In this document: one piece after another, positions 1-64,000 of the stretch
Position numbering within the stretch: the first letter of the stretch is position 1
Layout: the number at the start of each line of letters is the position of its first letter
Origin: Proteobacteria bacterium UBA6156
GTDB taxonomy: Bacteria; Pseudomonadota; Alphaproteobacteria; UBA2136; UBA6156
NCBI GenBank assembly: GCA_002422365.1
Contig: DIUO01000010.1
Span: 2,739-66,738 of the forward strand
Length of the DNA stretch: 64,000 nucleotides
Direction: 5' to 3'
The notes under the pieces: model-generated
Databases searched by the model: none
The model's input: the letters and a program-made list of their open reading frames with translations, nothing else
What the model was told of the DNA's origin: nothing
Translations under genes and position numbers: made by a program

Positions 1-1
1 C

Positions 2-343
2 ATTCACCAAAACGTGCGTGTTGGCACCCACGCCATCATCGGCGGCCACACGGCGGTCGACCACGACGTGCCGCCCTTCGCCTCCGTCTCCGGCCGCCGC
101 GCCACCCTCAAGGGCCTCAATCTGGTCGGCCTGCGCCGCCGCGGGTTCGACAAATCCCTGATCCGCGAGCTCGACACCGCCTACGACTTCCTCTTCGACG
201 AATCGCCGGAAAACGAAGACATGCCCCTCACCGAGCGCGCCGAAAAACTCAAACGCCGCAGCAAAATCGCCGAAGTCAAAGCCCTCGCCACCTTCGTCCT
301 CACCACCCACCGCGGCGTCACCGCCTACGAAGACGACGAATAA
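2..343 (+). CDS. lpxA: UDP-N-acetylglucosamine O-acyltransferase LpxA, C-terminal part (5' end outside window)
   Basis: Frame is open from the window edge to TAA at 341-343. Hexapeptide tail plus C-terminal helical region (LKGLNLVGLRRRGF). Followed by lpxI and lpxB. Confidence 0.8.
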   Translation: MHQNVRVGTHAIIGGHTAVDHDVPPFASVSGRRATLKGLNLVGLRRRGFDKSLIRELDTAYDFLFDESPENEDMPLTERAEKLKRRSKIAEVKALATFVLTTHRGVTAYEDDE

Positions 344-385
344 ACCAAAAGAGATGTAAGCATGAGGCTTGAGTAAAGCTTTAAA

Positions 386-509
386 TACGGAATGCCAGAG
401 AGAAGAGGGAAGCACCGCGCCAGCCGGATGGTTTCCCCAAAAATCGCATTTTTGGAGGAAACCACCGTGCCGGCGCAACCCCTACCGTAGGCAAGCACTT
501 CCTGTAAAT
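386..509 (+). repeat. Family B composite intergenic repeat (copy B1), ends in GCACTTCCTGTAAAT
   Basis: Shares TACGGAATGCCAGAGAGAAGAGGGAA, CACCGTGCC, an internal hairpin (GGTTTCCCCAAAAATCGCATTTTTGGAGGAAACC) and CACTTCCTGTAAAT with copies at 4301, 9689, 55822 and 58205. Confidence 0.6.
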
Positions 510-575
510 CGAAGTAAAATTCTTAAAAACCTAAAAAATGTCACTCGTATTTACGAAATCTGCTAAATTCTCCCC

Positions 576-1388
576 ATGACAACCCTCGCCATCCTCGCCG
601 GAGGAGACCCGCTCCCCACCACCATCGCCCAAGTGGCGCTCGGCAACGGCTGGGCGGTGCATGTGGTCACCTTCGCGGGCCAGCCGCAGCCCAAGGCGCT
701 GCCAGCCGTCGCCAGCATCACCCAGTTTCCGCTGGGCCAAATCGGCCATATTCTCGCGCACCTCAAGGCCCACAAGGTCAGCCACGTCGCCCTGGCCGGG
801 CACCTGCACAAGCCCTCCATTCTCAGCTTAAAGCCGGACGCCACCGGCCTCAAACTCCTCGCCCGCGCCGTCATCAAACACGACGACGCCCTGCTGCGCG
901 TGGTGACCGACTTCCTGCAAGAAGAAGGCTTTAACCTGGTCACCATCCAAGACCTCGCCCCCAACCTGCTCGCCCCCAAAGGCATCCTCACCAAAGCCAA
1001 ACCGAATGCCGAAGAGCAAGAAGACATCGCCCTGGCCCGCAGCACCTTGGCAGTTATAGGAGACCTCGACATCGGCCAGGCCTGCATCGTCCACAACGGC
1101 GCCATTTTGGGGGTCGAAGCGGTGGAAGGCACCGACACCTTAATCGAGCGCTGCGCGACCCTGCGCGATGGCGGTGCGCAAGGTAAAGGCGGCATCCTCG
1201 TCAAACGCGCGAAGGACATGCAAACCGACCTCGCAGACCTCCCCACCGTCGGCTTGCAAACCGTCCAGCTTCTGGCTCAGCACCACTACCGTGGCCTCTG
1301 CATCCAGCCCGGCCGCACGCTGTTCCTCAACCAGAGCGAAACTCTCGCCCACGCCAACGCCCACAACCTGTTTGTGGTGTCGGAGTAA
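576..1388 (+). CDS. lpxI: UDP-2,3-diacylglucosamine pyrophosphatase LpxI (DUF1009)
   Basis: 270 aa, ATG at 576. GQACIVHNGAILGVEAVEGTDTLIERC and the C-terminal domain are typical of LpxI. Sits between lpxA and lpxB. Confidence 0.85.
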   Translation: MTTLAILAGGDPLPTTIAQVALGNGWAVHVVTFAGQPQPKALPAVASITQFPLGQIGHILAHLKAHKVSHVALAGHLHKPSILSLKPDATGLKLLARAVIKHDDALLRVVTDFLQEEGFNLVTIQDLAPNLLAPKGILTKAKPNAEEQEDIALARSTLAVIGDLDIGQACIVHNGAILGVEAVEGTDTLIERCATLRDGGAQGKGGILVKRAKDMQTDLADLPTVGLQTVQLLAQHHYRGLCIQPGRTLFLNQSETLAHANAHNLFVVSE

Positions 1389-1392
1389 CCTC

Positions 1393-2577
1393 ATGGCTGC
1401 CCCTACCATAACCCCTACCGCCCCCACCATCCTCATCCTTGCCGGAGAACCCTCCGGAGACCGCCTCGGCGGCGCCCTCATGGCCGCCATTCGGGCTCAG
1501 CAGCCGCAAACCCGCTTCATCGGCGTGGGCGGAGACAGCATGACCGCCCAAGGCCTCGCCCCTGTCTTCCCGATGTCCGACCTCTCCGTCATGGGCCTGT
1601 TCGAGGTCATCCCTGCCATCCCCCGCGCGCTGCGCCACCTCAAAACCCTTGCCCAGCTTGCCCAAACCGCCAAACCCGACCTCATAATTACCATCGATAG
1701 CCAAGACTTCGCCATCCGCCTCGCCACCCGCACCCACCATTTGGGCATCCCCCATGTGCATTATGTCGCCCCCAAAGTGTGGGCCTGGCGGCAGGGCAGG
1801 GCGGCCAAGCTCGGCCAAGCCTACAGCCATTTATTAACCATTCTCCCCTTCGAGAAAGCCTTTTTCCAAAAATTTGGCCTGAAAAGCACCTACGTCGGCC
1901 ACCCCGCCGTCACCACACTGGCGCCGCACATCCAGCCGCAGCCGCAAATCCCATCTCCCGCACCCGTTTTGGCGCTGTTGCCTGGCTCCCGCAGCGGAGA
2001 ACTCAAGCGCCACTGGCCCATCTTCCTGCAAACCTACCGCCAGCTCCGCCAAACCGCCCCCGGCCTTACCGCCGTGCTGGCCCTGCCGTCGGAAAAAGCT
2101 CTAAACACCTGCCGCACCCTGGCGGACTGGACCGACGCCGACGCCATAACCCCAGTTTACGGCGAAGCCCGCTTCACTCACTTGGCCACCGCCACCGCCG
2201 CCCTCACCAAATCCGGCACGAACAATCTGGAGCTCGCACTCCTCGGCATCCCCGCTTTAGTCACCTACCGCATGAACGCACTCACCTTCCAAATCGCCAA
2301 GCGCCTGGTCAAAGTGCCGTTTATCAGCCTGCCCAACCTCATCCTCCACTACGCCGGGCGGCCTGTTGTGTACCCAGAGCTTATCCAGCACGCCGTCACC
2401 CCCTCAGCATTGCAACAAGCCCTCACGCCACTGCTCACCGCCAGCCCCGCCCGCAGCGCGCAGCTCAAGGCGCTCTCCAGCCTCGGCAGCCTTATGCACA
2501 CCCCCCAACCCCCCGCCACACTCGCTGCCCAAGCCGCCCTGGCCTGCCTCAAACCCAACCCTAACCCCAAACCCTAA
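1393..2577 (+). CDS. lpxB: lipid-A-disaccharide synthase LpxB
   Basis: In-frame ATG at 1393, 5 nt after the lpxI stop. ILILAGEPSGDRLGG N-terminus and full-length LpxB-like sequence. The track ORF start at 1168 overlaps lpxI and is unlikely. Confidence 0.9.
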   Translation: MAAPTITPTAPTILILAGEPSGDRLGGALMAAIRAQQPQTRFIGVGGDSMTAQGLAPVFPMSDLSVMGLFEVIPAIPRALRHLKTLAQLAQTAKPDLIITIDSQDFAIRLATRTHHLGIPHVHYVAPKVWAWRQGRAAKLGQAYSHLLTILPFEKAFFQKFGLKSTYVGHPAVTTLAPHIQPQPQIPSPAPVLALLPGSRSGELKRHWPIFLQTYRQLRQTAPGLTAVLALPSEKALNTCRTLADWTDADAITPVYGEARFTHLATATAALTKSGTNNLELALLGIPALVTYRMNALTFQIAKRLVKVPFISLPNLILHYAGRPVVYPELIQHAVTPSALQQALTPLLTASPARSAQLKALSSLGSLMHTPQPPATLAAQAALACLKPNPNPKP

Positions 2578-2664
2578 AGCCGAACGCCCAAAACCCTACC
2601 TTTTCCGCCTTGCCAATCAATTTGGCATACAGTATGCATATATCCTCGCAGAAGGAGACATGCC

Positions 2665-3309
2665 ATGAAGCCCCACACCACCACCAAGCGCTGGCCCGCC
2701 GCCCACGGCACCCCCACGTTCAGCTTTGTGCCCGCCCCCACCGAGCTCACGCAGCTGCGCACCAACATCACCACATTAGAAGACCGCCTCTCCCGCCAGG
2801 CCGCCATCATCGAGAACCTGACCGAGAAAGCCAACCACGACAGCCTCACCGGCCTGCTCAACCGCCGGGGTATGGAATCCGCACTCACCCACGCCCTGGC
2901 GGCCTATCACCGCCACGGCCACATGGGCGCGCTCATGATGTTCGACCTCAACGGCTTCAAACAGATCAACGACACCTTCGGCCACGCTGCCGGAGACACC
3001 CTGCTGGCCCACGTTGCCGCCGCGCTGCGGGCTTCCACCCGCCAAACCGACCACCTCTGCCGCCTGGGCGGAGACGAATTCATGGTGTTTCTCTCCGGCG
3101 CGGGCCTCAGCCAGGCGCTTGTCATGGCGCGCCGCCTGCGCCGTGCGTTGCAGGCCAGCCCGGTTAATTACGAGGGCTCCAGCCTCATCGCCCACATCAG
3201 CGTCGGCATCGCCACGTTAGAAGAAGCCCCCTCGCTTCCCGCGCTGATCGAGCTCGCCGACGCCCGCATGTACCGCCTCAAGCAAGCCCTCAAATCCCTC
3301 CAACGCTAA
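2665..3309 (+). CDS. diguanylate cyclase (GGDEF domain, canonical GGDEF)
   Basis: GAAGGAGA RBS at 2651-2658. LTGLLNRRG, FDLNGFKQINDTFGHAAGD and RLGGDEFMVFL motifs. Confidence 0.85.
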   Translation: MKPHTTTKRWPAAHGTPTFSFVPAPTELTQLRTNITTLEDRLSRQAAIIENLTEKANHDSLTGLLNRRGMESALTHALAAYHRHGHMGALMMFDLNGFKQINDTFGHAAGDTLLAHVAAALRASTRQTDHLCRLGGDEFMVFLSGAGLSQALVMARRLRRALQASPVNYEGSSLIAHISVGIATLEEAPSLPALIELADARMYRLKQALKSLQR

Positions 3310-3329
3310 GCAGGGCAGGGGGCATTTTC

Positions 3330-3415
3330 GCACGGTTTCCCGGGCGGCGGTGGGGTCAAATGTGGAACACATTTGGGGCCCCCACCCCGACCCGGGATCT
3401 CGAATATACAGGCAC
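3330..3415 (+). repeat. Family A hairpin element, copy A1
   Basis: GCACGGTTTCCCGGG...GGGGTCAAATGTGGAACACATTTGGGGCCCCC...CCCGGGATCTCGAATATACAGGCAC. Begins 21 nt after the stop of 2665-3309. Confidence 0.8.
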
Positions 3416-3507
3416 GAATAAATTCCAGATATAAGTGCACCAGGCACGTCTTTACCTTACGAGCCATAAACCTTGTCAATCGGCAAGTTTCAGCCAATAC
3501 TAAACTC

Positions 3508-4158
3508 ATGGCCAAACTCAAAGACTCCCTCCAGAACATGATGCGCCGCCGCGAAGCGGATATGGAATCCGGCCGCGAACCGGCATCCGACTACGACACT
3601 CTCCTGTCAGACTACCAAGAACTGCAACGCATGTTCGAAGACCAAGCCCAGCTCATCAACGCGCTGCAGAGAGACTCCGGCGCCGACCCCCTCACCAGCC
3701 TCGCCAACCACCGTACTCTGGGGGCCGAGCTCGAGCGCTCCCTCGCCACCGCCCGCCGCTATGGCCGCCGCCATGGCCTCATTCTGCTGCGGATAGTCGA
3801 CTTCACCAACCTCTCCAACCAGCTCGGAGAAGCCGCCACCGACGCCATCCTCCGCCACATGGCCAGCCTCATCCGCCAGAACATCCGCCCGACCGACATC
3901 GCCGCCCACCCCCACTTCGGAGAATTCGCGATTATCCTGAACGAGCTCCGCGCGGTCGAAAACGCCACCCAGCGGGCCGAAGAAATCTGCGCCATCGCCG
4001 CCAGCACCCCCTGCGTGGTCGGTGGGCGCAGCCTGCACTGCATGGTGGTGCACGGCCTCACGGTGTTCGGGCAAGACGACGAAGCGACAGACATACTGGC
4101 CCGCACCCGCAAAGCCCTGGCCGACGCCGCCCCCGCCGGCTCCGTCCTCTCTTCGTAA
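3508..4158 (+). CDS. GGDEF-domain protein with degenerate active site (HFGEF)
   Basis: In-frame ATG at 3508 lies downstream of repeat A1. Coiled-coil N-terminus, DPLTSLANHRTL, and HFGEFAIIL in place of GGDEF. Confidence 0.7.
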   Translation: MAKLKDSLQNMMRRREADMESGREPASDYDTLLSDYQELQRMFEDQAQLINALQRDSGADPLTSLANHRTLGAELERSLATARRYGRRHGLILLRIVDFTNLSNQLGEAATDAILRHMASLIRQNIRPTDIAAHPHFGEFAIILNELRAVENATQRAEEICAIAASTPCVVGGRSLHCMVVHGLTVFGQDDEATDILARTRKALADAAPAGSVLSS

Positions 4159-4179
4159 AAAGCAAAAAATCCCTCTCTT

Positions 4180-4265
4180 GCACCGTTTCCCGGAACGCGG
4201 CGGGGTGCGATTTGGAACAAATCGCGGGCCCCCGCCCGTATCCGGGATCTGGAAAATACAAGCAC
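4180..4265 (+). repeat. Family A hairpin element, copy A2
   Basis: GCACCGTTTCCCGGAACGCGGCGGGGTGCGATTTGGAACAAATCGCGGGCCCCCGCCCGTATCCGGGATCTGGAAAATACAAGCAC. Starts 22 nt after the stop at 4158. Confidence 0.85.
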
Positions 4266-4300
4266 AAAAACCCAAACCTAACCCACCCCCCACCGCTCAC

Positions 4301-4394
4301 TACGGAATGCCAGAGAGAAGAGGGAACCACCGTGCCTTGGCGCAAACCTCCCACCAGGCACCACCCCTAACCATCCACGGCATTTCCTGTAAAT
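4301..4394 (+). repeat. Family B repeat, copy B2 (lacks the internal hairpin)
   Basis: TACGGAATGCCAGAGAGAAGAGGGAACCACCGTGCC...CCTCCCACCAGGCACCACCCCTAACC...CATTTCCTGTAAAT. Alignable to B1 and B5. Confidence 0.6.
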
Positions 4395-4451
4395 GCGTCT
4401 CATATCCAAGGTTTTAAAATACGTTTTCTACCTGTCCAGCCCTGCATTTTC

Positions 4452-5120
4452 ATGTTAGCAAACCACATGATTTCGCCGCAATCCCACCTCGCAGGCACCC
4501 AGTGCACCCAATGCGGCTACCCCTCCTGCAACGCCTACGCCCAAGCCCTTACCCAAGGCGCCCCCACCACTCTCTGCCGCCCGGGCGGAGCACGCGTGGC
4601 CCAGGCCTTGGCTCAAGCCCTCAACCAACCTTACCAACCGCCCGCCCAACCCCCACTCCCACCCCAAATCGCTTTTGTTACAGAAGCCGACTGCATCGGC
4701 TGCACCCTCTGCCTGCAAAAATGCCCCACCGCCGCCATCGTCGGCGCACCCAAGCAGCTTCATACCGTGCTGAATGACCTCTGCACCGGCTGCAACCTCT
4801 GCGTCCCCGTCTGCCCCACCCAATGCATTAGTTTACACCCCGCACCCGCCGAGCATAAACTCACCGAACAACTGCCAAACGCCTCCCAAACCCCCGCCGC
4901 CCAAGCCGCCACCTGGGCCCTCGTCAAAGCCGCCGCCCAACGCGCTGCCACCCCCGCCACCCGCACCACCCACACCAAGGCGCAAGCTGCCCCAGTCGAG
5001 CTGAATCCCCTCCAACCCAACCTCACCGCCAAAATCGCCGCCGCCCGCCACAAATCCGCTACAAAATACGCCGCCAAAGGCCCCCTCAAAACCCCCAAAG
5101 CCCTCAAGCCCAATAAATAA
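4452..5120 (+). CDS. RnfB/RsxB-like ferredoxin (N-terminal Fe-S domain plus 2x[4Fe-4S]) with Ala/Lys/Pro-rich tail
   Basis: CTQCGYPSCNAYAQAL..CRPGG and two CxxCxxCxxxCP motifs (CIGCTLCLQKCP, CTGCNLCVPVCP). Confidence 0.7.
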   Translation: MLANHMISPQSHLAGTQCTQCGYPSCNAYAQALTQGAPTTLCRPGGARVAQALAQALNQPYQPPAQPPLPPQIAFVTEADCIGCTLCLQKCPTAAIVGAPKQLHTVLNDLCTGCNLCVPVCPTQCISLHPAPAEHKLTEQLPNASQTPAAQAATWALVKAAAQRAATPATRTTHTKAQAAPVELNPLQPNLTAKIAAARHKSATKYAAKGPLKTPKALKPNK

Positions 5121-5178
5121 CCGGCCCCTCGCAGGGCCGGTATCGCGCCCAACGGCACGTAATCGTACTAATATCCGT

Positions 5179-5601
5179 CTATCGCGAGCAAATCGCGGCT
5201 AAAGCCTCCTCCTGGGTAAAAACCCGCATCGTGTTCTGAATATAAGCGTTGGCGCTCTGCCGCATCTGCAAATAAAGCGCCATTGCATTGAACATCGAGA
5301 GGTCAGAAGCCAGCGTGCCCGTAGCCCGCTTCTCGCGCTGACAGATATGAAGAATAGTATCAGCGTCATCAAACATGAGGATGAGAAGGTAGTTATTCTC
5401 GTTCTTCGTATGGAAAAGAAGGAAAGGATTCTCCTCTTTCGACGGTCGCCCGACAGTGAGATTCACATGCTCATGAAGGCAACAAATATGCTCACCCGGT
5501 TCAATGACGCGAGACTTGATATCCAGCCCAACAGCCTGAAACATGACCCGGATAACCGCATAACTGCTTTCCGGGGTGAAAAGACGAGGTTCGTTCTTCA
5601 A
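5179..5601 (-). CDS. hypothetical protein (AT-rich orphan)
   Basis: 140-aa ORF in a low-GC patch. TTG start at 5601 is preceded by AGGAGG 5 nt upstream on the minus strand. No family recognised. Confidence 0.55.
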   Translation of the reverse strand: MKNEPRLFTPESSYAVIRVMFQAVGLDIKSRVIEPGEHICCLHEHVNLTVGRPSKEENPFLLFHTKNENNYLLILMFDDADTILHICQREKRATGTLASDLSMFNAMALYLQMRQSANAYIQNTMRVFTQEEALAAICSR

Positions 5602-5680
5602 AGTAGCCTCCTGCTAGAAGAAAACGCATTGTATGCATACATCCCCTTCACCCCGCGCGCAACCCCTGCTATAACAGGTT

Positions 5681-6841
5681 ATGTCACACCCTGCTTCGCT
5701 TGTTCCCGTCGCCGCCCTGCATCAGGGCGTCTTAACCGACTCCGACTTCCACCACCTCCACACCACCGGCGCGTTCACCAGCGCTACCCCGCTGGCGCAG
5801 GGCCAAATCCAGCCCGCCAGTGCCGACCTCCGCCTCGGCACCGTCGCCTACCGCATCCAGGCAGGCTTCCTCCCCGGCAAGGGCCGCAAGGTGAGCGACT
5901 GCCTGCCCAGCCTCACCATGACCGAGCTCGATCTCACCCAACCCCAACTGTTCGAGCGCGGCGCCGTCTACCTCGTCCCCCTGCAAGAAAGCCTGAACCT
6001 CCCCCCCCAAACCGAAGGCACCGCGAGCCCCAAAAGCAGCACGGGCAGGCTCGATATTTTCGTGCGCCTCATCACCGACCACGCCACGGTCTACGACACC
6101 ATCACCCCCGGCTACAGCGGCCCGCTGTTCCTGGAAATCTCGCCCTTAACCTTCCCCATCATCCTCCGCGCCGGAGACCGCCTCAACCAGCTCCGCCTCC
6201 GCCAGGGCGATGTCCGCGTCTCCGATGCCGACCTCACCGAACTCCACAAGCAAGTCCCACTCCTCCGCCAGCAAGGTGGCAGTAAGGAGGAGTTGATGAA
6301 CCAGGGCCTCTGGATAAGCATCGACCTGCACGGCGAACAGAAAAACAGCACGGGCCACAACCCGGTGGTGGGCTACCGCGCCAAACACCACACTCAACCG
6401 ATAGACCTCGCGCGCATCGGCAGCTACCCCTGGAGCCACTTCTGGGAACCCATCACCCGCACCAACTCCAAACCGCTTATTTTGTACCCAGAGGAATTCT
6501 ACATCTTCGCGTCATCCGAGGGCATCTGCGTCCCCCCCACCCACGCGGCCGAGCTTGTGGCGTACGACACCCGCGTCGGCGAAATCCGCGTCCACTACGC
6601 CGGCTTCTTCGACCCCGGCTTTGGCTATGTCGCCGCAGGCTCGCCAGACAACGGCACCACGGCGGTATTAGAAGTCCGCGCCCACGACGTCCCCTGTGTA
6701 TTAGAACACGGCCAGCCCATCGGCCGCTTCATCTACGAAAAACTCCTCCAGCCGCCCCAAACCACCTACGGCGCAGGCATCGGCTCCAACTACGCCGGGC
6801 AGGGGCTCAAACTTGCCAAACAGTTCCAAATGGATCAATAA
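5681..6841 (+). CDS. dcd: 2'-deoxycytidine 5'-triphosphate deaminase (long DCD form)
   Basis: 386 aa. ASADLRLG, GRLDIFVRLI and a C-terminal dUTPase-like half, typical of the long dCTP deaminase family common in alphaproteobacteria. Confidence 0.8.
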   Translation: MSHPASLVPVAALHQGVLTDSDFHHLHTTGAFTSATPLAQGQIQPASADLRLGTVAYRIQAGFLPGKGRKVSDCLPSLTMTELDLTQPQLFERGAVYLVPLQESLNLPPQTEGTASPKSSTGRLDIFVRLITDHATVYDTITPGYSGPLFLEISPLTFPIILRAGDRLNQLRLRQGDVRVSDADLTELHKQVPLLRQQGGSKEELMNQGLWISIDLHGEQKNSTGHNPVVGYRAKHHTQPIDLARIGSYPWSHFWEPITRTNSKPLILYPEEFYIFASSEGICVPPTHAAELVAYDTRVGEIRVHYAGFFDPGFGYVAAGSPDNGTTAVLEVRAHDVPCVLEHGQPIGRFIYEKLLQPPQTTYGAGIGSNYAGQGLKLAKQFQMDQ

Positions 6842-6847
6842 CGGCGC

Positions 6848-7438
6848 ATGTCCCACCCGCCCCTCATCCTCGCCAGCCAGTCCACCACCCGCAAAGCGCT
6901 GCTGGAAAAACTCGGCATCCCCTTCACCGTCCAACCCGCCCATGTCGATGAAACACCCCTCAAGCACGAAGCGCCACTAGCCTACGTCAAACGCATCGCC
7001 CTGGCCAAAGCCCAAGCCGTCAGCACGCAAAACCCCGGCAGCGTGGTGCTGGCTGCCGACACCCCCGTCATCGTCGGCCGCCGCATCCTCCAAAAACCAG
7101 AAAGTTATGAAGAAGCATTAACTATGCTTAAACTTCATTCCGGACGCCGAATTAGCATACCCACAGTCGTCGTTGTAGTAGACGCAACTGGCAAATCCCA
7201 TCATAAGGTTTCCGTTAGCTGGGTTAAGTTTAAACGCTTCTCTCAAGCCGAAATTGAAGTATTTTTGGCGGCAACGAAATGGCGTGAATTTTCAGGTTCA
7301 ATTCATATTGAACTTATGGAGCCGTGGTTGCAAACCACCCACGGAAGCATAAGCGGTATCATGGGCCTCCCTTTGTACGAAACCACCCGCCTCCTCGCCC
7401 GCGCAGGCCTCACCCCAAAACCGTTCAAAATTGCATGA
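6848..7438 (+). CDS. maf: Maf-like nucleoside triphosphate pyrophosphatase
   Basis: LILASQSTTRKALLEKLGIPF N-terminus and LAADTPV motif. 196 aa. Confidence 0.85.
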   Translation: MSHPPLILASQSTTRKALLEKLGIPFTVQPAHVDETPLKHEAPLAYVKRIALAKAQAVSTQNPGSVVLAADTPVIVGRRILQKPESYEEALTMLKLHSGRRISIPTVVVVVDATGKSHHKVSVSWVKFKRFSQAEIEVFLAATKWREFSGSIHIELMEPWLQTTHGSISGIMGLPLYETTRLLARAGLTPKPFKIA

Positions 7439-7444
7439 AAAAGA

Positions 7445-7529
7445 GCACCGTTTCCCGGAACGCGGCGGGGTGCGATTTGGAACAAATCGCGGGCCCCCGA
7501 CCGTATCCGGGATCTCGTCGCATAAGCAG
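7445..7529 (+). repeat. Family A hairpin element, copy A3 (divergent 3' tail)
   Basis: Identical to A2 through the hairpin, but the tail reads CGTCGCATAAGCAG. Starts 7 nt after the maf stop. Confidence 0.8.
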
Positions 7530-7583
7530 AGACTCAAAAGACCCAACCCCCGGCACGTCCCGTAAATCAGAGGCCCAACCCCA

Positions 7584-8753
7584 ATGACGTATCATATCCT
7601 CTACGAATCAACCCCCTGGCACACCCGCTGCGCCCTCTTCGACGACCACGCGCGCCTCCTCACTCTCCGCTACGACGAATGCACCCGCCGCCATATCGAA
7701 GGCGCACTTGTCTACGGCCGCGTCCGCCAGGTCGTCCCCAGCCTGGGCGCCGCATTTGTAAGTGTCGGCGACCTCAACGACGCGCTCCTCCCGTTCAACA
7801 CCCTGCCAGAAGGCACCAAACTGACCGAAGGGCAGGGGATAGTCGCCCGCATCACCCGTGGCGGGTTTTACGAGAAAGGCCCCCGGCTGGATGCCCGCAC
7901 GGCCATCAAACCACCCTCGGCCGATACCCCATGCCCCAGCATCATCTCCCCGCCGCCATCAGCCCTCACGCGGGCGCTGCACGACGCTGGCTCCAACCCC
8001 GTCACGGTCTGGATCCTCAACGGCGCCCACCGCGACGCCGTCACCCGCCACGTGCCGGAGCGTCAGGTCAAACAGCTCGACCTCGACGGCTCGCACGAAG
8101 GCCTGCCCTCCCTCACCGACCTTCTCGATGACCACCTCGACGCCATGGTCAGCCCCCGCCCCACCTTTCCCTTCAAAGGCAAGGGGATAGAAGGCAACCT
8201 CATCATCGAGCTCACCTCAGCCGTAGCCACCATCGATGTCAACGCCAGCCCCACCACCCATATGCAAAAGGCCGACGCCACCATGGCCGTCAACCTCCGC
8301 GCGGCAGAAGAAGTCGCCCGCCTCTGCCGCCTGCTCGACCTCGGCGGCAGCGTGATTGTCGACTTCATCACCCCCAAAAGCAAAAACCACCGGGGCATCG
8401 TGGCCGAGCATCTCGGCGCCACCTTCAATGTCACCGACGACCGCTTTGTCGAACTCCGCCCCATGTCGCGCCATGGGCTATTAGAGCTCACGCGCGAACG
8501 CTCCGGCCCCTCCCTCTCGCTGCTGCTGAAAACGCCGGAGTACATCGCAGGCCGCGTCGGCCTCACCCTCTGGCGCACTCCAGCAGGCGCCAACCCCGCC
8601 TTGCGGCAGCAAACCATCACCGCCCACCCGGATGTCATCTACGTCCTCCAAAAACACCTCAGCCAAAGCATCTGCCTGGCCGCACTGGGCCGCAGCGTGG
8701 CACTGGTGCCCAACGCCTCACTGCCCTATACTCATGTGCAAATCACTGGCTAA
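7584..8753 (+). CDS. Rne/Rng-family ribonuclease (RNase E/G-like, short form)
   Basis: 389 aa. S1-like N-terminus (GALVYGRVRQVVPSLGAAFVSVG), catalytic region ending IVDFI, and a position after maf. Confidence 0.7.
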   Translation: MTYHILYESTPWHTRCALFDDHARLLTLRYDECTRRHIEGALVYGRVRQVVPSLGAAFVSVGDLNDALLPFNTLPEGTKLTEGQGIVARITRGGFYEKGPRLDARTAIKPPSADTPCPSIISPPPSALTRALHDAGSNPVTVWILNGAHRDAVTRHVPERQVKQLDLDGSHEGLPSLTDLLDDHLDAMVSPRPTFPFKGKGIEGNLIIELTSAVATIDVNASPTTHMQKADATMAVNLRAAEEVARLCRLLDLGGSVIVDFITPKSKNHRGIVAEHLGATFNVTDDRFVELRPMSRHGLLELTRERSGPSLSLLLKTPEYIAGRVGLTLWRTPAGANPALRQQTITAHPDVIYVLQKHLSQSICLAALGRSVALVPNASLPYTHVQITG

Positions 8754-8768
8754 GTTAAGGTAATCCTC

Positions 8769-9410
8769 ATGCTCTTCTCCTCCGCGCCGCGCTATGACAT
8801 CACCACCCCCGCCGAGTCCAGCGACGTCGACAGCGTCATCTACCTGGCGCGGGAAGCCTTCAACGACAGCACCATCAATGCGACAACGGTGTACGACTCC
8901 TACCGCAAAAACCCCTACTGCCATCTGATTGCGAAAGACAGCGCCAACAACATCGTCGGCTATACCGACTTCTTCCTGCTTCGCCCCGCCACGTTCGATG
9001 CCTTCCTGCAAGGCCGCATTACCGAAAGTCATTTCGTCTCCGACGACATCCTCCCCTTCGGCAGCCCAGAGGCCCACAACCGCATTTATCTCGGCGGCAT
9101 CGCCGTCTTCACGCCCTTCGGCAGCGAGCGTGGCCGCATCCTGCAAGTCCTCCTCCACGCCTTCACCCAGCTGATGCTGGCCAAATACATTACGCCAGAG
9201 ACCCCCGAATACACCGCCTACGCCACCGGCTACTCTCAAGATGGCCTGAACCTGCTGAACCGCCTCGGCTTTACCCTCATGGCACCCGGAGAAGGCCGCG
9301 AAGATAACCAACCCCTCTACAGCGGCAAACTCAACCAAGCCTCACTCACCGCCATGGCCAACCATTTCGCCCGCGCCCAACGCCACTACACGCTCGAACT
9401 CCGCAGCTAG
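8769..9410 (+). CDS. hypothetical protein, possible GNAT-fold acyltransferase
   Basis: 213 aa. YLGGIAVFTPFGSERGRILQVLLHAF resembles a GNAT beta4-alpha3 segment. The assignment is weak. Confidence 0.5.
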   Translation: MLFSSAPRYDITTPAESSDVDSVIYLAREAFNDSTINATTVYDSYRKNPYCHLIAKDSANNIVGYTDFFLLRPATFDAFLQGRITESHFVSDDILPFGSPEAHNRIYLGGIAVFTPFGSERGRILQVLLHAFTQLMLAKYITPETPEYTAYATGYSQDGLNLLNRLGFTLMAPGEGREDNQPLYSGKLNQASLTAMANHFARAQRHYTLELRS

Positions 9411-9495
9411 CACCTTTTCCCGGAACGCGGCGAGGTGCGATTTGGAACAAATCGCAGGCCCCCGCCCGTATCCGGGATCTCGAATATACAAGCAC
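9410..9495 (+). repeat. Family A hairpin element, copy A4
   Basis: Starts on the last base of the TAG stop at 9408-9410. Same architecture as A2 with a few substitutions. Confidence 0.8.
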
Positions 9496-9540
9496 AACCC
9501 ACCACTAACTGGGCCTCAAACCAACAAAGCCGCACGACAC

Positions 9541-9630
9541 CGGGGGTTAAGGGGGCCTTAGCCCCCTTAAAGAGGCTTTGCCTCCATTCCCGCCATTCCG
9601 GCGCAGGCCGGAACGAAGGCCGGAACCCAC
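9541..9630. repeat. Family C-like GC-rich hairpin cluster (C1)
   Basis: TTAAGGGGGCCTTAGCCCCCTTAA and ATTCCGGCGCAGGCCGGAA hairpins. The second motif recurs as an insert within A7 (46125-46150). Confidence 0.4.
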
Positions 9631-9688
9631 GTATGACCAAACTTTAATCCGGCACCCCTCCAGCCCATAGCCATCTTCAGTTCATAAA

Positions 9689-9721
9689 CACCCCTACCCA
9701 TCCCCAGCACTTCCTGTAAAT
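9689..9721 (+). repeat. Family B repeat, partial copy B3 (3' end only)
   Basis: CACCCCTACCCATCCCCAGCACTTCCTGTAAAT matches the 3' ends of B1 and B5. Confidence 0.45.
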
Positions 9722-9769
9722 GAAGAAGCATCCTCACTCAAATATGTAATCGCCAATTATCAACACCCC

Positions 9770-12199
9770 CTACCGTGGCGCCAACATCCCATCCCGCACC
9801 ACCGCAGGCTTAACACTGGCGGCCGAGACCGCAGCCTGCAACCCCACCACCGCAGGCTGATACCCCGGCTGTATCGCCAGCGCGCGGCGGAACATCCACA
9901 TCGCCTCCTCCGGCTGGCCCTGCAAATTACGCAGCGCCCCGCCCACACCCCAGGTGTAGTGGCTAAAATCGGCATTTTGTTTCAGGCGCTCAAACATAGT
10001 CTCGGCTTTGGCCAGATAATCTTCAAACGCCGCCCGGTTTCCCAGGCTGCGGTTTTGCTCGGCTTTTTGCAAGTATTGCCCGGCCAGGTTAATCATGTGG
10101 TTAGCGCCCCAGGGGTCGCCGTCCAGCGCCCATTCCAGCTTGGCAATGCGCGTGTCCAGCCGCATCGGCATCAGGCCGTTATAGTTGGCATAGGCCACCG
10201 CAATGTGCTCCTGTATCCGCTGGTCATAGGGGTAAATATCCCATGCTTTTTCCAGCACTTTAATCGTGGTGTCGTCGTTTATGCCACTGTAAATGCGTAT
10301 CATTCCCTGCTTCAGCAACACGTTGCTTTGCCTAAAAAGGTACGCATCCCACAGCGCCCACACGCCCGCCACCAGCACCAGCACCAACGCCCCGGCGTAT
10401 CCCGCACGGTTCAGTTTCAGTTTGTCCGGCAACCAACGCTTCAACGGCGCGGTGGCTTCCTGCGGGTAATAGCGCATATACAGCGCGGCAATAATCCCAA
10501 TCATCATCAGGCACGCCGCAGGCGCCGTGGGCAATTGCATCGGGAAGTCAAACAACGCATTAATGCAAATCGTCAGCACCCCAATGCCGGTCATCAGGCC
10601 CAGCAGCTGCACGTCGTCGGCGGCGTGGGTCTCTTTCTGGGCCGCACGCCAGCTCGCATAGGCTCCGGCCAGCAGGGCGGCCAGCAGCCCAAGCTGCACC
10701 GCCACCAGCACATAGTGCCACAGGCCCGGCAGCGCCAGCATGCCTTGGTATTCCAAAAACACCGTCAACCCGGTCATCATCGTCAGCAACCCGGCCCCAA
10801 TCAAATATCCGCCCATCGCACCGGCCCGGCGCCCGGCCATGCGCAGCGCCATGGCAATGCCTGTTATAAACAGCCCGGCATAAAGTATCCCGCCGGGTAG
10901 GCCCATTTCCGTAAACGCCTGCATCAGGTCGGTGTGGGTGCGCTGCGGCCGCGCCATCACGTTATAACTGTTGCTGGGTGTAACCACTATCTCATTGTAA
11001 TACGGCGGGTATATCGTATAAAAATTTCCAAGCCCCACGCCATTCAGCGGGTAATCCTTGGTAATCACCAAACTGTTCAGGTTATAGGCCAGCCGCCCGC
11101 CAATCTCATTCCAGCTGCTGTTCACCAACGCGCCCACCTGCTGGCCGGGCGTGCGGTCTACCGCATAGGTGCCCTGCAAAGGCGATGTATCCCCCCCCCA
11201 CCGCAGCAAACACACCACCGGCACCAGCAACCACACGCCGTGGCTCCAGTCCAGGTGGCGGGCAATGGCTTTGCGCCAGGCGGGCACCAGCACCAGCAGC
11301 GCGGCTAATGTTACCAGCCCGCAAAACAGCGCCACCCAGCTGGCGCGCGCGCGGCTATACACCAAAAACACACTGCCCAGCGTCAGCAACAGGCTGGCAA
11401 AGGCCTGCGCGGGCCAGCGCTTGGCGGTTATCAGCAAATACAATGCAATCGGCAGCATCATCGCCGTCCAGCTGCCGGCCAGGTTTTTGTTGGCAAAGGT
11501 GCTGCCGGGGGCGGCACTTTGTAAATAATAACTCGTCGCCAAGCCCACCAGCCCAAGCTGGCGCTCGCCCCAGCCCATCCATCCGGCAATCGTTCCGGCC
11601 ACACCATCCAGCACCCACATCAGCGGCTTCAGGGCAAAAAACAGCCAGCTGCTGTCCATCATGGCCGCAAAACTGGAATCATTCATGCCCTTAAACTGCC
11701 AAATACCCACCAAACTGGTGCCCAGCAGCGGTATAACTAGCGCCCACAGCAGCTTGCGGCCAAATTCAGGCGTCATAATGTTATACACCACCACCATCAA
11801 TATCATCTGGGCATACAGGGCCTTAATCAGAATAATCCCCCGGCTCGGGTTCAGCGCATCCAGCATGCTAATCGCGGCCCAAATCGCGAGTCCCAGCGCA
11901 AACCACATCACGGGCGGCCAGCGCAACGGCAGGTGGGCAGGGGGGCGGGCTACGGCTTGCACCAGCAACAGCGTGGCACACAGCATGGCAAAGGCGCTGG
12001 TGGCCATCCACCGAATATCCCCGCTCACCTCCGGCACACCCAAATCAAAATAAAACGGCAACGTGGCGGCAAAAAACAGCACAATCGCGCGCACGGCACG
12101 GGTCAGCAGGGGGGCACCTTCGGCTTCAGCCGTGGTGGGTTGGGTGGGGGCAGCGGGGGCGGTGGCCCGGCGGGTGGCTTTTTGGCGAGCAGTGGTCAT
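9770..12199 (-). CDS. O-antigen ligase (Wzy_C)-like polytopic membrane protein with C-terminal TPR domain
   Basis: About 810 aa from the ATG at 12199. Many TM segments, then a TPR-like C-terminus (AYANYNGL..., AEQNRSLGNRAAFEDYLAKAE, ALAIQPGYQPA). Confidence 0.7.
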   Translation of the reverse strand: MTTARQKATRRATAPAAPTQPTTAEAEGAPLLTRAVRAIVLFFAATLPFYFDLGVPEVSGDIRWMATSAFAMLCATLLLVQAVARPPAHLPLRWPPVMWFALGLAIWAAISMLDALNPSRGIILIKALYAQMILMVVVYNIMTPEFGRKLLWALVIPLLGTSLVGIWQFKGMNDSSFAAMMDSSWLFFALKPLMWVLDGVAGTIAGWMGWGERQLGLVGLATSYYLQSAAPGSTFANKNLAGSWTAMMLPIALYLLITAKRWPAQAFASLLLTLGSVFLVYSRARASWVALFCGLVTLAALLVLVPAWRKAIARHLDWSHGVWLLVPVVCLLRWGGDTSPLQGTYAVDRTPGQQVGALVNSSWNEIGGRLAYNLNSLVITKDYPLNGVGLGNFYTIYPPYYNEIVVTPSNSYNVMARPQRTHTDLMQAFTEMGLPGGILYAGLFITGIAMALRMAGRRAGAMGGYLIGAGLLTMMTGLTVFLEYQGMLALPGLWHYVLVAVQLGLLAALLAGAYASWRAAQKETHAADDVQLLGLMTGIGVLTICINALFDFPMQLPTAPAACLMMIGIIAALYMRYYPQEATAPLKRWLPDKLKLNRAGYAGALVLVLVAGVWALWDAYLFRQSNVLLKQGMIRIYSGINDDTTIKVLEKAWDIYPYDQRIQEHIAVAYANYNGLMPMRLDTRIAKLEWALDGDPWGANHMINLAGQYLQKAEQNRSLGNRAAFEDYLAKAETMFERLKQNADFSHYTWGVGGALRNLQGQPEEAMWMFRRALAIQPGYQPAVVGLQAAVSAASVKPAVVRDGMLAPR

Positions 12200-12275
12200 G
12201 GCCGCTACCCTAAGCACCTGCCGCAGTGGCAACAAGGCACCTGCACAGCGGCAGGGCAATAAAATCAATTCCTCG

Positions 12276-12620
12276 TCAGGCTTCTGTGCCGTGGGGGTTT
12301 AGTGCCCACACCATGCCATCGGCCACCACCCAAATCTCGCGCCAGGGCATCAGCGTAAAGGCTTGCTCAGGGGGCAAATACTCCCGCTGATTATAATAAA
12401 AGCCGCTTTCCAGCGCCTGGGCCTGGAGCATACTTGCCCGGCTCAGCCCACTAATCATCGTCACGTCCGGAGTCGCCATAAAGCGCTTCATCAAGGTGCG
12501 CAACGCATTGCGACTTGCGTCGGTCAGGCTGTGTTCCAAAATCAGCACCAACCGGCCTTGCAAGCCTTGGTGGGCGTTCCCATAATCAGCATAGGCGCGT
12601 GTGTTGGAGCGTGTGTGCAT
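12276..12620 (-). CDS. hypothetical protein upstream of the O-antigen-ligase-like gene
   Basis: ATG at 12620 is preceded by AAGGAAGAGAG. The track start at 12659 has no RBS. No family recognised. Confidence 0.45.
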   Translation of the reverse strand: MHTRSNTRAYADYGNAHQGLQGRLVLILEHSLTDASRNALRTLMKRFMATPDVTMISGLSRASMLQAQALESGFYYNQREYLPPEQAFTLMPWREIWVVADGMVWALNPHGTEA

Positions 12621-12755
12621 GGTCGGTCTCTCTTCCTTGGGGGCTTCCTTGGGGGGCATTGTCCAACAGCATATTGCCCTGCATACCCCTTAAGGTGTCC
12701 ACGTAATAAGCTGAAAAATCACAAAAGATACATTTTATCCCCAGATACCTCAAAA

Positions 12756-12827
12756 AGTCTCTTGTATATGAGAGACTCTCGTTGTAATGTCTCTCGTATA
12801 CGATTGACATCAACAGAGGAGTCTCTC
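12756..12827. promoter_or_regulatory. Candidate operator region: four copies of (A)GTCTCT(C), including a perfect 7-bp inverted repeat
   Basis: AGTCTCT at 12756-12762 and AGAGACT at 12771-12777 (8-nt spacer), GTCTCTC at 12789-12795, AGTCTCTC at 12820-12827 next to the RBS of 12832. Lies in a divergent AT-rich intergenic region. Confidence 0.35.
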
Positions 12828-12831
12828 ACAA

Positions 12832-13269
12832 ATGATAGACACAGCCCAAAAAGCCTACTTCGACACCTCCTTCGAAGAGCGCCTTGCCCGTATCGACCTC
12901 ACCGCAGTGATGAAGCATGTCGAAAAAGACACTGGCCTTCCGGCTGCCGACCTCGAGCGCGCCGAAGATCTCTACCGCAAATTCCTCACCCTCTGCGCCA
13001 AATTCCCGCAAACATCGTTTGTGCCCCCGCGCTTGGTAGACCACGTCTGGCACGCCCACATCACCTTCACCCGCCAATACATGGCCGACTGCGAACTGCT
13101 GTTTGGTGGCTATTTCCACCACAACCCGGCAGCAGAAGGTGAAGACACCACCACTGATTTTGAAGCGGTAACTTTACCTGCCTATAAATCAGAGTACGGA
13201 GTCAACCTGAAGGCTTATGGTATTTCAAACGAAATGGCCTTGGCTGCGGGTTGTCGTGGTGCCGCTTAG
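12832..13269 (+). CDS. DUF1399/GRDP-like protein (glycine-rich-domain-containing-protein-like)
   Basis: 145 aa. RLVDHVWHAHITFTRQYMADCELLFGGYFHH resembles the D..WH.H.L.T..Y..DC signature. AGAGGA RBS at 12815-12820. Confidence 0.5.
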   Translation: MIDTAQKAYFDTSFEERLARIDLTAVMKHVEKDTGLPAADLERAEDLYRKFLTLCAKFPQTSFVPPRLVDHVWHAHITFTRQYMADCELLFGGYFHHNPAAEGEDTTTDFEAVTLPAYKSEYGVNLKAYGISNEMALAAGCRGAA

Positions 13270-13293
13270 GTATTCATTTAAAAAAGGGGGCTC

Positions 13294-14580
13294 TTAAGCC
13301 CTCTTTTTTAATGTAATATTTAGGAATCGGTAGTGATTAATGCGAACACTGCTTGGCATAGTCGTAGAGTCCTTATTCTTCTCTGGCTGCTGGTCTATTT
13401 CAAGCTCAACCAATACAACGTCGAAACCAAATTTATGCGCAAGGGTATCAACAAGTGGTTGAGTCAAACATTGAGCAGGATAAGAATAATGAAGCCAATT
13501 CCCCTCTGGAAAAATCATATTAACGGTGCCCCGAGGACGAAGCACACGCGAAATTTCTCCAATGGCTTCTTCTAATCCTAAGCCTGTCTCTGGTAAATAA
13601 GGCAAGCCATAAAGACTAAGGTTGGCATAAACAACATCAAACGACTGATTGCTGAAAGGGAGTTTTCGAGCATCCCCATTAATTACACAATCCTGCGGCA
13701 GCTTTTCTGCATTCATAAGGTCTTTACAATAAGAAAGACCAAGCAAAGACGGTTCAATCCCCTTAATCCGAACATTCGGCATATGTTTGGCAATATGGGC
13801 AAGATGACGGCCATTGCCGCACCCAATATCAAGCCAGTCAATGTCGTTGCGCTGAAAAACTTGGCAGGCGTTAACGACAAGATTTTGTAAAGACAAAACG
13901 ACATTGGAATCCAATTGTCCCCCACTCGTTCTCTCAAAATAGACCTGACCAGGATAACTTGAGTAAAATCCTTTCATGCCGCGAACAATCAAGTTAATGA
14001 AAGTACGCAATAAATCTAGCTGATCTTTTGTAAGTTGCTGAGGATCACGATGCCCATACTCAATAAGATTTAAGGCGTTAGTTAAGATTTCAAGTTCTTC
14101 CTCTGTCCGTAACTCCGCCAAAAAGTTGATATATTTCAACATATCAAACTTTGTCGGCGTATATTCAATCCCCCGCGTCGTCTCCTCATGCCGCAAAGCA
14201 TTGTAAAGGAAGGTAATCGCCCGCGCCCGCTGGCGTGGGTTAAACGGCTTTTCAAATTCCACCAGCAGTTCTTCTAAAAGTTGAGTAATTTGCGTAAGCA
14301 ACTCCCCCCTAAAAGCAGGCCGCTTATCCGCCACCACACCGCTCTCCATATCGCCGTTGCCGGTCAGCAGCCATCCGGCGTCCACGCGGGCGGCGCGGGC
14401 AATGGCCAGCAGCTTGTCGGTGGGCATGTCGGTTTCGGCGTTCAGGTACCTAAAAAGCTGTGCTTCGCTCACCAGGGCCGCGGTGGCCATGGCGCGTTTG
14501 TTGCCCACACGCTCTACGCAAAGCCGCAAACGCGCAGCTAGCGGAGAAGGGGGCACATCATTGTTCTTATGCAAAAGCAT
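13294..14580 (-). CDS. HTH (XRE-like) domain fused to a class I SAM-dependent methyltransferase
   Basis: N-terminus VGNKRAMATAALVSEAQLFRYLNAETDMPTDKLLAIARAARVDAGWLLTG. C-terminus WLDIGCGNGRHLAHIA...FDVVYANLSLYG...VLRPRGTV. Confidence 0.75.
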   Translation of the reverse strand: MLLHKNNDVPPSPLAARLRLCVERVGNKRAMATAALVSEAQLFRYLNAETDMPTDKLLAIARAARVDAGWLLTGNGDMESGVVADKRPAFRGELLTQITQLLEELLVEFEKPFNPRQRARAITFLYNALRHEETTRGIEYTPTKFDMLKYINFLAELRTEEELEILTNALNLIEYGHRDPQQLTKDQLDLLRTFINLIVRGMKGFYSSYPGQVYFERTSGGQLDSNVVLSLQNLVVNACQVFQRNDIDWLDIGCGNGRHLAHIAKHMPNVRIKGIEPSLLGLSYCKDLMNAEKLPQDCVINGDARKLPFSNQSFDVVYANLSLYGLPYLPETGLGLEEAIGEISRVLRPRGTVNMIFPEGNWLHYSYPAQCLTQPLVDTLAHKFGFDVVLVELEIDQQPEKNKDSTTMPSSVRINHYRFLNITLKKRA

Positions 14581-14655
14581 GCCTATCTATGTACATAGGC
14601 ACAACTCTTAAACTGACATACCGGCCAAGCCCCTCACATCACCCCACCAATCCCC

Positions 14656-14694
14656 AAACACAAAACACTAAGTACTAAATACTAAACACTAAAT
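14656..14694 (+). repeat. Family D CA-rich 7-mer microsatellite (D1)
   Basis: AAACACAAAACACTAAGTACTAAATACTAAACACTAAAT abutting the DUF1223 stop codon. Confidence 0.5.
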
Positions 14695-15378
14695 CCGCCC
14701 CATCCCCAGCACAGCCCCAGGCCCGCGCTCCTGCACAATCACCAGCGTTTGGGTGCCTTTGGGGCGCATGGGCTTGGGCAGGCGGGCGGTGTTGCCCTTA
14801 ATTTCAGCCTCCACCAACCCGGTGGTGCGCCACACCTTGGTGTCATCCACCGGGTCCAGGCCCATCACCCACACCACGGCATCGCGGCCGCGCAGGGCAG
14901 GGGGTATGTCGACCGTCAAGGCCCCGTCAGCGCCCACCTGCGGCGCCAGCACGTGCTTGGCGGGCAGGGCGCGGCCTTGCTCCAGCGCACTGCCCCAGCT
15001 GAACATCAGCGGCGGGTTCACCAAAATCTGCCCGTCTATCAGCGGCATAGGCGTAAACACCTGCCCGGCGCGCTTGCCTAATGTGTTGGAGTAATCATAT
15101 TGCCGCTGCGTCACCTCCGCCAACCCATGCGGGTCGCGCTGGGTGGGGCTGCGGTCCCAATAATCCACATGTTCAAACACCACCAGCAGGTCGGGGTTGG
15201 CGGCGGCCACACCTTTCATTTTGGCTTCGGCCATGGGGCAGCTGGGGCAGTATTTGCTGGTGAACATCTCCACCAGCACCGGCGGCCGGGCAGGGGTAGC
15301 AGGCGTGGCTGGCTCGGCCGCATAGCCCTGTGCCGCCACCAGCATACTCCAACTTAAAATCGCCACACGCCAACGCAT
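14689..15378 (-). CDS. DUF1223 thioredoxin-fold secreted protein
   Basis: Signal peptide, then VLVEMFTSKYCPSCPMAE (CxxC) and HVDYWD. Typical DUF1223 pattern. Confidence 0.7.
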   Translation of the reverse strand: MRWRVAILSWSMLVAAQGYAAEPATPATPARPPVLVEMFTSKYCPSCPMAEAKMKGVAAANPDLLVVFEHVDYWDRSPTQRDPHGLAEVTQRQYDYSNTLGKRAGQVFTPMPLIDGQILVNPPLMFSWGSALEQGRALPAKHVLAPQVGADGALTVDIPPALRGRDAVVWVMGLDPVDDTKVWRTTGLVEAEIKGNTARLPKPMRPKGTQTLVIVQERGPGAVLGMGRI

Positions 15379-15382
15379 TTGC

Positions 15383-16390
15383 TTACCCTTTCGGTTTCGG
15401 TGTTACCTTACCAGCCTTTGCAACGGGTGCGCCAGCCTTGCTGCCTTTTCGTTCACGTTTTAACCGTTGAGCCTCGCTGGCCGGGGCTTTGGCGGGTTTT
15501 TTGTCTTGGTAGGCCATACGGATGTCCTCCTCCCGCAACGCATCCATCACATCCAGCAGCAGGGTGCTGCGCAGCACTTTGCGGTCTTCGGTGCGCACCC
15601 ATGCTTCCAGGGTGCACATCACGCCGTGTTCGGTCAGGGTGTCCACGGCCAGGTGGGGCTCGGGGGTTTTCAGCACCAGCGGGTTGGCCACCATGGCGCG
15701 CTTAATAATGCCAAAGGCGCGCCAAATATCCACTTCGTGCCCCAAGCCAAATTCCACTTTCACCATGCGCATGCGGTTATAGGTGTGGTTGCGCAGGTTG
15801 TTTTCCCACAGCAAGCCATTGGGTATAAAAACGCGTATAAATTCAATGGTATTTACTTCTGTCGAAAACAACCCAATCCGCTTCACCGTCCCGCTCACCG
15901 TGGTGTTTTCCACCCAGTCGCCCACTTTCAGGGGCCGGTGCACCATCAGCATCAGCCCTCCGGCAATGTTTCCCAGCGTGCCGCGCAGGGCAAAGGCCAC
16001 GGCCAAACCCAGCGCACCCACCAGGGCGGCCAGAGTGGTGCTGCCAATGCCAAACAGAGACAACGCCAGCATAAAAATAGTAAAAAACAGCACAAACCGC
16101 GCGGTGCTGGCCAAAAAGGCCGCCAACGTCTCTTCCACATGGGCCTTTACCAGCACGGTGTTCAGGCGGGTGGCCAGCCAGCCGCAGGCCAACCAGCCCA
16201 CCACAATCAGGGCCAGCCCGGCCAGCACGCTCACCATCACTATCGGCAGTTGGTCAATCAGCTTCACGGCGGCCTGGTCTATCACTTGCAGGTCTTTGTT
16301 GGCCTGCAAATTGGCTTGCAGGTTAGATATCGCAGGTATGTTCAGTTTCAGGTTTTCCAGCAAACCGGGGGCAGGGGCGGGGGTGGCCAT
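15383..16390 (-). CDS. MscS-family mechanosensitive ion channel
   Basis: TM3-like GLAVAFALRGTLGNIAGGLMLMVHRPLKVGDWV motif followed by a beta-domain. Its stop is 4 nt from the start of the downstream DUF1223 gene. Confidence 0.85.
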   Translation of the reverse strand: MATPAPAPGLLENLKLNIPAISNLQANLQANKDLQVIDQAAVKLIDQLPIVMVSVLAGLALIVVGWLACGWLATRLNTVLVKAHVEETLAAFLASTARFVLFFTIFMLALSLFGIGSTTLAALVGALGLAVAFALRGTLGNIAGGLMLMVHRPLKVGDWVENTTVSGTVKRIGLFSTEVNTIEFIRVFIPNGLLWENNLRNHTYNRMRMVKVEFGLGHEVDIWRAFGIIKRAMVANPLVLKTPEPHLAVDTLTEHGVMCTLEAWVRTEDRKVLRSTLLLDVMDALREEDIRMAYQDKKPAKAPASEAQRLKRERKGSKAGAPVAKAGKVTPKPKG

Positions 16391-16553
16391 GGCAAAGGCT
16401 CTTTAATAGGTTAAACGAGACGACAAAAGCACGCGCAGCTCTCATCCATAGCCTCTGTTGTGGCGCAGCCGCCACCATGGCGTCAAGCGAATCCACACCC
16501 GCCGTAAGCAAACCTTGACCCCCTCGTCGCATCTCCGCCAATCTGCATTCATT

Positions 16554-17756
16554 ATGAGTGCTCTCCGTCACAATCCCCCACAATTCGGCCCCGTGGCCGT
16601 GCCTCCCGAGAACAAGAACACCCTCCCCATGGCCAAAAAACAATCCAAATCCGCCGATATCTTCACCGCCTACCAGCAGCGCCTGGCCACCGGCTGGCAG
16701 GCCGATGTCTCTCAGGCCCGCGCCGCCATGCGCCTGCAAAACCTGGCGCGGGCTCTGGGGTCCGACCTCTCCTCCCCCCCGCAAGGCCTCTGGCTCTATG
16801 GCCCGCCGGGGCGCGGCAAATCGCAACTGCTCGATATGTTCATGGCCTCGCTGCCCATGCCCAACAAGCGCCGCGTGCATTTTCATGCCTTTATGGCCGA
16901 GCTCCACCGCCGCATGAACGCCATGCCCCCGGCGCCCGAAACAACCACCAAAGGCCTCCGCAAAAAGCCAGATATGGTCGAACGCCTGGCCGACGAAATC
17001 GCCGCCGAGGCCGCCGTGCTGGGCTTCGATGAATTTTACCTGACCAACCTGCCAGACGCCATGTTCCTGGGCCGCCTGATGCAAGCGCTCTTCAAGCGCG
17101 GCACGGTGGTGGTGGCCACCAGCAACTGGCCGCTGCCGGAGCTTTTTCAGGGCGGCCTGAACCGCGACCGCTTCATGCCGCTGCTCAACCTGCTGGAAAA
17201 ACACCTCGAAACCATCAATCTGTCCGAAGGCCAAGACTACCGCCTCACAGCCGCCGCCAAGCCCCAGGCCTCCACCTACATCCTGCTCAAGCAGGGAGAA
17301 TCCGCCGAAGCCCACCTCAAAGTGCTGTTCGAAGACTACGCAAGCGGCCCCACCGTCAAAAAACCCTCCTTTATCAAGGCGCGCCGCACAGGCGGCAGCA
17401 CGCTGTGGGCCACGTTTGCCGAGCTCTGCGACCAACCCCTCGGCCGCCAAGAATATCAACACCTTGCCGAAACCTACCAAACCATCATTATCGAAGCCAT
17501 CCCCCAGCTTACGGCGCCAGAGGCCGACCGCGCCCTGCGCCTGGCCACGCTTATCGATATCTTGTACGAGCGTAACCGCCGCCTGGTGGTCAGCGCCGCC
17601 GTGCCCCCCCACCGTATTTGCACGCAGGGCGCCGCCGCGCAGGTGTTCCAGCGCACGGCCTCGCGCATTGTGCAGCTCACCCACTCGCAGGGCCAATTTG
17701 GCCAGCAAGGTGCCGCTTCGCTTGAAGTTCCTGGCGCGGGCACCTATATAGTTTAG
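16554..17756 (+). CDS. zapE: AFG1/ZapE-family ATPase
   Basis: ATG at 16554. Walker A GPPGRGKSQLLD, FHAFMAELH, and Walker B VLGFDEFYL. Confidence 0.85.
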   Translation: MSALRHNPPQFGPVAVPPENKNTLPMAKKQSKSADIFTAYQQRLATGWQADVSQARAAMRLQNLARALGSDLSSPPQGLWLYGPPGRGKSQLLDMFMASLPMPNKRRVHFHAFMAELHRRMNAMPPAPETTTKGLRKKPDMVERLADEIAAEAAVLGFDEFYLTNLPDAMFLGRLMQALFKRGTVVVATSNWPLPELFQGGLNRDRFMPLLNLLEKHLETINLSEGQDYRLTAAAKPQASTYILLKQGESAEAHLKVLFEDYASGPTVKKPSFIKARRTGGSTLWATFAELCDQPLGRQEYQHLAETYQTIIIEAIPQLTAPEADRALRLATLIDILYERNRRLVVSAAVPPHRICTQGAAAQVFQRTASRIVQLTHSQGQFGQQGAASLEVPGAGTYIV

Positions 17757-17774
17757 ACAGAGTTAGGAAACACC

Positions 17775-18737
17775 ATGCGCTTCATTATTCTCACCCGGTT
17801 CCACTCCCAGCACGCACAGGGAGAATTCGTGGTGAGGCTCGCCGCCGCCGCCACCCAACTCGGCCACACCTTCAGCATCATTAACCCCGCCGATATTTAC
17901 CTCGACTTCGCCCAGGCCCCCAACCCCGCCCGTGGCAGTGCCAGCCTGCCAGAAAGCCCCGTCCGCTGGCGCGACCTTCCTTTCCCCGCCTCGGACCTCA
18001 TCCTCCCCATCGCCCGCTGGGACGACGAATTCACCTGGCAGATTGTCGAAACCCTCCGCGCCTGGGGCCAGCGCGTTTACCCCCACAACCGCGTCCCGCT
18101 AGGAGACCACGTCACCATGGCGCGCCTCTTTGCCCGCCGCAACATTCCCACCCCCCGCAGCTGGGTGCTGAACAATGCCGAGCAATTTACGGTCATCATG
18201 CCGGAGCTCAATTTTCCCTGCCTCATCCGCAGCCGCCACGGTGGCCGTGGCCGCCAGTTCAACATCGCCCAACACTCGGGCGAGGGGCTGGAGCTCGCCT
18301 CCAAATTCAGCCAGGTCGGCCAACCGTTTGTGGTGCAAGACCTCCCCCAACCCTGGGGAGAAGACGTCCGCATCATGCTCATCGGCAGCCAGGTGGCGGC
18401 ATCCGTGCTGCGCCGCGCCCCCGTGGGCTTTGTCCGGCCGAGGGAATCCGGCAACCTCAGCGCCACGCCCACCGAACTCTCCCCGCAAGAAAAAGAACTC
18501 GCCATGCAGGCCGCCTCCATCTACGGCGCGCCGTTCAGCGCCGTCAGCCTGCTGCGCACAACCTCAGGCCCCATTTTGCTCGAGCTCGCCCGGGCCCCGG
18601 TCTTATCCGAAATGGAAACCGCCACCGGCGTCAACCTCGCCCTGCCGATTATCGAACATCTGGCCGCCCTGGCAGGCATCACCCCCACTGCTGGCGGAGA
18701 AAACGTCATCCCCCTGGCCGCCCGCCAAGCCGAATAA
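17775..18737 (+). CDS. RimK-like ATP-grasp ligase
   Basis: 320 aa. ATP-grasp layout (FPCLIRSRHGGRGRQF, FVVQDL, EDVRIMLIG, LELARAP). Confidence 0.7.
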   Translation: MRFIILTRFHSQHAQGEFVVRLAAAATQLGHTFSIINPADIYLDFAQAPNPARGSASLPESPVRWRDLPFPASDLILPIARWDDEFTWQIVETLRAWGQRVYPHNRVPLGDHVTMARLFARRNIPTPRSWVLNNAEQFTVIMPELNFPCLIRSRHGGRGRQFNIAQHSGEGLELASKFSQVGQPFVVQDLPQPWGEDVRIMLIGSQVAASVLRRAPVGFVRPRESGNLSATPTELSPQEKELAMQAASIYGAPFSAVSLLRTTSGPILLELARAPVLSEMETATGVNLALPIIEHLAALAGITPTAGGENVIPLAARQAE

Positions 18738-18866
18738 ACCCCCGCAGTCTCCCACTGCCCGTAAAACTGCCACACCCGCCGCCGCTCCGGCGCATTTTCG
18801 CACAGCCATCCTTGCCCAACACCCCGTATCCCGCTAATCTAGTGCGGTCATTAGTAAGAAAAAGCC

Positions 18867-19247
18867 ATGGAAACTCTCACCAATCTCATCGTCCCGCACC
18901 CCTACCTCGCCATTCTGCTGTTTGCGGGCGTGGCCTTGGGTTTGGCGGCGGTGTTGCAGGCCATTCCGTTCCTCACCCACCCCATGCGCCGTGGTAAGGA
19001 GAAAATCTCCGCCTACGAATCCGGCTTCGAAGCCTTCGACACCGCCCGCCGCACGTTCGATGTCCGCTTCTACCTCGTCGCCATCCTCTTCATCATCTTC
19101 GACCTCGAAGTCGCCTTCCTCTTCCCCTTCGCCATGGTCATCCAAGACATCTCCTGGTTCGGCTTCGGCAGCGTGATGCTGTTCCTCACCGTCCTCACCA
19201 TTGGGTTTGTGTATGAATGGAAACAAGGCGCATTAGAGTGGGAATAA
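18867..19247 (+). CDS. nuoA: NADH-quinone oxidoreductase subunit A
   Basis: 126 aa. YESGFEAFDTARRTFDVRFYLVAILFIIFDLEVAFLFP is canonical NuoA. Confidence 0.92.
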   Translation: METLTNLIVPHPYLAILLFAGVALGLAAVLQAIPFLTHPMRRGKEKISAYESGFEAFDTARRTFDVRFYLVAILFIIFDLEVAFLFPFAMVIQDISWFGFGSVMLFLTVLTIGFVYEWKQGALEWE

Positions 19248-19696
19248 GCGTTCGACTCGTCACGAGAGATTTTTTGCCAAAAGTGCATGCTTTTTTGAGA
19301 GCCACAAACAATGGCAAAGAAGCTGATATTGCAGATGCAAATCTTGCAGTTGCTGCTGCAGATATTCCGCGTAAGCCTCGTTTTGTAATGGCAACCACGC
19401 CCAACGATGAGATTGTTGGCGCTATGTGCTTTAATGAGGAATTTTTCTCGATAGATACATGGGGAATAAGCTGGTTAAATGTTCATGAAAATTATCGTTT
19501 GCAAGGTATAGCTTCACAAATGATTAAACTAGCTGTTAGCGAAATTCAAAAATGTTTGAATGGCAAAAAAGGTACTTTAATTTTGGTAACCTACCCGCAA
19601 AATACAAAGCTGTATGAAAAATTCGGTTTTGAAGTAATCGGACAAGACCACGAGAATGACAGTATTATGACAAAAGTTCTGGAGCCTTTATCATGA
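19217..19696 (+). CDS. GNAT-family N-acetyltransferase inserted between nuoA and nuoB (start uncertain)
   Basis: AT-rich. [22 protein letters not shown]...[10 protein letters not shown] is a GNAT core. Its stop overlaps the nuoB start (ATGA at 19693-19696). The ATG at 19217 overlaps the nuoA 3' end, and a GTG at 19238 is an alternative. Confidence 0.65.
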
Positions 19697-20283
19697 CCGA
19701 CCCCGCATCCATCCGCCAAGCCGGCGAAGCCCAAATGCAAGCCCAACTCCGCGACGAAGGCTTCCTCATCACCAAAGTCGAAGACGTCGTCAACTGGGCC
19801 CGCGCAGGTAGCCTCTGGCCGATGACCTTCGGCCTCGCCTGCTGCGCCGTAGAAATGATGCACAGCGCGGCCTCGCGGTACGACCTCGACCGCTTCGGCA
19901 CCATGTTCCGCCCGTCCCCCCGCCAGAGCGACCTCATGATCATCGCCGGCACCCTCACCAACAAAATGGCCCCGGCCCTGCGCAAGCTGTACGACCAAAT
20001 GCCCGAGCCCCGCTACGTCATTTCCATGGGCAGCTGCGCCAACGGCGGCGGCTACTACCACTTCTCCTACGCCGTGGTGCGCGGTGCCGACCGCATCGTG
20101 CCGGTGGATATTTATGTCCCCGGCTGCCCCCCCACAGCGGAAGCCTTGGTCTACGGCATCCTCCAACTGCAAAAGAAAATCCAGCGCCAACCCGTCTTCG
20201 TGCAACGGCCAGAATCCGCCCCCTACGCCTACGCCCCCGGCGAACCGCGCCCCTACAGCAAAGATGAAATGCACATCGGTTAA
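19693..20283 (+). CDS. nuoB: NADH-quinone oxidoreductase subunit B
   Basis: [16 protein letters not shown] and [17 protein letters not shown] motifs (N2 cluster ligands). Confidence 0.95.
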
Positions 20284-20293
20284 ACCCGAAGTC

Positions 20294-20327
20294 AAAAAAA
20301 AACACGAAACACGAAACACGAAAACAC
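20294..20327 (+). repeat. Family D CA-rich microsatellite (D2)
   Basis: AAAAAAAAACACGAAACACGAAACACGAAAACAC ends 6 nt before the nuoC ATG. Confidence 0.7.
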
Positions 20328-20333
20328 TCGGGC

Positions 20334-21041
20334 ATGACCACCACCCCCCACATCGACACCCACCTAGACCTCAAAGGCCTGCACACCATGGCCGACTATC
20401 TGGCCAAAAAGCTACCCCAAGCACAGCTGAGCATTGCCGTGAGAGAACTCACTCTCACCATCGCCCCAGAGCACATCCCCGCCGCCATCGCCCTCCTGAA
20501 GGACGACAAAAAACTGCAATTCACCCAGTTGATAGACCTCTGCGGAGTCGACTACCTCGGCACCAAACACCCGCACCCCACACGCTTTGCCGTGGTTTAC
20601 CAGCTGCTGTCTATGGCCCACAACCAGCGCCTCCGCGTCAAAACCTACGTTGCCGAAGCCAACCCCGACACCCGACACCCGATACCCGATACCCTCTCCG
20701 TGCCCACCGTAACCCACCTTCACGCCAGCGCGGGCTGGTACGAGCGCGAAACCTACGACATGTACGGCATCAATTTCGTGGGCCACCCAGACCTCCGCCG
20801 CCTGCTCACCGACTACGACTTCGTCGGCCACCCTCTGCGGAAGGACTTCCCCCTGGAAGGCCACGTCGAAGTCTACTACGACGCGAAGGAAAAGCGCGTC
20901 GCCTACAAACCGGTCGACCTTCCTCAGGAACTTCGGCGCTTCGACAACGTTAGTGAATGGCAAGGCGCCACCGGCAATGCCGGGCGCGCTGCTGCCGACA
21001 ATACATTCACCAACTCGTACAATCCCGACGAGTTCAAATAA
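20334..21041 (+). CDS. nuoC: NADH-quinone oxidoreductase subunit C
   Basis: AGWYERETYDMYGINFVGHPDLRRLLTDY and LRKDFPL motifs. Confidence 0.92.
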   Translation: MTTTPHIDTHLDLKGLHTMADYLAKKLPQAQLSIAVRELTLTIAPEHIPAAIALLKDDKKLQFTQLIDLCGVDYLGTKHPHPTRFAVVYQLLSMAHNQRLRVKTYVAEANPDTRHPIPDTLSVPTVTHLHASAGWYERETYDMYGINFVGHPDLRRLLTDYDFVGHPLRKDFPLEGHVEVYYDAKEKRVAYKPVDLPQELRRFDNVSEWQGATGNAGRAAADNTFTNSYNPDEFK

Positions 21042-21062
21042 GCGACTTGAGGAGACCGAACT

Positions 21063-21272
21063 ATGACGTTTTTGACCGCACCCGACCCCGCCGACACCGA
21101 AGCCCACGCCGAACGTATGAAAGAAGAAATGGAAGCCAAACGCGCGGCCGAGCTCGAAGCCGAGCACGAAAACATGATGGAGTTTGCCCGCCGCGCCGCC
21201 CGCAAGCGAGAAGCTGTCGACGAACAACCTTACATTGAAGACAAAGACCTCGCATTCCTGAAAGGCAAATAG
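21063..21272 (+). CDS. small charged hypothetical protein (69 aa)
   Basis: ATG ORF 21 nt after nuoC. Glu/Lys/Ala-rich and helical. No family recognised. Confidence 0.4.
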   Translation: MTFLTAPDPADTEAHAERMKEEMEAKRAAELEAEHENMMEFARRAARKREAVDEQPYIEDKDLAFLKGK

Positions 21273-21306
21273 TCCCAGCCAAAAGTCCTAGCTAAAAGTC
21301 CTAGTT
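21267..21306 (+). repeat. Three tandem ~13-bp units (AAAAGTCCTAGCT-like)
   Basis: AAATAGTCCCAGCC, AAAAGTCCTAGCT and AAAAGTCCTAGTT read directly from the sequence. Confidence 0.6.
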
Positions 21307-21361
21307 AAGAGGACAAAGCAAAGAGCGAGACAACACCCCCAACCTGGGTTAGCATAGCCTT

Positions 21362-21547
21362 ATGGGTATGTTCTGGAATCTCTATAAACGAATGCTGCCG
21401 GGCGATGCACAGACCATGCTGGCCTGGATAGAAAAAGAAGTGAAAGCAGGCCGCATGAGCGAGGCCGAAGCCGAGCGCCAACGCGCCGAGCTGGAGCAAA
21501 GCCTCCACAAGGTGCTAAGTGCCGAAGAGGACAAGGACAAGTCCTAA
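21362..21547 (+). CDS. small hypothetical protein (61 aa)
   Basis: Its stop overlaps the next ATG (TAATG at 21545-21549), which suggests translational coupling with the MazG-like gene. Confidence 0.4.
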   Translation: MGMFWNLYKRMLPGDAQTMLAWIEKEVKAGRMSEAEAERQRAELEQSLHKVLSAEEDKDKS

Positions 21548-21939
21548 TGCCGCGCTTCCGCACCAACCTGCTCATTCGGGATAACCGCCCGCAGCTGTTT
21601 GCAGCTGCGGGCGCAACGGTGCACACCCGTACCCTTACCGATGCCGAATTTGCAGCCGAGCTGCGTAACAAGCTGATAGAAGAAGCCCAAGAAGCCGCCA
21701 CAGCCCCCACCGAAAACCTGACCAAAGAGCTGGCCGACGTGCTGGAAATCCTGCAAACTCTTGCCGCCCACCATGGTATAAGCATGCAAGATGTCGAGGC
21801 CCAGATGCACGCCACCCGTGCCAAACTTGGCGGGTTCGAACATCGGATCTTCTCCGAAAGCATTGAAGCACCAGAAGATAACGAAACCACAACCTACCAC
21901 CGCCAATACCCGCATAAATACCCGGAAATACAAGAATAA
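21547..21939 (+). CDS. all-alpha NTP pyrophosphohydrolase (MazG/PRA-PH-like)
   Basis: [10 protein letters not shown]..., [28 protein letters not shown] and [12 protein letters not shown] match the KLVRD..EE..E..ElaDvlEv...RGgF pattern. Confidence 0.6.
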
Positions 21940-21953
21940 GCGAAACCTCCCCC

Positions 21954-23249
21954 ATGTCCGCCACCCCCGCCCAAGCCGCCCCCAAAACAGTGCTCGAAAC
22001 CACCCTGCCGCAAAGCCCCATCAGCGCCCAGCGCAGTATGGATAGCCAACCCCATGGCGCCCCCGGCGCCAATACTCCATTCACCCTCAACTTCGGCCCC
22101 CAACACCCCTCCGCCCACGGCGTGCTGCGCCTGGTGCTAGAGATGGAAGGCGAGGTAATTACCCGCGCCGACCCCCACATCGGCCTCCTCCACCGTGGCA
22201 CCGAGAAACTCATCGAACACAAAACCTACATTCAGGCGCTCCCATATTTCGACCGCCTCGATTACGTCAGCATGATGTGCCAAGAGCACGTCTGGTGCCT
22301 CGCCACCGAAAAACTGCTGGGGATCGAAATTCCCAAACGCGCCCAATATATCCGCGTGTTGTTCTCCGAGCTCACGCGCATCGCCAACCACCTCCTCTGG
22401 CTCGGCTGCCACGCGCTAGATATCGGCGCTATGGCCGTGATGTTGTATAGCTTTAAGGAACGTGAATATCTCTATGACTTCTCAGAAGAAGTATCCGGCG
22501 CCCGCATGCACGCCAACTACTTCCGCCCGGGCGGCGTCAACCGAGACCTCCCCGAAGGCCTCACCACCAAAATCGCCAAATGGAACGATAATTTCGAGAA
22601 AAACATCATCGGGATGCTCGAAACCCTGCTCGACGATAACCGCATCTGGAAGCAACGCACCGTCGGCATCGGCGTGGTCACACCGGATGAAGCGCAAGAG
22701 TGGGGCTTCACCGGCCCCATGCTGCGCGGCAGCGGCATAGAGTGGGACCTCCGCAAGTCCCAACCGTATGAATGCTACCCCGAACTCGACTTTGCCGTCC
22801 CCGTCGGCCAGAACGGCGACTGCTACGACCGCTACCTCATCCGCATGGAAGAAATGAAGCAATCGGTGCACCTCATCCGCCAGTGCCTGGCTAAACTGGA
22901 GGGCGAACTCAAAGGCCAACCCTGCAAAATCCAGAACTTCAAAATCTCGCCTCCCGCGCGCAATGGCATGAAGTCCAGCATGGAAGACCTCATCCACCAC
23001 TTCAAATACTACACCGAGGGCTTCCACGTCCCGGCGGGAGAAGTCTATGCGGCCATAGAAGCCCCCAAAGGCGAAATGGGCGTGTTTTTGGTGTCCGATG
23101 ACGGCCCCAAACCCTGGCGCGTCAAAATCCGCGCCCCCGGCTACGCCCACCTTCAGGGGCTAGACTTCATGTCCAAAGGCCACCTGTTAGCCGACGTCAC
23201 AACCCTCATCGGCACCACCGACATCGTCTTCGGAGACATCGACCGCTAA
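21954..23249 (+). CDS. nuoD: NADH-quinone oxidoreductase subunit D
   Basis: [23 protein letters not shown]...[10 protein letters not shown] start at 22038 (MDSQPH) is an alternative that would remove a ~28-aa extension. Confidence 0.95.
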
Positions 23250-23794
23250 TGTCCACCATCATCCTCCACGGCGGCCGCACGTCAATCAGCAATCCTTCTA
23301 ATCAGGCTTTCTACAAACTCATGGCCAGCCATGTGCCTCCCGGCGGCACTTGGCTGGGCTGCTACTTTGCCCGGCTGGAAGAAACGGAAGCGCTAAAATT
23401 CCCAGAAGATGCCGCCAAACTCCGCGCCGCCGCCGACCATGAAGTGAATATCGAACTCGCAACCGCCGATAATTTTATTCAACAGCTTCAGTCGGCCAGC
23501 GTCGTCTATTTCGCAGGCGGTAGTACCGAAGGTCTGCTCAACCAACTCTCCCATTGGCCAAATGTGCGCGAACATCTCCTGAAAGTCCCCGTCCTCGCTG
23601 GCTCCTCGGCGGGGATGATCATGCTCGGCCTCAGCGGGGTCGGCAACAAGGGCATTTACCAGGGCCTCGGTATCGTGCCGTTCCATATGCGCGTCCATCA
23701 CGGGCACCCAGACTACGCCCTGGCCGATGCCACCCCGCTCCCCACCCCAACCCTGGCGCTGGAAGAATCCCAATTCATCCAAATCTCAATCTAA
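23249..23794 (+). CDS. peptidase S51 (dipeptidase E)-like protein
   Basis: Its start overlaps the nuoD stop (TAATG). VVYFAGGSTEGLLNQL and VLAGSSAGMIMLG resemble the S51 GGNT and SAG motifs. Confidence 0.6.
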   Translation: MSTIILHGGRTSISNPSNQAFYKLMASHVPPGGTWLGCYFARLEETEALKFPEDAAKLRAAADHEVNIELATADNFIQQLQSASVVYFAGGSTEGLLNQLSHWPNVREHLLKVPVLAGSSAGMIMLGLSGVGNKGIYQGLGIVPFHMRVHHGHPDYALADATPLPTPTLALEESQFIQISI

Positions 23795-23809
23795 ATCGAG
23801 CTATTCTTC

Positions 23810-24562
23810 ATGACCGAAACCACCTGGACCCTCCCCACACCCGACGGCAAAACCATCTACGGCGTCACCAACAGCAGCGGGGCAGGGGCCACAGCCGCCA
23901 TCTTCATGGTGCACGGCTTCACCGGCAACATGTATCAATATCCTTTTAAGCGTGCTGCCGATTTCCTCAGCGCAAAGGGTTACGATGTTTATCGGTTCAA
24001 TCTGTACGATGGGCGAAAGGGAGGCCGCAACCTGATTGACTGCACGTTACTGACTCACGCTGAAGATTTGAATACGATTATGGCAAAATTTGGTCCGGGC
24101 TATACCCAAAACTTTGTAATTGGCCACAGCTATGGCGGCCCCACTATCATGTTGGCTAACCCCCAAAACATCACAGCGGCTAGTCTTTGGGATCCTTCCT
24201 ATAACATCACGCAAATGAATAAGGATTTACCCGACTCTATCACCAAGATAGGCGGCCATCTCATTCTAAATGTGGGCATATCCTATGTGCTCAGTTCATC
24301 TATGGAAGAACATGCCGGAACCCTCGACGAACCCGCCTGCATTAAACTAGCCGAAGCCTTCAACGCCCCCGTCCAAGTCGTGCTGGCCGGAGACGGCTAC
24401 TACGTCAAGCAATCACACAGCTACCACTCCCACGGCAAGCCCGAAAACCTCGCCAAAAACCGCCAAGACGTCGTCCCCGGCACCACCCATTGCTTCCACG
24501 AAGCCGACACCTGCGAAGTGCTCCTCGCCAAAACCCACGCCTTCTTCCAGCAATTCCTCTAA
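23810..24562 (+). CDS. alpha/beta-fold hydrolase
   Basis: Nucleophile elbow GHSYGG, an upstream HGFTGN, and a C-terminal HCFHE. The middle of the gene is AT-rich. Confidence 0.75.
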   Translation: MTETTWTLPTPDGKTIYGVTNSSGAGATAAIFMVHGFTGNMYQYPFKRAADFLSAKGYDVYRFNLYDGRKGGRNLIDCTLLTHAEDLNTIMAKFGPGYTQNFVIGHSYGGPTIMLANPQNITAASLWDPSYNITQMNKDLPDSITKIGGHLILNVGISYVLSSSMEEHAGTLDEPACIKLAEAFNAPVQVVLAGDGYYVKQSHSYHSHGKPENLAKNRQDVVPGTTHCFHEADTCEVLLAKTHAFFQQFL

Positions 24563-24569
24563 GCTCAAT

Positions 24570-24603
24570 CCTGTTCACTGTTACCTGTTCTCTGTTCACT
24601 AAC
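24570..24603 (-). repeat. Family D-like 7-mer microsatellite in reverse orientation (D12)
   Basis: CCTGTTCACTGTTACCTGTTCTCTGTTCACTAAC (CTGTTNN units). Its complement resembles the TGAACAC units at 62040. Confidence 0.4.
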
Positions 24604-24687
24604 TTGCCACACCCGCAGGCACCATAACGCGCAAAACAGGGCAGGGGGGCTGCCAAAAGCCCCCATTTGGTTTAAGAATTCTCCATC

Positions 24688-25191
24688 ATGAAGCTCACAT
24701 TCCTGCTCAGCTCAGCCTTGGCGCTTGCGGCGTTCGCAACCTCGTTGGCGTATGCCGAAAAACAGGCCATATGCAAAAAATTTTGCGGAGAAGAAGGCGC
24801 GCTCGTCTGTTGCCCAGGTGAATTTGGTTTCACCGATGACATTACCTCCAGCTATGAAACCCCCGCCCAGCGCTGCCAAACCATCCTGAATCAACCGGCG
24901 GTAGACCTCGACTCCTCGCTGTTAGACGAATTGAAAACCTGCAAGAATGTCGCGAAGCAGGAGAAAGAAGCCGCCGACGCCGAAGCCAAAGCCCTGGCCG
25001 AGCTGGAGGCCGAAAAAGCCAAACTGCGCAAAGAGAAAGCCCAGGCACAGGCCCAGCAGCAACCCCAACCCCAGCCACCCGCACAACCCGCCCCGGCCCA
25101 ACCGGCGCCCAATTTTGTCAACTTCACCAACTTCGGCGCCCAACCCGGAGAAATGCCGCTCATCCAAGACCCCTACAGCCAAAGCCAGTAA
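24688..25191 (+). CDS. secreted protein: Cys-rich N-domain, coiled coil, Gln/Pro-rich tail
   Basis: Signal peptide MKLTFLLSSALALAAFATSLAYA. EAKALAELEAEKAKLRKEKAQAQAQQQPQPQPPAQPAPAQPAP. Confidence 0.6.
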   Translation: MKLTFLLSSALALAAFATSLAYAEKQAICKKFCGEEGALVCCPGEFGFTDDITSSYETPAQRCQTILNQPAVDLDSSLLDELKTCKNVAKQEKEAADAEAKALAELEAEKAKLRKEKAQAQAQQQPQPQPPAQPAPAQPAPNFVNFTNFGAQPGEMPLIQDPYSQSQ

Positions 25192-25196
25192 CCCCC

Positions 25197-25850
25197 ATGC
25201 CCACCATCCGCCAGGTTAAAATCGAACCCAACGCCACCGAAGTCGGCCAAACCCCGCACACCCTGGGGCTTAACCTGGGCTGGAGCAAAACCGAGCAAGA
25301 GGCCGTAGAGCGTACCCTCGCCAAATACCCCGCCACCCAGCAGCGCAGCGCGGTTATTCCGCTGTTGCATCTGGCCCAGCGTAAGTGCGGCGGCTGGCTG
25401 CCGGTAGACGCCATGCAACTGGTCGCCGATACCCTCAGCCTCCCTTACATCCGCGTGTACGAGGTCGCCACTTTCTACACCATGTTCAACCTCCAACCCG
25501 TCGGCACCCACCACGTGCAGGTCTGCACCAACTGCGCCTGCCTCATTCGCGGTAGCGACGCCATTGTCAGCGCCGTCAAACACACCACTGGGGTCGCCCA
25601 TAACGGAGAAACCTCCGCCGACGGCCAATTCACCCTGACAGAAGTCGAATGCCTCGGCGCCTGCGTCGCCGCCCCCATGATGCAAATTAGTATAGGCACG
25701 GGGGGCACCCACTACTACACCCACCTCACGCCGGAAAAAACTACCGAAATCCTCACTCACCTCGCCAACGGCGGCGACCCCGCAAAATACGCCGACACCG
25801 CCCCCACAGCCGAGTCCGACCCCATCCACAACGGCAAATACGGGGCCTAA
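25197..25850 (+). CDS. nuoE: NADH-quinone oxidoreductase subunit E
   Basis: VYEVATFYTMFNLQPVG, HVQVCTNCACLIRG and ECLGACVAAPM (2Fe-2S ligands). Confidence 0.92.
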   Translation: MPTIRQVKIEPNATEVGQTPHTLGLNLGWSKTEQEAVERTLAKYPATQQRSAVIPLLHLAQRKCGGWLPVDAMQLVADTLSLPYIRVYEVATFYTMFNLQPVGTHHVQVCTNCACLIRGSDAIVSAVKHTTGVAHNGETSADGQFTLTEVECLGACVAAPMMQISIGTGGTHYYTHLTPEKTTEILTHLANGGDPAKYADTAPTAESDPIHNGKYGA

Positions 25851-25855
25851 ATCTC

Positions 25856-26173
25856 ATGAAAAACTTGCAGCAAGCCACCCTCGCACAACTTCAGGCCTAT
25901 GTGGCGGAAGTCGAGCTGCGCCGTGGCTTTGCCGCCGAAACGGTGCAAGATAAATGCCTGCTGCTGGCCGAAGAAGTCGGCGAACTCTGCAAAGCTATCC
26001 GCAAACATCATACCAGCATCACCACCGCCACCGATGCCAAGCCGCAAAATGTGGCCGAAGAACTGGCCGATGTGCTGATGTACGTCCTTGCCATCGCCAA
26101 CAAAACCGAAATCAACCTTGCCGAAGCGCTCATCGCCAAAGAAACCAAAAACGAACAGCGGAAGTGGGCATAG
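25856..26173 (+). CDS. MazG-domain nucleotide pyrophosphohydrolase (small)
   Basis: 105 aa. LLLAEEVGELCKAIRK and VAEELADVLMYVLAIAN (EExxE/ExxD metal motifs). Confidence 0.75.
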   Translation: MKNLQQATLAQLQAYVAEVELRRGFAAETVQDKCLLLAEEVGELCKAIRKHHTSITTATDAKPQNVAEELADVLMYVLAIANKTEINLAEALIAKETKNEQRKWA

Positions 26174-26175
26174 CG

Positions 26176-26586
26176 ATGCGTATCGAATATCTCGACACTC
26201 ACGACGAACGCAGCGATGAGTTGTTGTTGGGGCTGCGTCAATGGAACAAGGATCGTGGATTCGAAGCCAAACCCAGCAAGTTCAGTGTAATGGCTTTTGA
26301 AGGTGATGTTCTTAAAGGTGGTGCCAGAGGCATTATTGAATTTAACTGGATGTTTATCCAGACAATGTATGTAAAAGAGCGGCTTAACGGGCTCGGCACC
26401 CGTATCTTGAAAGAAGTCGAAACCCATGCTCGTGCGCAGGGTATAACTGGAATTTCATTACTTACTGTCGATAAACAGGCTCCAGGTTTTTACCAAAAAA
26501 CCGGTTTTAAAAATTTTGCTACAATACCTGATTTTATAGATGGCCAAACCCGATATTATTTCATGAAGCGGCTGGATGGAAAATAA
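26176..26586 (+). CDS. GNAT-family N-acetyltransferase
   Basis: ATG at 26176, 2 nt after the MazG stop. MYVKERLNGLGTRILKEVETHARAQG...FYQKTGFKNF. AT-rich. Confidence 0.8.
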   Translation: MRIEYLDTHDERSDELLLGLRQWNKDRGFEAKPSKFSVMAFEGDVLKGGARGIIEFNWMFIQTMYVKERLNGLGTRILKEVETHARAQGITGISLLTVDKQAPGFYQKTGFKNFATIPDFIDGQTRYYFMKRLDGK

Positions 26587-26589
26587 GCC

Positions 26590-26871
26590 ATGAAACCCTT
26601 CATATCCTCATACCCTCTTATCCTCATATCCTGCGCCTTGGCGCTCGCCTCATGTGCCCAGTTCGGCGGCCGCATTGTTCAAACCGGCCCGGGCACCTAC
26701 CAAATCACCCACGTCATGTACGCCAACTCCCCCGTCAAAGGCGTGCGGCAGGGCGTAATCGACCGCGCCACCGCCAAATGCGAAAAACAGGGCCAAACCT
26801 ACCAAAAAATCCGCGAAGAAATGGGCACCGCCGGCGCCCTCAGCTACACCCTCATGTTCACCTGCAAGTAA
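26590..26871 (+). CDS. small lipoprotein
   Basis: Lipobox LALASC after a hydrophobic signal. 93 aa. Confidence 0.6.
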   Translation: MKPFISSYPLILISCALALASCAQFGGRIVQTGPGTYQITHVMYANSPVKGVRQGVIDRATAKCEKQGQTYQKIREEMGTAGALSYTLMFTCK

Positions 26872-26886
26872 CCAACAGTCCCCGTC

Positions 26887-28203
26887 ATGTCCACACTCCC
26901 TCGCCTCAAACCCGAAGACAAATGCTTCCCCAACCTGTGCGGCACAGCCGACTGGGGCATTAAGGGATACGAACAACGCGGCGGCTACAAAGGCCTCAAA
27001 AAACTCCTCCAAACCCCGCAAACCGAACATATCGAAAAACTCAAGCAATCCGGCCTGCGCGGGCGCGGCGGCGCGGGCTTCCCTACGGGGATGAAATGGT
27101 CGTTCATGCCCCAACCGAAGCTGGACGAACGCGGCAAACCCATCCCGCTCGCCAAGCCCAGCTACCTGGTGTGCAATGCCGACGAAGGCGAACCCGGAAC
27201 GTGTAAAGACAGAGACATCCTCCGCTTCGACCCCCACACGCTGGTCGAGGGCATGATCGTCGGCTGCTACACCCTCAACGCCAAAGTGGGCTACATTTAT
27301 GTGCGCGGAGAGTACTACGACGAAAGCAGCCACCTCCAGCAAGCCATTAACGAGGCCTACAAAGCAGGCTACCTCGGCAAAAACATCCTCGGCACGGGGG
27401 TCGATTGCGACATCCACGTCCACTTGGGGGCAGGGGCCTACATTTGCGGAGAAGAAACCGCACTGCTGGAGAGCTTGGAAGGCAAAAAAGGCCAGCCCCG
27501 CCTCAAGCCGCCGTTCCCTGCCGGGTTCGGCCTTTACGGCTGCCCCACCACCATTAACAATGTGGAAACCATTGCCCAAGTCCCTCCCATCCTCAAAAAT
27601 CCGCTGGAATGGTTCACCCGCTGGGGCCGCCCGGGCAACAGCGGCACCAAAATTTTCAGCATTTCCGGCAGCGTGCACAAGCCCTGTAATATCGAGGCCC
27701 CCATGTCCATCCCGCTGCGCGAACTGATCGATGAATACTGCGGCGGCGTCATCGGCGGCTGGGAGAACCTCCAAGCCATCATCCCCGGCGGCAGCAGCAC
27801 GCCCATGCTGAATGCCGAAACCGCCAGCCGCGTGTTAATGGACTTCGACGCCCTGAAGGCCGAAGGCACCGGCCTCGGCACCGCCGCCGTGGTGGTCATG
27901 AACAAGCAAGTCGATGTCCTCCGCGTCATGACCCGCATCGCCGCCTTCTACCACCACGAATCCTGCGGTCAGTGCACACCGTGCCGCGAGGGCGTTGGCT
28001 GGGTCCACCGCCTCATGGAGCGCCTCACCCACGGCGAAGGCACTCTGGCCGAAATCGACCAACTCTACGCCCTCACCAAAAAAATCGAAGGCCGCACCAT
28101 CTGCGCCTTTGCCGACGGCGCCATGTGGCCCACCCAAGGCACCCTCAAGCACTTCCGGCACCTCATAGAAGAACGCATCAAAACCAAACAGCCCGCCGCC
28201 TAA
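26887..28203 (+). CDS. nuoF: NADH-quinone oxidoreductase subunit F
   Basis: [26 protein letters not shown] and [12 protein letters not shown] motifs. Confidence 0.96.
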
Positions 28204-28877
28204 TGCCCCGCACCCTCGCCCTCACGCTCCTCCTGGCCACCCTCGTGGGTGCTTGGGCCAGCGGCGCATGGGCGCAAGCCGCCACCCCCAGCCCCACCTT
28301 GGTTTCGGCGCTAGAATCCCGCCGCTATATCAACATGGATACCATCAACACCACCTTCCTATTGGCGGTCGTCAGCGGGGCGGGCGGCGCTCCCTCGCCC
28401 GAGGTCACACTCATGTACCGCGCCCAAATGGGCTTCATCGCCGCCCATCTCACTAAAGATCCCACCATCCCCGTGCCGAACTACGCCGCCTGCCTCCGCC
28501 CGTTTAACGGAGAAGAAAAATCCGTCACCTCCATCTGCAAAATCACTATGGACAAAATCATGCAGCGCCTCGCGGTCGCCCGCTCCACCAACCCAGAGTT
28601 TGTGGACTTCCTCCGCGTCTTCACCCTCTCCCAGCGCACCATTCTCGGCATCGGCCGCTATCTCAACCAGCAGTTTACGCCCGACGAACTCAACACCATC
28701 GCCTCCTACCACGCCTTCCGCCTCACGCAAGAAAAATCACCCCAGTGGCTCAAAACCTACCGCACGTGTATCGAAAGTAACTCCCAAACCATCACCTGCA
28801 AAAACCTGCGGCTAGAGAACCTCAGCGCCATGCTCACCCTCGATTACCTCAAAGCCATGAACGGAGTAACCCCGTAA
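28203..28877 (+). CDS. secreted hypothetical protein wedged between nuoF and nuoG
   Basis: ATG overlaps the nuoF stop (TAATG at 28201-28205) and its own stop overlaps the nuoG ATG (TAATG at 28875-28879). Signal peptide [26 protein letters not shown] is like the host genes. Confidence 0.6.
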   Translation: MPRTLALTLLLATLVGAWASGAWAQAATPSPTLVSALESRRYINMDTINTTFLLAVVSGAGGAPSPEVTLMYRAQMGFIAAHLTKDPTIPVPNYAACLRPFNGEEKSVTSICKITMDKIMQRLAVARSTNPEFVDFLRVFTLSQRTILGIGRYLNQQFTPDELNTIASYHAFRLTQEKSPQWLKTYRTCIESNSQTITCKNLRLENLSAMLTLDYLKAMNGVTP

Positions 28878-31156
28878 TGCCCACCCGCCCCGCCACGCCC
28901 AAAACCAAAGCCGCCCCCACCGCCAAGGCAGGCGCACCCGCCCAAGTGGTCACTTCCAACGTGCCGCCTGCCGCGCCCAGCCCCGCATCCCAAGCGGCTC
29001 CCGCACCGCTCCCCCCGGCACCAGAAGGCTTCCTCAACGTCTTCGTCAACGGCAATCTCATTCACGTCAAACGCGGCAGCACCGTCATGCAGGCCTGCAC
29101 CCAGGCGGGGGCCGAGGTTCCGTTCTTCTGCTACCACGAGCGCCTCTCCATCGCCGGCAACTGCCGCATGTGTTTGGTCGAGGTCGAAGGCATGCCCAAA
29201 CCCATCGCCTCCTGCCACTGGCCGATTGCCGAAGGCATGAAAGTCAAAACCGACAGCCCCCTCACCACCGAGGCCCGCAAAGGCACCATGGAAATGCTGC
29301 TCATCAACCACCCGCTAGACTGCCCCATCTGCGACCAAGGCGGCGAATGCACCCTGCAAGACCTCTCGGTGGCCTATGGGTCGGATAGATCCGCCTACCA
29401 CGAATTCAAACGCGCCGTAGACGACAAAGACATCGGCAGCAAAATCAAAACCGTGATGACCCGCTGCATCCACTGCACGCGCTGCATCCGCTTCGCCACA
29501 GAGATCGCCGGAGTCGAAGAAATGGGCGCCACCGGGCGCGGAGAAAACATGCAAGTCGGCACCTATGTCGAGCACGCCCTTCAAAGCGAGCTTTCCGGCA
29601 ACATGATCGACCTCTGCCCCGTCGGCGCACTCACATCGCGCCCCTACGCCTTCACCGCCCGCCCGTGGGAGCTTGTGCGCACCACCTCCATCGACATCCT
29701 CGACGCGGTGGGCACCCCGATAACGGTCGACAACCGCCACGGCCAGGTCATGCGCACCCAACCGCAAGAAAACGCCGCCATTAACGAAGAATGGATGACC
29801 GACGCCGCGCGCTTCAGTTACGACGCTTTGCACACCAACCGCCTCACCACCCCGCTCATCCGCCGGGGAGGCGAACTTCAGCCCTGCGGCTGGCCAGAAG
29901 CCTTCACCTCCGCCAAAACCGCGCTGGCCCAACCCGTGGGCGGTATCCTCGGTGCCATGGCCAGTGCCGAAGACGCCCTCAGCTTCAAAATGTTCTTCGA
30001 AAATACACTCACTAGTAAGATGTACGACTGCCGCCCCGCAGGCAGCCAACTCGAAGGCTTTTACACCTTCAACACCCCGCTGATAGAATTTGAAAACGTC
30101 GACGCCGTCCTCCTCGTCGGCTGCAACCCGCGCTTAGAAGCCCCGCTGCTCAACGTCCGCCTGCGCCGCGCCGTAATCCGCCGCCGCGTGCCCGTTGCCG
30201 CCATCGGGCCGGATATGGACCTCACCTACCCCCACCAGAACCTCGGCAACGCACCGGATGCCCTCGAATCCCTCGCCAAATCCAAATTTGCCGAAGTCCT
30301 GAAATCCGCGCAAAAACCCGCCATCATCCTCTCCGCCAGCGTGCTTACCCGGCCCGACGGCCCCGCCATTCTGGCAACTCTCGAAAAACTCGCCAAAAAG
30401 TTCGGAGTCCAAAAAGTACTACAGAACGGAGAAGGCTGGAACGGCCTCAACATCCTCGCCGCCACCGCAGGCCGCATCACCGCGCTGGATATGCAAGCCA
30501 AAGCCACCCCCACCGCCGCCATCCTCAAATCCTACCAAACCGGCAAAACCGAAACGCTGATAGTCTACGGAGAAGACACAATTCTGCCGGAAGACATCGA
30601 ACCCGACACCAAAACACGAAACACGAAACACCAAACACTTATTTATATCGGCACCCACTTAACCCCCTTGGCGCAAATGGCCGACCTCGTCCTCCCCGCC
30701 GCCGCCTGGACCGAAAAATCCGGCCTCTATGCAAACTGCGAAGGCCGCGTGCAACTGGCCCACGCCGCCGTGCCCGCACCCTTAAACGCTAAGGAAGACT
30801 GGAAAATCTTCCGCGCCTTGAGCGAAGAACTCGGCACCCCGCTGCCCTTCAACACCCTCGCTCAACTCCGCAGCCTGGTGGCCAACCAACACCCCGCCTA
30901 CCAAGCCGAAAACTGGAACCGCATAACCCGGCGCACCCAAACCCCAACGCCCAACGCCCAAAACCCAACACCCATCACCTCCAAACCCTTCCAACCCGTC
31001 ATAACTGATTACTATCTGCGCCTCGAATACCTCCGCCAATCGCCCACCATGCATAAGTGCCAGAGCGAGGTCGCCACCGCCAAACTCGGCACAACCGCCA
31101 CACCACCTACACCGCTGCTCCCCGGCAAAACCAAATCCTCCCGCAAGGCCGCGTAA
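28877..31156 (+). CDS. nuoG: NADH-quinone oxidoreductase subunit G (with ~50-aa Pro/Ala-rich N-terminal extension)
   Basis: CYHERLSIAGNCRMCLVEV, HPLDCPICDQGGEC, CIHCTRCIRF and CPVGALT. No alternative start lies near the 2Fe-2S domain. Confidence 0.95.
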   Translation: MPTRPATPKTKAAPTAKAGAPAQVVTSNVPPAAPSPASQAAPAPLPPAPEGFLNVFVNGNLIHVKRGSTVMQACTQAGAEVPFFCYHERLSIAGNCRMCLVEVEGMPKPIASCHWPIAEGMKVKTDSPLTTEARKGTMEMLLINHPLDCPICDQGGECTLQDLSVAYGSDRSAYHEFKRAVDDKDIGSKIKTVMTRCIHCTRCIRFATEIAGVEEMGATGRGENMQVGTYVEHALQSELSGNMIDLCPVGALTSRPYAFTARPWELVRTTSIDILDAVGTPITVDNRHGQVMRTQPQENAAINEEWMTDAARFSYDALHTNRLTTPLIRRGGELQPCGWPEAFTSAKTALAQPVGGILGAMASAEDALSFKMFFENTLTSKMYDCRPAGSQLEGFYTFNTPLIEFENVDAVLLVGCNPRLEAPLLNVRLRRAVIRRRVPVAAIGPDMDLTYPHQNLGNAPDALESLAKSKFAEVLKSAQKPAIILSASVLTRPDGPAILATLEKLAKKFGVQKVLQNGEGWNGLNILAATAGRITALDMQAKATPTAAILKSYQTGKTETLIVYGEDTILPEDIEPDTKTRNTKHQTLIYIGTHLTPLAQMADLVLPAAAWTEKSGLYANCEGRVQLAHAAVPAPLNAKEDWKIFRALSEELGTPLPFNTLAQLRSLVANQHPAYQAENWNRITRRTQTPTPNAQNPTPITSKPFQPVITDYYLRLEYLRQSPTMHKCQSEVATAKLGTTATPPTPLLPGKTKSSRKAA
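30607..30638 (+). repeat. Family D CA-rich microsatellite inside nuoG (D3)
   Basis: CACCAAAACACGAAACACGAAACACCAAACAC, read in frame as TKTRNTKHQT. Confidence 0.7.
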
Positions 31157-31159
31157 ACC

Positions 31160-31843
31160 ATGGAAAATCGCACCCCGCCGTATTACCAAAATTTTAGCAA
31201 TTCGCATTGTTTACAATGCTCGCTGCGTTCGGCGTTAGAATACTTTAAGCCGGAAAAGCTATGGACTTGGAAAGAGTTGGAAGATGTGTCGTTCAAGCGA
31301 GAAGGCCACGGTACTTGGCACATGGGTTTCCTCTCCCAACTGGGTAAACATGGATACGACGTCGTATGTATAGAAGATTTTAATCTGAAGGAATTTGTAG
31401 CCTCGCCCTCCGAGTACATGAAGACAACGCAATCGCCGGAATCCTTCGAATACGCGATGCAGGATATGGATATCGCGCACGAAGTGAAATGTTCCAAATT
31501 ATTGTTGGAAGCCGAAGAGCAGGGGCTTGCCGAACTTCATTATCGCAACTCAACCGCCGAAGATGTTCGTCATTATCTTAAAAACGGTTACCTCATTGTT
31601 TTAAATGTAAACAGTTCGGCATTATGGCGTCATGAAGGTTTTACAGGCCACTTCGTACTTATTTATAAACTGCTCGATGAAAATACGCTCTTAATTCACG
31701 ATAACGGCGGCATGAACGGCGACCAACCTACCGGGATGAATGCCATGAAAATGGAAATCGATTTTCTTATCCGCTGCGGCACCAGCGGAGATAAAACCAC
31801 CGGCTTCTATGCCATCCGTCCCAAACAGACTAAAAACAAGTAA
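31160..31843 (+). CDS. papain-fold / peptidase C39-like protein
   Basis: AT-rich. Q-x6-C (QNFSNSHC), a later GHFVLIY and IHDNG fit a Gln/Cys/His/Asp arrangement. The assignment is tentative. Confidence 0.5.
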
Positions 31844-31848
31844 GCCCC

Positions 31849-32898
31849 ATGGACCTCCTCACCCCCTACCTCTCCCTCCTCACCACGGAGAACCTCCTGA
31901 TGCTCGCCACCACCCTCGGCGTCATCCTCCTCATCGCCATTCCCGTTCTGCTCGGCATGGCCTACACCACGTGGTTTGAGCGTAAAATCCTCGGCTGGAT
32001 GCACCTCCGCCACGGCCCCATGTACGTCGGCCCCTTCGGCCTGCTGCAACCCATAGCCGACGCCGTCAAGCTGATGTTCAAAGAACCCTTCATCCCCGGC
32101 TCCGCCAACAAGGTCATGTTCCTGGTCGCGCCCATGATGGTCTTCATCCCCGCACTCCTCGCCTGGGCGGTCATACCTTTCGGAGAAAACCCGTTTACCG
32201 GCAGCCTCATGGTGCTGGCGAACGTCAACCTCGGCGTCCTCTTCATCCTCGCCATCACCTCAATAGAGGTCTACGGCATCCTCCTCGCAGGCTGGGCCTC
32301 CAACTCCAAATACCCGTTCCTCGGCGCCGTCCGCAGCGGCGCACAAATGGTATCCTACGAAGTCTCCATGGGCCTCATCGTCCTCGCCGTCATCCTGCTC
32401 GCGGGCTCCATGAACCTCGCCGAAATCGTCGCGGCCCAGCAAACCGTCTGGTTCTTCATCCCGGCCTTCCCGGCCTTCGTCATGTTCCTCATCAGCATTT
32501 TGGCCGAGTGCAACCGCCACCCATTCGACCTCCCCGAAGCCGAAGCCGAGCTCGTCGCCGGTTACAATACCGAATACTCGGCCATGGGCTTCGCGCTCTT
32601 TTTCCTCGGCGAATACGTCGCGATGATCACCATGTCTGCCTTCACCGCCATCCTCTTCCTCGGCGGCTGGCTGCCCCCGTTCAACATCGCGCCGTTTACC
32701 TGGATTCCCGGCCCCATCTGGCTGCTCCTCAAAATCGTCGCCGTCCTCTTCTTCATGGTCTGGGCACGCGGCACACTCCCCCGCTACCGGTATGACCAAC
32801 TCATGCGCCTCGGCTGGAAAATCTTCCTCCCGCTCAGCTTCGCCTGGCTGATAATTACAGCAATCGCCGTCAAACTTCTCGGTAACTTTGCGGCGTAA
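31849..32898 (+). CDS. nuoH: NADH-quinone oxidoreductase subunit H
   Basis: [40 protein letters not shown] and [13 protein letters not shown]. Confidence 0.96.
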
Positions 32899-32929
32899 TG
32901 GATAGAATTGAGGTATAAAAGAACCGACC

Positions 32930-33418
32930 ATGAAAACCACCGTCCGCATCGCTCGCCAATACCTCCTGATCGACATGATCAAAGGCTTCGCGCTCACTTT
33001 CCGTATGCTCTTCGCCAAAAAGTTCACCATCCTCTATCCCTTCGCCAGCACGCCCATCAGCCCCCGCTTCCGTGGCGAGCACGCCCTGCGCCGCTACCCG
33101 AACGGAGAAGAACGCTGCATCGCCTGCAAGCTCTGCGAGGCCGTCTGCCCCGCCCAGGCCATCACGATAGAGGCCGAACCCCGCGCCGACGGCTCCCGCC
33201 GCACCACACGATACGACATCGATATGGTCAAATGCATCTACTGCGGCCTGTGCGAAGAAGCCTGCCCGGTCGACGCGATTGTGGAAGGCCCCAACATGGA
33301 ATTCAGCGTGGAAAACCGCAAAAACCTCATCTACACCAAAGACATCCTCCTCGCCAACGGCGACAAACTGGAACCCACACTAGCCGAGCGCCTCAAGCGC
33401 GACGCCCCCTACCGTTAA
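32930..33418 (+). CDS. nuoI: NADH-quinone oxidoreductase subunit I
   Basis: Two 4Fe-4S motifs, [12 protein letters not shown] and [12 protein letters not shown]. Confidence 0.96.
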
Positions 33419-33432
33419 GCCTCTCTAAACTC

Positions 33433-33518
33433 GCACCGTTTCCCGGGCTGCGGCGGGGTAAGTTTTGGAACAAAACTTGGGCCCCCGCCCAGACCCGGGA
33501 TCTGGAAAATACCAGCAC
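33433..33518 (+). repeat. Family A hairpin element, copy A5
   Basis: Central stem AAGTTTT-GGAAC-AAAACTT (compensated relative to A2). Starts 15 nt after the nuoI stop. Confidence 0.8.
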
Positions 33519-33582
33519 GACCAATCAAATCCAAATTGAAGCATCCAACCTAGAAAGCAAGAAACCAAAAATATAAAATCAA

Positions 33583-33668
33583 GCACGGATTCCCGGACGG
33601 TGATGGGGTGCGATTTGGAACAAATCGCGGGCCCCCATCCCGATCCGGGATCTGGAAAATATAAGCAC
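33583..33668 (+). repeat. Family A hairpin element, copy A6
   Basis: Outer stem GATGGGG/CCCCATC (compensated relative to GGCGGGG/CCCCGCC). Second tandem copy in the nuoI-nuoJ gap. Confidence 0.8.
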
Positions 33669-33695
33669 GAATATAACTATCAAAACAGTGCGACC

Positions 33696-33990
33696 ATGGC
33701 CAACCCCCACTATGTCTACATCCTCACCAATCAGCGCCATACCGTATTTTACGTCGGAGAAACCGCCGACCTTCCCCAACGTCTTTTCCGCCACAACAGC
33801 GGCTTTTACCCCAACGCGTTCACTAAAAAGTACAATGTAAACATATTGGGTATATTATGAAGAACATCTCAATCTCCATACCGCCAAAGAACGTGAGCAA
33901 AAACTTAAACGCTGGCAGCAAGCCTGGAAAGCACAGTTAGTGACCGACTTTAACCCAGGCTGGCATGACTTAGGCGCCGATTTGGGTTAA
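33696..33990 (+). pseudogene. GIY-YIG nuclease family gene with +1 frameshift
   Basis: Frame 1 gives MANPHYVYILTNQRHTVFYVGETADLPQRL...KKYNVNIL, then stops at 33858. The +1 frame from 33850 gives VYYEEHLNLHTAKEREQKLKRWQQAWKAQLVTDFNPGWHDL. An extra G lies in the GGG run at 33848-33850. Confidence 0.7.
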
Positions 33991-33998
33991 AAACAACC

Positions 33999-34367
33999 AT
34001 GCCCACCAACTTCGCCCTCATCCAAGCCTTCCACCAACGGTTCGACCCGGTGAACGAGCACGGCGAAGCACTGGAATCCCTCCTCACGCGCCGCATGGCC
34101 TATATAACGGAAGAAGTCCGCGAAGCCGCCGCCGCCACCGAAGCCCTGCGCACCAACCCCACCAACCCCCAAGCCAAGGCAAACCTTGCCAAAGAGCTTA
34201 CCGACATCCTCCACGTCACCTACGGCTACCTGCACCTCCTGAACATCGACGCCGACGCCGCCTTCGCCGAAGTCCACCGCTCCAACATGTCCAAAACGCC
34301 CAACCCCCAGGGCAAAGCCATTAAAGGAGAAACCTACACCCCCGCCAACATGGAGAAATTTGTATGA
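33999..34367 (+). CDS. MazG-like/dimeric-dUTPase-like all-alpha NTP pyrophosphohydrolase
   Basis: RRMAYITEEVREAAAA, AKELTDILHVTYGYLHL and EVHRSNMSK. Its stop overlaps the next gene's start (ATGA). Confidence 0.6.
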   Translation: MPTNFALIQAFHQRFDPVNEHGEALESLLTRRMAYITEEVREAAAATEALRTNPTNPQAKANLAKELTDILHVTYGYLHLLNIDADAAFAEVHRSNMSKTPNPQGKAIKGETYTPANMEKFV

Positions 34368-34927
34368 TCTACATTATCTCCGGTGTCACGCGCAGCGGCA
34401 AATCAATACTCACGCGAAGGCTCCACCATAAATACGGGATTCCGTTTTTTCATCTGGATCACATGATGTTCGGCATGGTCAAAGCCTTCCCGGACTGCGG
34501 CTTCCAAGGCGACACCGACGATCTCGTCAAAGCCAAAATCCTCGGTCCAATGGTGGTAGGTATGTTGGAAGAAATGCACACCGATGGCGTTAGAGACTAC
34601 CTTGTAGATGGCGTGGCTTTGCTGCCAGCACACGTTACGCAGCTCACCACCCACTATCCCAGCGCTTTCAAAGCCTGCTGGCTGGGCTACCCGTCCGCTC
34701 AACAAGAGCAAAAATTCACCGACATCCGCAGCAATACCGCATCAGACGACTGGTTGAACCGCTACCCGGATGACTACGTGCGGAAAATCGTTGCTTACGG
34801 TATCGAAAAAAGTCTCACGCTCCAACAGCAATGCCAAAACGAAAATATCCGCTTTTTCGATACCGCCCAGAATTTCGAAACAACCCTTCAAGAGGCAGAA
34901 ACCTATTTATTGGAGGCAATTCAATGA
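34364..34927 (+). CDS. P-loop NTPase/kinase-like protein
   Basis: Walker A GVTRSGKS at the N-terminus. 187 aa. Its stop overlaps the NUDIX start (ATGA at 34924-34927). Confidence 0.6.
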   Translation: MIYIISGVTRSGKSILTRRLHHKYGIPFFHLDHMMFGMVKAFPDCGFQGDTDDLVKAKILGPMVVGMLEEMHTDGVRDYLVDGVALLPAHVTQLTTHYPSAFKACWLGYPSAQQEQKFTDIRSNTASDDWLNRYPDDYVRKIVAYGIEKSLTLQQQCQNENIRFFDTAQNFETTLQEAETYLLEAIQ

Positions 34928-35358
34928 CCGTCACCCCCACCGTCCGCGTCGGTGTCGGCGTTTGGATAATCCACGACGGAAAAGTGCTGATGAATTATCG
35001 CATCAAGCCCCACGGCGGCGGCACCTGGGCGCCTCCCGGCGGTCACTTGGAAATGAACGAAAGCTGGGAAGACTGCGCGAAGCGGGAAGCCATGGAAGAA
35101 GCAGGACTTCAAATTACCAATATTGAGCTTTTCGCCGTCACGAATGATATCTTCCCGGAATCCGGAAAACATTATGTTACCCTCCACATGCAGGCACACA
35201 GCAGCACCAGCGAATTTACCAATATGGAACCCGATAAGTATCAGCAATACGGCTGGTACAAGTGGGAAGAACTCCCTCAGCCCTCTTTGCCATCGGTAGC
35301 CAACCTGCTCCAGCAAAACAAAAAACCACCCTATCTCAACGAAAACACCAAACACTAA
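34924..35358 (+). CDS. NUDIX hydrolase
   Basis: NUDIX box GGHLEMNESWEDCAKREAMEEAGL. The last codons (ENTKH) are encoded by the D4 microsatellite. Confidence 0.85.
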   Translation: MTVTPTVRVGVGVWIIHDGKVLMNYRIKPHGGGTWAPPGGHLEMNESWEDCAKREAMEEAGLQITNIELFAVTNDIFPESGKHYVTLHMQAHSSTSEFTNMEPDKYQQYGWYKWEELPQPSLPSVANLLQQNKKPPYLNENTKH

Positions 35359-35380
35359 AAACTAAACACGAAAACACTAA
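35341..35380 (+). repeat. Family D CA-rich microsatellite (D4)
   Basis: GAAAACACCAAACACTAAAAACTAAACACGAAAACACTAA spans the NUDIX stop and ends 4 nt before the nuoJ ATG. Confidence 0.7.
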
Positions 35381-35384
35381 ACCC

Positions 35385-36026
35385 ATGCTCCCCGACCTCA
35401 TCTTCGCTCTCTTCGCCACCGGCATCCTCGTCGGCGCCGGCCTCATCATCGCCGCCCGCAACCCCATGCTCGGCATGCTCGGCATGCTGGTCACCTTCGT
35501 CAACGCGGCGGGGCTGTTTATCCTGTTCGGAGCCGAATTCCTCGGCCTCCTCCTCATCATGGTCTACCTCGGCGCCATCGCCGTCATGTTCTTGTTTGTA
35601 TTAATGACCATCGACCAGGAATTCTTCCAATTAAAGGACAAAGGCCGCGCCTATCTCCCCCTCGGCCTCATCACCGTGGGCGTTCTGGCGGCCGAGTTCA
35701 TCCTCGCCGCCAACTTCGGCCTCTTCAGCACCAACATCACCGTGCTCCCGGCAACCGAGCAACCCCAGAACATCGTCCAAATCGGCACCGTCCTCTTCAC
35801 CACCTACGCGCTGCCGTTCCAGCTCTCCGGGCTGGTGCTGCTCACCGCCATGGTGGGCGCCATTGTGCTCACCCACCGCCCGCGCCCGGGCGTGCGCCGC
35901 CAAAGCATTACGCAACAGGTGCTACGCACTAAGAATGAAGGCCTCACCATGACCAAACCCAAAACAGGGCAGGGCCTCGGCACCCAAACCGCCAAACACT
36001 GGAAACCCAAATCGGTGAGCAAATAG
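35385..36026 (+). CDS. nuoJ: NADH-quinone oxidoreductase subunit J
   Basis: ATG at 35385. [26 protein letters not shown] is canonical NuoJ. Confidence 0.9.
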
Positions 36027-36036
36027 GAGCCCAACC

Positions 36037-36351
36037 ATGTTTTATATGCTGACGCTTTCCCACGTTTTAACGTTCTCCGCCCTCCTCTTCACGCTGGGCC
36101 TGGCGGGCATCGTCCTCAACCGCCGCAACATCATCGCTATTTTAATGTGTATCGAGCTCATGCTCCTCGCCGTCTCCATCAACCTCGTCGGCACCTCCTA
36201 CTTCAGGGCCGATATCGCGGGCCAAATCGTCAGCATGTTCATTCTTACTGTTGCAGCGGCCGAGCTCGCCATCGGCCTCGCCATCGTCACCCTGTTCTTC
36301 CGTAACCGCGGCACAATCGAGATCGACGCCGCCGACCTGATGAAAGGCTAA
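36037..36351 (+). CDS. nuoK: NADH-quinone oxidoreductase subunit K
   Basis: [23 protein letters not shown]...[15 protein letters not shown]. Confidence 0.92.
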
Positions 36352-36355
36352 ACCC

Positions 36356-36667
36356 ATGAGCAACCACTCTGTCCTCACCACAACATGCCAAACGTCAAAC
36401 GACCGCGACGCACTCATCAAAGTCGCGCTATCAACTAAACTTGCGGCCTGTGTGCAAGTGTCGCAGGTCACAAGCCACTATGTCTGGCAAAACGAGCAAC
36501 AGCAGTCCGAAGAATATCTCCTCACATTTAAAACCCGCACCGCTTTAATCGAGAAACTCATTACAGAACTTAAAGCTGTGCATAGTTATAAAGTGCCAGA
36601 AATCATCGTGACGCCCATCACCGGCCTACCAGCTTATCTTCAATGGATCGACGAAAGCACCCAGTAA
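36356..36667 (+). CDS. cutA: divalent-cation tolerance protein CutA
   Basis: 103 aa. LAACVQV..., YVWQNE..., HSYKVPEIIVTPI is typical CutA1. Confidence 0.75.
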   Translation: MSNHSVLTTTCQTSNDRDALIKVALSTKLAACVQVSQVTSHYVWQNEQQQSEEYLLTFKTRTALIEKLITELKAVHSYKVPEIIVTPITGLPAYLQWIDESTQ

Positions 36668-36668
36668 C

Positions 36669-37106
36669 ATGATCACCTTCCTCAAATACCTCGGCGCCTT
36701 CTGCCTCTTTACCATCGCGGCCTCGCTGGCATTTTGCAGCGTGGGTGTCTATCAGGGCGTGCAAACCGCCAACCGTTACCTTGCGGGGGCCGACAACTAC
36801 ACCTGCCGCCAGTTTGTGTATGACCTCGAAAACCCCACCACCGACAAATTCGCCCCCCTCGCCATCGCCGCCATAGCCTATGGGGTAATGCCGAGGGAGG
36901 ACGGCGTTATCGACGACAACCAAACCGAAATGGAACACAAAGGTATCGAACCCGCCGTGCAAAAAGTGCTGGCACTCTGCAAAGGCAAGCCAGAGGCTCT
37001 TGTGCTCAACGTCTACGCCGCCAGCATCGCCAGCCCTACGGCCAGCCTCACCCAGCCTGTTGCGCCCGAACCCATCACTCCCGATACTCAAAACACTCAA
37101 AACTAA
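36669..37106 (+). CDS. hypothetical membrane-anchored/secreted protein
   Basis: N-terminal hydrophobic segment. Its C-terminal PDTQNTQN is encoded by microsatellite D5. Confidence 0.45.
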   Translation: MITFLKYLGAFCLFTIAASLAFCSVGVYQGVQTANRYLAGADNYTCRQFVYDLENPTTDKFAPLAIAAIAYGVMPREDGVIDDNQTEMEHKGIEPAVQKVLALCKGKPEALVLNVYAASIASPTASLTQPVAPEPITPDTQNTQN

Positions 37107-37125
37107 ACACGAAAAACAAAACAAG
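37086..37125 (+). repeat. Family D CA-rich microsatellite (D5)
   Basis: ACTCAAAACACTCAAAACTAAACACGAAAAACAAAACAAG. Confidence 0.6.
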
Positions 37126-37140
37126 AATAAAGGCACCCCC

Positions 37141-37677
37141 ATGCTCACCACACTCATCCGCTTCAACATCGCATTCATGCTCTCGCTCCTCTCCCTCGCT
37201 ATCGTTGGCTTTATCGGGCTGGTGTGCTGGCTCTATGCCTCCCAGCTTCTCAAGGCAAAATCCACCGTAACCTTCTTCACAACCACCACCTGCGCCCAAT
37301 TCCTCGCCGATGTAAAATCCCAGAATTCCACAAAAATCGAGCCCTACGTCACTCATTTCGAGACTCTCGACACCGAAGAAGTCGCCACGTTCGACAAACC
37401 CCTGTCCGAATCCGAAGCCGGATTCACCACCCTCATGCGGGGCTGCTACAAGCAACCAAACCACACCCTGCGGCAGATAATGCTGGAAGGCGAGGGGCGC
37501 AGCCTTGCGGCTCAGCTGACCGACCTGTACAACACCATCGATGGTGAACTGAAAACCCCCAACCCCATGGCGCCGGAGTTTTACATCAGCCCCACCGAAG
37601 TCATAAGCCCCACTCTCATGACACCTCCTTCCGAAGGCGCCGACGCAACCTCCAAGCCCGAAAAAACAAAAAACTAA
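37141..37677 (+). CDS. hypothetical membrane-anchored protein
   Basis: ATG at 37141. TM segment FMLSLLSLAIVGFIGLVCWLYA. Its C-terminal EKTKN is encoded by D6. Confidence 0.45.
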   Translation: MLTTLIRFNIAFMLSLLSLAIVGFIGLVCWLYASQLLKAKSTVTFFTTTTCAQFLADVKSQNSTKIEPYVTHFETLDTEEVATFDKPLSESEAGFTTLMRGCYKQPNHTLRQIMLEGEGRSLAAQLTDLYNTIDGELKTPNPMAPEFYISPTEVISPTLMTPPSEGADATSKPEKTKN

Positions 37678-37725
37678 ACACAAAAAACTAAACACCAAAC
37701 ACGAAACACTAAACACTAAAACACT
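37661..37725 (+). repeat. Family D CA-rich microsatellite (D6, longest copy)
   Basis: AAAAAACAAAAAACTAAACACAAAAAACTAAACACCAAACACGAAACACTAAACACTAAAACAC ends 8 nt before the nuoL ATG. Confidence 0.75.
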
Positions 37726-37733
37726 CCAAAACC

Positions 37734-39809
37734 ATGTCCCCTCTCGCGCCCCACATCGTTGCCCAACTCACCGCACTTGCAGTGCTGCTGCCTGCCATGG
37801 GCGCGCTGCTGGGGGCGTTCACGTTCCTGCTCTGGCCCACGCTTAAGGCTAAATTAGAGGCCCACGACGCCCACACCCACCACGAGCCCGAATCCCCCAC
37901 CGCACCCCCCATCGCCCACCACGCCGCCATGGCCCTCACCACCGGCAGCGTGCTGGCGGCGGCGGCCCTCAGCTGGTGGCTGTTTGTGGGGCTTAATACC
38001 GGCACCATCAGCCCCGCCACCACCCACTGGTTCACCTGGTTCAGCGCGGGCAGCTGGTCGGTAACGTTTGGCACCATGCTCGACAAACTCTCCGCCACCA
38101 TGCTCATCGTCGTCACCACCGTCTCGGCCTGCGTGCACGTCTACAGCTGGGGCTATATGGCCGACGACGTTGCAAAACGCCGCTTCTTCATCTACCTCTC
38201 CGCCTTCACCTTCGCCATGCTCATGCTGGTCACCGCGCCCAACCTCGCGCAAATGTTTTTGGGGTGGGAAGGGGTCGGCGTCTGCTCCTATCTCCTCATA
38301 GGCTTCTGGTATCACAAAGCCACCGCCAACGCCGCCGCCATCAAGGCCTTTATCGTCAACCGGGTGGCCGACGCCGCCATGCTCATCGGCCTCTTCATCC
38401 TCGTCCAAACCTTCGGCACACTCACCTATACCGAAATTTTCACTCAATTAGAGAACCAAACCCCCACCAGCCTCGCCACCTCCAGCCCCATTAGCCTGGC
38501 GGCCTTGCTGCTCTTCATCGGTGCTATGGGCAAATCCGCCCAGTTCGGGCTGCACACCTGGTTGCCGGACGCCATGGAAGGCCCCACCCCCGTCTCCGCC
38601 CTCATCCACGCCGCCACCATGGTCACCGCAGGCGTGTTCCTGCTCTGCCGTATGTCGCCACTGTACGAGGCCGCGCCGGATGTCCTGACTATCGTCGGCT
38701 GGGTCGGCGCCATCACCGCCCTGTTCGCCGCCACGGTGGGCCTCACCCAAACCGATATCAAACGCGTCATCGCCTACTCCACCTGCTCGCAACTGGGCTA
38801 CATGTTCTTCGCCATCGGCGTGTCGGCCTACCCCGCCGCCATGTTCCACCTCACCACCCACGCGTTCTTCAAGGCGCTGCTGTTCTTGGGCGCGGGCTCG
38901 GTCATCCATGGCATGCACCACGAGCAAAACATCTTCAAATACGCTTCCTCCGGTTACATCCTGCGCAAACTCCTCCCCGTCACCTATGTCCTCATGTGGC
39001 TGGGCAGCTTGGCGCTCGCCGGTATCCCGCCGTTTGCAGGGTTTTTCAGTAAAGACCTCATCATAGAATCCGCCTTCGCCGCCCCCGGCAACACCGGCAT
39101 CCCGCTCTATATCATTGGCACGCTGGCCGCCGCGCTCACCGCCATCTACGGCTTCCGCATCATCTTCATGAGCTTCCACAACCCCGCAAAAACCTCCGAA
39201 ATCGTCCACACCAAAACACCCAACACGAAACACCAAAACACGAAACACGAACACACCAGTACCCCCCACGAATCCCCCTGGACCATGCTCGCCCCCATGC
39301 TCCCTCTGGCCCTGGGTGCCGTGCTGGGCGGCTACCTGCTTAAAAATATGGGCACATTAGAATGGTGGAACGGCGCCATCGTCATCCACCACGCGCACAC
39401 GGCCCTGCATAACGCCCACCACATTCCCGGCTGGGCCAAGGCATTGCCGCTGGTGCTGGCTGTCTCCGGCATTGCGCTGGCGTTCTACCTCTTTGTGCGC
39501 CACCGCAACATTCCGCAGCGCATTGCGCAGGCCGTGCCCGCCGCCTACGCCTTCAGCTATCATAAATGGTATATCGACGAAGCCTATCAAGTCCTCTGGG
39601 TCAACCCCACCGCCAGCATCGCCGCCTTCTTTGCCGAGTGGGGAGACAAACGCAGCATAGATGCCCTCCTTAACGGCGGCGCCTCCACCGTCGCAGGCTT
39701 CGGCCAGTGGCTCCGCCAGGCCCAAACCGGCTACGTCACCCACTACGCCTTCGCCATGCTGTTGGCTCTCACCCTAGGCCTCGGCTATCTCCTCTGGAAA
39801 GTCATGTAA
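37734..39809 (+). CDS. nuoL: NADH-quinone oxidoreductase subunit L
   Basis: 691 aa. WEGVGVCSYLLIGFWY, GKSAQFGLHTWLPDAMEGPTPVSALIHAATMVTAG. Confidence 0.96.
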   Translation: MSPLAPHIVAQLTALAVLLPAMGALLGAFTFLLWPTLKAKLEAHDAHTHHEPESPTAPPIAHHAAMALTTGSVLAAAALSWWLFVGLNTGTISPATTHWFTWFSAGSWSVTFGTMLDKLSATMLIVVTTVSACVHVYSWGYMADDVAKRRFFIYLSAFTFAMLMLVTAPNLAQMFLGWEGVGVCSYLLIGFWYHKATANAAAIKAFIVNRVADAAMLIGLFILVQTFGTLTYTEIFTQLENQTPTSLATSSPISLAALLLFIGAMGKSAQFGLHTWLPDAMEGPTPVSALIHAATMVTAGVFLLCRMSPLYEAAPDVLTIVGWVGAITALFAATVGLTQTDIKRVIAYSTCSQLGYMFFAIGVSAYPAAMFHLTTHAFFKALLFLGAGSVIHGMHHEQNIFKYASSGYILRKLLPVTYVLMWLGSLALAGIPPFAGFFSKDLIIESAFAAPGNTGIPLYIIGTLAAALTAIYGFRIIFMSFHNPAKTSEIVHTKTPNTKHQNTKHEHTSTPHESPWTMLAPMLPLALGAVLGGYLLKNMGTLEWWNGAIVIHHAHTALHNAHHIPGWAKALPLVLAVSGIALAFYLFVRHRNIPQRIAQAVPAAYAFSYHKWYIDEAYQVLWVNPTASIAAFFAEWGDKRSIDALLNGGASTVAGFGQWLRQAQTGYVTHYAFAMLLALTLGLGYLLWKVM
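39207..39257 (+). repeat. Family D CA-rich microsatellite inside nuoL (D7)
   Basis: CACACCAAAACACCCAACACGAAACACCAAAACACGAAACACGAACACACC, read in frame as HTKTPNTKHQNTKHEHT. Confidence 0.7.
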
Positions 39810-41408
39810 ATGAATCATCTCCTCACCCTCCTCATCGCCCTCCCGCTGGCCAGCGCGCTGTTCACCTACGCCGCGCCCACGCGCTACACCAGGCAACTCG
39901 CCCTGGCCCTCAGCCTCATCCCGCTGGCCCTGTGCGTGCCCTTGTTCCAGCACTTCAACCCGGCCCAGCCTGGCTTACAGTTTACCGAGTCCCACGCCTG
40001 GCTCCCCGCCTTCAACATCACCTATGCACTGGGGATAGACGGCCTCTCCCTCCCGCTCATCGCCCTCACAGCGCTCCTCACCCCGCTTTGCCTCCTCGCC
40101 AGCTGGGGCGTCCAAAAAAATCCGCAGGGCTTTTTCGCCAGTTTTCTGGCATTAGAGGCCTTTGTCATCGGCGTCTTCGCCGCGCAAGATTTCATCCTGT
40201 TCTATCTGTTCTGGGAGGCCATGCTCATCCCCATGTTCCTCCTCATCGGCCTGTGGGGAGGCGAAAACCGCGTCTACGCCGCCCTCAAATTCTTCCTCTA
40301 CACCTTTGTGGGCTCCGTGCTTATGCTCATCGCGGGCCTCTGGCTTTACAGCATCACGGGTAGCTTTAGTCTGGAGCTCTGGCAAAACACCACCCTCACA
40401 CTCGGTGCCCAAAAGTGGCTGTTCCTCGCCTTCTTCGCCGCCTTCGCGGTCAAGGTTCCCATGTGGCCGTTCCATACTTGGCTGCCGGATGCCCACGTCC
40501 AAGCCCCCACCGCAGGTTCCGTCATCCTGGCGGGCGTGCTGCTCAAAATGGGGGCCTACGGCTTCCTGCGCTTTTGTTTGCCGATGTTCCCCGAGGGCTC
40601 CGCCTACTTCGCCCCCATGGTCTTCACCCTTTCCGCCGTCGCCGTGGTCTACGCCGCGCTGGTGGCCTATGTGCAAACCGATATTAAGAAGATGATCGCC
40701 TACTCCTCCGTCTCCCACATGGGCTTCGTCACGCTGGCTGCCTTTTCCGGCACGGTCACCGGCCTGCACGGCAGTCTGCTGGTCATGGTCAACCACGGCA
40801 TCGTCTCCGCCGGGTTGTTTTTGGGGGTAGGGGTCATTTACGAGCGCCTGCACACCCGCCAACTCGCCCACTTCGGCGGCCTCGCCAAAATCATGCCCGC
40901 CTATGCTTTTGCCATGATGCTCCTCACCCTCGCCGCCGTAGCCTTGCCGGGCACGAATAGCTTTGTCGGAGAATTCCTCGCCCTCATGGGCAGCTGGCCC
41001 ACCGCCCCCGTCTACACCGCCATCGCCACCTCCGGCGTGGTCTTCGGCGCGCTCTACATGCTCCACCTCTACCGTGGCATGTTCTTCGGCACGCCGTCCG
41101 AGACTGTCCACCACCATGTGAATGACCTCAAAGACCTCACCCCGCGCGAGTGGCTCACCTTCGCGCCCCTCCTCGCCCTCATCCCGCTGCTGGGCCTCAT
41201 GCCCTCACTGGTGCAAAACCTCTGGCAACAGCCGGTGCAGGCCATTTCGCAAGAATACCTCCCCGCCCTCCAAGCCCGCATCGCCCACCAACCCGGCATG
41301 CCGATAATTCTGCCCGAAGCCGAACCAGCCCCCGAGCCCGCCTCGACACCCCTAGCAACCCCCATCGTCTCGCAAACCCTAACCCCCACACCAACCACCA
41401 CTTACTAA
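39810..41408 (+). CDS. nuoM: NADH-quinone oxidoreductase subunit M
   Basis: Starts 1 nt after the nuoL TAA. FAVKVPMWPFHTWLPDAHVQAPTAGSVILAGVLLKMG. Confidence 0.96.
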   Translation: MNHLLTLLIALPLASALFTYAAPTRYTRQLALALSLIPLALCVPLFQHFNPAQPGLQFTESHAWLPAFNITYALGIDGLSLPLIALTALLTPLCLLASWGVQKNPQGFFASFLALEAFVIGVFAAQDFILFYLFWEAMLIPMFLLIGLWGGENRVYAALKFFLYTFVGSVLMLIAGLWLYSITGSFSLELWQNTTLTLGAQKWLFLAFFAAFAVKVPMWPFHTWLPDAHVQAPTAGSVILAGVLLKMGAYGFLRFCLPMFPEGSAYFAPMVFTLSAVAVVYAALVAYVQTDIKKMIAYSSVSHMGFVTLAAFSGTVTGLHGSLLVMVNHGIVSAGLFLGVGVIYERLHTRQLAHFGGLAKIMPAYAFAMMLLTLAAVALPGTNSFVGEFLALMGSWPTAPVYTAIATSGVVFGALYMLHLYRGMFFGTPSETVHHHVNDLKDLTPREWLTFAPLLALIPLLGLMPSLVQNLWQQPVQAISQEYLPALQARIAHQPGMPIILPEAEPAPEPASTPLATPIVSQTLTPTPTTTY

Positions 41409-41428
41409 ACACAAAACACAAAACACGA
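41406..41428 (+). repeat. Family D CA-rich microsatellite (D8)
   Basis: TAAACACAAAACACAAAACACGA begins at the nuoM stop codon (41406-41408) and ends 7 nt before the nuoN start. Confidence 0.6.
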
Positions 41429-41435
41429 GCAATCC

Positions 41436-42905
41436 ATGACCTCCCTCGACCTCCTCCTCACCACCCCGCTGCTCGTTCTCGGCGGCGGCAGCCTGTTGCT
41501 CCTCATGCTGGGGGCCTTCACCCAGTCGGCGCGCGCCACCGCCATCGGCGCGGCGGTGGTCATTCTGGCGGCCATGGCACAGCTGGTCATCGCGCCCGCC
41601 AGCGGCCCGGTGTTTCCGCTAGAATCCGGGGCAGGGGCCTCTCAAGTCAGCAACTTGGCCGGCCACCTCATGCACGTCTCGCCCTTCACCAACATCGCCA
41701 CTCTCATCCTCCTCGGCATCAGTCTTCTCTGCATGCCTCTTGTCGGGCCCTATTTCCGGGCCGCCAAGGCCCACCGGCCCGAGGTTTACGTCCTCCTCAC
41801 ATTGTCGCTGACAGGCATGGTCGCCCTCATCACCTCCGCCCACCTCCTCACGCTTTATGTGGCGCTCGAGCTCATGACCTTCCCCCTCTACATCCTCGCC
41901 GCCTTTTTAAGGGACGACGCGAAAAGCTCCGAATCCGGCCTCAAATACTACGTCCTCGGCAGCATGGCCTCGGGGCTGATGCTCTACGGCATCTCGCTCC
42001 TCTACGCGGGCCTCGGCACCCTCAGCTACACGGGCGTGTTCACCGCACTCAACACGGCCGTGGCAAGCGGCGGGGTCACGCCCATTCTGCTGGTGGGCAT
42101 GGTGCTGGTGCTCACTGCCGCACTCTTCAAGCTCTCAGTGGCCCCGTTCCATATGTGGACACCCGACGTCTACGAAGGCGCCCCCACCCCAGTCACCGCC
42201 ATCATGGGCAGCCTACCCAAAATCGCCGCCGTGGCGCTGCTCATCCGCCTGCTGGCAGGGCCTTTCGATGCCCTCGCCTCCCTCTGGCAACCCACCCTGG
42301 CCTGGCTGGCCGTGGCCTCCATGCTGGTGGGCGCGGTGCTGGCCATTGCGCAAACCAACCTTAAGCGCTTGCTCGCCTATTCCACCATCGCCAACATCGG
42401 CTTCATTCTGGTGGGGGTGGTGGCGGCCAACCCGCAGGGGGCTTCGGGCGCCATGCTTTACCTCGCCATCTATGCCTTTACCACCCTGGGCCTCTTTGCC
42501 GCGCTTATGGCCAGCGGCGCCAACAATGTGTCCGACCTCAAAGGCCTCGCCACCCGCAACCCCTACCTCGCGGGCACCTTTTTGCTGTTGTTGTTCAGCC
42601 TCGCGGGCATCCCCCCGCTGGCGGGCTTCATGGCCAAGTTTGCAGTGTTCACTGCCGCCGTGCAGGCCGGGCTCATGCCGCTGGCCATTGCGGGCGTGCT
42701 CTCCAGCGTGCTCGCGCTGTTCTACAGCCTCTGGCTCATCAAGGTGATGATCTTCGACCACCCCGAAACCCTCACCCCCACCCCCGCCATCCCCCTAAGC
42801 CTGGCCTACATTATGCTCCTCAGCGCCATGGCCACCCTCATCCTCGGCATCTTCCCCAGCCTGCTCGGCAACCTCACCCTCGCCGCCGCCACCGCCATTT
42901 TCTAG
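41436..42905 (+). CDS. nuoN: NADH-quinone oxidoreductase subunit N
   Basis: LFKLSVAPFHMWTPDVYEGAPTPVTA, KRLLAYSTIANIGF. Confidence 0.95.
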   Translation: MTSLDLLLTTPLLVLGGGSLLLLMLGAFTQSARATAIGAAVVILAAMAQLVIAPASGPVFPLESGAGASQVSNLAGHLMHVSPFTNIATLILLGISLLCMPLVGPYFRAAKAHRPEVYVLLTLSLTGMVALITSAHLLTLYVALELMTFPLYILAAFLRDDAKSSESGLKYYVLGSMASGLMLYGISLLYAGLGTLSYTGVFTALNTAVASGGVTPILLVGMVLVLTAALFKLSVAPFHMWTPDVYEGAPTPVTAIMGSLPKIAAVALLIRLLAGPFDALASLWQPTLAWLAVASMLVGAVLAIAQTNLKRLLAYSTIANIGFILVGVVAANPQGASGAMLYLAIYAFTTLGLFAALMASGANNVSDLKGLATRNPYLAGTFLLLLFSLAGIPPLAGFMAKFAVFTAAVQAGLMPLAIAGVLSSVLALFYSLWLIKVMIFDHPETLTPTPAIPLSLAYIMLLSAMATLILGIFPSLLGNLTLAAATAIF

Positions 42906-42993
42906 GCACCCTTTACCAGTCCATAAGGGCAGGGGCCCTTGCCATGCACATATAACATGCGTATACATGGCGTACTTCCCGTCCCTTTAACAC

Positions 42994-43368
42994 ATGATGG
43001 AGCAAATCATGTACATCGAGAATCCCACTTCGACCTTCCAGAACATTGCCGATGCTTATGAAGCTTCGGCCTACATGCTCGACGCAACCAAGCAGCTTTC
43101 CTATCTGTACGAGCAGCTCTTCGCTGAGCTGCAAGCGAACGCGAATCTCCGAAAGGAGATCTACCGCGCTATGAAGGGCGAGTACGTGCCTTACATCATC
43201 CCGAAAATCCTGCATGTTTGCGGCCTGGTGGCGCAGTTGCGGCTCATCGCACCGCATGTGAGTATGGCTGGAGATCCAAACCTTCAGGATCTCATCCGCG
43301 TTTTCGACGGCGATATGGCCTTTTTTAACGAGGCACTCAGTCGCCTTACCGACATCACCTCTACCTGA
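42994..43368 (+). CDS. hypothetical protein (lower GC) after nuoN
   Basis: 124-aa ORF followed by an intrinsic terminator. No family recognised. Confidence 0.45.
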   Translation: MMEQIMYIENPTSTFQNIADAYEASAYMLDATKQLSYLYEQLFAELQANANLRKEIYRAMKGEYVPYIIPKILHVCGLVAQLRLIAPHVSMAGDPNLQDLIRVFDGDMAFFNEALSRLTDITST

Positions 43369-43395
43369 GGCAACCGCCCCCCCCAACAATCGAAA

Positions 43396-43419
43396 GCCGC
43401 CCTCCGGGGCGGCATTTTT
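43396..43419 (+). terminator. Rho-independent terminator
   Basis: GCCGCCC-TCCG-GGGCGGC followed by ATTTTT. The T-tract runs into the annotated birA ATG. Confidence 0.6.
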
Positions 43420-44157
43420 ATGGTATATAGAAATATGCTCCTCCACCTCCCCACCACCACCTCCACCATGGATGTCGCCCGCGCCGCCGTGCAGCAAGGC
43501 GACACCACCAGCATTGTGCTGGCCGATGAGCAAACCTCCGGCCGTGGCCGCCTTAACCGCCCCTGGCTCACATTCCCGGCCCCCTACGGCATGGCCGCCA
43601 CCTTTATTGTCCCCGGCGGGCCCTATCCACACTTGCCCCTCATCGCCGCCCTGGCCCTCCACCAAGCAGTCCTCGGCCTTCAACCCGAAACCCAGAACCC
43701 GACACCCGAAATCCTCATCAAATGGCCAAACGACCTCCTGCTAAGCGGCAAAAAAGCCGCAGGTATCCTGTGCGAAACCATATCCAGCGGGGCAGGGGCC
43801 CCCGCCGCGCTGGTGGGCATCGGCTGCAATATAGCAGCGCCTGCCTATGTGCCAGAGTCCTTCCAGGGCACCTTCCTCGGCCTCTCTACCACGCCAGAGG
43901 CCCTGGCCCGCGCAATTAGCACTTGCATGCAGGCCTTGCTTACCCTATATCAACAGCAAGGTTGGAGCGATACGCTACACAACAGCTACCTCCAAAGCTG
44001 CGCCACACTGGGCCAAAACCTAACCTGGCAGCGCGGCACACCACAACAGCTTACCGGCTACGCCCGTAGCCTTACCAAAGACGGGCACCTCGAACTGGTG
44101 GCAGAAGACGGCACGGTGCACGTCATCCACAGCGGAGAAATCTTCGACACGCGGTAG
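43420..44157 (+). CDS. birA: biotin-[acetyl-CoA-carboxylase] ligase (group I, no HTH)
   Basis: TSGRGRLNRPW and KWPNDLLLSGKKAAGILCE motifs. The start may instead be 43435. Confidence 0.85.
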   Translation: MVYRNMLLHLPTTTSTMDVARAAVQQGDTTSIVLADEQTSGRGRLNRPWLTFPAPYGMAATFIVPGGPYPHLPLIAALALHQAVLGLQPETQNPTPEILIKWPNDLLLSGKKAAGILCETISSGAGAPAALVGIGCNIAAPAYVPESFQGTFLGLSTTPEALARAISTCMQALLTLYQQQGWSDTLHNSYLQSCATLGQNLTWQRGTPQQLTGYARSLTKDGHLELVAEDGTVHVIHSGEIFDTR

Positions 44158-44303
44158 AAAACATATCCGTCGAAGCCCGCCCACCCCAATATCAATCGCA
44201 CCGTAGCGCGTCACGCGTCCGCAACCGGTAGGTAAGCCTCACACACGTGAGGAAATCCGGGAGCCGTGGCCCCACCAACACGTGGGTAGATAAAGGTAAA
44301 ACT

Positions 44304-46052
44304 ATGACAAACAAACAAAAGCACTTGGCTGCACTTCCGCTCGGCGGCGTGGGTATCATCGGTACCAACATGATGGTCTACGATTGCGACGGCGACCTGA
44401 TCGTGGTCGACTGCGGCGTCAGCTTCCCCGACGAAGCCGCCCCAGGCACAGACGTAGTCGTGCCCGACACCCGCTTCCTGCGCGACCACGCCAAGCAAAT
44501 CAAAGCCATTTTCATCACCCATGCCCACGAAGACCACATCGGCGCCGTCGGCTATTTGTGGGATGACTTCGCCGGCGCCCCCGTCTACGCCAGCCCGCTC
44601 AGCCAATTGGTCATTCAGGGCAAACTGCAAGAACTCGGCATCCAGCCCAAAAAAGGCCAACTGGTCACGGTTACCACGCGCGAGCAATATCAGGCGGGTC
44701 ACTTCAGCGTCGAGTACATCCCCGTCTCGCACAGCATCCCAGAGGCTTTCGCCCTCGCCATCCGCACGCACTACGGCACCATCGTGCACACCGGAGACTA
44801 TAAATTCGACGACGCCGCCCCCTTCGGCCAAATCACCGACGAAAAACGCCTTGCCGAAATCGGCAAAGAAGGCGTGCTGGCCGTCTTCGGAGACAGCACC
44901 AACGTGCTCAACCCGAACGCCACCGGCTCCGAAGCTCCGGTCATCGCCCACGTCTCCAAATTGGTGACCGAAGCCAAGGGCCGCGTGTTCTTTGCCGCCT
45001 TCGCCAGCCACTTTGGCCGCACGTTCGAGATCGCTAAAGTCGCCACCCAAAATGGCCGCAAAGTGTGCTTTTTGGGCCGCACCATCAACAAATTCATCGC
45101 ACACAGCAAGGTGCTGGGCTACTGGCCGAAAGAACTGAACAACTGGGTGATCGATGCCGAAGAAGCCGCAGGCCTCCCCGCCGAGAAAGTCTTCGTCTTC
45201 GCCTCCGGCACGCAGGGAGAACCCGGCGCCAGCCTCACCCGCCTCAGCACGGGTGCCGATGTCCGCGGCCTGAAGATGCGCGGCGGCGATACCGTCATCA
45301 TGTCGTCCAAAATGATCCCCGGCAACGAGAAGGGCATCATCAACGTCATCAACGGCTTTGCCATGCTGGGCGTGAACATCATTTCCGAGATCACCGACAA
45401 AGCCACCCACGTCTCCGGCCACCCCGGCGCACCGGATGTCAAACGCATGTACAAGCACCTCAAGCCCACCTACGTGGTGCCGGTGCACGGCGAACCCCTT
45501 ATGTTCAAGGGCCATGCCGACCTTGCCCGTGCCGAAGGCTACGCCCCCGCGCTGCTGAAAAACGGCCACAAACTGGTGCTGGCTGAGCCCGAACAGGCCC
45601 CGAGCGTCGAAGTGGTAGAGAAATCCGGCAAAGAAGCCCCCAAAGGCGCCAAACCCTTCCGCCCTTACCACACCAAACACAGCTACCCCTACGGCTTTAA
45701 CTACATCGATGGTTTGAACATCCTGGAAAACGACCCGCTCATCCTCAAGGAGCGTAAAAAACTCGGCTACGAAGGCCTGGTGGTCGCCTCGCTCGCCATC
45801 ACAACCACGACAGGCGAATGGCAGGGCGACATCTCCCTCACCACCCGTGGCCTGCTCGATGAAGTCATCCAGGCCGATATCATGCGCGACGGCATCGCCA
45901 AAACCGGCCAGGCGCTAGAGGCCGTGTTTCAGAACGGCCGGATAGACGACCGCACCCGTGCCGCCGAAGTGATAAGCCAGTCGCTCCGCCGCCACTTCAA
46001 GCAGCAACGCGGCAAGCAACCCACCTGCGTCGTCAACTTCGTCGACGTCTAA
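44304..46052 (+). CDS. rnj: ribonuclease J
   Basis: ATG at 44304. Metallo-beta-lactamase motif ITHAHEDHIG, beta-CASP region, HVSGHPG. Confidence 0.9.
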   Translation: MTNKQKHLAALPLGGVGIIGTNMMVYDCDGDLIVVDCGVSFPDEAAPGTDVVVPDTRFLRDHAKQIKAIFITHAHEDHIGAVGYLWDDFAGAPVYASPLSQLVIQGKLQELGIQPKKGQLVTVTTREQYQAGHFSVEYIPVSHSIPEAFALAIRTHYGTIVHTGDYKFDDAAPFGQITDEKRLAEIGKEGVLAVFGDSTNVLNPNATGSEAPVIAHVSKLVTEAKGRVFFAAFASHFGRTFEIAKVATQNGRKVCFLGRTINKFIAHSKVLGYWPKELNNWVIDAEEAAGLPAEKVFVFASGTQGEPGASLTRLSTGADVRGLKMRGGDTVIMSSKMIPGNEKGIINVINGFAMLGVNIISEITDKATHVSGHPGAPDVKRMYKHLKPTYVVPVHGEPLMFKGHADLARAEGYAPALLKNGHKLVLAEPEQAPSVEVVEKSGKEAPKGAKPFRPYHTKHSYPYGFNYIDGLNILENDPLILKERKKLGYEGLVVASLAITTTTGEWQGDISLTTRGLLDEVIQADIMRDGIAKTGQALEAVFQNGRIDDRTRAAEVISQSLRRHFKQQRGKQPTCVVNFVDV

Positions 46053-46068
46053 AACCAAAACGGAAGCA

Positions 46069-46174
46069 GCACCGTTTCCCGGGGTGGCAGGGTCACATTT
46101 GGTAACAAATGTGGGGCCCCCGCCCACACCATTCCGGCGGAGGCCGGAACCCGGGATCTGGAAAATACAAGCAC
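46069..46174 (+). repeat. Family A hairpin element, copy A7 (carries a nested 24-nt hairpin insert)
   Basis: Central stem CACATTT-GGTAAC-AAATGTG. Extra ACACCATTCCGGCGGAGGCCGGAA sits before CCCGGGATCT. Starts 17 nt after the rnj stop. Confidence 0.75.
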
Positions 46175-46212
46175 CGCCCCCAAAGCAAAAGCCCGGCAAC
46201 CGCCGGGCTTCG

Positions 46213-46620
46213 CTAATCCGCTGCCATGTTGGCGGTCTTGTAGGCATGCATCAACGCCAACATCGCCGCCATCAGGGCCTGCTCGGGCGTGCAGTTCAGC
46301 ACGGCAGCGGCATTTTTGAGGGTCAGCTCATATCTCCGCCGCAAGACGCTGTCGCGCAGAAAGGTGCGAGTCTGGCCCTTCGTGGCCGTTTCACGCGCTA
46401 TCTGCACAAACGTCAGCATAGATATGTCTTCCATGCCGATTTCCGACTCTAACCTAAGCTGATATGCCATCAGCGGGTCAGTCTCGGCGTTACCTGCCGA
46501 CTGCATAAATGCCAACAGCTCGCATGCTGATTCATGCAGAGGGGTACCGCGACGCAGTATGAAATCGCGGTTAATCCTCGAAAAATCTCTCTCAAACTCT
46601 GGAGAGACAAACATACGCAT
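46213..46620 (-). CDS. hypothetical protein
   Basis: ATG at 46620 is preceded by GGAGGA 5 nt upstream (minus strand). 135 aa. No family recognised. Confidence 0.5.
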   Translation of the reverse strand: MRMFVSPEFERDFSRINRDFILRRGTPLHESACELLAFMQSAGNAETDPLMAYQLRLESEIGMEDISMLTFVQIARETATKGQTRTFLRDSVLRRRYELTLKNAAAVLNCTPEQALMAAMLALMHAYKTANMAAD

Positions 46621-46777
46621 GGTGTCCTCCATTATCTGAGGGGGGAAAAGGTCAGGGGCAAGCCCCATTTGGCTGCGGTTGTACCCATAAAATATTGTTT
46701 TGTACACAAAAAACTGCCCCGGCACAAAGCCGGGGCGGTCGTCGCGTTGGGTGCGGGCAGTGGGCAGCTAAGGGGGC

Positions 46778-47293
46778 CTAAGCCTCATACCCCATACCTG
46801 CCAGCCTGACGCTGATGAGGTACGTCTTCCATTGCACGGAATACGTCATCAGCATGTTCCAGGCGCCCTGGGTGTCAAACCACTGCTGCGGCACCCCAAA
46901 AATCGGTTCAGGGGTATGTAGGCGCCTCGGACCAACCTCCTGGACGATCACGTCCATGTCTGCCGGAGACACACTCACGGTGTCGAAGGGATCGCCGCCG
47001 ATAAAAGACGCCATGGTGCCGCCAGACTGCGTGCCGGGCAAGACGCACTCAATGCCGTCATACCAGACCGCCTCGTGGCAACCCACGTTGGGCAGCAACG
47101 CCCGCATAATCTCGTCTTGCGACGGCAAAAATGCATGCCGCCGCAGAAAGATACCGTCGACATTGCTGCCGACCCGCTGGGCCATAACGCGGGCCGAAGG
47201 CTCCAGCCGGGCCGACTTTGCGGCCCACAGGTCGCTTGCACCCAGTCCGAAGATGTGCAGAGTCATGAGAAATACGCGAATGTACCTTTCCAT
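46778..47293 (-). CDS. hypothetical secreted protein
   Basis: ATG at 47293 with AAGGGGA RBS. Signal-like MERYIRVFLMTLHIFGLGASDLWA. Confidence 0.5.
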   Translation of the reverse strand: MERYIRVFLMTLHIFGLGASDLWAAKSARLEPSARVMAQRVGSNVDGIFLRRHAFLPSQDEIMRALLPNVGCHEAVWYDGIECVLPGTQSGGTMASFIGGDPFDTVSVSPADMDVIVQEVGPRRLHTPEPIFGVPQQWFDTQGAWNMLMTYSVQWKTYLISVRLAGMGYEA

Positions 47294-47587
47294 TTGAGAT
47301 CCCCTTATCTGGAAAGAAGAAAGAGAGTTCAAGAAAAACGCAACTTACAAGCAGATGACCCATCTCACACCCAAACGCGCCCACCGGCAATACAATTCAT
47401 ACGTATAAACCACATTTTTCCCTTTACAGCCGTCATATTCCTATCTATAAGGCGCACAACCCCGGATGGCGAAGGGGCTGGTCACCGCACCGATATTCCC
47501 CCTGCGGCCCGTGCGCCCAACCTGAAAAGGTTGTTGTATTACGTCAAGTAATTGTCGTAATACCTTCATAGTATTAAAGGTACTACA

Positions 47588-48046
47588 ATGAACATCACCC
47601 ACAGCATCAAGGCGAGCGACGCCAAGCACGAGTGGTTCGTGGTCGACGCCAACGGCATCCCGCTGGGCCGCCTTGCCACCACCATCGCTCTGCGCCTGCG
47701 CGGCAAGCACAAGCCTAACTACACTCCCCATGTCGACAACGGCGACCATATCGTTGTTATCAATGCCGAGAAAGTGAAGCTCACCGGCAACAAAGCCCGC
47801 AACATGGAATTTCACTACCACACCGGTTACGTGGGCGGCCTCAAAACCATCATCGCCGGAGACGAACTGGCCGGCAAACACCCCGAGCGCGTCATTCAGC
47901 GCGCCGTGGAGCGTATGATGCCCAAGGACAGCCCGCTCTCCCGCCAAATGTTCACCAAGCTGCATGTTTACAAGGGTGAAGCCCACCCCCACAGCGGCCA
48001 GCAACCGCAAGAGCTCAAACTGGGCGCCAAAGAAGGGGTACGCTAA
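47588..48046 (+). CDS. rplM: 50S ribosomal protein L13
   Basis: [38 protein letters not shown] is canonical L13. Confidence 0.97.
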
Positions 48047-48471
48047 TGTCTATCGCCGCGAATATCGAAGCCGCCAACAAAAAGGCAGGCAAGTTCTACG
48101 CCACCGGCAAACGCAAAACCTCGGTTGCCCGTGTGTGGGTTACCAAGGGCACCGGTACCATCACCATCAACGGCCGCACGCTGGAAGACTACTTCGGCCG
48201 CCCCGTGCTGCAGATGATTGCCAACCAGCCGTTCTTCGCCATCGACATGGCCGGTAAGTTCAACGTGGTGGCCCGCTGCCACGGCGGCGGTCTCTCCGGC
48301 CAGGCCGGTGCGCTGCGCCACGGCATCGCTAAGGCGCTGAACGACTACGACGCCGCCAACCGCCCGGCACTGAAGAAGCTCGGCTACCTCACGCGCGACT
48401 CCCGCGTGGTGGAAAGCAAAAAGTACGGCAAGCACAAAGCCCGCCGTTCCACCCAGTTCAGCAAGCGCTAA
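48046..48471 (+). CDS. rpsI: 30S ribosomal protein S9
   Basis: TAATG overlap with rpl[20 protein letters not shown]..., and the C-terminus ends in [11 protein letters not shown]. Confidence 0.97.
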
Positions 48472-48487
48472 GCCTGCTGCAACACAA

Positions 48488-48521
48488 CCACAAGCGCCCC
48501 AACCGGGGCGCTTGTGGTTTT
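48488..48521 (+). terminator. Rho-independent terminator of rplM-rpsI
   Basis: 13-bp perfect stem CCACAAGCGCCCC-AACC-GGGGCGCTTGTGG followed by TTTT. Confidence 0.85.
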
Positions 48522-48564
48522 AGCGTCAACAAAAAAACCGCCCCATCACAGGGCGGGCCGTCGT

Positions 48565-49020
48565 TCATCCTACGAGAAGGGTTCTATGCTCCAGCATAAG
48601 ATAGGCCTGCCCCGGCCGCCAGTAGGCAAGAACACGGGTTCCAAGCTTGCGGCCCAAGGTCTGGCCGTAGGCAAACTGGAAGGTAAGCCTTGCCTCGTCG
48701 TTATCCAGCCGAAGCAGCGCATCAGGGACCGTCACCCGATGGGAAAACACCGACGTTTCAACCGCCAACCCGGTGCAGATATCCCGGATATCCAGGGCGG
48801 TTGCCGCCGCCACACCGGCTTCCCAGGCCAGCAACCTGGCTTGAGAGGTTTTCAGACGCGCATCAGCCTCCTTCGAAGGCAGAAGCCGGGCCACCCACCA
48901 GTCAAACTGGTACTGCTGGTGTAAGCTGAGTGCGCGATTCAAACCTAATCGCAGGTACAAAAGAACGCTTACACCCAACGCAAGCATAGTTGCCAATACG
49001 GCCAGTATAAATTCAACCAT
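48565..49020 (-). CDS. hypothetical membrane-anchored protein
   Basis: ATG at 49020 with GAGGAACA RBS. N-terminal TM segment MVEFILAVLATMLALGVSVLLYL. Confidence 0.5.
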   Translation of the reverse strand: MVEFILAVLATMLALGVSVLLYLRLGLNRALSLHQQYQFDWWVARLLPSKEADARLKTSQARLLAWEAGVAAATALDIRDICTGLAVETSVFSHRVTVPDALLRLDNDEARLTFQFAYGQTLGRKLGTRVLAYWRPGQAYLMLEHRTLLVG

Positions 49021-49167
49021 TGTTCCTCGGCTTTCGCCGCTCCCTAAAAGAGAAAAATTGTACAAGCCGAACGGCTTCAACACATAAGTATACTAAAAAC
49101 TCTTACCGTCAAACAAAAAGTAGCCGCCCCAAAAAGGGCGGCTCATCGTCAGGGCAGGGGGGTGGTG

Positions 49168-49611
49168 CTACCACCAGAGAGACATCTCAGCGCGTTGGTC
49201 GGTGCACTTCCATACCGAAGGATGGATAGGCACTCTCTTCACCTCCTCGCAGCGCTGGGCAAGGGCGGTGGCGAACGCCTCCCAGTAGAGCTCGGCGTGC
49301 TCGGCGTGCAGCTCGCGCGGCACCGAAACAACGAATGTCAGGTACCCATCGGGCTTCGTCAGAGCAGCATCCAACGCAGGAATGTCCTCAAAGTGGAACT
49401 TTGCGACATCAGAGGTTGCTTGCCGCATCACGTCGAGAGCTTTCTCGCTCACCTGCGAAGCTTTTTTGAGCTTGCCGAGCGACGTGAATCTCTCATAGCC
49501 CCAGTGCTGCAAAGGCTGCGGCAATTTGCCGAAAGCCCAAGCGGTGCCACCGCATACCAGCAGCAGCAGAAGTGCAAAAACCGTCATTTCAGGCATGATT
49601 TTACGGCCCAT
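49168..49611 (-). CDS. hypothetical secreted protein
   Basis: GGGAGA RBS upstream of the ATG at 49611. Signal-like MTVFALLLLLVCGGTAWA. Confidence 0.5.
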   Translation of the reverse strand: MGRKIMPEMTVFALLLLLVCGGTAWAFGKLPQPLQHWGYERFTSLGKLKKASQVSEKALDVMRQATSDVAKFHFEDIPALDAALTKPDGYLTFVVSVPRELHAEHAELYWEAFATALAQRCEEVKRVPIHPSVWKCTDQRAEMSLWW

Positions 49612-49656
49612 GGCCGTCTCCCTAAGTGGTGAATTTGGCTCACGCGAAAACGAAGA

Positions 49657-49800
49657 CTAAGACCCACTCACCGGCGCCACCGGCGCCGAACTCTGCAGCT
49701 CGATGCTGCTCTGCCCAGACTGTAAAGCCGAAAGCACCACTATCAAGAACGCCAAGCCGACAAGCGACTTCGCGCAGATTCTCCAGACCGAATTATCCAT
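49657..49800 (-). CDS. possible small secreted/membrane peptide (47 aa)
   Basis: Hand translation gives MDNSVWRICAKSLVGLAFLIVVLSALQSGQSSIELQSSAPVAPVSGS. Only a weak AAGGA lies upstream. Below the ORF-track length cutoff. Confidence 0.3.
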   Translation of the reverse strand: MDNSVWRICAKSLVGLAFLIVVLSALQSGQSSIELQSSAPVAPVSGS

Positions 49801-49953
49801 GGTATGAGCGGTCCTTGGCCGCTAAAGAAACGTAAGGGAAAACTCAAGTGACGCCCACCCTACGCCCGAAAATCGAGTAAGGCAATCGTAAGAAACGAAT
49901 ATTTTTGACGCTCAGCTTCGCTTTGAACCAATTAACCCACACCCCATAAACAC

Positions 49954-49988
49954 AAAAAAAGGAGAGGGCAGCCACCGCCGCCCTCCCA
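49954..49988 (-). terminator. Rho-independent terminator (minus strand) after the small ORF at 50002-50133
   Basis: The minus strand reads GGGAGGGC-GGCGGTGGCT-GCCCTCTCC followed by TTTTTTT. Confidence 0.6.
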
Positions 49989-50001
49989 CCATCTTTCAGC
50001 C

Positions 50002-50133
50002 CTACTCACTCTGGGCCAGCAGCTCCGCCGGGGGCAGGGCCACAAACGGGCTTCCCGGAAGCGCCTTCCAGAAAACCCAGCCCGGCCACACCAGCACAGC
50101 CACCAAAAATAAAACAGTCATGAAAGATTTCAT
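50002..50133 (-). CDS. small hydrophobic peptide (43 aa)
   Basis: Hand translation gives MKSFMTVLFLVAVLVWPGWVFWKALPGSPFVALPPAELLAQSE. AGAGGAG RBS 7 nt upstream and an intrinsic terminator 14 nt downstream. Confidence 0.5.
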   Translation of the reverse strand: MKSFMTVLFLVAVLVWPGWVFWKALPGSPFVALPPAELLAQSE

Positions 50134-50324
50134 GCGCCTACTCCTCTAAACCTCCAGCGAGTATTTGCCCAACCATCCTACGCCTCTCACCCAATCCTAC
50201 AACCCCCTTGTCTGTATACCGCTGGCATGGTAAACACGCCTCATGTCACACCCCCACCGCCAAAGCGGCCCCCAGGCGTAATTCCTCATATCCTCACACC
50301 CTATATCCTCATATCCTAGCGTCC

Positions 50325-51101
50325 ATGCCGTCCTATACTGTCCTCCTCATGCGCCAAGACCGCACCGACCTGCGCCCGTTCCGCATGCACATCGGCGTCA
50401 AAATGTTCTGGTTTTTGGTGTTGCTCGCCATCGGCTTGCCCATTGGCGGCTTTTTGCTGTCGGTCGGCATTCTGGCGCCTGCCTGGCTTAAGCTGGATTT
50501 CCAAAGCATGCAGCAGAGCGTCGAAGAAGCCCAACACAGCCTCCAACCTCTCCAGCAACAAAATGCCGAGCTCGCGGCCAAAAAGCAGCAGCTGGAAGAA
50601 CAGCTTCAGCAAACGCGCGAGGCTCACGCCAAAGCCGAAACCGAAATTACCATGGCCCGCACCGCCCGCACCGAGGCCGCCAGCCGCATTGCCGACATGG
50701 AAGGCGAGCTGATAACCCTGAAAAAAAGCCTCGCCAGTTACGAGAAAATGCTCAAACCGAAGCTCGACCGCGAGCTGGTGGAATGTGTCGACTTCACCGC
50801 CACCCTCAACGATGGTGCCGTGGCCTATAAAACCAGCTTCGTCAAAGTCGCGCAGTCGGCCACCATGCCCGCGCGCCTCACCGCCCGCGCGCGCGTATCG
50901 GTAGGAGACAACGCCATGATGATGGAGCAAGGCCATTCCGGCGCTACCGTGGTTAACCACACGCTGGAGATGTCCAAAGCCCCCAACCTTAAAGGCAGCA
51001 TCCCGCTCGGCCAGGCCCAAAGCAGCGGCGCCACCCGCGTGCTAGATATCAAAATCTTCGATGGTTCCCGCGCCGTCGGCTACTGCTGGAAGACATTCTA
51101 A
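50325..51101 (+). CDS. membrane-anchored coiled-coil protein
   Basis: ATG at 50325. TM segment FWFLVLLAIGLPIGGFLLSVGIL, then a long Gln/Glu/Ala coiled coil. The start is uncertain. Confidence 0.55.
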   Translation: MPSYTVLLMRQDRTDLRPFRMHIGVKMFWFLVLLAIGLPIGGFLLSVGILAPAWLKLDFQSMQQSVEEAQHSLQPLQQQNAELAAKKQQLEEQLQQTREAHAKAETEITMARTARTEAASRIADMEGELITLKKSLASYEKMLKPKLDRELVECVDFTATLNDGAVAYKTSFVKVAQSATMPARLTARARVSVGDNAMMMEQGHSGATVVNHTLEMSKAPNLKGSIPLGQAQSSGATRVLDIKIFDGSRAVGYCWKTF

Positions 51102-51115
51102 ACGTAGCCGAAAAA

Positions 51116-51200
51116 GCGCCGATTCCCGGGTTGCGGCGGGGTACGGTTGGGTTACAAATCGCGGGCCCACAGCCCAACCCGGGGTCTCGATGAGACAAGC
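51116..51200 (+). repeat. Family A hairpin element, degenerate copy A8
   Basis: GCGCCGATTCCCGGGTTGCGGCGGGGTACGGTTGGGTTACAAATCGCGGGCCCAC...GGGGTCTCGA. Starts 15 nt after the stop at 51101. Confidence 0.5.
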
Positions 51201-51440
51201 CCCTTTGCAAACCCTCCAACTTCTCCTGCCATCCGTAAGGGCATCGTAACGTGTATTTTCACCCGTTTCGCTTAAGTATCTGTAAGCGCATGCCTAGCTC
51301 CTGTAACATAAAAACCATGCACAGCGTCCCATTCGCCACGGGCGCTTTTCAGGCAGGCTGTTTTCGGCTACTGTGGGCTTTAACAGGGCAGGGGTGCCGC
51401 ATCGGCGGCATGCCTTGCAAATCAAGGAGAATACACAACC

Positions 51441-51941
51441 ATGTTATGGTTTCTGGGCGGTAAAAAGGGCGGCAACAAGGCCGAGAGCGTCTCGCTCGAC
51501 GTCGTCGACCCCCGCGACATCGACGGCCACTGCCTCATCACCGGCAACCTGCAAATCCGTGGCGATGTCTACTTCAGCGGCCAACTGCGTGTCGATGGCC
51601 GCATCGACGGCAAAGTGAGCGTGTTCGAAGGCGGCAAAGGCCAGCTTATCGTCAGCAAAGGCGCCGTCATCAACGGCCCCATTTTCGCCAATACGGTGCT
51701 GGTCGATGGCACCATCAACGGCCCCATGGATGTCGAAGAAAAGCTTGAATGCCGCCCCAACGCCATAATCCGTGGCCGGGTCATCTACGGCAGCATCCAC
51801 ATTTCCGATGGCGCCAAAATCGAGGCCCAGTGCCAGCAACGCACCACCATCAGCCAAACCTCGCAAGCGTCAGAAGAAGCACCCTTCACCACCCCCATCC
51901 TCGCCACGCGCGATGTCACCAGCAAGCTCTCCAACGGCTAA
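51441..51941 (+). CDS. bactofilin (polymer-forming cytoskeletal protein)
   Basis: AAGGAGA RBS. Repetitive beta-helix pattern (GNLQIRGDVYFSGQLRVDGRIDGKV..., VINGPIFANTVLVDGTINGPM). Confidence 0.85.
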   Translation: MLWFLGGKKGGNKAESVSLDVVDPRDIDGHCLITGNLQIRGDVYFSGQLRVDGRIDGKVSVFEGGKGQLIVSKGAVINGPIFANTVLVDGTINGPMDVEEKLECRPNAIIRGRVIYGSIHISDGAKIEAQCQQRTTISQTSQASEEAPFTTPILATRDVTSKLSNG

Positions 51942-51946
51942 CCCCC

Positions 51947-52465
51947 ATGCTGCTGCCTCAAAATTTTCTGCCGTTTAAGGGTGTCACGCCGCAAATCCAC
52001 CCGCAGGCGTGGCTCGCACCCAATTGTACTATTATCGGAGACACCCACATCGGCGCCCACAGCAACGTCTGGTTCGGCGCGGTGGTGAGGGGAGACGTCC
52101 ACCACATCCGCATCGGAGACTACACCAACGTGCAAGACAACGCCGTCATCCACGTCACCACCAACAAATTCCCCACTCTCATCGGCAACCGCGTCACCAT
52201 CGGCCACAGCGCCGTTGTGCATGCCTGTACATTAGAAGACGAATGCCTGGTGGGCATGAACAGCACGGTGCTCGATGGCGCCGTGGTACAAACCCGCAGC
52301 ATGGTCGCCGCTGGCGCCGTGGTGGCACCGGGCAAGGTGGTGGAATCCGGCTGGCTCTGGGCAGGCGTCCCCGCCAAACCGATGCGCAAACTCACCGAAG
52401 ACGAACTCACCTATCTCGCATGGTCGGCCACGCACTACGCCGCTCTCTCCGCACTCTACCGCTAA
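51947..52465 (+). CDS. gamma-class carbonic anhydrase family / hexapeptide-repeat protein
   Basis: ATG at 51947. IHPQAWLAPNCTIIGDTHIG, NVWFGAVVRGDVHHIRIGDYTNVQDN, IGHSAVVHAC. Confidence 0.85.
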   Translation: MLLPQNFLPFKGVTPQIHPQAWLAPNCTIIGDTHIGAHSNVWFGAVVRGDVHHIRIGDYTNVQDNAVIHVTTNKFPTLIGNRVTIGHSAVVHACTLEDECLVGMNSTVLDGAVVQTRSMVAAGAVVAPGKVVESGWLWAGVPAKPMRKLTEDELTYLAWSATHYAALSALYR

Positions 52466-52567
52466 TCATTTTATCTTCAATCACCTCAAACAAGGCCTTA
52501 ACCTATTAAGTTAAGGTGCCTGGGCGCACCAGTGTGTGGCCAATACCCCACAAGTGCCTGTTTATAT

Positions 52568-52586
52568 TGCTTACAAAGTGCTTACA
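52568..52586 (+). promoter_or_regulatory. Direct repeat TGCTTACA-N3-TGCTTACA (11-bp phasing), candidate regulator binding site
   Basis: Exact 8-mers at 52568-52575 and 52579-52586, about 210 nt upstream of the Met-rich protein gene. Confidence 0.3.
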
Positions 52587-52797
52587 TGGCCAAGCGGTTG
52601 TTGACAACACGACCCTTCGCTCCGTAAACCTATCCTTAGGTTTCGTAGGGGCCACGGCTTGGGTGTAAAACCCCGAGGTCGTTAGGTGCAGGCGGCGGCT
52701 GGCAACAGCTGGCTTCCGTCCGGCGAAACCAAATGGCCCCGTAAGCGTTAGCCTACGGCAGGCCCCTGAGATAACAAAGATGAAAAGGATCACTCTA

Positions 52798-53079
52798 ATG
52801 AACAAGGCTCCCTTGATTATCGCCGGTATCGCCGTTTTGGCTGTTGCTGCTTACCTGGTGTACAACAACAACAACGCAACCCCGGTCGAAGAAGCCGCTC
52901 CCGCTCCCATGGAAGCTCCTATGCCGATGGAAGCCCCCATGCCGATGGAAGCACCCGCTCCGATGGACGCTCCCGCCCCGATGGACGCTCCGGCTCCGAT
53001 GGAAGCCCCCATGCCGATGGACGGCGCCGCTCCTGAAGCCGCTCCGGCTCCCGAAGCTGCCCCGGCCGCTGCTCAGTAA
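52798..53079 (+). CDS. membrane-anchored Met/Pro/Ala-rich hexapeptide-repeat protein (candidate Cu(I)/metal-binding)
   Basis: AAGGA sits 8 nt before the ATG at 52798. TM segment LIIAGIAVLAVAAYLVY, then (MEAPMP/MDAPAP) x7. Confidence 0.6.
   Translation: MNKAPLIIAGIAVLAVAAYLVYNNNNATPVEEAAPAPMEAPMPMEAPMPMEAPAPMDAPAPMDAPAPMEAPMPMDGAAPEAAPAPEAAPAAAQ
52909..53034 (+). repeat. 18-bp in-frame tandem repeat x7 (ATGGAAGCNCCNNNNCCG)
   Basis: Units start at 52909, 52927, 52945, 52963, 52981, 52999 and 53017 (the last is degenerate). Confidence 0.85.
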
Positions 53080-53092
53080 GCAGGCCGCTGCC

Positions 53093-53118
53093 AAAAAGCC
53101 CCCACATGGGGGCTTTTT
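53093..53118. terminator. Bidirectional Rho-independent terminator between convergent genes
   Basis: AAAAAGCCCCC-ACAT-GGGGGCTTTTT. An A-tract and a T-tract flank the stem. Confidence 0.8.
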
Positions 53119-53166
53119 GGTGCGGCATCAGCTCACGTTATCGTCAAAATATACCGAGAAACGCCT

Positions 53167-54372
53167 TTAAATCTTCATCACCTGCCGGAACGGGTAAGGC
53201 TTACCCGCCAACCCATGCACCAGCGCGGCACTGCCGGTGGTAATGGCGCGCAGCTTGGTGGTCAGGCCTTCCTGGGCTATCAGCGGCAGCAGCGCTTCGC
53301 CGCCCACCAGGCTAAAGTCGCTGTGCCCGTCCAGGGCTTTCAGCAGGCCGCGCGTGGCGCGTTGCCCCTCGTCGTGCTCCACCACACCCAGGCTGCCCAG
53401 CATCAGCACTTTACTGGCACTGCGGGCTATTTTCGTCCACATCTCCAGCGTGTTGGGGCCAATGTCCACCACACTTTCGTTGCTGCCAATCAGGTGGGTG
53501 GCCACCGGTTTGGCGCCGTCCGCACCTTTCACCCACACATCTTGCGGCAGGTGCAGGCGGCAGCCCACCACACCGGCTTCGGTCAGCAGCTCGCGGGCTT
53601 TGTCCACGTGGGTGGGCGCCAGGCTGCTGCGGCCCATGCCCAGGTCGCGGGCCGCCAAAAAGGTATTGGCCAGCGTGCCCCCCAGCATAATCACATCCAC
53701 GTGCCCCAGCATATGCCGCAGCAGGTCCAGCTTTTCTTCCACCCCGCTGCCACCCAGTATCAATAAAGAGCCTTTCCCCATCGGCATCCCCAACATCCGC
53801 ATGTTGTCCAGTTCCTGTAACATCAGCTCGCCCACTACGGCCTGCGGCATGGCGGCCATCAGGCCGCTGGTGCTGGCGTGGGCCCGGTGGGCGGTGGCAA
53901 AGGCATCGTTCACAAACACATCCGCAAGGCGGCACAACTGCTCCACAAACACGCTCTGGTTCAGCTGTTCACCTAAATGAAACCGCACATTCTCCAGCAT
54001 CACCACATGGCCGGGTTCCAGGCTGTTCATGGCATTTTCGGCCACGCGGCCAATGCAGTCGGGCACATGCGGCACGCTTTGGCCTAACAGCTCGCTTAAA
54101 AGCTCGGCCAGCGGCTGGGTGCTCAGCGCGGGCACCACGCGCCCGCCGGGGCGGCCCCAGTGGGTCAAAATCCCCACCCGCGCGCCATCGCGCAGCAGGC
54201 GCTTCAGGGTCGGTAAAATGGCGCTAATCCTAAACGTATCCAGCGGTATACCCGCCTCATCGCGCAGCACATTCAGGTCTACCCGCAGCAGCACGCGCTT
54301 ACCGCGCAGGTCAAGTCCATTCAGCGTGGGCAAGGGTGCGGTGCTAAGAGTTTGGGCGCTCGATGCAGTCAT
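53167..54372 (-). CDS. pgk: phosphoglycerate kinase
   Basis: ATG at 54372. LDLRGKRVLLRVDLNV, FVNDAFATAHRAHAST and ILGGSGVEEKL motifs. Confidence 0.95.
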   Translation of the reverse strand: MTASSAQTLSTAPLPTLNGLDLRGKRVLLRVDLNVLRDEAGIPLDTFRISAILPTLKRLLRDGARVGILTHWGRPGGRVVPALSTQPLAELLSELLGQSVPHVPDCIGRVAENAMNSLEPGHVVMLENVRFHLGEQLNQSVFVEQLCRLADVFVNDAFATAHRAHASTSGLMAAMPQAVVGELMLQELDNMRMLGMPMGKGSLLILGGSGVEEKLDLLRHMLGHVDVIMLGGTLANTFLAARDLGMGRSSLAPTHVDKARELLTEAGVVGCRLHLPQDVWVKGADGAKPVATHLIGSNESVVDIGPNTLEMWTKIARSASKVLMLGSLGVVEHDEGQRATRGLLKALDGHSDFSLVGGEALLPLIAQEGLTTKLRAITTGSAALVHGLAGKPYPFRQVMKI

Positions 54373-54490
54373 AACGTTCGGTTCTTGTTGCAAGGTGTTG
54401 TCGCACATTTTAACTTAATCGGAAAGCCAAGAGCAAAAGGGGAGGGCACATACCATAAGCACACAGCTTCCCACCAGCCTGCCCGCTCAT

Positions 54491-54733
54491 ATGCCCGACA
54501 CCCGCACCGCCCAGCGCCTGCTCGACGTTCTGGCCACCCTGGAGCAAGCCCTGCGCAGCGGCCGCCACACCACCAGCGCAGCGCAAACGGGGCTGGAAGG
54601 CCGCATGGCAAATCTCGAATTTGAAAACCAGCGCCTCAAATCCACCCGCCAGCAAGCCGCAACGCGCCTAAATGCCCTGCTCGCCCGCCTCTCCGAGCAA
54701 CTGGAAAACCCCACAGAAGACTCGGCGGCATGA
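54491..54733 (+). CDS. small coiled-coil protein upstream of zapA (DUF4164-like)
   Basis: 80 aa. Its stop overlaps the zapA start (ATGA). Position and coiled-coil character match the gene that usually precedes zapA in alphaproteobacteria. Confidence 0.5.
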   Translation: MPDTRTAQRLLDVLATLEQALRSGRHTTSAAQTGLEGRMANLEFENQRLKSTRQQAATRLNALLARLSEQLENPTEDSAA

Positions 54734-55023
54734 GCACCCACATCGACCTCTCCATTGCAGGCCGCACCTACCGGGTGGTCACCGAGCAAGCGGAAGAAAC
54801 CCGCCTCAAAGCCCTGGCCGCCCGGGTCGATGCCATGCTGAACGAACTGAAACAGGCCGACCCGGACATCGACCGCGACCGCCAGCTTATCCTCACCTGC
54901 CTGCAACTCATGGCCGAACTCGCCGATTCCCATAACAAGCTCGACCTCCAAGCCTCCGCCGTCACCCATTTTCACCGCACCCTGGCCGAGCGTCTGGAAA
55001 ATCTCCTCCCCCCGGTTGCATAA
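54730..55023 (+). CDS. zapA: cell division protein ZapA
   Basis: IDLSIAGRTYRVVTEQAEETRLKALAARVD..., 97 aa. Confidence 0.8.
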   Translation: MSTHIDLSIAGRTYRVVTEQAEETRLKALAARVDAMLNELKQADPDIDRDRQLILTCLQLMAELADSHNKLDLQASAVTHFHRTLAERLENLLPPVA

Positions 55024-55051
55024 TCCCCCCCGCCGCCCCATCTAAGGGGGA

Positions 55052-55681
55052 ATGAACAGCGTCAACACCCCCGCCACCCAACCCGCCACCTTGCCCGTGG
55101 CCGAAAAAGCGCTCCTGCGCAGCATGTTCCGCCACCGCAGCCGGGTGATACCTGCCGACCTCGCCGCCACCACCAGCTTCAAAGCCGCCAACCTGGTGCG
55201 CACCGTGCTGGCCGGGCTGGGGCAGGGGGTCATCGCGCTCTATATTCCCCGTCGCGGAGAAGTCGACCTCACCCACCTCGCCGAAGACCTCTGGCAGGCA
55301 GGCCAAACCGTCTGCCTGCCGCGCGTGGTGCTGCGCGGCCACCCGCTGGTGTTTAATATATGGGAACCCCAAACCCGGCTGGAGCCCGACGCCCTCGGCC
55401 TGAAAGCCGCCACCGGAGACGAAATCACCCCTACCGTCATCGTCATGCCCATGGCGGGCTACAACCGGCAGGGCTACCGCCTGGGCAGCGGCGGCGGCTA
55501 TTACGACCACACCCTAGCCACCCTGCGCCAGCCCGTCACCACCATCGGCGTCAGCTATACCGAGCTTGAAATCCCCAGCTTCCCCGCTGAACCCCACGAC
55601 CACACGCTCTCCTACATCATCACGGGCAAAGAGGTCATCATCCCCACCCTCCTGGCCCCCGAAATCGTCCACACCATCTAA
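55052..55681 (+). CDS. 5-formyltetrahydrofolate cyclo-ligase
   Basis: AAGGGGG RBS. KALLRSMFRHR, and GYRLGSGGGYYD near the C-terminus. Confidence 0.85.
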   Translation: MNSVNTPATQPATLPVAEKALLRSMFRHRSRVIPADLAATTSFKAANLVRTVLAGLGQGVIALYIPRRGEVDLTHLAEDLWQAGQTVCLPRVVLRGHPLVFNIWEPQTRLEPDALGLKAATGDEITPTVIVMPMAGYNRQGYRLGSGGGYYDHTLATLRQPVTTIGVSYTELEIPSFPAEPHDHTLSYIITGKEVIIPTLLAPEIVHTI

Positions 55682-55699
55682 CTGCTCGAACCGAATCTC

Positions 55700-55786
55700 G
55701 CACCGTTTCCCGGGCTGCGGCGGGGTCAAATTTGGAACAAATTTGGGGCCCCCGCCCAGACCCGGGATCTCGAATATATAAGCACG
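55700..55786 (+). repeat. Family A hairpin element, copy A9
   Basis: Central stem CAAATTT-GGAAC-AAATTTG. Starts 19 nt after the stop at 55681. Confidence 0.8.
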
Positions 55787-55821
55787 ATCCCCCACCAACC
55801 CGGCCCCACCGCACTCACGGG

Positions 55822-55892
55822 CAACCGCGCCAGCCGGATGCTTTCCCCACATTTTAATGTGGTGGAAAGCACCGTGCCGGCGCAACCCTCCC
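55822..55892 (+). repeat. Family B repeat, copy B4 (internal hairpin module)
   Basis: CGCGCCAGCCGGATGCTTTCCCCACATTTTAATGTGGTGGAAAGCACCGTGCCGGCGCAACCC aligns with B1. The hairpin stem is compensated. Confidence 0.55.
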
Positions 55893-56011
55893 CAAAATGC
55901 TCGCACGTTGCTACGCCAGAATCTCAATAATCCATACACTTAACAACCCTAGGCAACCCCCGGTTGTCTTGGTAAAATACCGCAAATGTAAATCTTTCAT
56001 GGAGGAACCCC

Positions 56012-56176
56012 ATGACGCCCGTTCACGAGGACACGCCATCCAACAACGGTGGCGGCATCCTGAATATCCTGCTCATCCTCGTCACAGTGTTGCTGGTCTA
56101 TAAGGTCATCAACTATATCGACAAACCTTTGGCGACAGAAGACTTCCCAACGACGATTGAGGAACCGGCCAACTAA
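56012..56176 (+). CDS. small single-TM membrane protein (54 aa)
   Basis: GGAGGA sits 6 nt upstream. Hand translation gives MTPVHEDTPSNNGGGILNILLILVTVLLVYKVINYIDKPLATEDFPTTIEEPAN. Confidence 0.5.
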   Translation: MTPVHEDTPSNNGGGILNILLILVTVLLVYKVINYIDKPLATEDFPTTIEEPAN

Positions 56177-56221
56177 CCCCGTTCCTTGACAACCCATGGG
56201 GGGAGGCGACACACTCCCCCC

Positions 56222-57841
56222 ATGGCCGCCCCCCAAACACCCCGAAACGCACCTCTTCTCCAGGTTACCAACCTCACCGTAGCCACGGCCACCACGCCGC
56301 TGGTTCAGGGCGTCAGCTTTACCCTGAATAAGGGCGAAACGCTGGCGGTGGTCGGAGAATCCGGCAGCGGCAAAACCCTCACCGCCCTGGCCGTCATGGG
56401 GCTGCTGCCGCAGGGCCTCAGCATGCAGGCGCAGTCCCTCAGCTTCGCCGACAAAAACCTCCTCACCCTCACCACCCCCCAGCGCCGCGCTCTTCGTGGC
56501 AAACGCATGGCGATGATCTTCCAAGAACCCGCCACCGCCCTCAACCCCGTCCTCACATGCGGCTATCAGGTGGAAGAAGCCTTCCTCATTCACAGCCCCA
56601 AAATGACGAAAAAGCAGCGTAAAACCCGCGTCCTCAAACTCTTCGAGCAAGTCAAACTCCCCAACCCAGAAAGCATGTTCAGCGCCTATCCGCACCAAAT
56701 CTCCGGCGGCCAGCGCCAACGCGTGATGATCGCCATGGCCCTGGCCCACGGGCCAGAACTTCTGGTGGCCGACGAACCCACCACCGCACTCGATGTGACG
56801 GTGCAAGCCGAAATCATCAAATTGGTCAAAAGCCTGCAAAAAGAGCTCGGCATGGCCATGCTCTGGATAACCCACGACTTCGGCGTGGTGAAGCAACTGG
56901 CCGACACCACCATCGTCATGCAACAGGGCAAAATTGTCGAGGAAGGGCCCACCACCCAAATCCTCTCCAAGCCCAAACACGCCTACACCAAGCAACTCCT
57001 CGCCGCCACCCTCCAACTTAACCACCAACCTGTCTCACCTAAAACACCAAACTCCAAACCAGAAACACTCCTGCAAGCCACCAACCTCTCCCACACCTAC
57101 GCCGCCCGCAGCAGCTGGTTCAGCCGCACGCAGGGCACTCCCGCCCTCCAAAACGTCTCCTTCACCCTCAATGCCGGAGAAACCTTGGGCGTGGTCGGAG
57201 AATCCGGCAGCGGCAAATCCACTCTCGCCCGCGTCCTCACCCGCCTGAACGAAAGCAAGCACCCGCAAGGCAGCATCGTGTTTCTGGGTCAAAACGTATT
57301 GCACCTCAAAGGCGAAGCCCTCCGCCAAACCCGCAAAAATATGCAGATGGTCTTCCAAGACCCCGTCACTTCGCTCAACCCGCGCCTGCCCATCGGCCAG
57401 AGCATTTTAGAAGGGGTCGAGGCCCACAACACCCTGCCCAAAGCCCAACGCGCCGCCTATGTCGCCAAATTGCTGAAAGAAGTCGGCCTACCGTCCGACG
57501 CCGCCACCCGCCTGCCGCACCAGTTTTCCGGCGGCCAGCGCCAGCGCATCGCCATTGCCCGCGCCCTGGCCCTGCAACCCAAATTGGTGATTGCCGACGA
57601 ACCCGTCTCCGCGCTCGATGTCTCTGTCCAGTCCCAAATCCTCAAGCTGTTCCAAAGCATCCAAAAGGAGTACGCCACCGCCTTCGTCTTCATCAGCCAC
57701 GACCTCCGCGTCATCTCGCACCTCGCCCACAACGTGCTGGTCATGCACAACGGAGAAGTGGTCGAACAAGGCCCCACCACCCAAATCTTCAACACCCCCA
57801 AGCACCCCTACACCCAAAAACTCCTCAAAGCCGTCATCTAA
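56222..57841 (+). CDS. fused double ABC ATP-binding protein (oligopeptide/YejF-like)
   Basis: Two cassettes: Walker A GESGSGKT and GESGSGKS, signatures ISGGQRQR and [11 protein letters not shown] at 56222. Confidence 0.9.
57041..57069 (+). repeat. Family D-like CA-rich tract in the inter-cassette linker (D9)
   Basis: AAAACACCAAACTCCAAACCAGAAACACT, read in frame within [11 protein letters not shown]. Confidence 0.4.
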
Positions 57842-57846
57842 CCCAC

Positions 57847-57879
57847 AAAAAAAGCGGGCAGGGGCCGAAGCCCCTACCC
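57847..57879 (-). terminator. Rho-independent terminator (minus strand)
   Basis: The minus strand reads GGGTAGGGGC-TTCG-GCCCCTGCCC, then GCTTTTTTT. Confidence 0.55.
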
Positions 57880-57885
57880 AAGTCG

Positions 57886-58062
57886 TCAACCCGCCCGGAC
57901 GACGGCGCGGATGCGCCGCCCGTCCTGGTGCAGGAGGTGGGCCCCCTCCAGCAGGAGGAGTCCGAGCGCGGCCACCAAGGCCGCAAAAATTCCGTCCAGC
58001 GGCCATATGGCCGCGGTCAGGAATGCTGCTAAAATCGAGGCGGCAAAAAGGACGTACTTCAT
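57886..58062 (-). CDS. small two-TM membrane protein (58 aa)
   Basis: ATG at 58062 with GGGAG RBS. MKYVLFAASILAAFLTAAIWPLDGIFAALVAALGLLLLEG.... A terminator lies immediately downstream. Confidence 0.45.
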   Translation of the reverse strand: MKYVLFAASILAAFLTAAIWPLDGIFAALVAALGLLLLEGAHLLHQDGRRIRAVVRAG

Positions 58063-58204
58063 AAGAGTAACTCCCAACCCACGAAAGGCGCACAGCATTC
58101 AGGCCACCATTGGCCCGACCAAACGCGTAAAGTGCACCTTTCAGCTAACTCTTTATAACCTAACCCACCACCAGGGGGCCTGACACCCTAAATCTTCCCC
58201 AACA

Positions 58205-58327
58205 ACCCGGCCCCACAGCCCAAGCGGGAAACCGTGCCTTGGGGTCAGGTTTTCCAAAAAATCCCATTTTTTGAGAAAACCTCCCACCAGGCACCACCCC
58301 TACCCATCTCAAGCACTTCCTGTAAAT
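58205..58327 (+). repeat. Family B repeat, copy B5 (full length)
   Basis: ACCCGGCCCCA..., AAACCGTGCC, hairpin GGTTTTCCAAAAAATCCCATTTTTTGAGAAAACC, CCTCCCACCAGGCACCACCCCTACCC, GCACTTCCTGTAAAT. Confidence 0.6.
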
Positions 58328-58340
58328 CAAGGGTTAAAAC

Positions 58341-58658
58341 CTAAAACCCATCTGCAAGTTTCTTCTCAAGTTCCCACTGTAAGTCGCTCCATGCAGGGTT
58401 AAATCCTTCGACCAAAGCCACTTTCCATTCTCGTTTCCACCCTTTTATCTTCTCCTCTCGCACCCGCGCCGCCGTATAATCATCCCAAATTTCATAATAC
58501 ACCAAATGCCGCGCCTTATATTTTCTGGCCCATACAGAACCTCCGTCCCTCACCCCCGCGTGTTGCAAAGCCCGGCCTGGTATATCCCCGCTCATCCCCG
58601 TATAAATGGCTCCCTCCCTGGGCCTGCTGCACATCAGGTAAATGCCATAACGCTTCAT
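58341..58658 (-). CDS. GIY-YIG nuclease family protein (small, URI domain only)
   Basis: GIYLMCS...IYTGMSGDI, LVYYEIW, REEKIKGWKREWKVALVEGFNPAWSDL. Its start abuts the radC stop. Confidence 0.8.
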   Translation of the reverse strand: MKRYGIYLMCSRPREGAIYTGMSGDIPGRALQHAGVRDGGSVWARKYKARHLVYYEIWDDYTAARVREEKIKGWKREWKVALVEGFNPAWSDLQWELEKKLADGF

Positions 58659-59336
58659 TTATAATTTCCCAGACCCCCGGAAAGAATAGTGATTCTCCGC
58701 CCCCACAATCACATGGTCGTGCATTTCCACCCCCAGCGCCGCCGCAGCCTGCACCAGCTGCATCGTGAACATCTCATCCGCCGCACTCGGCGTGGGGTTG
58801 CCGCTGGGGTGGTTGTGCACCACCAGCACACCTGCGGCGTTCAGCTCCAGCGCGCGCTTTAAAATCTCGCGCGGGCTGGCGCTCACCTCGTTCAGCGTGC
58901 CCGCAAAAAGCATCTCGTCGGCCACCAGCTTCATTGTGTTGTCCACATACAGGGCATGGAATTCCTCGCGCCCGCAACTGGCAAACTTGGTGTAAAGGTA
59001 ATCCATCAGCTCCAGCCGCCCGGCCAGCACGGGCTGGCCCACCAGTTTCTCGCGCCGCACGCGCAGCGCCAGCTGCTGCACCACTTGTATAAACACCACC
59101 GACGACGGCCCCAACCCCTTAATCGCCAGCAACTGCTCCGGCGTGGCGGTCAGCACCCCACTCAAACTGCCGAATATCCGCAGCAATTCTTTGGCCAGGG
59201 GCTTCACGTCGCGGCGGGGGATGGCAAAGGTCAGCGCCAGCTCCAGCAGCTCATAATCGGCCACACCGGCCCCTTGCGTGCCGCTAAACCGCGCCTTCAA
59301 CCTCTCGCGGTGCCCACCGTTACCATGCTCATCCAT
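58659..59336 (-). CDS. radC: RadC-family JAMM-motif protein
   Basis: HhH N-terminus and HNHPSGNPTPSAADEMFT. Confidence 0.9.
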   Translation of the reverse strand: MDEHGNGGHRERLKARFSGTQGAGVADYELLELALTFAIPRRDVKPLAKELLRIFGSLSGVLTATPEQLLAIKGLGPSSVVFIQVVQQLALRVRREKLVGQPVLAGRLELMDYLYTKFASCGREEFHALYVDNTMKLVADEMLFAGTLNEVSASPREILKRALELNAAGVLVVHNHPSGNPTPSAADEMFTMQLVQAAAALGVEMHDHVIVGAENHYSFRGSGKL

Positions 59337-59418
59337 TAAGCGCAGCCTATCAGAAACAATCCATTCCCCAAGTAAAAAAAGAAGGGCGCAGCCCTCCTAA
59401 TCCCCAATCCCTAACCCC

Positions 59419-60204
59419 CTACACATAAGGCGGCTGCGTATACCCCATCGGCGAAAGCGTAAGTATCTCCACCCCATCCTCAGTCACCGCCACACTGTGC
59501 TCAAATTGGGCACTTAAACCGCCGTCCGCCGTCTTCACCGTCCAGCCGTCATCTTCGGTAAAGGTGCGCCAGGTGCCGGTGTTCACCATTGGCTCCACCG
59601 TAAAGGTCACGCCTTTACGCAGCAGCGGGGCTTTGGGGTTGTGGGTGGCGTAGTGCAGCACCATCGGGTCTTCATGGAAGCGCCTGCCCAGCCCATGCCC
59701 GCAATATTCCCGCACTACCCCATAGCCATAGGGGTTGGTGTGGGCTTCAATCGCGTTGCCAATCTCATTCAGCGGCAGGCCGCTCTTAATCACGTTTATC
59801 CCCGCCATCATCGCTTCATAGGTCACGCGGGTAAGCTTTTTGGCGGTTTCGCTCACATTCCCCACCCAATACATCCGGCTGGTGTCGCCATAAAAGCCGT
59901 CCACAATCACCGTCACGTCAATGTTCAGAATATCGCCGTCGGTCAAAACCGTCTTGGCGTCCGGTATGCCGTGGCACACCACGTCGTTGATACTGATACA
60001 GCTGCCGTGCCGATAGCCCTTATATCCAATGGTCGCGCTTTTCGCGCCGTTCTGAACAATAAACGCTTCAATTTTAGCGTTAATATCCAGCGTGTTGGCA
60101 CCTTCCACCACAAAGGGCGTAATATAATCCAGCACCATCGCCGCCATGCGCCCCGCCGCCCGCATTTTCTGCAGTTCAACACTGTTTTTAGGCACCATTT
60201 TCAT
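59419..60204 (-). CDS. map: type I methionine aminopeptidase
   Basis: VCHGIP, DIDVTVIVDGFYGDTS, HGLGRRFHE, EPMV, EHSVAVT. A GTG at 60207 is an alternative start. Confidence 0.95.
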   Translation of the reverse strand: MKMVPKNSVELQKMRAAGRMAAMVLDYITPFVVEGANTLDINAKIEAFIVQNGAKSATIGYKGYRHGSCISINDVVCHGIPDAKTVLTDGDILNIDVTVIVDGFYGDTSRMYWVGNVSETAKKLTRVTYEAMMAGINVIKSGLPLNEIGNAIEAHTNPYGYGVVREYCGHGLGRRFHEDPMVLHYATHNPKAPLLRKGVTFTVEPMVNTGTWRTFTEDDGWTVKTADGGLSAQFEHSVAVTEDGVEILTLSPMGYTQPPYV

Positions 60205-60261
60205 CACAAAATCCTAATATCAATCACTTATTCTGCCAACTACCTACTGACAACTCCCCAC

Positions 60262-60951
60262 TCAAACCACAACCGGCAGTGTCCGGTCAACCGTAATGCC
60301 ATGCGGGCTTAGGCTGCACCCCAGCGCCACCACCTGCACACCCGCCGCTACCGCCGCCCGCAGCGCGGTGCCATAGGCCGGGTCTATCTCATCCGCAGGC
60401 CGCACTTCGGTGCAATCCGCCCGCTGCACCATATACACCTGCATGGCGCTGCCACCGCGCTCCACAATCCCCTGCAACTCGCGCAAATGCTTGGCCCCGC
60501 GCTCGGTCACGGCGTCCGGGAACAACGCCACGCCCCCCTCTGCCAACGTCACATTCTTCACTTCAACCCACGTCTCCCCCACCTTCAGGTCAAACCGCGT
60601 CTTGGCGTCAAATTTCACCTCCATCCGGGCTTCACCTTCCATACCCGGCACAATACCGGCGGCAAAAGCCCCAAAAGCCAGCTTATTCGGCAACTGCGTA
60701 TTAATCCCCACCAGCGTGCCATCCGCCATTTCCAGCATTTCGGCACCAAACAACAACTTCCGCCCGCTGTCGGCAGGGTAGGGGGTCACCCATACGGCTT
60801 TGGCGTCCAGCAACCCGCGCATGCTGCCGGTGTTGGCGCAGTGGGCAATCTGCCCGTCTTGGCAGCCGTAAATAAAAAACCGCTTCTCGCGCCGCCCAAA
60901 ATCCCACCGCACCAGCGGCACCTTAAAATCCAATGTAAAAGCCTTGCTCAT
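60262..60951 (-). CDS. sfsA: sugar fermentation stimulation protein SfsA-like nuclease
   Basis: ATG at 60951. RFFIYGCQDGQIAHCANTGSM, EVKNVTL, FPDAVTERGAKHLREL. Confidence 0.85.
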   Translation of the reverse strand: MSKAFTLDFKVPLVRWDFGRREKRFFIYGCQDGQIAHCANTGSMRGLLDAKAVWVTPYPADSGRKLLFGAEMLEMADGTLVGINTQLPNKLAFGAFAAGIVPGMEGEARMEVKFDAKTRFDLKVGETWVEVKNVTLAEGGVALFPDAVTERGAKHLRELQGIVERGGSAMQVYMVQRADCTEVRPADEIDPAYGTALRAAVAAGVQVVALGCSLSPHGITVDRTLPVVV

Positions 60952-60963
60952 AGCCAACCCTAC

Positions 60964-61002
60964 CACAAAACACTAGACACTAAACACCAAACACGAAACA
61001 CT
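60964..61002 (+). repeat. Family D CA-rich microsatellite (D10)
   Basis: CACAAAACACTAGACACTAAACACCAAACACGAAACACT ends 5 nt before the ATG at 61008. Confidence 0.65.
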
Positions 61003-61007
61003 AGCGC

Positions 61008-61820
61008 ATGGCCCCCCGCAAACTCCTCGTCTTCGACCTCGAAACCGTGCCCGACATGGCCCTCGCGCGCCAACTCTGGCCAGAAGAAACCGCAGGTTTG
61101 TCCGACCTCGACACCGTCGAATTCATCTACGCGCACCACCGCAAGGCCAGCAGCACGGGGAGCGACTTCCCCCGCCCATCCTTCCACAAAATCGTCGCCA
61201 TCGGCTGTTTGTTGGCCGATATCGAATACGAAAACAACACCGAAACCTACCACTTCCGCAAAGTGGGGTGTATAGGAGAAGAAACCGACGACGAAGCCAC
61301 CCTGCTGCAAAAATTCTTCGACTTCGGCGCGCGCGAGCAACTACGCCTCGTCAGCTTCAACGGCCTGGGCTTCGACATCCCCGTGCTCAAGCTCCGCGCC
61401 CTCCGCCACCATATTCCGGCCAAATGGTTCATGAACCACCTGTTCAGCAAATGGGATAACTACCACACCAAAAACGCGCTTACCTACCATGCCGACCTCG
61501 CCGAAATGTTCGGCTCCTACCGCGCCATGCCGAAGCTGGACGAAGTCTGCACCCTCGCAGGCCTGCCGGGTAAACTCGATGTCTCCGGCGCCAAAGTCTA
61601 CGAAATGCACCTCAGCGGCAACATGCAGGGCATCCGCGACTACTGCGAAACCGACGTGCTCAACACCTACCTCCTCTACCTCTACCACCAGCACCTCGGC
61701 GGAATTCTCCCAACGGAAATCCTCCACGACGAGTTCGAAAAAGTCCGCGAGCGCCTCGCCACCGAAGGCCCCAAACGCCCCCACCTCACCCAATTCCTAG
61801 AAGCCTGGAATAAAGAATAA
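61008..61820 (+). CDS. DnaQ/PolB-exonuclease-like 3'-5' exonuclease (RNase H fold)
   Basis: LLVFDLETVPD (ExoI), LVSFNGLGFDIPVL (ExoII), YCETDVLNTYLLYL (ExoIII). Confidence 0.75.
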   Translation: MAPRKLLVFDLETVPDMALARQLWPEETAGLSDLDTVEFIYAHHRKASSTGSDFPRPSFHKIVAIGCLLADIEYENNTETYHFRKVGCIGEETDDEATLLQKFFDFGAREQLRLVSFNGLGFDIPVLKLRALRHHIPAKWFMNHLFSKWDNYHTKNALTYHADLAEMFGSYRAMPKLDEVCTLAGLPGKLDVSGAKVYEMHLSGNMQGIRDYCETDVLNTYLLYLYHQHLGGILPTEILHDEFEKVRERLATEGPKRPHLTQFLEAWNKE

Positions 61821-61849
61821 TGGTAAGATTAAGTTTCAAAATAAGCCAC

Positions 61850-61980
61850 CAAACAGTGGGGTTGTGTCACCCCGGAAGCTTAGCGGGTGGCTTAAATGGG
61901 GTAGGGGCCCCCTTTAAGCCGGGACCCGCTAGCTATCCGGGGCCCACCCCCGCCGGGAGGCCCGCCGGAGGCTTAATATC
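61850..61980. repeat. Family C GC-rich nested hairpin element (C2)
   Basis: TAGCGGGT[GGCTTAAATGGGGTAGGGGCCCCCTTTAAGCC]GGGACCCGCTA. The apical GGGGTAGGGGCCCCC is shared with C3 and C4. Confidence 0.5.
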
Positions 61981-62007
61981 CCTTGAATTGCACGACTATT
62001 GATAAAA

Positions 62008-62059
62008 TAAAAACAAACTCAACATTGAAAACAGACCACTGAACACGGAAACACTGAAC
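62008..62059 (+). repeat. Family D-like CA-rich tract (D11)
   Basis: TAAAAACAAACTCAACATTGAAAACAGACCACTGAACACGGAAACACTGAAC runs right up to the ATG at 62060. Confidence 0.5.
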
Positions 62060-62794
62060 ATGAACCCCACCGCCTCCATCCTCATCATCGGCAACGAAAT
62101 CCTCTCCGGCCGCACCGTCGACACCAACATCAACCACATCGCCCGCCGCCTGACCGACCTCGGCATCACCCTGACAGAAGTCCGCATCGTGCGCGACCGC
62201 GAAGCCGAAATCATCGCCGCCACCAACGCCCTGCGCAGCACTTACAGCTATGTGTTCACCACCGGCGGCATCGGCCCCACACACGACGACATCACCATCC
62301 CCAGCATCGCCAAAGCCTTTGGCGTGGCGGTGGAGCGTAACCTGCAGGTAGAGAGCAAACTACGCGAGTACTACGCCGCCCGCGCCACCGCCGCCAGTAT
62401 GCGGATGGCCGACTTCCCCGCAGGCGCCCGCGTGGTGTGGCACGGAGAACACTTCGCACCCGGCTGTATCATGGAGAACGTCATCATCCTCGCAGGCCAA
62501 CCGCGGAATATGCAAGTAATGCTCGAAGCCGCGCTCCCCATGCTCCAGCAAGGCCAGCCCATGCACAGCAGGCAAATAGATGCCTGGGTGTTCGAAAGCC
62601 AAATCGCCGAAGGCCTGGAATCCGTCCAGAACCGCTTCCCGGAGGTCGACATCGGCAGCTACCCCTACCGCATAGAAGGCCGCGCCGGCACCGCCCTGGT
62701 GGCCCGCGGAGCCGACGCCACCAAGGTCGAAGCCGCCTTCGCCGCCATCACCGCGCTCCTGGAAGACCAAGGAGCCGACATCCGCGCCGCGTAA
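62060..62794 (+). CDS. CinA-like molybdopterin-binding (MoCF_biosynth) domain protein
   Basis: ILIIGNEILSGRTVDTNINHIARRL, FTTGGIGPTHDDIT. Confidence 0.8.
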   Translation: MNPTASILIIGNEILSGRTVDTNINHIARRLTDLGITLTEVRIVRDREAEIIAATNALRSTYSYVFTTGGIGPTHDDITIPSIAKAFGVAVERNLQVESKLREYYAARATAASMRMADFPAGARVVWHGEHFAPGCIMENVIILAGQPRNMQVMLEAALPMLQQGQPMHSRQIDAWVFESQIAEGLESVQNRFPEVDIGSYPYRIEGRAGTALVARGADATKVEAAFAAITALLEDQGADIRAA

Positions 62795-62799
62795 GTAAA

Positions 62800-63096
62800 A
62801 TGGATTATCATTATATCGTCTATTTGCTTGCCAGCGGCCCGTGCGGCTACCTCTATGTGGGTATTACCGATAACATTCTACGCCGTATGCACGAACATCA
62901 AACCTTCGCGAATCCCCATTGCCATACAGCTCGCTATAATATTGTAAACTTGGTGTATTACGAAGTTTTCTCCAACGTAATGGAAGCCATAAAGCGAAAA
63001 AAACATCTCAAAAAATGGCGCCGTAACTGGAAGTTTAATCTGGTTGAAAAAACCAACCCAACCTGGCAAGACCTTACCCCATCGCTGCAAATCTAG
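62800..63096 (+). CDS. GIY-YIG nuclease family protein (small)
   Basis: ATG at 62800. YIVYLLAS...YLYVGITDNI, LVYYEVF, KRKKHLKKWRRNWKFNLVEKTNPTWQDL. AT-rich. Confidence 0.8.
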   Translation: MDYHYIVYLLASGPCGYLYVGITDNILRRMHEHQTFANPHCHTARYNIVNLVYYEVFSNVMEAIKRKKHLKKWRRNWKFNLVEKTNPTWQDLTPSLQI

Positions 63097-63117
63097 CCTC
63101 CTAACCCTTGGGCACCG

Positions 63118-63238
63118 GGGGGGCAGGGGGTCGCCAGACCCCCTGAAACAGCTTCGCTGTCATCCCGGAAGGTAGCAAAGCCAAAACGGGGTAGGGGCCC
63201 CCGTTTTGTGTCTTTGCTCCTGTCCGGGACAAGCCCTC
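63118..63238 (+). repeat. Family C element, copy C3 (first of a direct pair)
   Basis: GGGGGTCGCCAGACCCCC hairpin, then CATCCCGGAAGGTAGCAAAGCCAAAACGGGGTAGGGGCCCCCGTTTTGTGTCTTTGCTCCTGTCCGGGACAAGCCCTCT. Confidence 0.75.
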
Positions 63239-63307
63239 TACAAACTTAAACTTCAACTAAAGCGACACACTTCGCTTTATTCATTTTAACTCACCGTACA
63301 AAATTGC

Positions 63308-63428
63308 CAGGGGGCGAGGGGGTTTACCCCCTCATACAGCTCTGCTGTCATCCCGGAAGGTAGCAAAGCCAAAACGGGGTAGGAGCCCCCGTTTTGTGTC
63401 TTTGCTCCTGTCCGGGACAAGCCCTCTT
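63308..63428 (+). repeat. Family C element, copy C4 (second of the direct pair)
   Basis: Near-identical to the 3' ~95 nt of C3 (GCTGTCATCCCGGAAGG...GGGACAAGCCCTCT). The first hairpin is compensated (GGGGGTTTACCCCC). Confidence 0.75.
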
Positions 63429-63586
63429 CCAGCACAGCGTAGAAAACTGAAGCTATTTCACATAGCCAAATGAAAATCGAAGACCAAACCAAAATTCTGC
63501 CTCCATGGCGGCGAAGGCCGCCATCCACGAATGAAGACTCCAGCCGAACCAATCACCTCGCCCATTGCCTCTGCTCTCATACCCAT

Positions 63587-63613
63587 AAAAAATGAAGGCC
63601 CCAAAGGGCCTCC
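63587..63613 (-). terminator. Rho-independent terminator (minus strand)
   Basis: The minus strand reads GGAGGCCC-TTTG-GGGCCTTC, then ATTTTTT, 25 nt after the stop of 63638-63898. Confidence 0.5.
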
Positions 63614-63637
63614 ACATTCGCAAATCAGAGCAGGGGC

Positions 63638-63898
63638 CTAGTCCCGCAACTCCTCATGGTCCCACCCGCCGCGCGGTTCCGTCACAGCCACTTGAGATTC
63701 GGACTGCTTTTCCTCGTTATCTGTCGGCACAGGCGCAGGGAAATGCGAAAACCGCCCACTGCGCTCCGGCAAGTACACACTTGCAGCGCGAGGGCCTTCC
63801 GGCGCTTCAGCCTCCACCATGCCGTCATCCTCCTTGGCCGTCGGCGCTACAGTTTTGTCGCTGCCAAAAGCACGTTCACCGCTCACAAAGTAGCTCAT
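63638..63898 (-). CDS. hypothetical small acidic protein (86 aa)
   Basis: ATG at 63898 with GGAGAGG RBS. MSYFVSGERAFGSDKTVAPTAKEDDGMVEAEAPEG.... No family recognised. Confidence 0.5.
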   Translation of the reverse strand: MSYFVSGERAFGSDKTVAPTAKEDDGMVEAEAPEGPRAASVYLPERSGRFSHFPAPVPTDNEEKQSESQVAVTEPRGGWDHEELRD

Positions 63899-64000
63899 AG
63901 TCCTCTCCACAGGTTTCAGGTGGGTCTGGCCCACCGGTTACATTTTACTCTGGAAAATTTACTCAGAACTTAAACGCCGTGCACCAAACCAACCTGCTAA

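Follow-up and report, generated by a model that had tools for sequence, protein, structure and literature searches.

A replichore-polar octamer that converges on dif, very probably the FtsK-orienting sequence of an uncultured small-genome alphaproteobacterium

The window analysed here is a stretch of 64,000 nucleotides from the genome of Proteobacteria bacterium UBA6156 (G000), a MAG of 1.27 Mb, 87% complete and in 47 contigs. An exact search recovered the octamer GGGCAGGG 22 times on the + strand and once on the - strand (57432), the same counts that an earlier note on this DNA had reached by eye; its coordinates were also correct, except for two, 41629 and 43790, each given 10 too high (as 41639 and 43800). 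Nine of the + strand sites lie in + genes, five in - genes and eight in intergenic or uncalled DNA, and 18 of the 22 carry a ninth G after the octamer. Antisense copies had been placed within - genes correctly at 11935, 14895, 14962, 15288 and 16369, but the site at 50032 is intergenic, since no ORF of at least 60 aa covers it on either strand. The putative KOPS sites are located as follows.

1794..1801, + strand, GGGCAGGG(C), within + ORF 1168-2577
3313..3320, + strand, GGGCAGGGG, intergenic, directly past the ORF end at 3309
6797..6804, + strand, GGGCAGGGG, within + gene 5681-6841
7830..7837, + strand, GGGCAGGGG, within + gene 7584-8753
11935..11942, + strand, GGGCAGGGG, antisense in - gene 9770-12268
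14895..14902, + strand, GGGCAGGGG, antisense in - gene 14689-15378
14962..14969, + strand, GGGCAGGG(C), antisense in - gene 14689-15378
15288..15295, + strand, GGGCAGGGG, antisense in - gene 14689-15378
16369..16376, + strand, GGGCAGGGG, antisense in - gene 15383-16390
23880..23887, + strand, GGGCAGGGG, within + gene 23810-24562
24639..24646, + strand, GGGCAGGGG, intergenic, 5' of the nuo operon, with a G/C hairpin-like stretch and a T run downstream
27428..27435, + strand, GGGCAGGGG, within + gene 26887-28203 (nuoF-like)
35967..35974, + strand, GGGCAGGG(C), within + gene 35262-36026
41629..41636, + strand, GGGCAGGGG, within + gene 41436-42905
42927..42934, + strand, GGGCAGGGG, intergenic past 42905, inside an imperfect palindrome
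43790..43797, + strand, GGGCAGGGG, within + gene 43420-44157
49152..49159, + strand, GGGCAGGGG, intergenic or uncalled
50032..50039, + strand, GGGCAGGG(C), intergenic
51386..51393, + strand, GGGCAGGGG, intergenic or uncalled, 5' of gene 51441-51941
55220..55227, + strand, GGGCAGGGG, within + gene 55052-55681
57856..57863, + strand, GGGCAGGGG, 5' arm of a terminator-like hairpin past gene 56186-57841
63121..63128, + strand, GGGCAGGGG, intergenic, past the ORF end at 63096
57432..57439, - strand, sole reverse copy, reading TGGGCAGGG(T) on its own strand (5'-T form)

The 5'-T form TGGGCAGGG has no polarity genome-wide, and the reverse copy is presumably not read by FtsK. In the hairpin at 57856 the 3' arm is CCCTACCC (57872-57879), so that the strict motif is avoided on the reverse strand by one mismatch.

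Dinucleotide shuffles of both strands of the window gave 7.3 ± 2.5 copies of the octamer, with a maximum of 14, against the 23 observed. The GC skew of the + strand is negative in all 4-kb bins (-0.09 to -0.27, ca. -0.2), and because this strand is so poor in G, strand-specific Markov models of orders 0 to 3 predict only 0.9-1.3 copies on it and 3.1-6.1 on the - strand. The excess on + is therefore about 20-fold, while the - strand, with its one copy, is depleted. A figure of about three copies per strand had been put forward before; the over-representation deduced from it stands and is in fact larger, but the two strands do not have the same expectation. Other GGGNAGGG variants are split 6:6 in the window, the polarity being limited to the variant with C.

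The polarity extends over the whole chromosome. Contigs of G000 were assigned to replichores by synteny with one relative, the collinear genome G001 (1.7 Mb, ca. 79% amino acid identity to G000, with a scaffold, C1, of 1.02 Mb). On contig C7 of G000, the 27 copies of GGGCAGGG on + end at 143,758 and 6 on - begin at 147,427, apart from a stray - copy at 63,651, and at 147,318 the contig contains a dif site of 28 bp (ACTTCGCATAATATATATTATGTTAAAT, differing from E. coli dif at 4 positions) made of two 11-bp arms and a 6-bp spacer (ACTTCGCATAA-TATATA-TTATGTTAAAT). This dif is unique, no other match at ≤8 mismatches to E. coli dif being found in G000 or in G001:C1; 19 of 41 relatives have it as a single copy, and the 26-nt dif core pattern was matched in more than 120 proteobacterial genomes. 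In G001:C1 the octamer is on + over 1-285 kb and on - over 300-1024 kb, with an identical dif at 295,254. The polarity of G000 switches on the dif side at C7:143.8-147.4 kb and on the origin-like side at C18:34.9-39.1 kb, the single origin-like divergence point being diametrically opposite dif (the arms of G001 measure ca. 826 and 859 kb). With the arms of both genomes cut at dif and at this divergence point, the leading to lagging counts were 171:20 and 86:14 in G000 and 130:10 and 97:7 in G001. When octamer pairs were ranked by the smaller arm z-score, GGGCAGGG came first among ca. 19,000-26,000 pairs in both genomes, and the runners-up were all overlapping shifts of it. Counting along the whole replicon and ranking against the other 8-mers had both been suggested in the earlier note, and both outcomes favour its KOPS-like reading. 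It had also expected dif to the right of the window and the + strand to be the leading one; synteny does set dif downstream, ca. 125-185 kb away in G001 coordinates, and the second point is borne out by the orientation of KOPS and genes. We designate the replichore holding the window R_A and the other arm R_B.

One explanation for such a one-sided word would be a passive by-product of skewed base composition, or of the codon and amino-acid usage of genes that are mostly on +. The compositional skew of the window is certainly extreme, its other top-skewed octamers are C-rich coding words (e.g., CGCCGCCA), and the leading strand carries ca. two thirds of the coding length. However, for a G-rich motif on a G-poor strand composition predicts the opposite bias (ca. 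1 copy on + and 3-6 on -), and ca. 20 copies on + were predicted only by an order-6 Markov model, which contains the motif itself. Along R_A, whose leading strand is C-rich, there are 171 leading copies against ca. 15-18 expected and 20 lagging against 30-50, whereas every other permutation of G6CA tracks composition (medians of 7 leading and 26 lagging over 56 permutations). One-mismatch variants on R_A do the same (lagging above leading) except at position 4 (GGG[AGT]AGGGG, 41:9), a tolerance that reproduces the GGGNAGGG consensus. As for codon usage, the leading-strand copies on R_A are 63 sense, 66 antisense and 42 intergenic, that is, antisense copies are as common as sense ones with only one third of the coding length, and intergenic DNA is enriched; the sense copies are found in two reading frames (33 and 26) and the site flanks are unrelated. 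The bias is thus tied to the chromosome strand and not to coding, as had been maintained from the window. Markov expectations, G6CA permutations and one-mismatch variants refute the by-product, to which we give practically no credence. The motif can be refined to V-GGGCAGGG-(G), without T at -1 and with a preferred ninth G (VGGGCAGGG is 216:2 in G001).

We consider it very probable that this uncultured alphaproteobacterium with a small genome uses V-GGGCAGGG, with G preferred as the ninth base, as its FtsK-orienting polar sequence (KOPS), a kind of architecture-imparting sequence. The over-represented one-strand word would then be an ordinary signpost of chromosome segregation, a reading supported by the polarity, the convergence on dif, the first rank among octamers and the presence of an FtsK gamma domain, with GGGCAGGG already known as KOPS in other Proteobacteria. 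E. coli, V. cholerae and P. aeruginosa use it as their KOPS, and in most Proteobacteria it has the behaviour of an architecture-imparting sequence (PMC3384302). GGGNAGGG converges on a dif-like site in all 13 sampled relatives from the family, order and class, and at 23 control proteobacterial dif loci its counts were 13:1 on one side and 1:16 on the other.

There are two further alternatives to a KOPS. A Chi-like recombination hotspot for RecBCD or AddAB would be co-oriented with replication and would not guide FtsK; Chi sites are likewise polar octamers over-represented on the leading strand (PMC3384302), and G000 and G001 yielded no other polar word of the Chi type. However, GGGCAGGG is the experimentally defined KOPS consensus, free position 4 included, and FtsK of gamma-proteobacteria targets this very word (PMC3384302, PMC2533119). 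Moreover, the polarity converges to within 110 bp to 4 kb of dif, and the density climbs toward it: in G001 the far half of R_A has 1.0 VGGGCAGGG per 10 kb and its dif-proximal 200 kb have 2.2-2.5, the corresponding figures for R_B being 0.8 and 1.4. A Chi-like role therefore appears quite unlikely. Even less credible is a dispersed repeat, terminator or G-quadruplex element inserted in one orientation by chance. The word is G-rich and three intergenic copies (57856, 24639 and 42927) are in the 5' arm of post-gene G/C hairpins, but flank conservation ends at -1/+1, with no shared sequence longer than 10 bp in the site alignments, ORFs on either strand contain 14 of the 22 copies in the window, and the genome-wide polarity tracks replichores and not operons. 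Besides, a lone GGG-N-GGG run cannot form a quadruplex.

G000 encodes one FtsK of 828 aa (G000:C30:15642-18128; PF09397 93 bits, PF01580 253 bits), with a gamma domain that matches the solved E. coli and P. aeruginosa structures (PDB 2J5P/2VE8) at E ~1e-14. Its recognition helix reads NRAADLID, against NRAARIIE in E. coli. The residues of E. coli FtsK that read KOPS, which we take to be N1296, R1300 and E1303 (aligned with 2J5P), are conserved here only in the N, the equivalents of R1300 and E1303 being both Asp. Alanine at these last two positions renders E. coli FtsK blind to KOPS, and R is found at the R1300 equivalent in 23 of 30 alphaproteobacterial sequences (29 others plus that of G000). 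As the motif is polar in spite of the Asp residues, recognition by this gamma domain may rely on other contacts. There is also one full-length Xer (C40:434-1336), which is XerC-like (XerC 263 bits, XerD 207 bits, both under the equivalog cut-offs). G001 has its orthologue together with a 34%-identical paralogue at C7:168 kb; a second recombinase was not found in the 87%-complete G000, where the corresponding syntenic position falls in an assembly gap. If the analogy with E. coli, V. cholerae and P. aeruginosa holds, septal FtsK would load on the motif in one orientation through its gamma winged-helix domains, the loaded FtsK would pump DNA toward dif, and XerC/XerD would resolve chromosome dimers there. 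The window lies on R_A with + as the leading, ori-to-dif strand, and with + leading GGGCAGGG would be kept on it and purged from the - strand. It is from this analogy that we infer binding by this particular FtsK and an effect on its translocation.

The system is similar to that of these three gamma-proteobacteria (KOPS GGGNAGGG, strongest GGGCAGGG) in the octamer and its free position 4 (PMC3384302, PMC2533119, PMC2680272), and also in the leading polarity of two replichores, the convergence on a XerCD dif, the rise in density toward it and the FtsK gamma winged helix. However, the word is longer here (no T at -1, G favoured at +1), Asp occupies two of the three recognition-helix positions identified through E. 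coli mutants, and the motif is on the C-rich strand of one replichore, with a skew that does not switch at dif. In the alphaproteobacterium Azospirillum, GGGCAGGG was chosen in silico as KOPS, the same variant of GGGNAGGG as here, and its change point is also within a few kb of the predicted dif, but there the KOPS turnover coincides with the turning points of cumulative GC skew (bioRxiv 10.64898/2026.09.14.751567), which is not the case here. In Bacillus subtilis, the SRS that SpoIIIE reads (GAGAAGGG) is likewise a G-rich polar octamer guiding an FtsK-family translocase, although the primary word is different and the context of SpoIIIE is sporulation. GAGAAGGG and GAGCAGGG are polar in G001 (29:3/38:1 and 27:3/52:5, respectively); on the R_A arm of G000 GAGCAGGG tracks composition (9:26), so it is probably not read in this genome.

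The surprise is that KOPS, normally accompanied by a switch of GC skew at dif, is uncoupled from GC skew here, and a chromosome skew of one sign is unusual. Here the expectation of the earlier note, a polarity in step with GC skew, failed: the leading strand is C-rich and the skew flips neither at dif nor at the origin-like point. Along the whole chromosome one and the same physical strand is rich in C and A, whichever the replichore, and it is because of this one-signed skew that KOPS is on a strongly C-rich strand in the window. GC skew in G000:C7 has values of +0.21 to +0.29 to either side of dif, and it runs +0.20, +0.11 and +0.04 around dif in G001 and +0.2 and +0.16 in G002, without a turning point at dif in any of the three, whereas the 23 control dif loci have means of +0.037 and -0.041. 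All blocks of G000 set on the G001 circle (C7+, C4+, C1-) have the same skew sign, except for an ICE and a ca. 40-kb island, and the one-signed skew is shared by at least three of the family's genera. Candidate causes are a mostly unidirectional or rolling-circle movement of the fork, or repeated single-strand exposure.

Large replicons with a single GC-skew sign over their entire length, a feature of the G000 chromosome too, are known in the unidirectionally replicating chromids of Pseudoalteromonas, which are RepA-driven and plasmid-derived, have dif 4-27 kb from ori, and had their replication mode proved by read depth (PMC7858055). Unlike them, we have here a dnaA-bearing main chromosome with bipolar gene orientation, and dif is opposite the KOPS divergence point (arms of 826 vs 859 kb) and not beside the origin. 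SkewDB lists ca. 250 chromosomes of "asymmetric skew", called hard to explain, in which GC skew is stronger in one replichore than in the other by a factor of 3 or more (PMC8941118). G001 fits this description (+0.15 vs -0.02), but the second replichore of G000 and G002 is strongly inverted (-0.14 to -0.2) and not just flat. Unlike in the SkewDB cases, KOPS and dif provide here a marker of replichore polarity that is independent of skew.

An exact search of the window returned 22 copies of the strict KOPS octamer GGGCAGGG (FtsK-orienting polar sequence, which points the FtsK motor to dif) on the + strand, the number counted in the earlier note, and a single one on the − strand at 57432, also as reported there; two of the listed positions, 41639 and 43800, were 10 too high (correctly 41629 and 43790). 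The expectation of about 3 copies per strand has to be replaced, as strand-specific Markov models (orders 0-3) give about 0.9-1.3 on the + strand and 3-6 on the − strand, because the + strand is very G-poor. The strand bias therefore exceeds the first estimate and opposes composition. Dinucleotide shuffles of the window gave 7.3 ± 2.5 copies for both strands summed, with a maximum of 14. The GC skew of the + strand was between −0.09 and −0.27 in all 4-kb bins, and its AT skew was mostly positive. The polarity is limited here to the C variant, the remaining variants of the degenerate consensus GGGNAGGG (position 4 free) being found at 6:6. A ninth G is present at 18 of the 22 sites, the flanks being otherwise unrelated. 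Nine sites are located in + ORFs, five are antisense in − ORFs and eight fall in DNA that is intergenic or uncalled. Among the sites that had been placed inside − genes, 50032 is not in one.

At three intergenic sites (window 57856-57879, 24639-24670 and 42927-42945) the motif makes up the 5' arm of a terminator-like hairpin. In the first of them the 3' arm is CCCTACCC and not CCCTGCCC, that is, with one mismatch, so that no reverse-oriented strict motif is created. A complete-looking nuo operon (NADH dehydrogenase I; 24688-42905, + strand) is co-oriented with KOPS. The tRNA and Rfam scans of the whole 64-kb window found nothing.

The window's own genome (G000) is a MAG of 1.27 Mb in 47 contigs, 87% complete, of 59% GC and using the standard code. 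Its high GC content, marked skew and large number of contigs pointed initially to a Hodgkinia-like symbiont reading TGA as Trp. That possibility was discarded, as ORFs are long and intact under translation table 11 (nuo operon), and all that table 4 adds is shadow ORFs. NuoG had matches only in uncultured Alphaproteobacteria, the closest being a MAG wrongly labelled Blastochloris, which includes a scaffold of 1.02 Mb (VAFM01000001.1) and is here called G001 (the same as G005). It belongs to the same genus as G000, with which it is collinear (~79% amino-acid identity), and has 10 contigs, of which the three large ones (C1, C7 and C4) were analyzed. They could be ordered in a circle as C7(+), C4(+), C1(−), with the scaffold ends bridged by G000 contigs.

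Over this circle the strand switch that the earlier note proposed to look for is found, as motif polarity flips at dif and, in the opposite sense, at a divergence point. In G001 the motif is on the + strand of C1 over 1-285 kb, on the − strand over 300-1024 kb, and on the − strand of C7 up to ~560 kb. A scan for E. coli-like dif gave one site per genome, with sequence ACTTCGCATAATATATATTATGTTAAAT, and on G000:C7 the + motifs run up to 143,758, with − motifs from 147,427 on. Motif polarity converges on dif in both genomes.

Landmarks of motif polarity in the window's genome (G000) and its collinear relative (G001)
G001:C1:295,254, dif (E. coli-like dif scan)
G000:C7:147,318, dif (E. coli-like dif scan)
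G000:C18:34.9-39.1 kb, corresponding to G001:C7 ~564 kb, KOPS divergence (− to +)

The divergence point, at about 38.7-39.4 kb of G000:C18, is a 740-bp intergenic region with a BON/OsmY-like gene on one side and hemW-rdgB-rph on the other. It contains several near-matches to the DnaA box (read by eye, unscored), and an Rfam scan of this origin-like region found nothing. With arms of ~826 and ~859 kb, dif sits diametrically across from the divergence point; dnaA itself is on the window's replichore (R_A), ~120 kb away from the divergence point. A dif-like site was present in one copy in 19 of 41 relatives, and GGGNAGGG converged on it in all relatives sampled, and also at 23 dif loci taken as controls from other Proteobacteria (obtained by a degenerate dif pattern search and mostly gamma- and beta-proteobacterial). 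The search for relatives by the dif-adjacent 290-aa protein returned none.

When all octamers are ranked by the smaller of their two arm z-scores, the comparison that had been suggested, GGGCAGGG comes first of ~19,000 octamer pairs in G000 and of ~26,000 in G001. Its leading:lagging counts are 171:20 on R_A and 86:14 on the opposite replichore (R_B) of G000, and 130:10 and 97:7 in G001. The next-ranked octamers are all overlapping shifts of it, and the search for a second independent polar word (Chi-like, as a possible reporter of fork direction) at k = 5-8 gave only KOPS-derived and purine-rich coding words. On R_A of G000 the 171 leading copies compare with 15-18 expected and the 20 lagging ones with 30-50 expected, while the permutations of G6CA (n = 56) have medians of 7 leading and 26 lagging. 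This amounts to a roughly 10-fold enrichment over composition on a G-poor leading strand. The bias is indeed tied to the chromosome strand and not to coding, with 66 antisense vs. 63 sense among the R_A leading copies and 25% intergenic, and motif density climbs toward dif in both arms.

The single-base variants on R_A of G000 track composition, the exception being position 4 (GGG[AGT]AGGGG, 41:9). When the octamer is preceded by a T (TGGGCAGGG) the polarity is lost or inverse (5:13 on R_A of G000, 4:10 on R_A of G001), and all 10 wrong-strand copies on R_A of G001 are of this kind, as is the window's lone − copy (57432-57439); VGGGCAGGG stands at 216:2 in G001. Since the 5'-T form is non-polar and accounts for the wrong-strand copies, the data suggest that the base preceding the octamer is read. 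Position by position the specificity profile is V-GGG-N-AGGG-(G), and the 5'-T form is not counter-selected. The leading-strand GGGNAGGG total in G000 is 224 on R_A and 224 on R_B, despite their opposite composition, which suggests that selection maintains a given motif load. On R_A the load is carried by GGGCAGGG (171) and on R_B by the A and G variants (50 + 65) from its G-rich strand, a make-up that looks like compensation holding the load constant.

One FtsK of 828 aa, with motor and gamma domains, is encoded on G000:C30, and its gamma domain (G000:C30:17946-18125) aligns to the solved domains of E. coli and P. aeruginosa. In its recognition helix, NRAADLID in place of NRAAR(I/L)IE, Asp stands where E. 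coli has R1300 and E1303. At the R1300 equivalent Arg is found in 23 of 30 alphaproteobacterial sequences (G000 being counted among the 30), and Asp in the genus of G000 and in just one other of 29 further alphaproteobacterial FtsK sequences. These substitutions are a caveat for direct motif recognition by FtsK gamma, and the altered helix may be connected with the longer motif. For a comparison of FtsK gamma binding, the words named are AGGGCAGGGG, TGGGCAGGGT and GGGAAGGG, beside scrambled DNA. G000 has a XerC-like recombinase, and a second Xer paralogue is found in G001, where G000 has an assembly gap.

The ranking, the convergence on dif and the presence of FtsK gamma support the KOPS interpretation of GGGCAGGG made in the earlier note, and we consider it highly probable; its identification of the + strand as the leading one agrees with both KOPS and gene orientation. 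In E. coli, V. cholerae and P. aeruginosa this octamer is the KOPS established by experiment, and it has architecture-imparting behavior in most Proteobacteria (PMC3384302; PMC2533119; PMC2680272), and for the Azospirillum KOPS GGGCAGGG was recently selected (bioRxiv 10.64898/2026.09.14.751567). The motif itself is thus ordinary and extends a known system to an uncultured alphaproteobacterial lineage. The unusual part is the one-signed skew of the main chromosome, which is uncoupled from KOPS.

The coding length co-oriented with KOPS is 67 and 63% on the two arms, and the leading (+) strand of the window is C- and A-rich, with a GC skew of about −0.2. On the other replichore, too, this bias belongs to that physical strand. 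The accompanying skew flip that one would look for at dif or at the divergence point did not appear, and the G000 contigs C7 and C18 span both.

Leading-strand GC skew of the two replichores
G000, R_B: +0.21
G000, R_A: −0.14
G001, R_B: +0.15
G001, R_A: −0.02

Placed on the G001 circle, the G000 blocks are all of one sign, except for an ICE (C7:91-130 kb) and a ~40-kb island. The asymmetry peaks at third codon positions (top-strand region component ~−0.27 on R_A and ~+0.38 on R_B), shifts even second positions, and holds in both gene orientations and in intergenic DNA, by which gene-strand or transcription effects were rejected as its cause. Inversions or misassembly were also discarded, as which of the two strands, G-rich or C-rich, carries the motif is a local matter, unaffected by inversion, and so was a displaced ori or ter, there being no paired skew switches and no sign change along C7 and C18. 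A slow fork on one arm was rejected too, no gradient being seen along the arm, where the skew stays flat. G000 and G001 differ by an amount that is itself uniform across both arms. Among the relatives, skew did not flip at dif in G002 (+0.2/+0.16, 60 kb each side), G010 (about −0.09/−0.09) or G007 (−0.18/−0.21), and flipped normally in G009 and, over short windows, in G012 and G016. The control dif loci had a low-amplitude flip, and strong skew of the same sign was never seen there. About 250 chromosomes with “asymmetric skew” are listed, unexplained, in SkewDB (PMC8941118).

A simple description is the sum of the usual replication component (about 0.03-0.07) and a uniform one (about 0.10-0.19), the latter being about 0.10 in G001 and about 0.19 in G000. 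A strand-specific mutational or repair process is one candidate for this one-signed skew. Another is predominantly unidirectional fork movement, for which there is a precedent in the chromids of Pseudoalteromonas (PMC7858055). However, in those chromids dif adjoins ori, whereas here dif and the divergence point face each other across the chromosome; on R_A the forks would also run head-on into the nuo operon and the ribosomal-protein/rpoBC cluster. A third candidate is copying by rolling circle, or the transfer of one strand in single-stranded form. Its machinery could lie in an F-like T4SS cluster with a coupling protein, which begins on the R_A side at about 6 kb from the divergence point (coupling protein at G000:C18:45.5-46.9 kb; T4SS at ~51-91 kb, its genes all on the same strand). 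The strand transferred would, if the layout is F-like, be the G/T-rich one. Yet no relaxase was recognized at the cluster and a gradient is not seen. The TraC-like gene of this T4SS was found in all 28 genomes searched within the order and in none of 12 outside it, and is therefore non-discriminating, being present whatever the skew pattern. From 48.9 to 87.2 kb of this contig (38 kb) there is no GGGCAGGG on either strand, vs. ~2.6 per 10 kb elsewhere on the arm.

We put forward, as an unlikely proposal, that in this family most forks would cross R_A from dif toward the origin, as they would if the main chromosome were copied largely unidirectionally (by one-fork theta or rolling-circle/sigma), possibly tied to the origin-adjacent T4SS, with a segregation architecture (KOPS, opposite dif, gene orientation) that is bipolar. 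A simple two-mode model would put wrong-way passages at about 0.6 of the total in G001 and at about 0.85 in G000. If unidirectional copying were true, segregation alone would select for KOPS polarity, which could then be separated from the direction of replication, an uncoupling now testable in the main chromosome by marker-frequency analysis. The G-poor leading strand of one replichore is also a natural control for selection on KOPS vs. hitch-hiking on GC skew, and KOPS with dif provides a skew-independent compass that exposes a one-signed asymmetry (GC3 skew about 0.3) round the main chromosome.

The ICE (G000:C7:86.6-130 kb) can be recognized by its TraC-like gene, its integrase and a fragment of a MobA-like relaxase. 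It has a GC skew of about 0, against +0.2 in the flanks, and GGGCAGGG is found in it at 7:0, in the permissive orientation. The ~40-kb island (G000:C41 plus C1:1-12 kb, equivalent to G001:C1:556-597 kb) is common to both genomes and has reversed or null skew vs. its arm, with normal KOPS polarity. It contains a P22-like portal and large terminase (C1:1.6-5.0 kb), the rest being housekeeping genes (valS, argS, serS, era, relA/spoT). The 16S and 23S rRNA genes, located via short conserved rRNA words only (G001:C1:~4.5-6.0 kb and G001:C7:~57 kb), appear unlinked, ~60 kb apart across a scaffold junction, and both are found in the normal-skew replichore R_B, co-oriented with KOPS.

Follow-up and report, generated by a model that had tools for sequence, protein, structure and literature searches.

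An intergenic hairpin repeat of an uncultured alphaproteobacterium is probably a mobile element of the REP/REPIN kind

A 64-kb stretch of DNA from an uncultured alphaproteobacterium (hereafter, the window) carries nine copies of an 86-nt hairpin element, here called family A, eight of them close behind a gene and all on the + strand. Are these hairpins dedicated regulators acting in RNA, or are they mobile DNA? We consider it probable that family A belongs to the REP/REPIN/BIME kind, as a mobile but non-autonomous palindromic repeat restricted to one lineage, and that it is not a dedicated RNA regulator. It is most likely a previously unrecorded family of a known kind of repeat, present in one uncultured alphaproteobacterium.

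Family A is a coherent set of nine elements. A covariance model, the approach suggested in a preliminary description of this DNA, was built from the nine copies, and a scan of the window returned exactly these and no others (79 to 117 bits), at the + strand starts given there. The consensus sequence proposed in that description is also accurate. The scan found no independent − strand copy in the window, where − strand matches are only the mirror images of the palindromes (17 to 26 bits). Each element begins with an unpaired 5′ tag, GCAC(C/G)GTT or, in its wider form, GCAC(C/G)G(T/A)TT. This is followed by a 60-nt core that folds into an interrupted hairpin of 26 bp, whose 3′ arm has a conserved 3-nt bulge, and by a 19-nt, A-rich 3′ tail that ends in AAGCAC. 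Nearly all copies have GCAC at both ends; either it is a constant component of the element, or insertion targets it specifically.

The copies lie behind genes of varied function. Two follow GGDEF genes: 3330..3415 (110 bits; stem variant CAAATGT/ACATTTG) lies 20 nt past the stop of the first (2665-3309), and 4180..4265 (116.5 bits) lies 21 nt past the stop of the second (3508-4158) and is itself followed by a family C module (4300-4398). The copy at 7445..7530 (100 bits), whose 3′ tail has diverged, sits 6 nt past the maf stop. The copy at 9410..9495 (110 bits) overlaps gene 8769-9410 by one base, the G of its TAG stop codon serving as the first base of the element (a gap of −1 nt); this copy occupies a convergent spacer facing a Wzy_C gene on the − strand. 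Within the nuo operon, 33433..33518 (114 bits; stem AAGTTTT/AAAACTT) lies 14 nt past the nuoI stop. A second, divergent copy (33583..33668; 113.5 bits) shares this spacer, 64 nt behind the first, and a frameshifted GIY-YIG gene (33696-33860) begins 27 nt further on. Small GIY-YIG nuclease genes are found beside families A, B and C. The copy 16 nt past the RNase J stop (46069..46175; 79 bits) holds a nested 21-nt mini-hairpin, ATTCCGGCGGAGGCCGGAAC, in its internal loop (46131-46150); the mini-hairpin occurs a second time at 9595-9614. A degenerate copy (51116..51201; 79 bits) lies 14 nt past the stop of a gene here called hyp258 (50325-51101). The last, 55700..55785 (115 bits), lies 18 nt past the stop of a 5-formyl-THF cyclo-ligase gene and is followed by a family C hairpin (55827-55883).

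Pairing in the stems is maintained. Across the nine copies, RNAalifold recovers 26 pairs, and in 10 of these both partners have changed in compensation, which bears out the compensatory variation described earlier. Single copies fold at −37 to −50 kcal/mol, with z-scores of −3.5 to −5.3 in seven copies. Of all cells, 96.1% are paired, versus 84.6% in shuffles, and the covariation score of 0.341 (0.119 in shuffles) is reached in 0/500 shuffles. When the registers are slid, pairing drops to 22-57%. Both strands fold about equally well, and thus covariation cannot distinguish RNA from single-stranded DNA. In eight of the nine copies, the + strand nevertheless has an advantage in folding energy of about 1.5 kcal/mol over the − strand, and a U-G pair is conserved in the same proportion (8/9).

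Placement directly after stop codons, with the ninth copy in tandem, was noted in the preliminary description and holds on measurement: for the eight copies that directly follow a gene, all + strand genes, the gaps range from −1 to 21 nt. The probability of such placement is ~4e-7 if copies were distributed uniformly within the present spacers. All nine copies are in spacers between called genes, the one at 9410 sharing a single base with a stop codon. Two occupy convergent spacers (9410 and 46069), while others are inside operons (maf-rng and nuoI-nuoJ). This placement is tighter than plain purging of harmful insertions would obviously give.

Close relatives lack the element at four of the occupied sites (maf/rng, nuoI, RNase J and hyp258). 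In the closest relatives (87% and 84%), maf and rng overlap as ATGA; in the window they are separated by a 142-nt insert that contains the element. The ATGA is duplicated at this site only, where without it the stop or the start codon would be lost. The spacer between nuoI and the next gene is 17-25 nt in three relatives (loci L019, L023 and L024) but 580 nt in the window, and this whole block, comprising both family A copies and the GIY-YIG gene, is missing from the relatives. In five relatives, the RNase J stop leads directly into a canonical terminator. In the window, the element lies between the stop codon and the retained hairpin (~46186-46209), whose T-run is on the − strand. Similarly, the hyp258 stop is followed directly by a small terminator-like hairpin in relatives, and the same hairpin is found downstream of the element in the window. 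The family A copies are therefore recent insertions. As read from the sequences, this comparison shows that insertion has extended to operon genes that formerly overlapped or were tightly spaced. It also shows the landing zone to be the first ~20 nt past stops, before any pre-existing terminator hairpin or between tight operon genes. Among the strains sampled, no copy showed presence/absence polymorphism.

The orientation of the copies appears to be linked to the compositional strand. GC skew of the + strand is −0.09 to −0.27 in every bin, also across − strand genes, so that C strongly prevails over G on this strand, regardless of which way the genes run. Families A, B and C and the AAACACN arrays are all on the + strand in the window, and family C copies keep this orientation even beside the ends of − strand genes. 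The host's skew is very strong and opposite in sign to that of other Alphaproteobacteria. It is literally true, as first described, that no copy follows a − strand gene. However, the difference between strands (8/50 versus 0/18; Fisher p = 0.10) is not significant, so from the window alone one cannot conclude that gene direction sets the orientation. The strict co-orientation with genes proposed earlier is confounded by this strand-wide asymmetry. It is also contradicted by a related element in one relative (locus L021), which is antisense to both of its flanking genes, birA and rnj, and lies on the C-rich strand of a contig with a skew of +0.25 to +0.43. From the nine copies in one window and this one element, we infer that orientation follows the compositional strand and not the gene.

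The strongest competing explanation is that family A is a selected RNA-level element of 3′-UTRs and intercistronic regions. It would act as an exonuclease block, a processing site for RNase III, E or J, or a termination-proximal control of translation, with transposition or recombination serving for delivery only. Every copy is within a transcription unit, immediately past a stop and sense to the upstream gene, and in both cases where a terminator-like hairpin is present, family A lies upstream of it. The 10 covarying pairs, the slightly stabler + strand fold and the kept U-G pair are also in keeping with RNA function, which the conserved tails and bulge could equally reflect. Furthermore, terminators that combine a hairpin with a T-run are few on the + strand, which is poor in T, so an alternative protector of 3′ ends could be useful, a role that REPs are held to perform (PMC3733652). 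Against this, the sites are empty in close relatives, in which the same genes are expressed without the element, and at one site insertion separated genes that were coupled in translation. The − strand folds almost as well as the + strand, the L021 element is antisense to its genes, and all of these features are also found in REP/REPIN mobile DNA. We thus regard selection for an RNA role as rather unlikely.

A mobile, lineage-restricted repeat also accords with the distribution of family A. Within 844 kb of the loci of 52 relatives, no family A element was found except the related one in L021. Pattern searches found no copy in GTDB representative genomes, JGI metagenome contigs or IMG/VR. Rfam gave no match at the gathering threshold over the window, and none at E ≤ 1 over 3300-4460. 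The sequence family, not recognised when first described, thus stands as an unrecorded repeat family. In at least four independent Logan assemblies, contigs end inside family A copies, which suggests that there are many copies genome-wide. One JGI contig is joined to a different locus through a family A copy. The nested mini-hairpin, the divergent tandem A-A pair and the recurrent order of A then C show that family A combines with families B and C and the mini-hairpin into mosaics. Among the 97 genes called in 80 kb, there was no transposase, RAYT (Y1 transposase, PF01797) or IS200/IS605 TnpA.

E. coli REP elements, already named as the nearest analogue in the preliminary description, are indeed the right comparison. 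Family A is a repeated, extragenic, imperfect palindrome (nine copies in 64 kb; 26 pairs), although at 86 nt it exceeds the 20-40 bp of a REP unit and is nearer the size of a REP doublet or REPIN. The earlier argument that a passive MITE would not be expected to show such features fails, since REPINs and REPs display both compensatory changes and stop-proximal placement, and the sites are empty in relatives. In REPINs, compensatory changes across the hairpin are common and tandem clusters are formed (Bertels and Rainey 2011, PMC3116915); family A has both, the latter in the pair 33433/33583. Like the RAYT-mobilised REPINs of Pseudomonas fluorescens SBW25, it is an extragenic unit of ~100 nt with one long hairpin, many copies, conserved flanking sequence and a lineage-specific, non-autonomous character (PMC3116915). 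Unlike them, it has a GCAC tag instead of GTAG, all copies are in one orientation, and there is no RAYT gene in 80 kb. REPINs consist of inverted REP units that are also found singly, whereas no solo family A arm occurs in the window, where arm motifs are confined to complete elements.

In Pseudomonas and Sphingomonas, the gap between a REP and the 3′ end of the preceding ORF is <20 bp, that to the following ORF varies, and REP ends are able to provide a stop codon (PMC3733652). CGTC REPs occur in Alphaproteobacteria such as Micavibrio and are without a known transposase (Di Nocera et al. 2013, PMC3733652). Family A shares with GTAG and CGTC REPs an unpaired terminal tag followed by a stem-loop and a short tail, a location mostly between unidirectional and convergent ORFs, the occasional donation of a stop codon, and an organisation into species-specific families, several per genome (PMC3733652). 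It lacks the tag of the GTAG or CGTC (TGTC/CCTC) REP superfamily and fits none of the 28 families described (PMC3733652). Its 86-nt length and 26-bp composite stem also differ from their 20-40 bp and 8-9-bp stems (PMC3733652).

E. coli BIMEs, which are bound by gyrase, IHF and Pol I, are mosaics of REPs with other motifs. Family A likewise forms mosaics (with family C, with the mini-hairpin and as tandem A-A) in the spacers that follow genes; it is probably transcribed together with these genes and might stabilise their mRNA, although its sequence is unrelated to that of BIMEs. IS200/IS605 elements transpose as single strands at the replication fork, and a strand-specific orientation is expected of them. 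Family A orientation also appears strand-specific, and its ends resemble those of this family and its palindrome-associated derivatives in having a subterminal imperfect hairpin and a conserved tetranucleotide a few nucleotides from the foot on both sides. Unlike IS200/IS605, it has no TnpA in 80 kb, and the likeness is one of end structure and apparent orientation. Correia/NEMIS and ERIC MITEs are 100-150 nt, intergenic and co-transcribed as long RNA hairpins that affect mRNA processing and stability; their termini are genuine inverted repeats, with TA target duplications. In family A, by contrast, the outermost bases (GCACCG and AAGCAC) are direct and not inverted. Family A was rejected as a MITE with terminal inverted repeats: its extreme ends are not complementary (GCACCGTTT versus ATACAAGCAC), and its inverted repeat is internal.

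We propose that family A has spread through the intergenic space of its host as a single DNA strand that, once folded, is recognised and mobilised by a hypothetical enzyme encoded elsewhere in the genome. Mobilisation might be analogous to that of RAYT/REP or IS200/IS605-derived elements. Movement of this kind would account for why pairing is kept and the asymmetric bulge conserved, and why the copies are oriented by the compositional (replication) strand and not by the gene. Survival only near stops would reflect target preference together with purging from coding sequence and 5′ regulatory regions. Since the copies are embedded in transcription units, mRNAs would carry the hairpin too, in 3′ or intercistronic regions. 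There it may hinder 3′ exonucleases, as REPs do. Insertion could in this way affect RNA, for example by protecting 3′ ends, but as a side effect and not as the reason for the family. Two further versions are together improbable: that a mechanism of translation or transcription end directs the elements to stops or keeps them there, for example as mobile 3′ end protection or processing modules in a genome whose gene-rich strand has too little T for U-tract terminators to be common, or that this is a new hairpin-repeat system with a non-RAYT mobiliser, for which GIY-YIG nucleases would be candidates.

Family A might instead comprise architectural or protein-binding DNA sites (BIME-like, gyrase/IHF or strand-polarised motifs) whose polarity is set by the replication strand. 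The confinement of every repeat family in the window to one strand, the extreme skew of that strand independent of gene direction and the position of the L021 element on the C-rich strand all agree with such sites. The insertions are, however, recent and lineage-specific, no binding protein is known, and a position near stops has no obvious meaning for chromosome architecture. We consider this very unlikely. Still less probable is that the copies are unusual, sequence-conserved intrinsic terminators. Very stable G+C-rich hairpins directly past stops, on a strand where canonical T-run terminators are rare, would suit that role. Yet the stem is followed by AUCUSGAAWAUA (in RNA form) and not by a U-tract, and a terminator scan flagged no + strand copy. 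Copies in maf-rng and nuoI-nuoJ would cut off essential downstream genes, one copy precedes a separate terminator-type hairpin, and the corresponding sites in relatives have ordinary terminators.

Many small accessory genes are interspersed in the nuo operon, and several of them are kept in place in relatives without any element. Integron-type attC sites marking gene cassettes are largely refuted: the copies are imperfect palindromes with conserved extrahelical bases, directly past ORF stops and in one orientation, near such accessory genes, but their ends have no RYYYAAC or GTTRRRY core sites, there is no integrase in 80 kb, and they follow housekeeping genes (RNase J, maf and nuoI) and do not bound the accessory genes.

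As a probable mobile palindromic repeat, family A adds a previously unrecorded REP/REPIN-like family to a poorly known clade of uncultured Alphaproteobacteria. The empty sites document that copies inserted precisely in the interval from stop codon to terminator, and even where operon genes had overlapped. They also caution that covariation and stop-proximal, co-oriented placement alone do not indicate RNA function. The host genome seems more unusual than the element, with its strong skew, one-strand repeat families and interleaved nuo operon. If repeat orientation does switch with skew genome-wide, this genome would let one test cleanly, in a natural setting, whether REP-like elements without a known transposase are mobilised as single strands in step with replication.

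Family A, the set of nine + strand hairpin elements in the window, is most likely an unrecorded repeat of the REP/REPIN/BIME kind. All nine copies listed in the preliminary description were recovered in place and on the + strand, starting at 3330, 4180, 7445, 9410, 33433, 33583, 46069, 51116 and 55700. The unit is 86 nt long, with GCAC at its start and at its end. Copy 46069 is extended to 107 nt by a nested 21-nt mini-hairpin in its internal loop, which also occurs at 9595-9614, and copy 51116 is degenerate. The covariance model trained on all nine copies regains each of them in the window at 79-117 bits, and on the - strand finds only weak mirror images, as a palindrome predicts. A 30-bit match at 63149 represents a different hairpin family. 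Pairwise identity between copies is 69-94%, with a mean of 80%.

The family A hairpin is maintained, because its pairing and covariation exceed those of shuffles and pairing falls in slid registers. RNAalifold yields a single interrupted hairpin of 26 pairs, in which the outer helix (UCCCGGR/YCCGGGA) is followed inward by a G-rich middle helix and then by an apical helix that varies; the 3' arm has a 3-nt bulge. Double changes occur at 10 pairs, and the observed covariation was reached by 0 of 500 shuffles, which bears out the initial claim of compensatory changes. In the named structure, 96.1% of cells are paired versus 84.6% in shuffles; sliding the register reduces pairing to 22-57%. Single-copy folds range from -37 to -50 kcal/mol, with z-scores of -3.5 to -5.3 in seven copies. 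When both strands were folded as a test for an RNA strand preference, the reverse complement was the less stable by about 1.5 kcal/mol in eight copies and the more stable in the other. Both strands fold almost equally; therefore, folding cannot tell RNA from a single DNA strand. The unpaired 3' tail carries linked substitutions (G with A, C with T) in 7/7 copies. These were rejected as pairing, since they are not complementary and do not covary with the 5' tail. One central stem is found with both tail types, and the linked variation shows subfamily structure.

Family A copies are concentrated directly after stop codons. Measured against genes called on public contigs bearing the window sequence, the gaps from stop codon to element are 20, 21, 6, -1, 14, 16, 14 and 18 nt, and the ninth copy lies 64 nt behind the eighth. 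Under uniform placement in the present spacers, gaps this close to the stop have P ~4e-7. Of the spacers with family A, six are flanked by co-directional genes and two by convergent ones. According to Di Nocera et al., most REPs separate ORFs that are unidirectional or convergent; they lie <20 bp from the upstream ORF's 3' end, and their distance to the downstream ORF varies (PMC3733652). REP ends can provide the stop codon, one genome may hold several REP families, and no transposase is known for the CGTC families that are common in Alphaproteobacteria (PMC3733652). In REPINs, base changes that compensate across the hairpin are common, and the units also occur as tandem clusters (PMC3116915). 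Thus, each feature that had been counted against a mobile element is a published property of REP/REPIN-kind repeats, which are mobile or were so formerly (PMC3116915, PMC3733652). The original observation was genuine and accurately described; its interpretation overstated how unusual these REP/REPIN/BIME-kind elements are. Family A does not, however, fit the GTAG or CGTC REP families, as it carries the tag GCAC(C/G)GTT and a stem three times as long. There are no solo family A arms in the window, and neither a RAYT nor any other transposase in the 80 kb examined. Rfam contains no match to family A.

Family A copies are insertions rather than ancestral regulatory structures. Synteny with relatives is good, and four family A sites could be compared. 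An ATGA overlap joins the maf stop to the rng start in the two relatives nearest by RNase G (87% and 84%); the window has 142 nt between these genes, with the element first and ATGA on either side. The distance from nuoI to the next gene is 17-25 nt in three relatives (L019, L023 and L024), and 580 nt in the window, where a frameshifted GIY-YIG gene and two elements occupy the gap. A canonical terminator comes straight after the RNase J stop in five relatives; in the window, the element comes first, ahead of a retained hairpin. The stop of hyp258, the gene upstream of copy 51116, has a small T-run hairpin behind it in relatives; in the window, the element precedes this hairpin. All four sites are empty in relatives, and therefore these copies inserted after the split from those relatives.

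A 103-kb metagenome contig (ENA ERZ27315062) contains the window, whose sequence is also present in JGI 3300001605 and in several Logan assemblies. The nearest GTDB representatives are MAGs of uncultured Alphaproteobacteria, with RNase J identities of 73-85%. Across the loci of 52 relatives (844 kb), the covariance model detected no family A copy except for one related element in L021, a relative's contig, which scored 36.5 bits and is built like family A, down to the 3'-arm bulge. Exact-pattern scans covered collections that do not include the source genome, of which ~86 kb was read; they returned 0 matches among GTDB representative genomes, 1 among JGI metagenome contigs (inside a coding region and attributable to chance) and 12 in IMG/VR, with 0 upheld by the covariance model. 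When the element was translated in six frames and the concatenated products were searched against proteins, in order to catch spurious ORFs over other copies, nothing matched at E<=0.01.

In independent short-read assemblies, contigs stop inside family A copies, and one JGI contig runs on from a copy into a different locus. These breaks and this join are the behavior of a high-copy repeat. NuoI, Maf, GGDEF and 5-FTHF ligase loci from other samples included no strain without the copy; they showed either the same arrangement or a contig end inside the element. When positions 1-7770 of L012 (JGI 3300001605 Draft_10014943) are compared with window 2500-4460, GGDEF1, element A, GGDEF2, element A and 45 nt beyond are identical, after which L012 departs into another locus (accD, rsmH, mraZ). 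This divergence reflects either an assembly join via the repeat or a genuine event there, a rearrangement or duplication.

The window carries several further repeat families. Arrays of the heptamer (AAACACN)n are found on the + strand at 14649-14696, 20293-20326, 30612-30638, 35343-35369, 37091-37124, 37662-37723, 39214-39248, 41400-41426, 57042-57068 and 60961-61001, and 32/32 pattern matches are on this strand versus 0.08 expected. The majority precede + strand start codons by 10-40 nt; one adjoins - strand genes and three are within called ORFs. Relatives have analogous arrays with other units (TCACGAA in L022 and CTCAACA in L020). Family B hairpins (63149-63257, 63337-63440, 61860-61950; L085 2095-2195) share the outer helix TCCCGGA/TCCGGGA with family A and have the apex GGGGTAGGGGCCCC. 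Two tandem copies follow a GIY-YIG gene, and one copy stands at the orthologous site of a sister species with ~94% nucleotide identity, although the adjacent protein has only 79%. Family C (window 388-513, 4300-4398, 7555-7570, 9689-9725, 55827-55900 and 58199-58331; L012 1800-1900) has a variable hairpin in front of CACCCCTACCCATC....GCACTTCCTGTAAAT, and a family A copy often lies 40-200 nt upstream. All family C copies are on the + strand, and three adjoin the 3' ends of - strand genes.

Four GIY-YIG nuclease genes of ~95 aa each, mutually divergent, occur within 80 kb (33696-33990, 58341-58658 on the - strand and 62800-63096; L007 15662-15943). Every one adjoins family A, B or C hairpins. 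The gene between nuoI and the next gene is frameshifted and missing from relatives, and another sits between recA and recX. GIY-YIG_c appears vertically inherited, because it has orthologues at 65-79% identity in relatives. A mobilizing role for these genes would be speculation of low probability, and is unsupported given the divergence of the four copies and the lack of a transposase-like NCBIfam assignment. Many small accessory genes are interleaved in the nuo operon (18867-42905): GNAT acetyltransferases, PRA-PH/MazG, NUDIX, CutA1, peptidase S51, an alpha/beta hydrolase and several unknowns. PRA-PH/MazG, NUDIX and CutA1 are kept in place in L019, L023 and L024. A small gene downstream of the bactofilin-hexapeptide pair contains 18-nt tandem coding repeats rich in Pro/Ala/Met/Glu, and relatives conserve these repeats (window 52878-53057, L019 18080-18271, L023 19333-19530).

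On balance, family A is probably a hairpin repeat that is non-autonomous and travels as a folded single strand of DNA through an enzyme acting in trans; we infer both this enzyme and the single-strand mode. The replication or compositional strand would dictate its orientation, and its stop-proximal position would reflect target preference combined with loss of insertions elsewhere. As copies lie within transcription units, the hairpin is expected to form in mRNA as well, where it may, as a plausible consequence, protect upstream messages. REPs are thought to act in this way. We consider it doubtful that such protection would be the selected function of family A. That the elements are terminators is unlikely: they have no U-tract, copies sit inside the nuo and maf-rng operons, and one stands ahead of a separate terminator-type hairpin. 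A MITE with terminal inverted repeats was, like terminators and attC sites, rejected on anatomy, as family A has no such repeats; attC sites are excluded, with core sites absent and no integrase in the 80 kb examined.

The orientation of family A points to a strand effect. Strict co-orientation with genes had been proposed, and all copies in the window are indeed sense to the upstream gene. The link to genes is less secure: family A occurs at 8/50 gene ends with a spacer on the + strand versus 0/18 on the - strand (Fisher p 0.10), and therefore the window alone cannot decide between gene and strand orientation. The remaining repeat families of the window all share the + strand, which is rich in C and A along its whole length, with a GC skew of -0.09 to -0.27 per 4-kb bin. 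The skew persists across - strand genes (sfsA -0.29, radC -0.20, pgk -0.11), and is therefore not a coding-strand effect. The related L021 element runs antisense to its two + strand neighbors (birA-like and RNase J) and occupies the C-rich strand; the gene strand of that contig has a skew of +0.25 to +0.43. This single case, the sole discriminating one, goes against gene-linked orientation. Thus, the skew, the one-strand repeats and the L021 element, few cases as they are, favor a strand effect on orientation.

The + strand AT skew is positive. GC skew was compared across L019-L025, L028, L032, L036 and L055: close relatives share the sign of the window (-0.06 to -0.19), and the same gene strand in more distant Alphaproteobacteria has a skew of +0.085. 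In the Lake Lanier MAG LLD_154 (RFNJ01), these genes show a skew of opposite sign. Terminator-like sites with a hairpin plus T-run (3000-10000, 44000-56300) are nearly all on the - strand, for example at 46736, 48556, 49143 and 49987; the gene-rich + strand has hardly any, in agreement with its T-poor composition. Most core genes in the window occupy the C-rich strand, a reversal of the common pattern in which the leading strand is G-rich. The host genome appears compositionally odd enough to merit separate study.

Follow-up and report, generated by a model that had tools for sequence, protein, structure and literature searches.

In many bacteria, long simple repeats are most often built of heptanucleotide units and, to our knowledge, the function of these heptamers has never been put to the test. 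We know of only one detailed account of heptamers that abut start codons lacking a Shine-Dalgarno (SD) sequence, and it comes from uncultivable giant sulfur bacteria. Rickettsia palindromic elements (RPEs) are a different kind of repeat: they are mobile palindromes, some 100–150 bp long, whose sequence is conserved.

Marine Beggiatoaceae carry direct repeats of the heptamer TAACTGA, which also occur in certain cyanobacteria and Bacteroidetes (MacGregor 2015, PMC4679880). They come in 2–6 or more tandem copies, most of them intergenic, oriented ‘forward’ and finishing a few nucleotides ahead of start codons; the leaders rarely carry an SD, have no predicted RNA structure and precede housekeeping genes, and their function is unproven (PMC4679880). 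In places the repeats run over the end of the preceding gene and include its stop codon, the unit encoding stops in all three frames, and a few copies lie inside ORFs, outside conserved domains (PMC4679880). Further heptamer LSSRs include the cyanobacterial STRRs, GGGAATC in Xanthomonas and GGGGAYT in Nostoc (Mrazek 2007, cited in PMC4679880; Rehm 2015, PMC4692102), and tandem repeats near starts and inside genes, with a unit not divisible by three, have the anatomy typical of phase-variable SSRs (background in PMC4679880). In E. coli, tails made of CA repeats serve as standby sites and increase initiation to a degree that depends on their length, with S1 as the suspected partner (Sterk 2018, PMC5934652), and CA-rich enhancers had been studied earlier (Martin-Farmer and Janssen 1999, cited in PMC5934652).

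Here we describe arrays of the unit AAACACN in the clade of UBA6156. These are heptanucleotide simple-sequence repeats of the LSSR/STRR kind, with the TAACTGA repeats of Beggiatoaceae as their closest match, and the clade offers a second, independent case of start-abutting, SD-less heptamers. Its value is that it shows which junctions keep arrays, has relatives with and without them, displays an apparent link to extreme strand bias and has repeats translated into new complex I loops. We think it probable that AAACACN is a lineage-specific family of heptamers born by slippage on a strand biased towards A+C, retained at tolerant sites and serving as passive, unstructured, SD-independent leaders.

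Results

A heptanucleotide repeat family

The sequence analysed belongs to UBA6156 (Alphaproteobacteria; GCA_002422365.1, contig DIUO01000010.1, positions 2,739–66,738 of the forward strand). This whole stretch of 64,000 nt is referred to as the window, and gene identities were taken from Pfam and public gene calls. When at most one mismatch was allowed, AAACACNAAACAC had 28 matches in the window against 0.45 expected, an excess of about 60-fold; the chance level was obtained from 100 dinucleotide-preserving shuffles, in which the highest count was 3. All 28 matches lay on the plus strand. By these counts the pattern of twelve AAACACN tracts reported in a first-pass annotation represents a genuine repeat family, although one tract on that list, at 24570, has another unit (CTGTTCA) and is no member, and those at 62008 and 57041 are degenerate (Table 1). 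The CTGTTCA array nevertheless belongs to the same general class. TRF placed period-7 arrays at 14656, 20300, 30612, 35343, 37669, 39214, 41407 and 60964. Members of the AAACACN family have 3–9 copies and tract lengths of about 20–65 nt, and the clade contains several families of heptamers, octamers and decamers, AAACACN being just one of them. The genes downstream of arrays share no functional theme.

Table 1. Repeat arrays in the window, with the distance from array end to the next ATG where an array precedes one. L numbers denote related genomes; arrays of other units are marked.
Position	Strand	Unit and copies	Distance to ATG	Context
14656–14693	+	AAACACN, ~5 units, partly degenerate (AAGTACT, AAATACT)		Overlaps stop codon of minus-strand DUF1223 gene; 76 nt upstream of minus-strand methyltransferase start
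20294–20328	+	A-run, then AAACACG ×3 and AAAACACT	5 nt (nuoC, 20334)	Occupies 50-nt nuoB–nuoC spacer; no SD
20664–20694	+	CCCGACA ×4.4 (other unit)		In frame in nuoC
24571–24600	+	CTGTTCA ×4.3 (other unit)		Begins 8 nt past alpha/beta hydrolase stop codon; precedes terminator-like hairpin 24645–24664
30607–30638	+	AAACAC(G/G/C/T)		In frame in nuoG as TKTRNTKH
30934–30979	+	CACCCAA ×6.6 (other unit)		In frame in nuoG (TQTPTPNAQNPTP)
35341–35384	+	~6 units	0–2 nt (nuoJ, 35385)	Gives final codons and TAA stop of NUDIX gene (ENTKH, stop); orthologous array in L005
37086–37127	+	Degenerate	13 nt (ORF 37141)	Encodes C-terminus and stop of ORF 36669–37106 (DTQNTQN, stop)
37661–37725	+	Longest, about 8–9 units	8 nt (nuoL, 37734)	Encodes C-terminus and stop of ORF 37141–37677 (EKTKN, stop); predicted folding energy 0 kcal/mol
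39207–39258	+	No in-frame T-containing (stop-forming) unit		In frame in nuoL as HTKTPNTKHQNTKHEHT
41406–41427	+	AAACACA ×2 + AAACACG	8 nt (nuoN, 41436)	Overlaps nuoM stop; arrays of other units at same junction in L005, L137, L139
57041–57069	+	Weak, degenerate		Read as KTPNSKPET in YejF/DppD-type ABC protein
60964–61003	+	~5.7 units	About 5 nt (PolB-like exonuclease, 61008)	56-nt divergent spacer, sfsA (minus)/exonuclease (plus); conserved in L143, decayed in L140 with spacer length unchanged
62008–62059	+	Degenerate AAACAC/GAACAC type	0 nt (CinA-like gene, 62060)	Start-proximal end of 239-nt spacer; clearer array in L143, single unit in L140

In the 81-kb source contig we found 13 period-7 arrays (at least 2.8 copies) and at most 5 of any other period. 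Intergenic arrays made up more than half of the total, yet the coding fraction is 0.87. Dominance of period 7, intergenic enrichment and polymerase slippage as the proposed origin are shared with LSSRs and STRRs. The units of those repeats, however, are G-rich and quadruplex-forming or unrelated in sequence, and not notably start-abutting, whereas AAACACN arrays are A/C-rich and structure-free, stand in place of an SD and enter coding sequence. The likeness to TAACTGA goes further, covering a 7-nt tandem unit, start-proximal forward copies, a rare SD, stop overlaps, no predicted structure, a place ahead of housekeeping genes and some copies inside ORFs away from conserved domains. On the other hand, the unit differs and has one free position; AAACACN is the same kind of element but a separate sequence family. 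It is hosted by uncultured alphaproteobacteria, several unrelated units coexist in their clade, and the C-rich DNA strand bears every copy.

Arrays at the starts and ends of genes

The 81-kb contig contains 12 AAACACN arrays, eight of which stop 0–13 nt short of an ATG that lies on their own strand. In the window, the seven tracts said to close just before an ATG do so at 0–13 nt when read from the sequence, and the three tracts said to encode upstream C-terminal tails were borne out by translation; four upstream ORFs end within arrays, nuoM being the further case through its stop codon. Three tandem AAACACT units suffice to place TAA in every frame, and T-ending units are a frequent source of the stop of the upstream gene, whereas the AAACACG, AAACACC and AAACACA variants stay open, unlike TAACTGA. 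In three roomy spacers the AAACACN array occupies the start-proximal end, with 43 nt on the far side against 8 nt on the start side for uppS, 187 against 0 nt for CinA and 26 against 2 nt for cutA of relative L005.

None of 15 array-preceded genes had an SD, as defined in PMC4679880, compared with 58 of 175 other genes (about a third; Fisher p=0.006), in agreement with the observation that tract-preceded genes lack an SD while others carry one. Since about two-thirds of array-less genes also lack an SD, arrays are not required for SD-less initiation. Folded alone, the tracts had a predicted energy of 0 kcal/mol, and over −40 to +40 the predicted value was −5.0 kcal/mol for arrays versus −11.5 (no SD) and −14.6 (SD); this low predicted structure follows from composition and is no independent sign of function. 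Of eight intergenic tracts checked, seven contained no ATG, GTG or TTG, and the degenerate tract at 62008 contained one. In the mRNA, intercistronic arrays form a G-poor stretch, predicted to be fully unstructured, at the usual place of the SD. They resemble CA-rich enhancers in being unstructured, single-stranded, A/C-rich stretches of 20–65 nt adjoining the start codon, a likeness drawn from sequence and predicted folding. In contrast to those enhancers, which are engineered or single-gene E. coli cases acting with an SD, they are natural arrays of 7-nt periodicity ahead of many genes without an SD. A role in translation as unstructured, SD-independent leaders is plausible, and the idea fits both the predicted folding and the work on CA-rich standby sites (PMC5934652). 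Should arrays promote SD-independent initiation, they would provide a natural, tunable ‘standby site’ design; otherwise, they would illustrate how mutation bias and slippage mould leaders and protein loops.

A stronger reading, which we regard as possible but rather doubtful, is that AAACACN arrays are a selected post-transcriptional element that specifically binds the ribosome (through S1) or another, Csp-like, ssRNA-binding protein and replaces the SD as a signal for initiation or regulation at a set of genes, intragenic copies being by-products. The mutual exclusion of arrays and SD speaks for it, as does the start-proximal position in spacers with room to spare. In addition, where a start has no array, the preceding 20 nt contain a lone AAACAC 7-fold more often than coding 20-mers do, an enrichment based on only 5 of 175 starts. 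An equivalent idea was put forward for TAACTGA (PMC4679880), and CA-rich enhancers are known (PMC5934652).

A function in transcription or RNA processing seems improbable. The arrays would act between cistrons as rut-like sites for Rho loading or as entry points for RNase, or else as DNA spacers in promoters; they are C-rich, G-poor and unstructured, as Rho-binding RNA generally is, and one array does lie within a divergent promoter region. However, the whole sense strand of the genome has C>G, so the arrays are compositionally undistinctive for Rho; we found no promoter-like matches at arrays and no specific support for such a role, and polarity within the complex I operon would do harm.

Arrays translated within conserved genes

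Alignment of NuoG and NuoL with their orthologs identified the intragenic copies as lineage-specific in-frame insertions in variable loops, and the tracts described as read in frame in nuoG, nuoL and the ABC ATPase linker were all located in variable loops or linkers. In NuoG, TKTRNTKH is an 8-residue insertion missing from relatives L138 and L139 and from the mitochondrial-type 75 kDa (NDUFS1-family) subunit. The NuoL segment is a hypervariable His/Lys-rich loop directly before the conserved PHESPW motif, with orthologous arrays in L005 (AAACACG) and L137 (CAAAACG). KTPNSKPET sits in the variable linker that joins the two ATPase domains of the ABC protein. At the site orthologous to the CACCCAA array of nuoG, L005 carries CCCGACA ×4.4. 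Counting all units, there are about six intragenic arrays in 64 kb, and within coding sequence we found only units that give no in-frame stop. Because the G, C and A variants contain no stop, and unlike in TAACTGA, forward copies are translated in core proteins (NuoG, NuoL and NuoC-type arrays), and intragenic copies are far commoner than those of TAACTGA.

Lineage-specific in-frame insertions in conserved proteins, together with many copies in one region, are what a mobile RPE-like element invading genes in frame would produce, and a resemblance to RPEs had been suggested; like RPEs, which occupy surface positions, the arrays lie in frame at tolerated positions of conserved proteins. We consider this explanation extremely unlikely. 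The arrays are not RPE-like because they are not palindromic: the tracts have neither hairpin (0 kcal/mol) nor inverted repeats. They are periodic and only about 20–65 nt long, with no defined ends or constant length, and unit and copy number differ at orthologous sites. Moreover, no transposase is associated with them, and the exonuclease spacer of relative L140 is no empty site: it is homologous to the array, has the same length and differs from it by point mutations.

Conserved sites and changing units in related genomes

Relatives whose NuoL is 70–78% identical carry arrays with periods of 7, 8 and 10 at the shared junctions ahead of nuoN (after nuoM), nuoK, nuoL, nuoJ, the exonuclease gene and the CinA-like gene, and in the shared intragenic loops at two NuoG sites, the NuoL loop and the BPL gene. 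Some of their units resemble those of the window and others do not (ACACCGA, ACGCAAA, ACCAGTC, CCCGACA and ATAACCCGAC), and orthologous sites differ in both the unit and the number of copies. Xanthomonas and Nostoc heptamers are published to behave likewise, recurring between given gene pairs in related species while their length and sequence vary (PMC4692102).

Units not divisible by three, placed in tandem near starts and inside genes, are also the classic anatomy of phase-variable SSRs such as the contingency loci of Haemophilus, Neisseria and Moraxella, and copy-number variation by slippage had been raised as a possibility. Nevertheless, it is highly improbable that slippage alters copy number here and switches the host or downstream gene on and off. 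No tract differed among the assemblies compared (ENA, JGI and several from Logan). They cover at least five samples, which may share one population and so make this a limited test, and phase variation is unsupported on this ground. Furthermore, the arrays are short (3–9 units), their host genes have housekeeping functions (complex I, uppS), and orthologous arrays of the window and L005 differ chiefly by point substitutions. In contrast to contingency loci, the arrays are old and stable over long evolutionary time, not hypervariable.

In the exonuclease leader, the variable base follows one order (C, G, T) in both the window and L143, and this array is common to lineages whose exonuclease proteins are only 76% identical. 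As neutral intergenic DNA would be expected to be unalignable at that identity, persistence of junction arrays over deep divergence may reflect positive selection instead of mere tolerance, which, as judged from sequence, counts against the explanation that we favour, as does the start-proximal placement in the three roomy spacers. Arrays kept or recurring at the same junctions in diverged relatives, with this order conserved, would be in keeping with a selected element. In its broadest form, which we hold to be a tentative minority view, the A/C-rich heptamer arrays of the clade would be a selected, SD-replacing initiation signal recognised by 30S/S1, re-initiating ribosomes or a dedicated ssRNA-binding protein, and kept ahead of nuoN (after nuoM), nuoK, nuoL, the exonuclease gene and the CinA-like gene over deep divergence despite sequence turnover, while the same process would keep seeding peptide loops in core respiratory proteins.

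Strand bias and probable origin of the arrays

The orientation of arrays goes with the DNA strand that is rich in C: without exception they are C-rich on the plus strand, where the GC skew is −0.21 across plus genes and remains at −0.125 across minus genes. Sense arrays preceded the start of 24 of 167 plus genes and of none of the 36 minus-strand genes checked (p=0.0096); since the data comprise one contig per genome, all from one replichore, this comparison does not cleanly separate strand from gene-orientation effects. The sole array entirely among minus-strand genes, at 14656, is antisense to the DUF1223 and methyltransferase genes because both neighbours lie on the minus strand. By its place in a divergent spacer, the 60964 array is likewise also the antisense, G/U-rich leader of sfsA.

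According to the explanation that we favour, slippage-born arrays kept where tolerated, the repeats would arise and be homogenised in place through replication slippage on the strand with strong A+C excess. They occur solely at places tolerating such sequence. Between co-transcribed genes they constitute the spacer, with T-ending units often supplying the upstream stop, while frame-keeping lengths lacking a stop-forming unit yield Thr/Lys/Asn/His-rich insertions in hypervariable loops and linkers of NuoG, NuoL and the ABC ATPase. The intercistronic stretch may act passively, either as a single-stranded site for ribosome landing (standby, S1-type) or as a spacer for re-initiation; it would permit or mildly boost SD-independent initiation and would be no specific switch. 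Several observations argue against a selected element: no minus-strand gene has a sense array, one array lies antisense within a minus-strand operon, and intragenic arrays, which are unable to be leaders, persist equally well at orthologous positions. Widely different units at one junction across relatives and the lack of a functional theme downstream point the same way, and close relatives manage without arrays.

Two relatives with a weak GC skew (−0.10) have no arrays, or an equal-length, point-mutated remnant. A link of arrays to extreme strand composition bias is apparent.

The AAACACN tracts form a real repeat family

The AAACACN tracts are a real and well-described repeat family. With one mismatch or fewer allowed, AAACACNAAACAC matched the window 28 times, each time on the plus strand, against a mean of 0.45 and a maximum of 3 in dinucleotide-preserving shuffles. 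Tandem Repeats Finder returned the period-7 arrays listed in the table, together with heptamer arrays of other units. The twelve tracts proposed in the first-pass annotation mostly hold up as plus-strand members of the family; those at 57041 and 62008 are degenerate, and the tract at 24570, which has a different unit and falls after a stop codon and ahead of a terminator-like hairpin, does not belong to it. The 14656 tract is flanked by two genes of the minus strand, to both of which it is antisense.

The gene map, which is backed by Pfam and public gene calls, comprises a nuoA–N complex I operon split by many small unrelated genes, as well as a duplicated ABC ATPase, sfsA, a PolB-like exonuclease gene (exo) and a CinA-like gene. 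The genes inserted in the operon (18867–42905) encode GNAT acetyltransferases, PRA-PH/MazG, NUDIX, CutA1, an S51 peptidase, an alpha/beta hydrolase, GIY-YIG and unknown proteins, and this set varies from relative to relative. Seven tracts had been described as abutting start codons, and the distance from array end to ATG is indeed 0–13 nt. Likewise, three upstream ORFs end within arrays with the predicted tails ENTKH, DTQNTQN and EKTKN, each followed by the stop codon, and the nuoM stop codon is also inside an array.

No Rfam family was found at the gathering threshold anywhere in the window, and a promoter and terminator scan gave no signal at the arrays, with counts at shuffle level. On direct reading of the sequence, Hfq (ARN)n sites and the Crc 'CA-motif' (AANAANAA) were both dropped, since these motifs have a period of 3 and the arrays a period of 7.

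Arrays and other repeat features in the window and in loci from related genomes (window coordinates unless a locus is named)
Feature	Position or locus	Strand	Unit or source
Period-7 array	14656		Tandem Repeats Finder
Period-7 array	20300		Tandem Repeats Finder
Period-7 array	30612		Tandem Repeats Finder
Period-7 array	35343		Tandem Repeats Finder
Period-7 array	37669		Tandem Repeats Finder
Period-7 array	39214		Tandem Repeats Finder
Period-7 array	41407		Tandem Repeats Finder
Period-7 array	60964		Tandem Repeats Finder
Heptamer array	20664		CCCGACA; Tandem Repeats Finder
Heptamer array	24571		CTGTTCA; Tandem Repeats Finder
Heptamer array	30934		CACCCAA; Tandem Repeats Finder
nuoM>nuoN spacer array	window		AAACACA
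nuoM>nuoN spacer array	L005		CCGACATAAT
nuoM>nuoN spacer array	L137		ACCGCTA
nuoM>nuoN spacer array	L139		ACACCGA/ACACTAA
Pre-nuoK array	L005		ATAACCCGAC
Pre-nuoK array	L137		AACACCA
Pre-nuoK array	L139		ACCAGTC
Pre-nuoK array	window		none
Pre-nuoL arrays	window, L137
Pre-nuoJ arrays	window, L005
Arrays ahead of exonuclease and CinA genes	window, L143
Shared intragenic sites	two NuoG sites
Shared intragenic site	NuoL loop
Shared intragenic site	biotin/lipoate ligase gene
Dispersed hairpin repeat	3321–3438	+
Dispersed hairpin repeat	4171–4288	+
Dispersed hairpin repeat	7436–7553	+
Dispersed hairpin repeat	9401–9518	+
Dispersed hairpin repeat	33424–33541	+
Dispersed hairpin repeat	33574–33691	+
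Dispersed hairpin repeat	46080–46197	+
Dispersed hairpin repeat	51108–51225	+
Dispersed hairpin repeat	55691–55808	+
GIY-YIG gene	33603–33860	+
GIY-YIG gene	58341–58658	−
GIY-YIG gene	62800–63096	+
GIY-YIG gene	L126 16714–16995
58–102-nt dispersed repeat	430–531
58–102-nt dispersed repeat	4337–4394
58–102-nt dispersed repeat	58248–58349
102-nt repeat pair	63138–63239 / 63326–63427

Array-preceded genes lack Shine-Dalgarno sequences

A Shine-Dalgarno (SD) sequence (G-rich at −13 to −8) was present in about a third of 190 clade gene starts. In agreement with the first-pass annotation, and with SDs scored by the definition used for the TAACTGA repeats (PMC4679880), none of the 15 array-preceded genes had an SD, compared with 58 of the 175 others (p = 0.006). 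Genes without arrays lack an SD in two thirds of cases as well; SD-independent initiation is thus compatible with the arrays but does not need them. Start codons in the window and its relatives stand in a C-rich context (C at −1 in 56% and at −2 in 43% of 175 starts, for example CCCC ATG or ACC ATG), with G nearly absent at −1.

The tracts alone have a predicted folding energy of 0 kcal/mol, and mean predicted folding from −40 to +40 was −5.0 kcal/mol for array genes, −11.5 for SD-less genes and −14.6 for SD genes, the low structure of the array leaders being due to base composition. ATG, GTG and TTG are absent from seven of the eight intergenic tracts checked, the degenerate 62008 tract having one. 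Such predicted properties would suit a spacer without structure that serves ribosome standby or re-initiation. In E. coli, ribosomes use (CA)n tails as standby sites, with an effect that depends on tail length, and translation is enhanced by CA-rich leaders (PMC5934652).

The supply of arrays probably follows the DNA strand

Along the whole window the plus strand is rich in C and A. Its GC skew reaches −0.207 across plus genes, −0.125 across minus genes and −0.18 between genes, so most of the bias belongs to the DNA strand and not to coding sense. The gene-rich strand shows very strong C>G (about −0.2) and A>T skew in the window, L005, L137, L138, L139 and L143. The leading strand is usually G-rich; the C-rich gene-carrying strand is the reverse of this.

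All arrays, whatever their unit, are C-rich on the plus strand. Pooling the array-bearing genomes, a sense array abuts the start of 24 of 167 plus-strand genes and of none of 36 minus-strand genes (Fisher p = 0.0096), counts that come from one replichore per genome, so that strand and gene orientation are not cleanly separated. Arrays beside minus genes (sfsA in two genomes and a methyltransferase operon) lie in the antisense, G/U-rich orientation. Placement of CA-rich leaders by selection only would give about 5 minus genes with an array; the absence of any points to a mutational, strand-biased supply of arrays.

The best reading, which we hold to be reasonably probable, is that heptamer repeats would be born by slippage on an A+C-biased strand, become fixed wherever they are tolerated, and serve in mRNA as passive, unstructured, SD-independent leaders. 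Its main rival, that the leaders are under positive selection as initiation or regulatory elements, has the same deficit of minus-strand leaders against it and strikes us as rather unlikely, even though arrays are kept at specific junctions and, in spacers with spare room, AAACACN arrays were start-proximal in three out of three cases, a sample too small for significance. T-rich units of other repeat families adjoin stop codons.

Arrays recur at the same sites and do not vary in copy number

The window sequence lies within a contig of 103 kb (ENA ERZ27315062) from an uncultured alphaproteobacterium. Independent assemblies (JGI 3300001605 and several Logan runs) cover most tracts and are identical at every one, differing only by homopolymer or N errors outside them; the arrays are therefore no assembly artefacts. 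We saw no sign of copy-number variation among these assemblies, and the suggested slippage-driven phase variation was thus not borne out; phase-variable contingency loci were rejected on the identity of the tracts in these assemblies. Differences between orthologous arrays in the window and L005 are mostly point substitutions. From these sequence comparisons, the arrays are old and slow-evolving and not hypermutable.

For comparison, related loci were taken from six genomes, the closest NuoL relatives being 70–78% identical. Many period-7 arrays, and some of period 8 or 10, were present in the window, L005, L137/L143 and L139, where gene-strand GC skew is near −0.2. L138 contained few, and L140 and L144, with a weak skew of −0.10, had none in 21 kb each. 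Arrays return at the same sites in relatives with related or different units, and the window nuoK has a TAGGAG SD in place of an array. The sfsA/exo spacer of L140 (57 nt, against 56 nt in the window) can be aligned with the window array and looks like an array copy decayed through point mutation. The window's exo protein shares 89% identity with its L140 counterpart and 76% with that of L143, which places the array before the window and L143 lineages split. ORF 37141–37677 is clade-specific, and no relatives of it turned up in a metagenome search.

The pattern is not lineage-diagnostic, since, when 185,579 species genomes were scanned for AAACACN x3, the matches listed came from a wide scatter of phyla (Bacteroidota, Planctomycetota, Desulfobacterales, Nostoc and others), the source genome not being among them. 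In a crude test on the matches listed, an ORF of at least 80 codons started within 40 nt downstream in 42 of 109 cases in sense and 24 of 109 in antisense, compared with 32% for random positions, a weak signal. Also among the matches listed, loci L024, L038, L049, L056 and L065, from other phyla, carry plus/minus pairs 60–100 nt apart, an inverted arrangement unlike that of the window.

Copies inside genes are read in frame

The in-frame segments proposed within conserved genes are real. TKTRNTKH in NuoG is an 8-residue insertion absent from L138, L139 and a mitochondrial-type 75 kDa (NDUFS1-family) subunit; the NuoL segment falls within a hypervariable His/Lys-rich loop directly ahead of the conserved PHESPW motif; and the ABC segment is part of a variable linker joining the two ATPase domains. 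When aligned with relatives, the NuoG and NuoL segments fall in variable regions.

(AAACACT)3 gives TAA in all three frames, whereas variants with G, C or A stay open and are translated as KHETRNT, KHQTPNT and similar peptides. T units are plentiful in intergenic arrays; intragenic arrays avoid them in frame, have frame-keeping lengths and are confined to segments that differ among relatives. At orthologous positions, intragenic arrays persist as well as intercistronic ones, and positional persistence alone is thus no evidence of leader function.

Comparison with known repeats

The arrays match nearly point for point the anatomy of the TAACTGA repeats of Beggiatoaceae, which are forward-oriented, lie a few nt ahead of starts where SDs are rare, overlap upstream stops, carry stops in three frames, occur occasionally in ORFs and form no RNA structure; S1, Csp or CsrA have been proposed as their partners (PMC4679880). 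They also fit the general picture of long simple-sequence repeats, among which heptanucleotides outnumber every other class in many genomes, with polymerase slippage blamed, according to the summary of Mrazek 2007 in PMC4679880. Similarly, they resemble Xanthomonas and Nostoc heptamers, which recur between the same gene pairs in related species with variable length and sequence (PMC4692102). The suggested likeness to Rickettsia palindromic elements did not survive, and a mobile element of that kind was ruled out: the arrays have no palindrome and no defined element, and the 'empty' L140 site is a probable decayed array. Novel features here comprise the unit, the clade that hosts it, several unit families occurring side by side and, unusually often, in-frame copies in core complex I subunits; the apparent association of arrays with extreme strand bias is also new.

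Other repeats and small genes

A dispersed intergenic repeat of about 85–118 nt (consensus core ACAAATCGCGGGCCCCCGCCCGTATCCGGGATCTGGAAAATACAAGC) is present in nine copies in 64 kb. It forms a single long imperfect hairpin of 26 consensus pairs (RNAalifold −38.7 kcal/mol), 10 of them with both-side compensatory changes among copies. It had no Rfam match, and it has the look of a REP/MITE-like or structured-RNA element. Two copies lie on either side of the start of a small GIY-YIG gene; several stand-alone GIY-YIG domain genes of 85–105 aa are scattered over the contig.

Of three small ORFs that follow one another on the minus strand (63638–64000 and L126 12631–14170), each is preceded by a similar hairpin-like motif, GGTGGCCAGACCACC, then GAAACC and an SD-like GGAG. 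A small ORF (52798–53079) contains an 18-nt coding tandem repeat of about 7 copies (52878–53057; 6 residues, Ala/Pro/Met/Glu-rich); similar repeats occupy the syntenic position in L140 and L143, the ORF called in L140 being on the opposite strand. Members of the 58–102-nt dispersed family end in CACTTCCTGTAAAT, and the 102-nt pair is 95% identical with a spacing of 188 nt. Finally, at L143 16299–16530 a 45-nt unit with an internal palindrome, GAGCAGCCTAAGCTGCTC, is repeated 5.2 times in tandem; the stretch is annotated as a small ORF on the minus strand.
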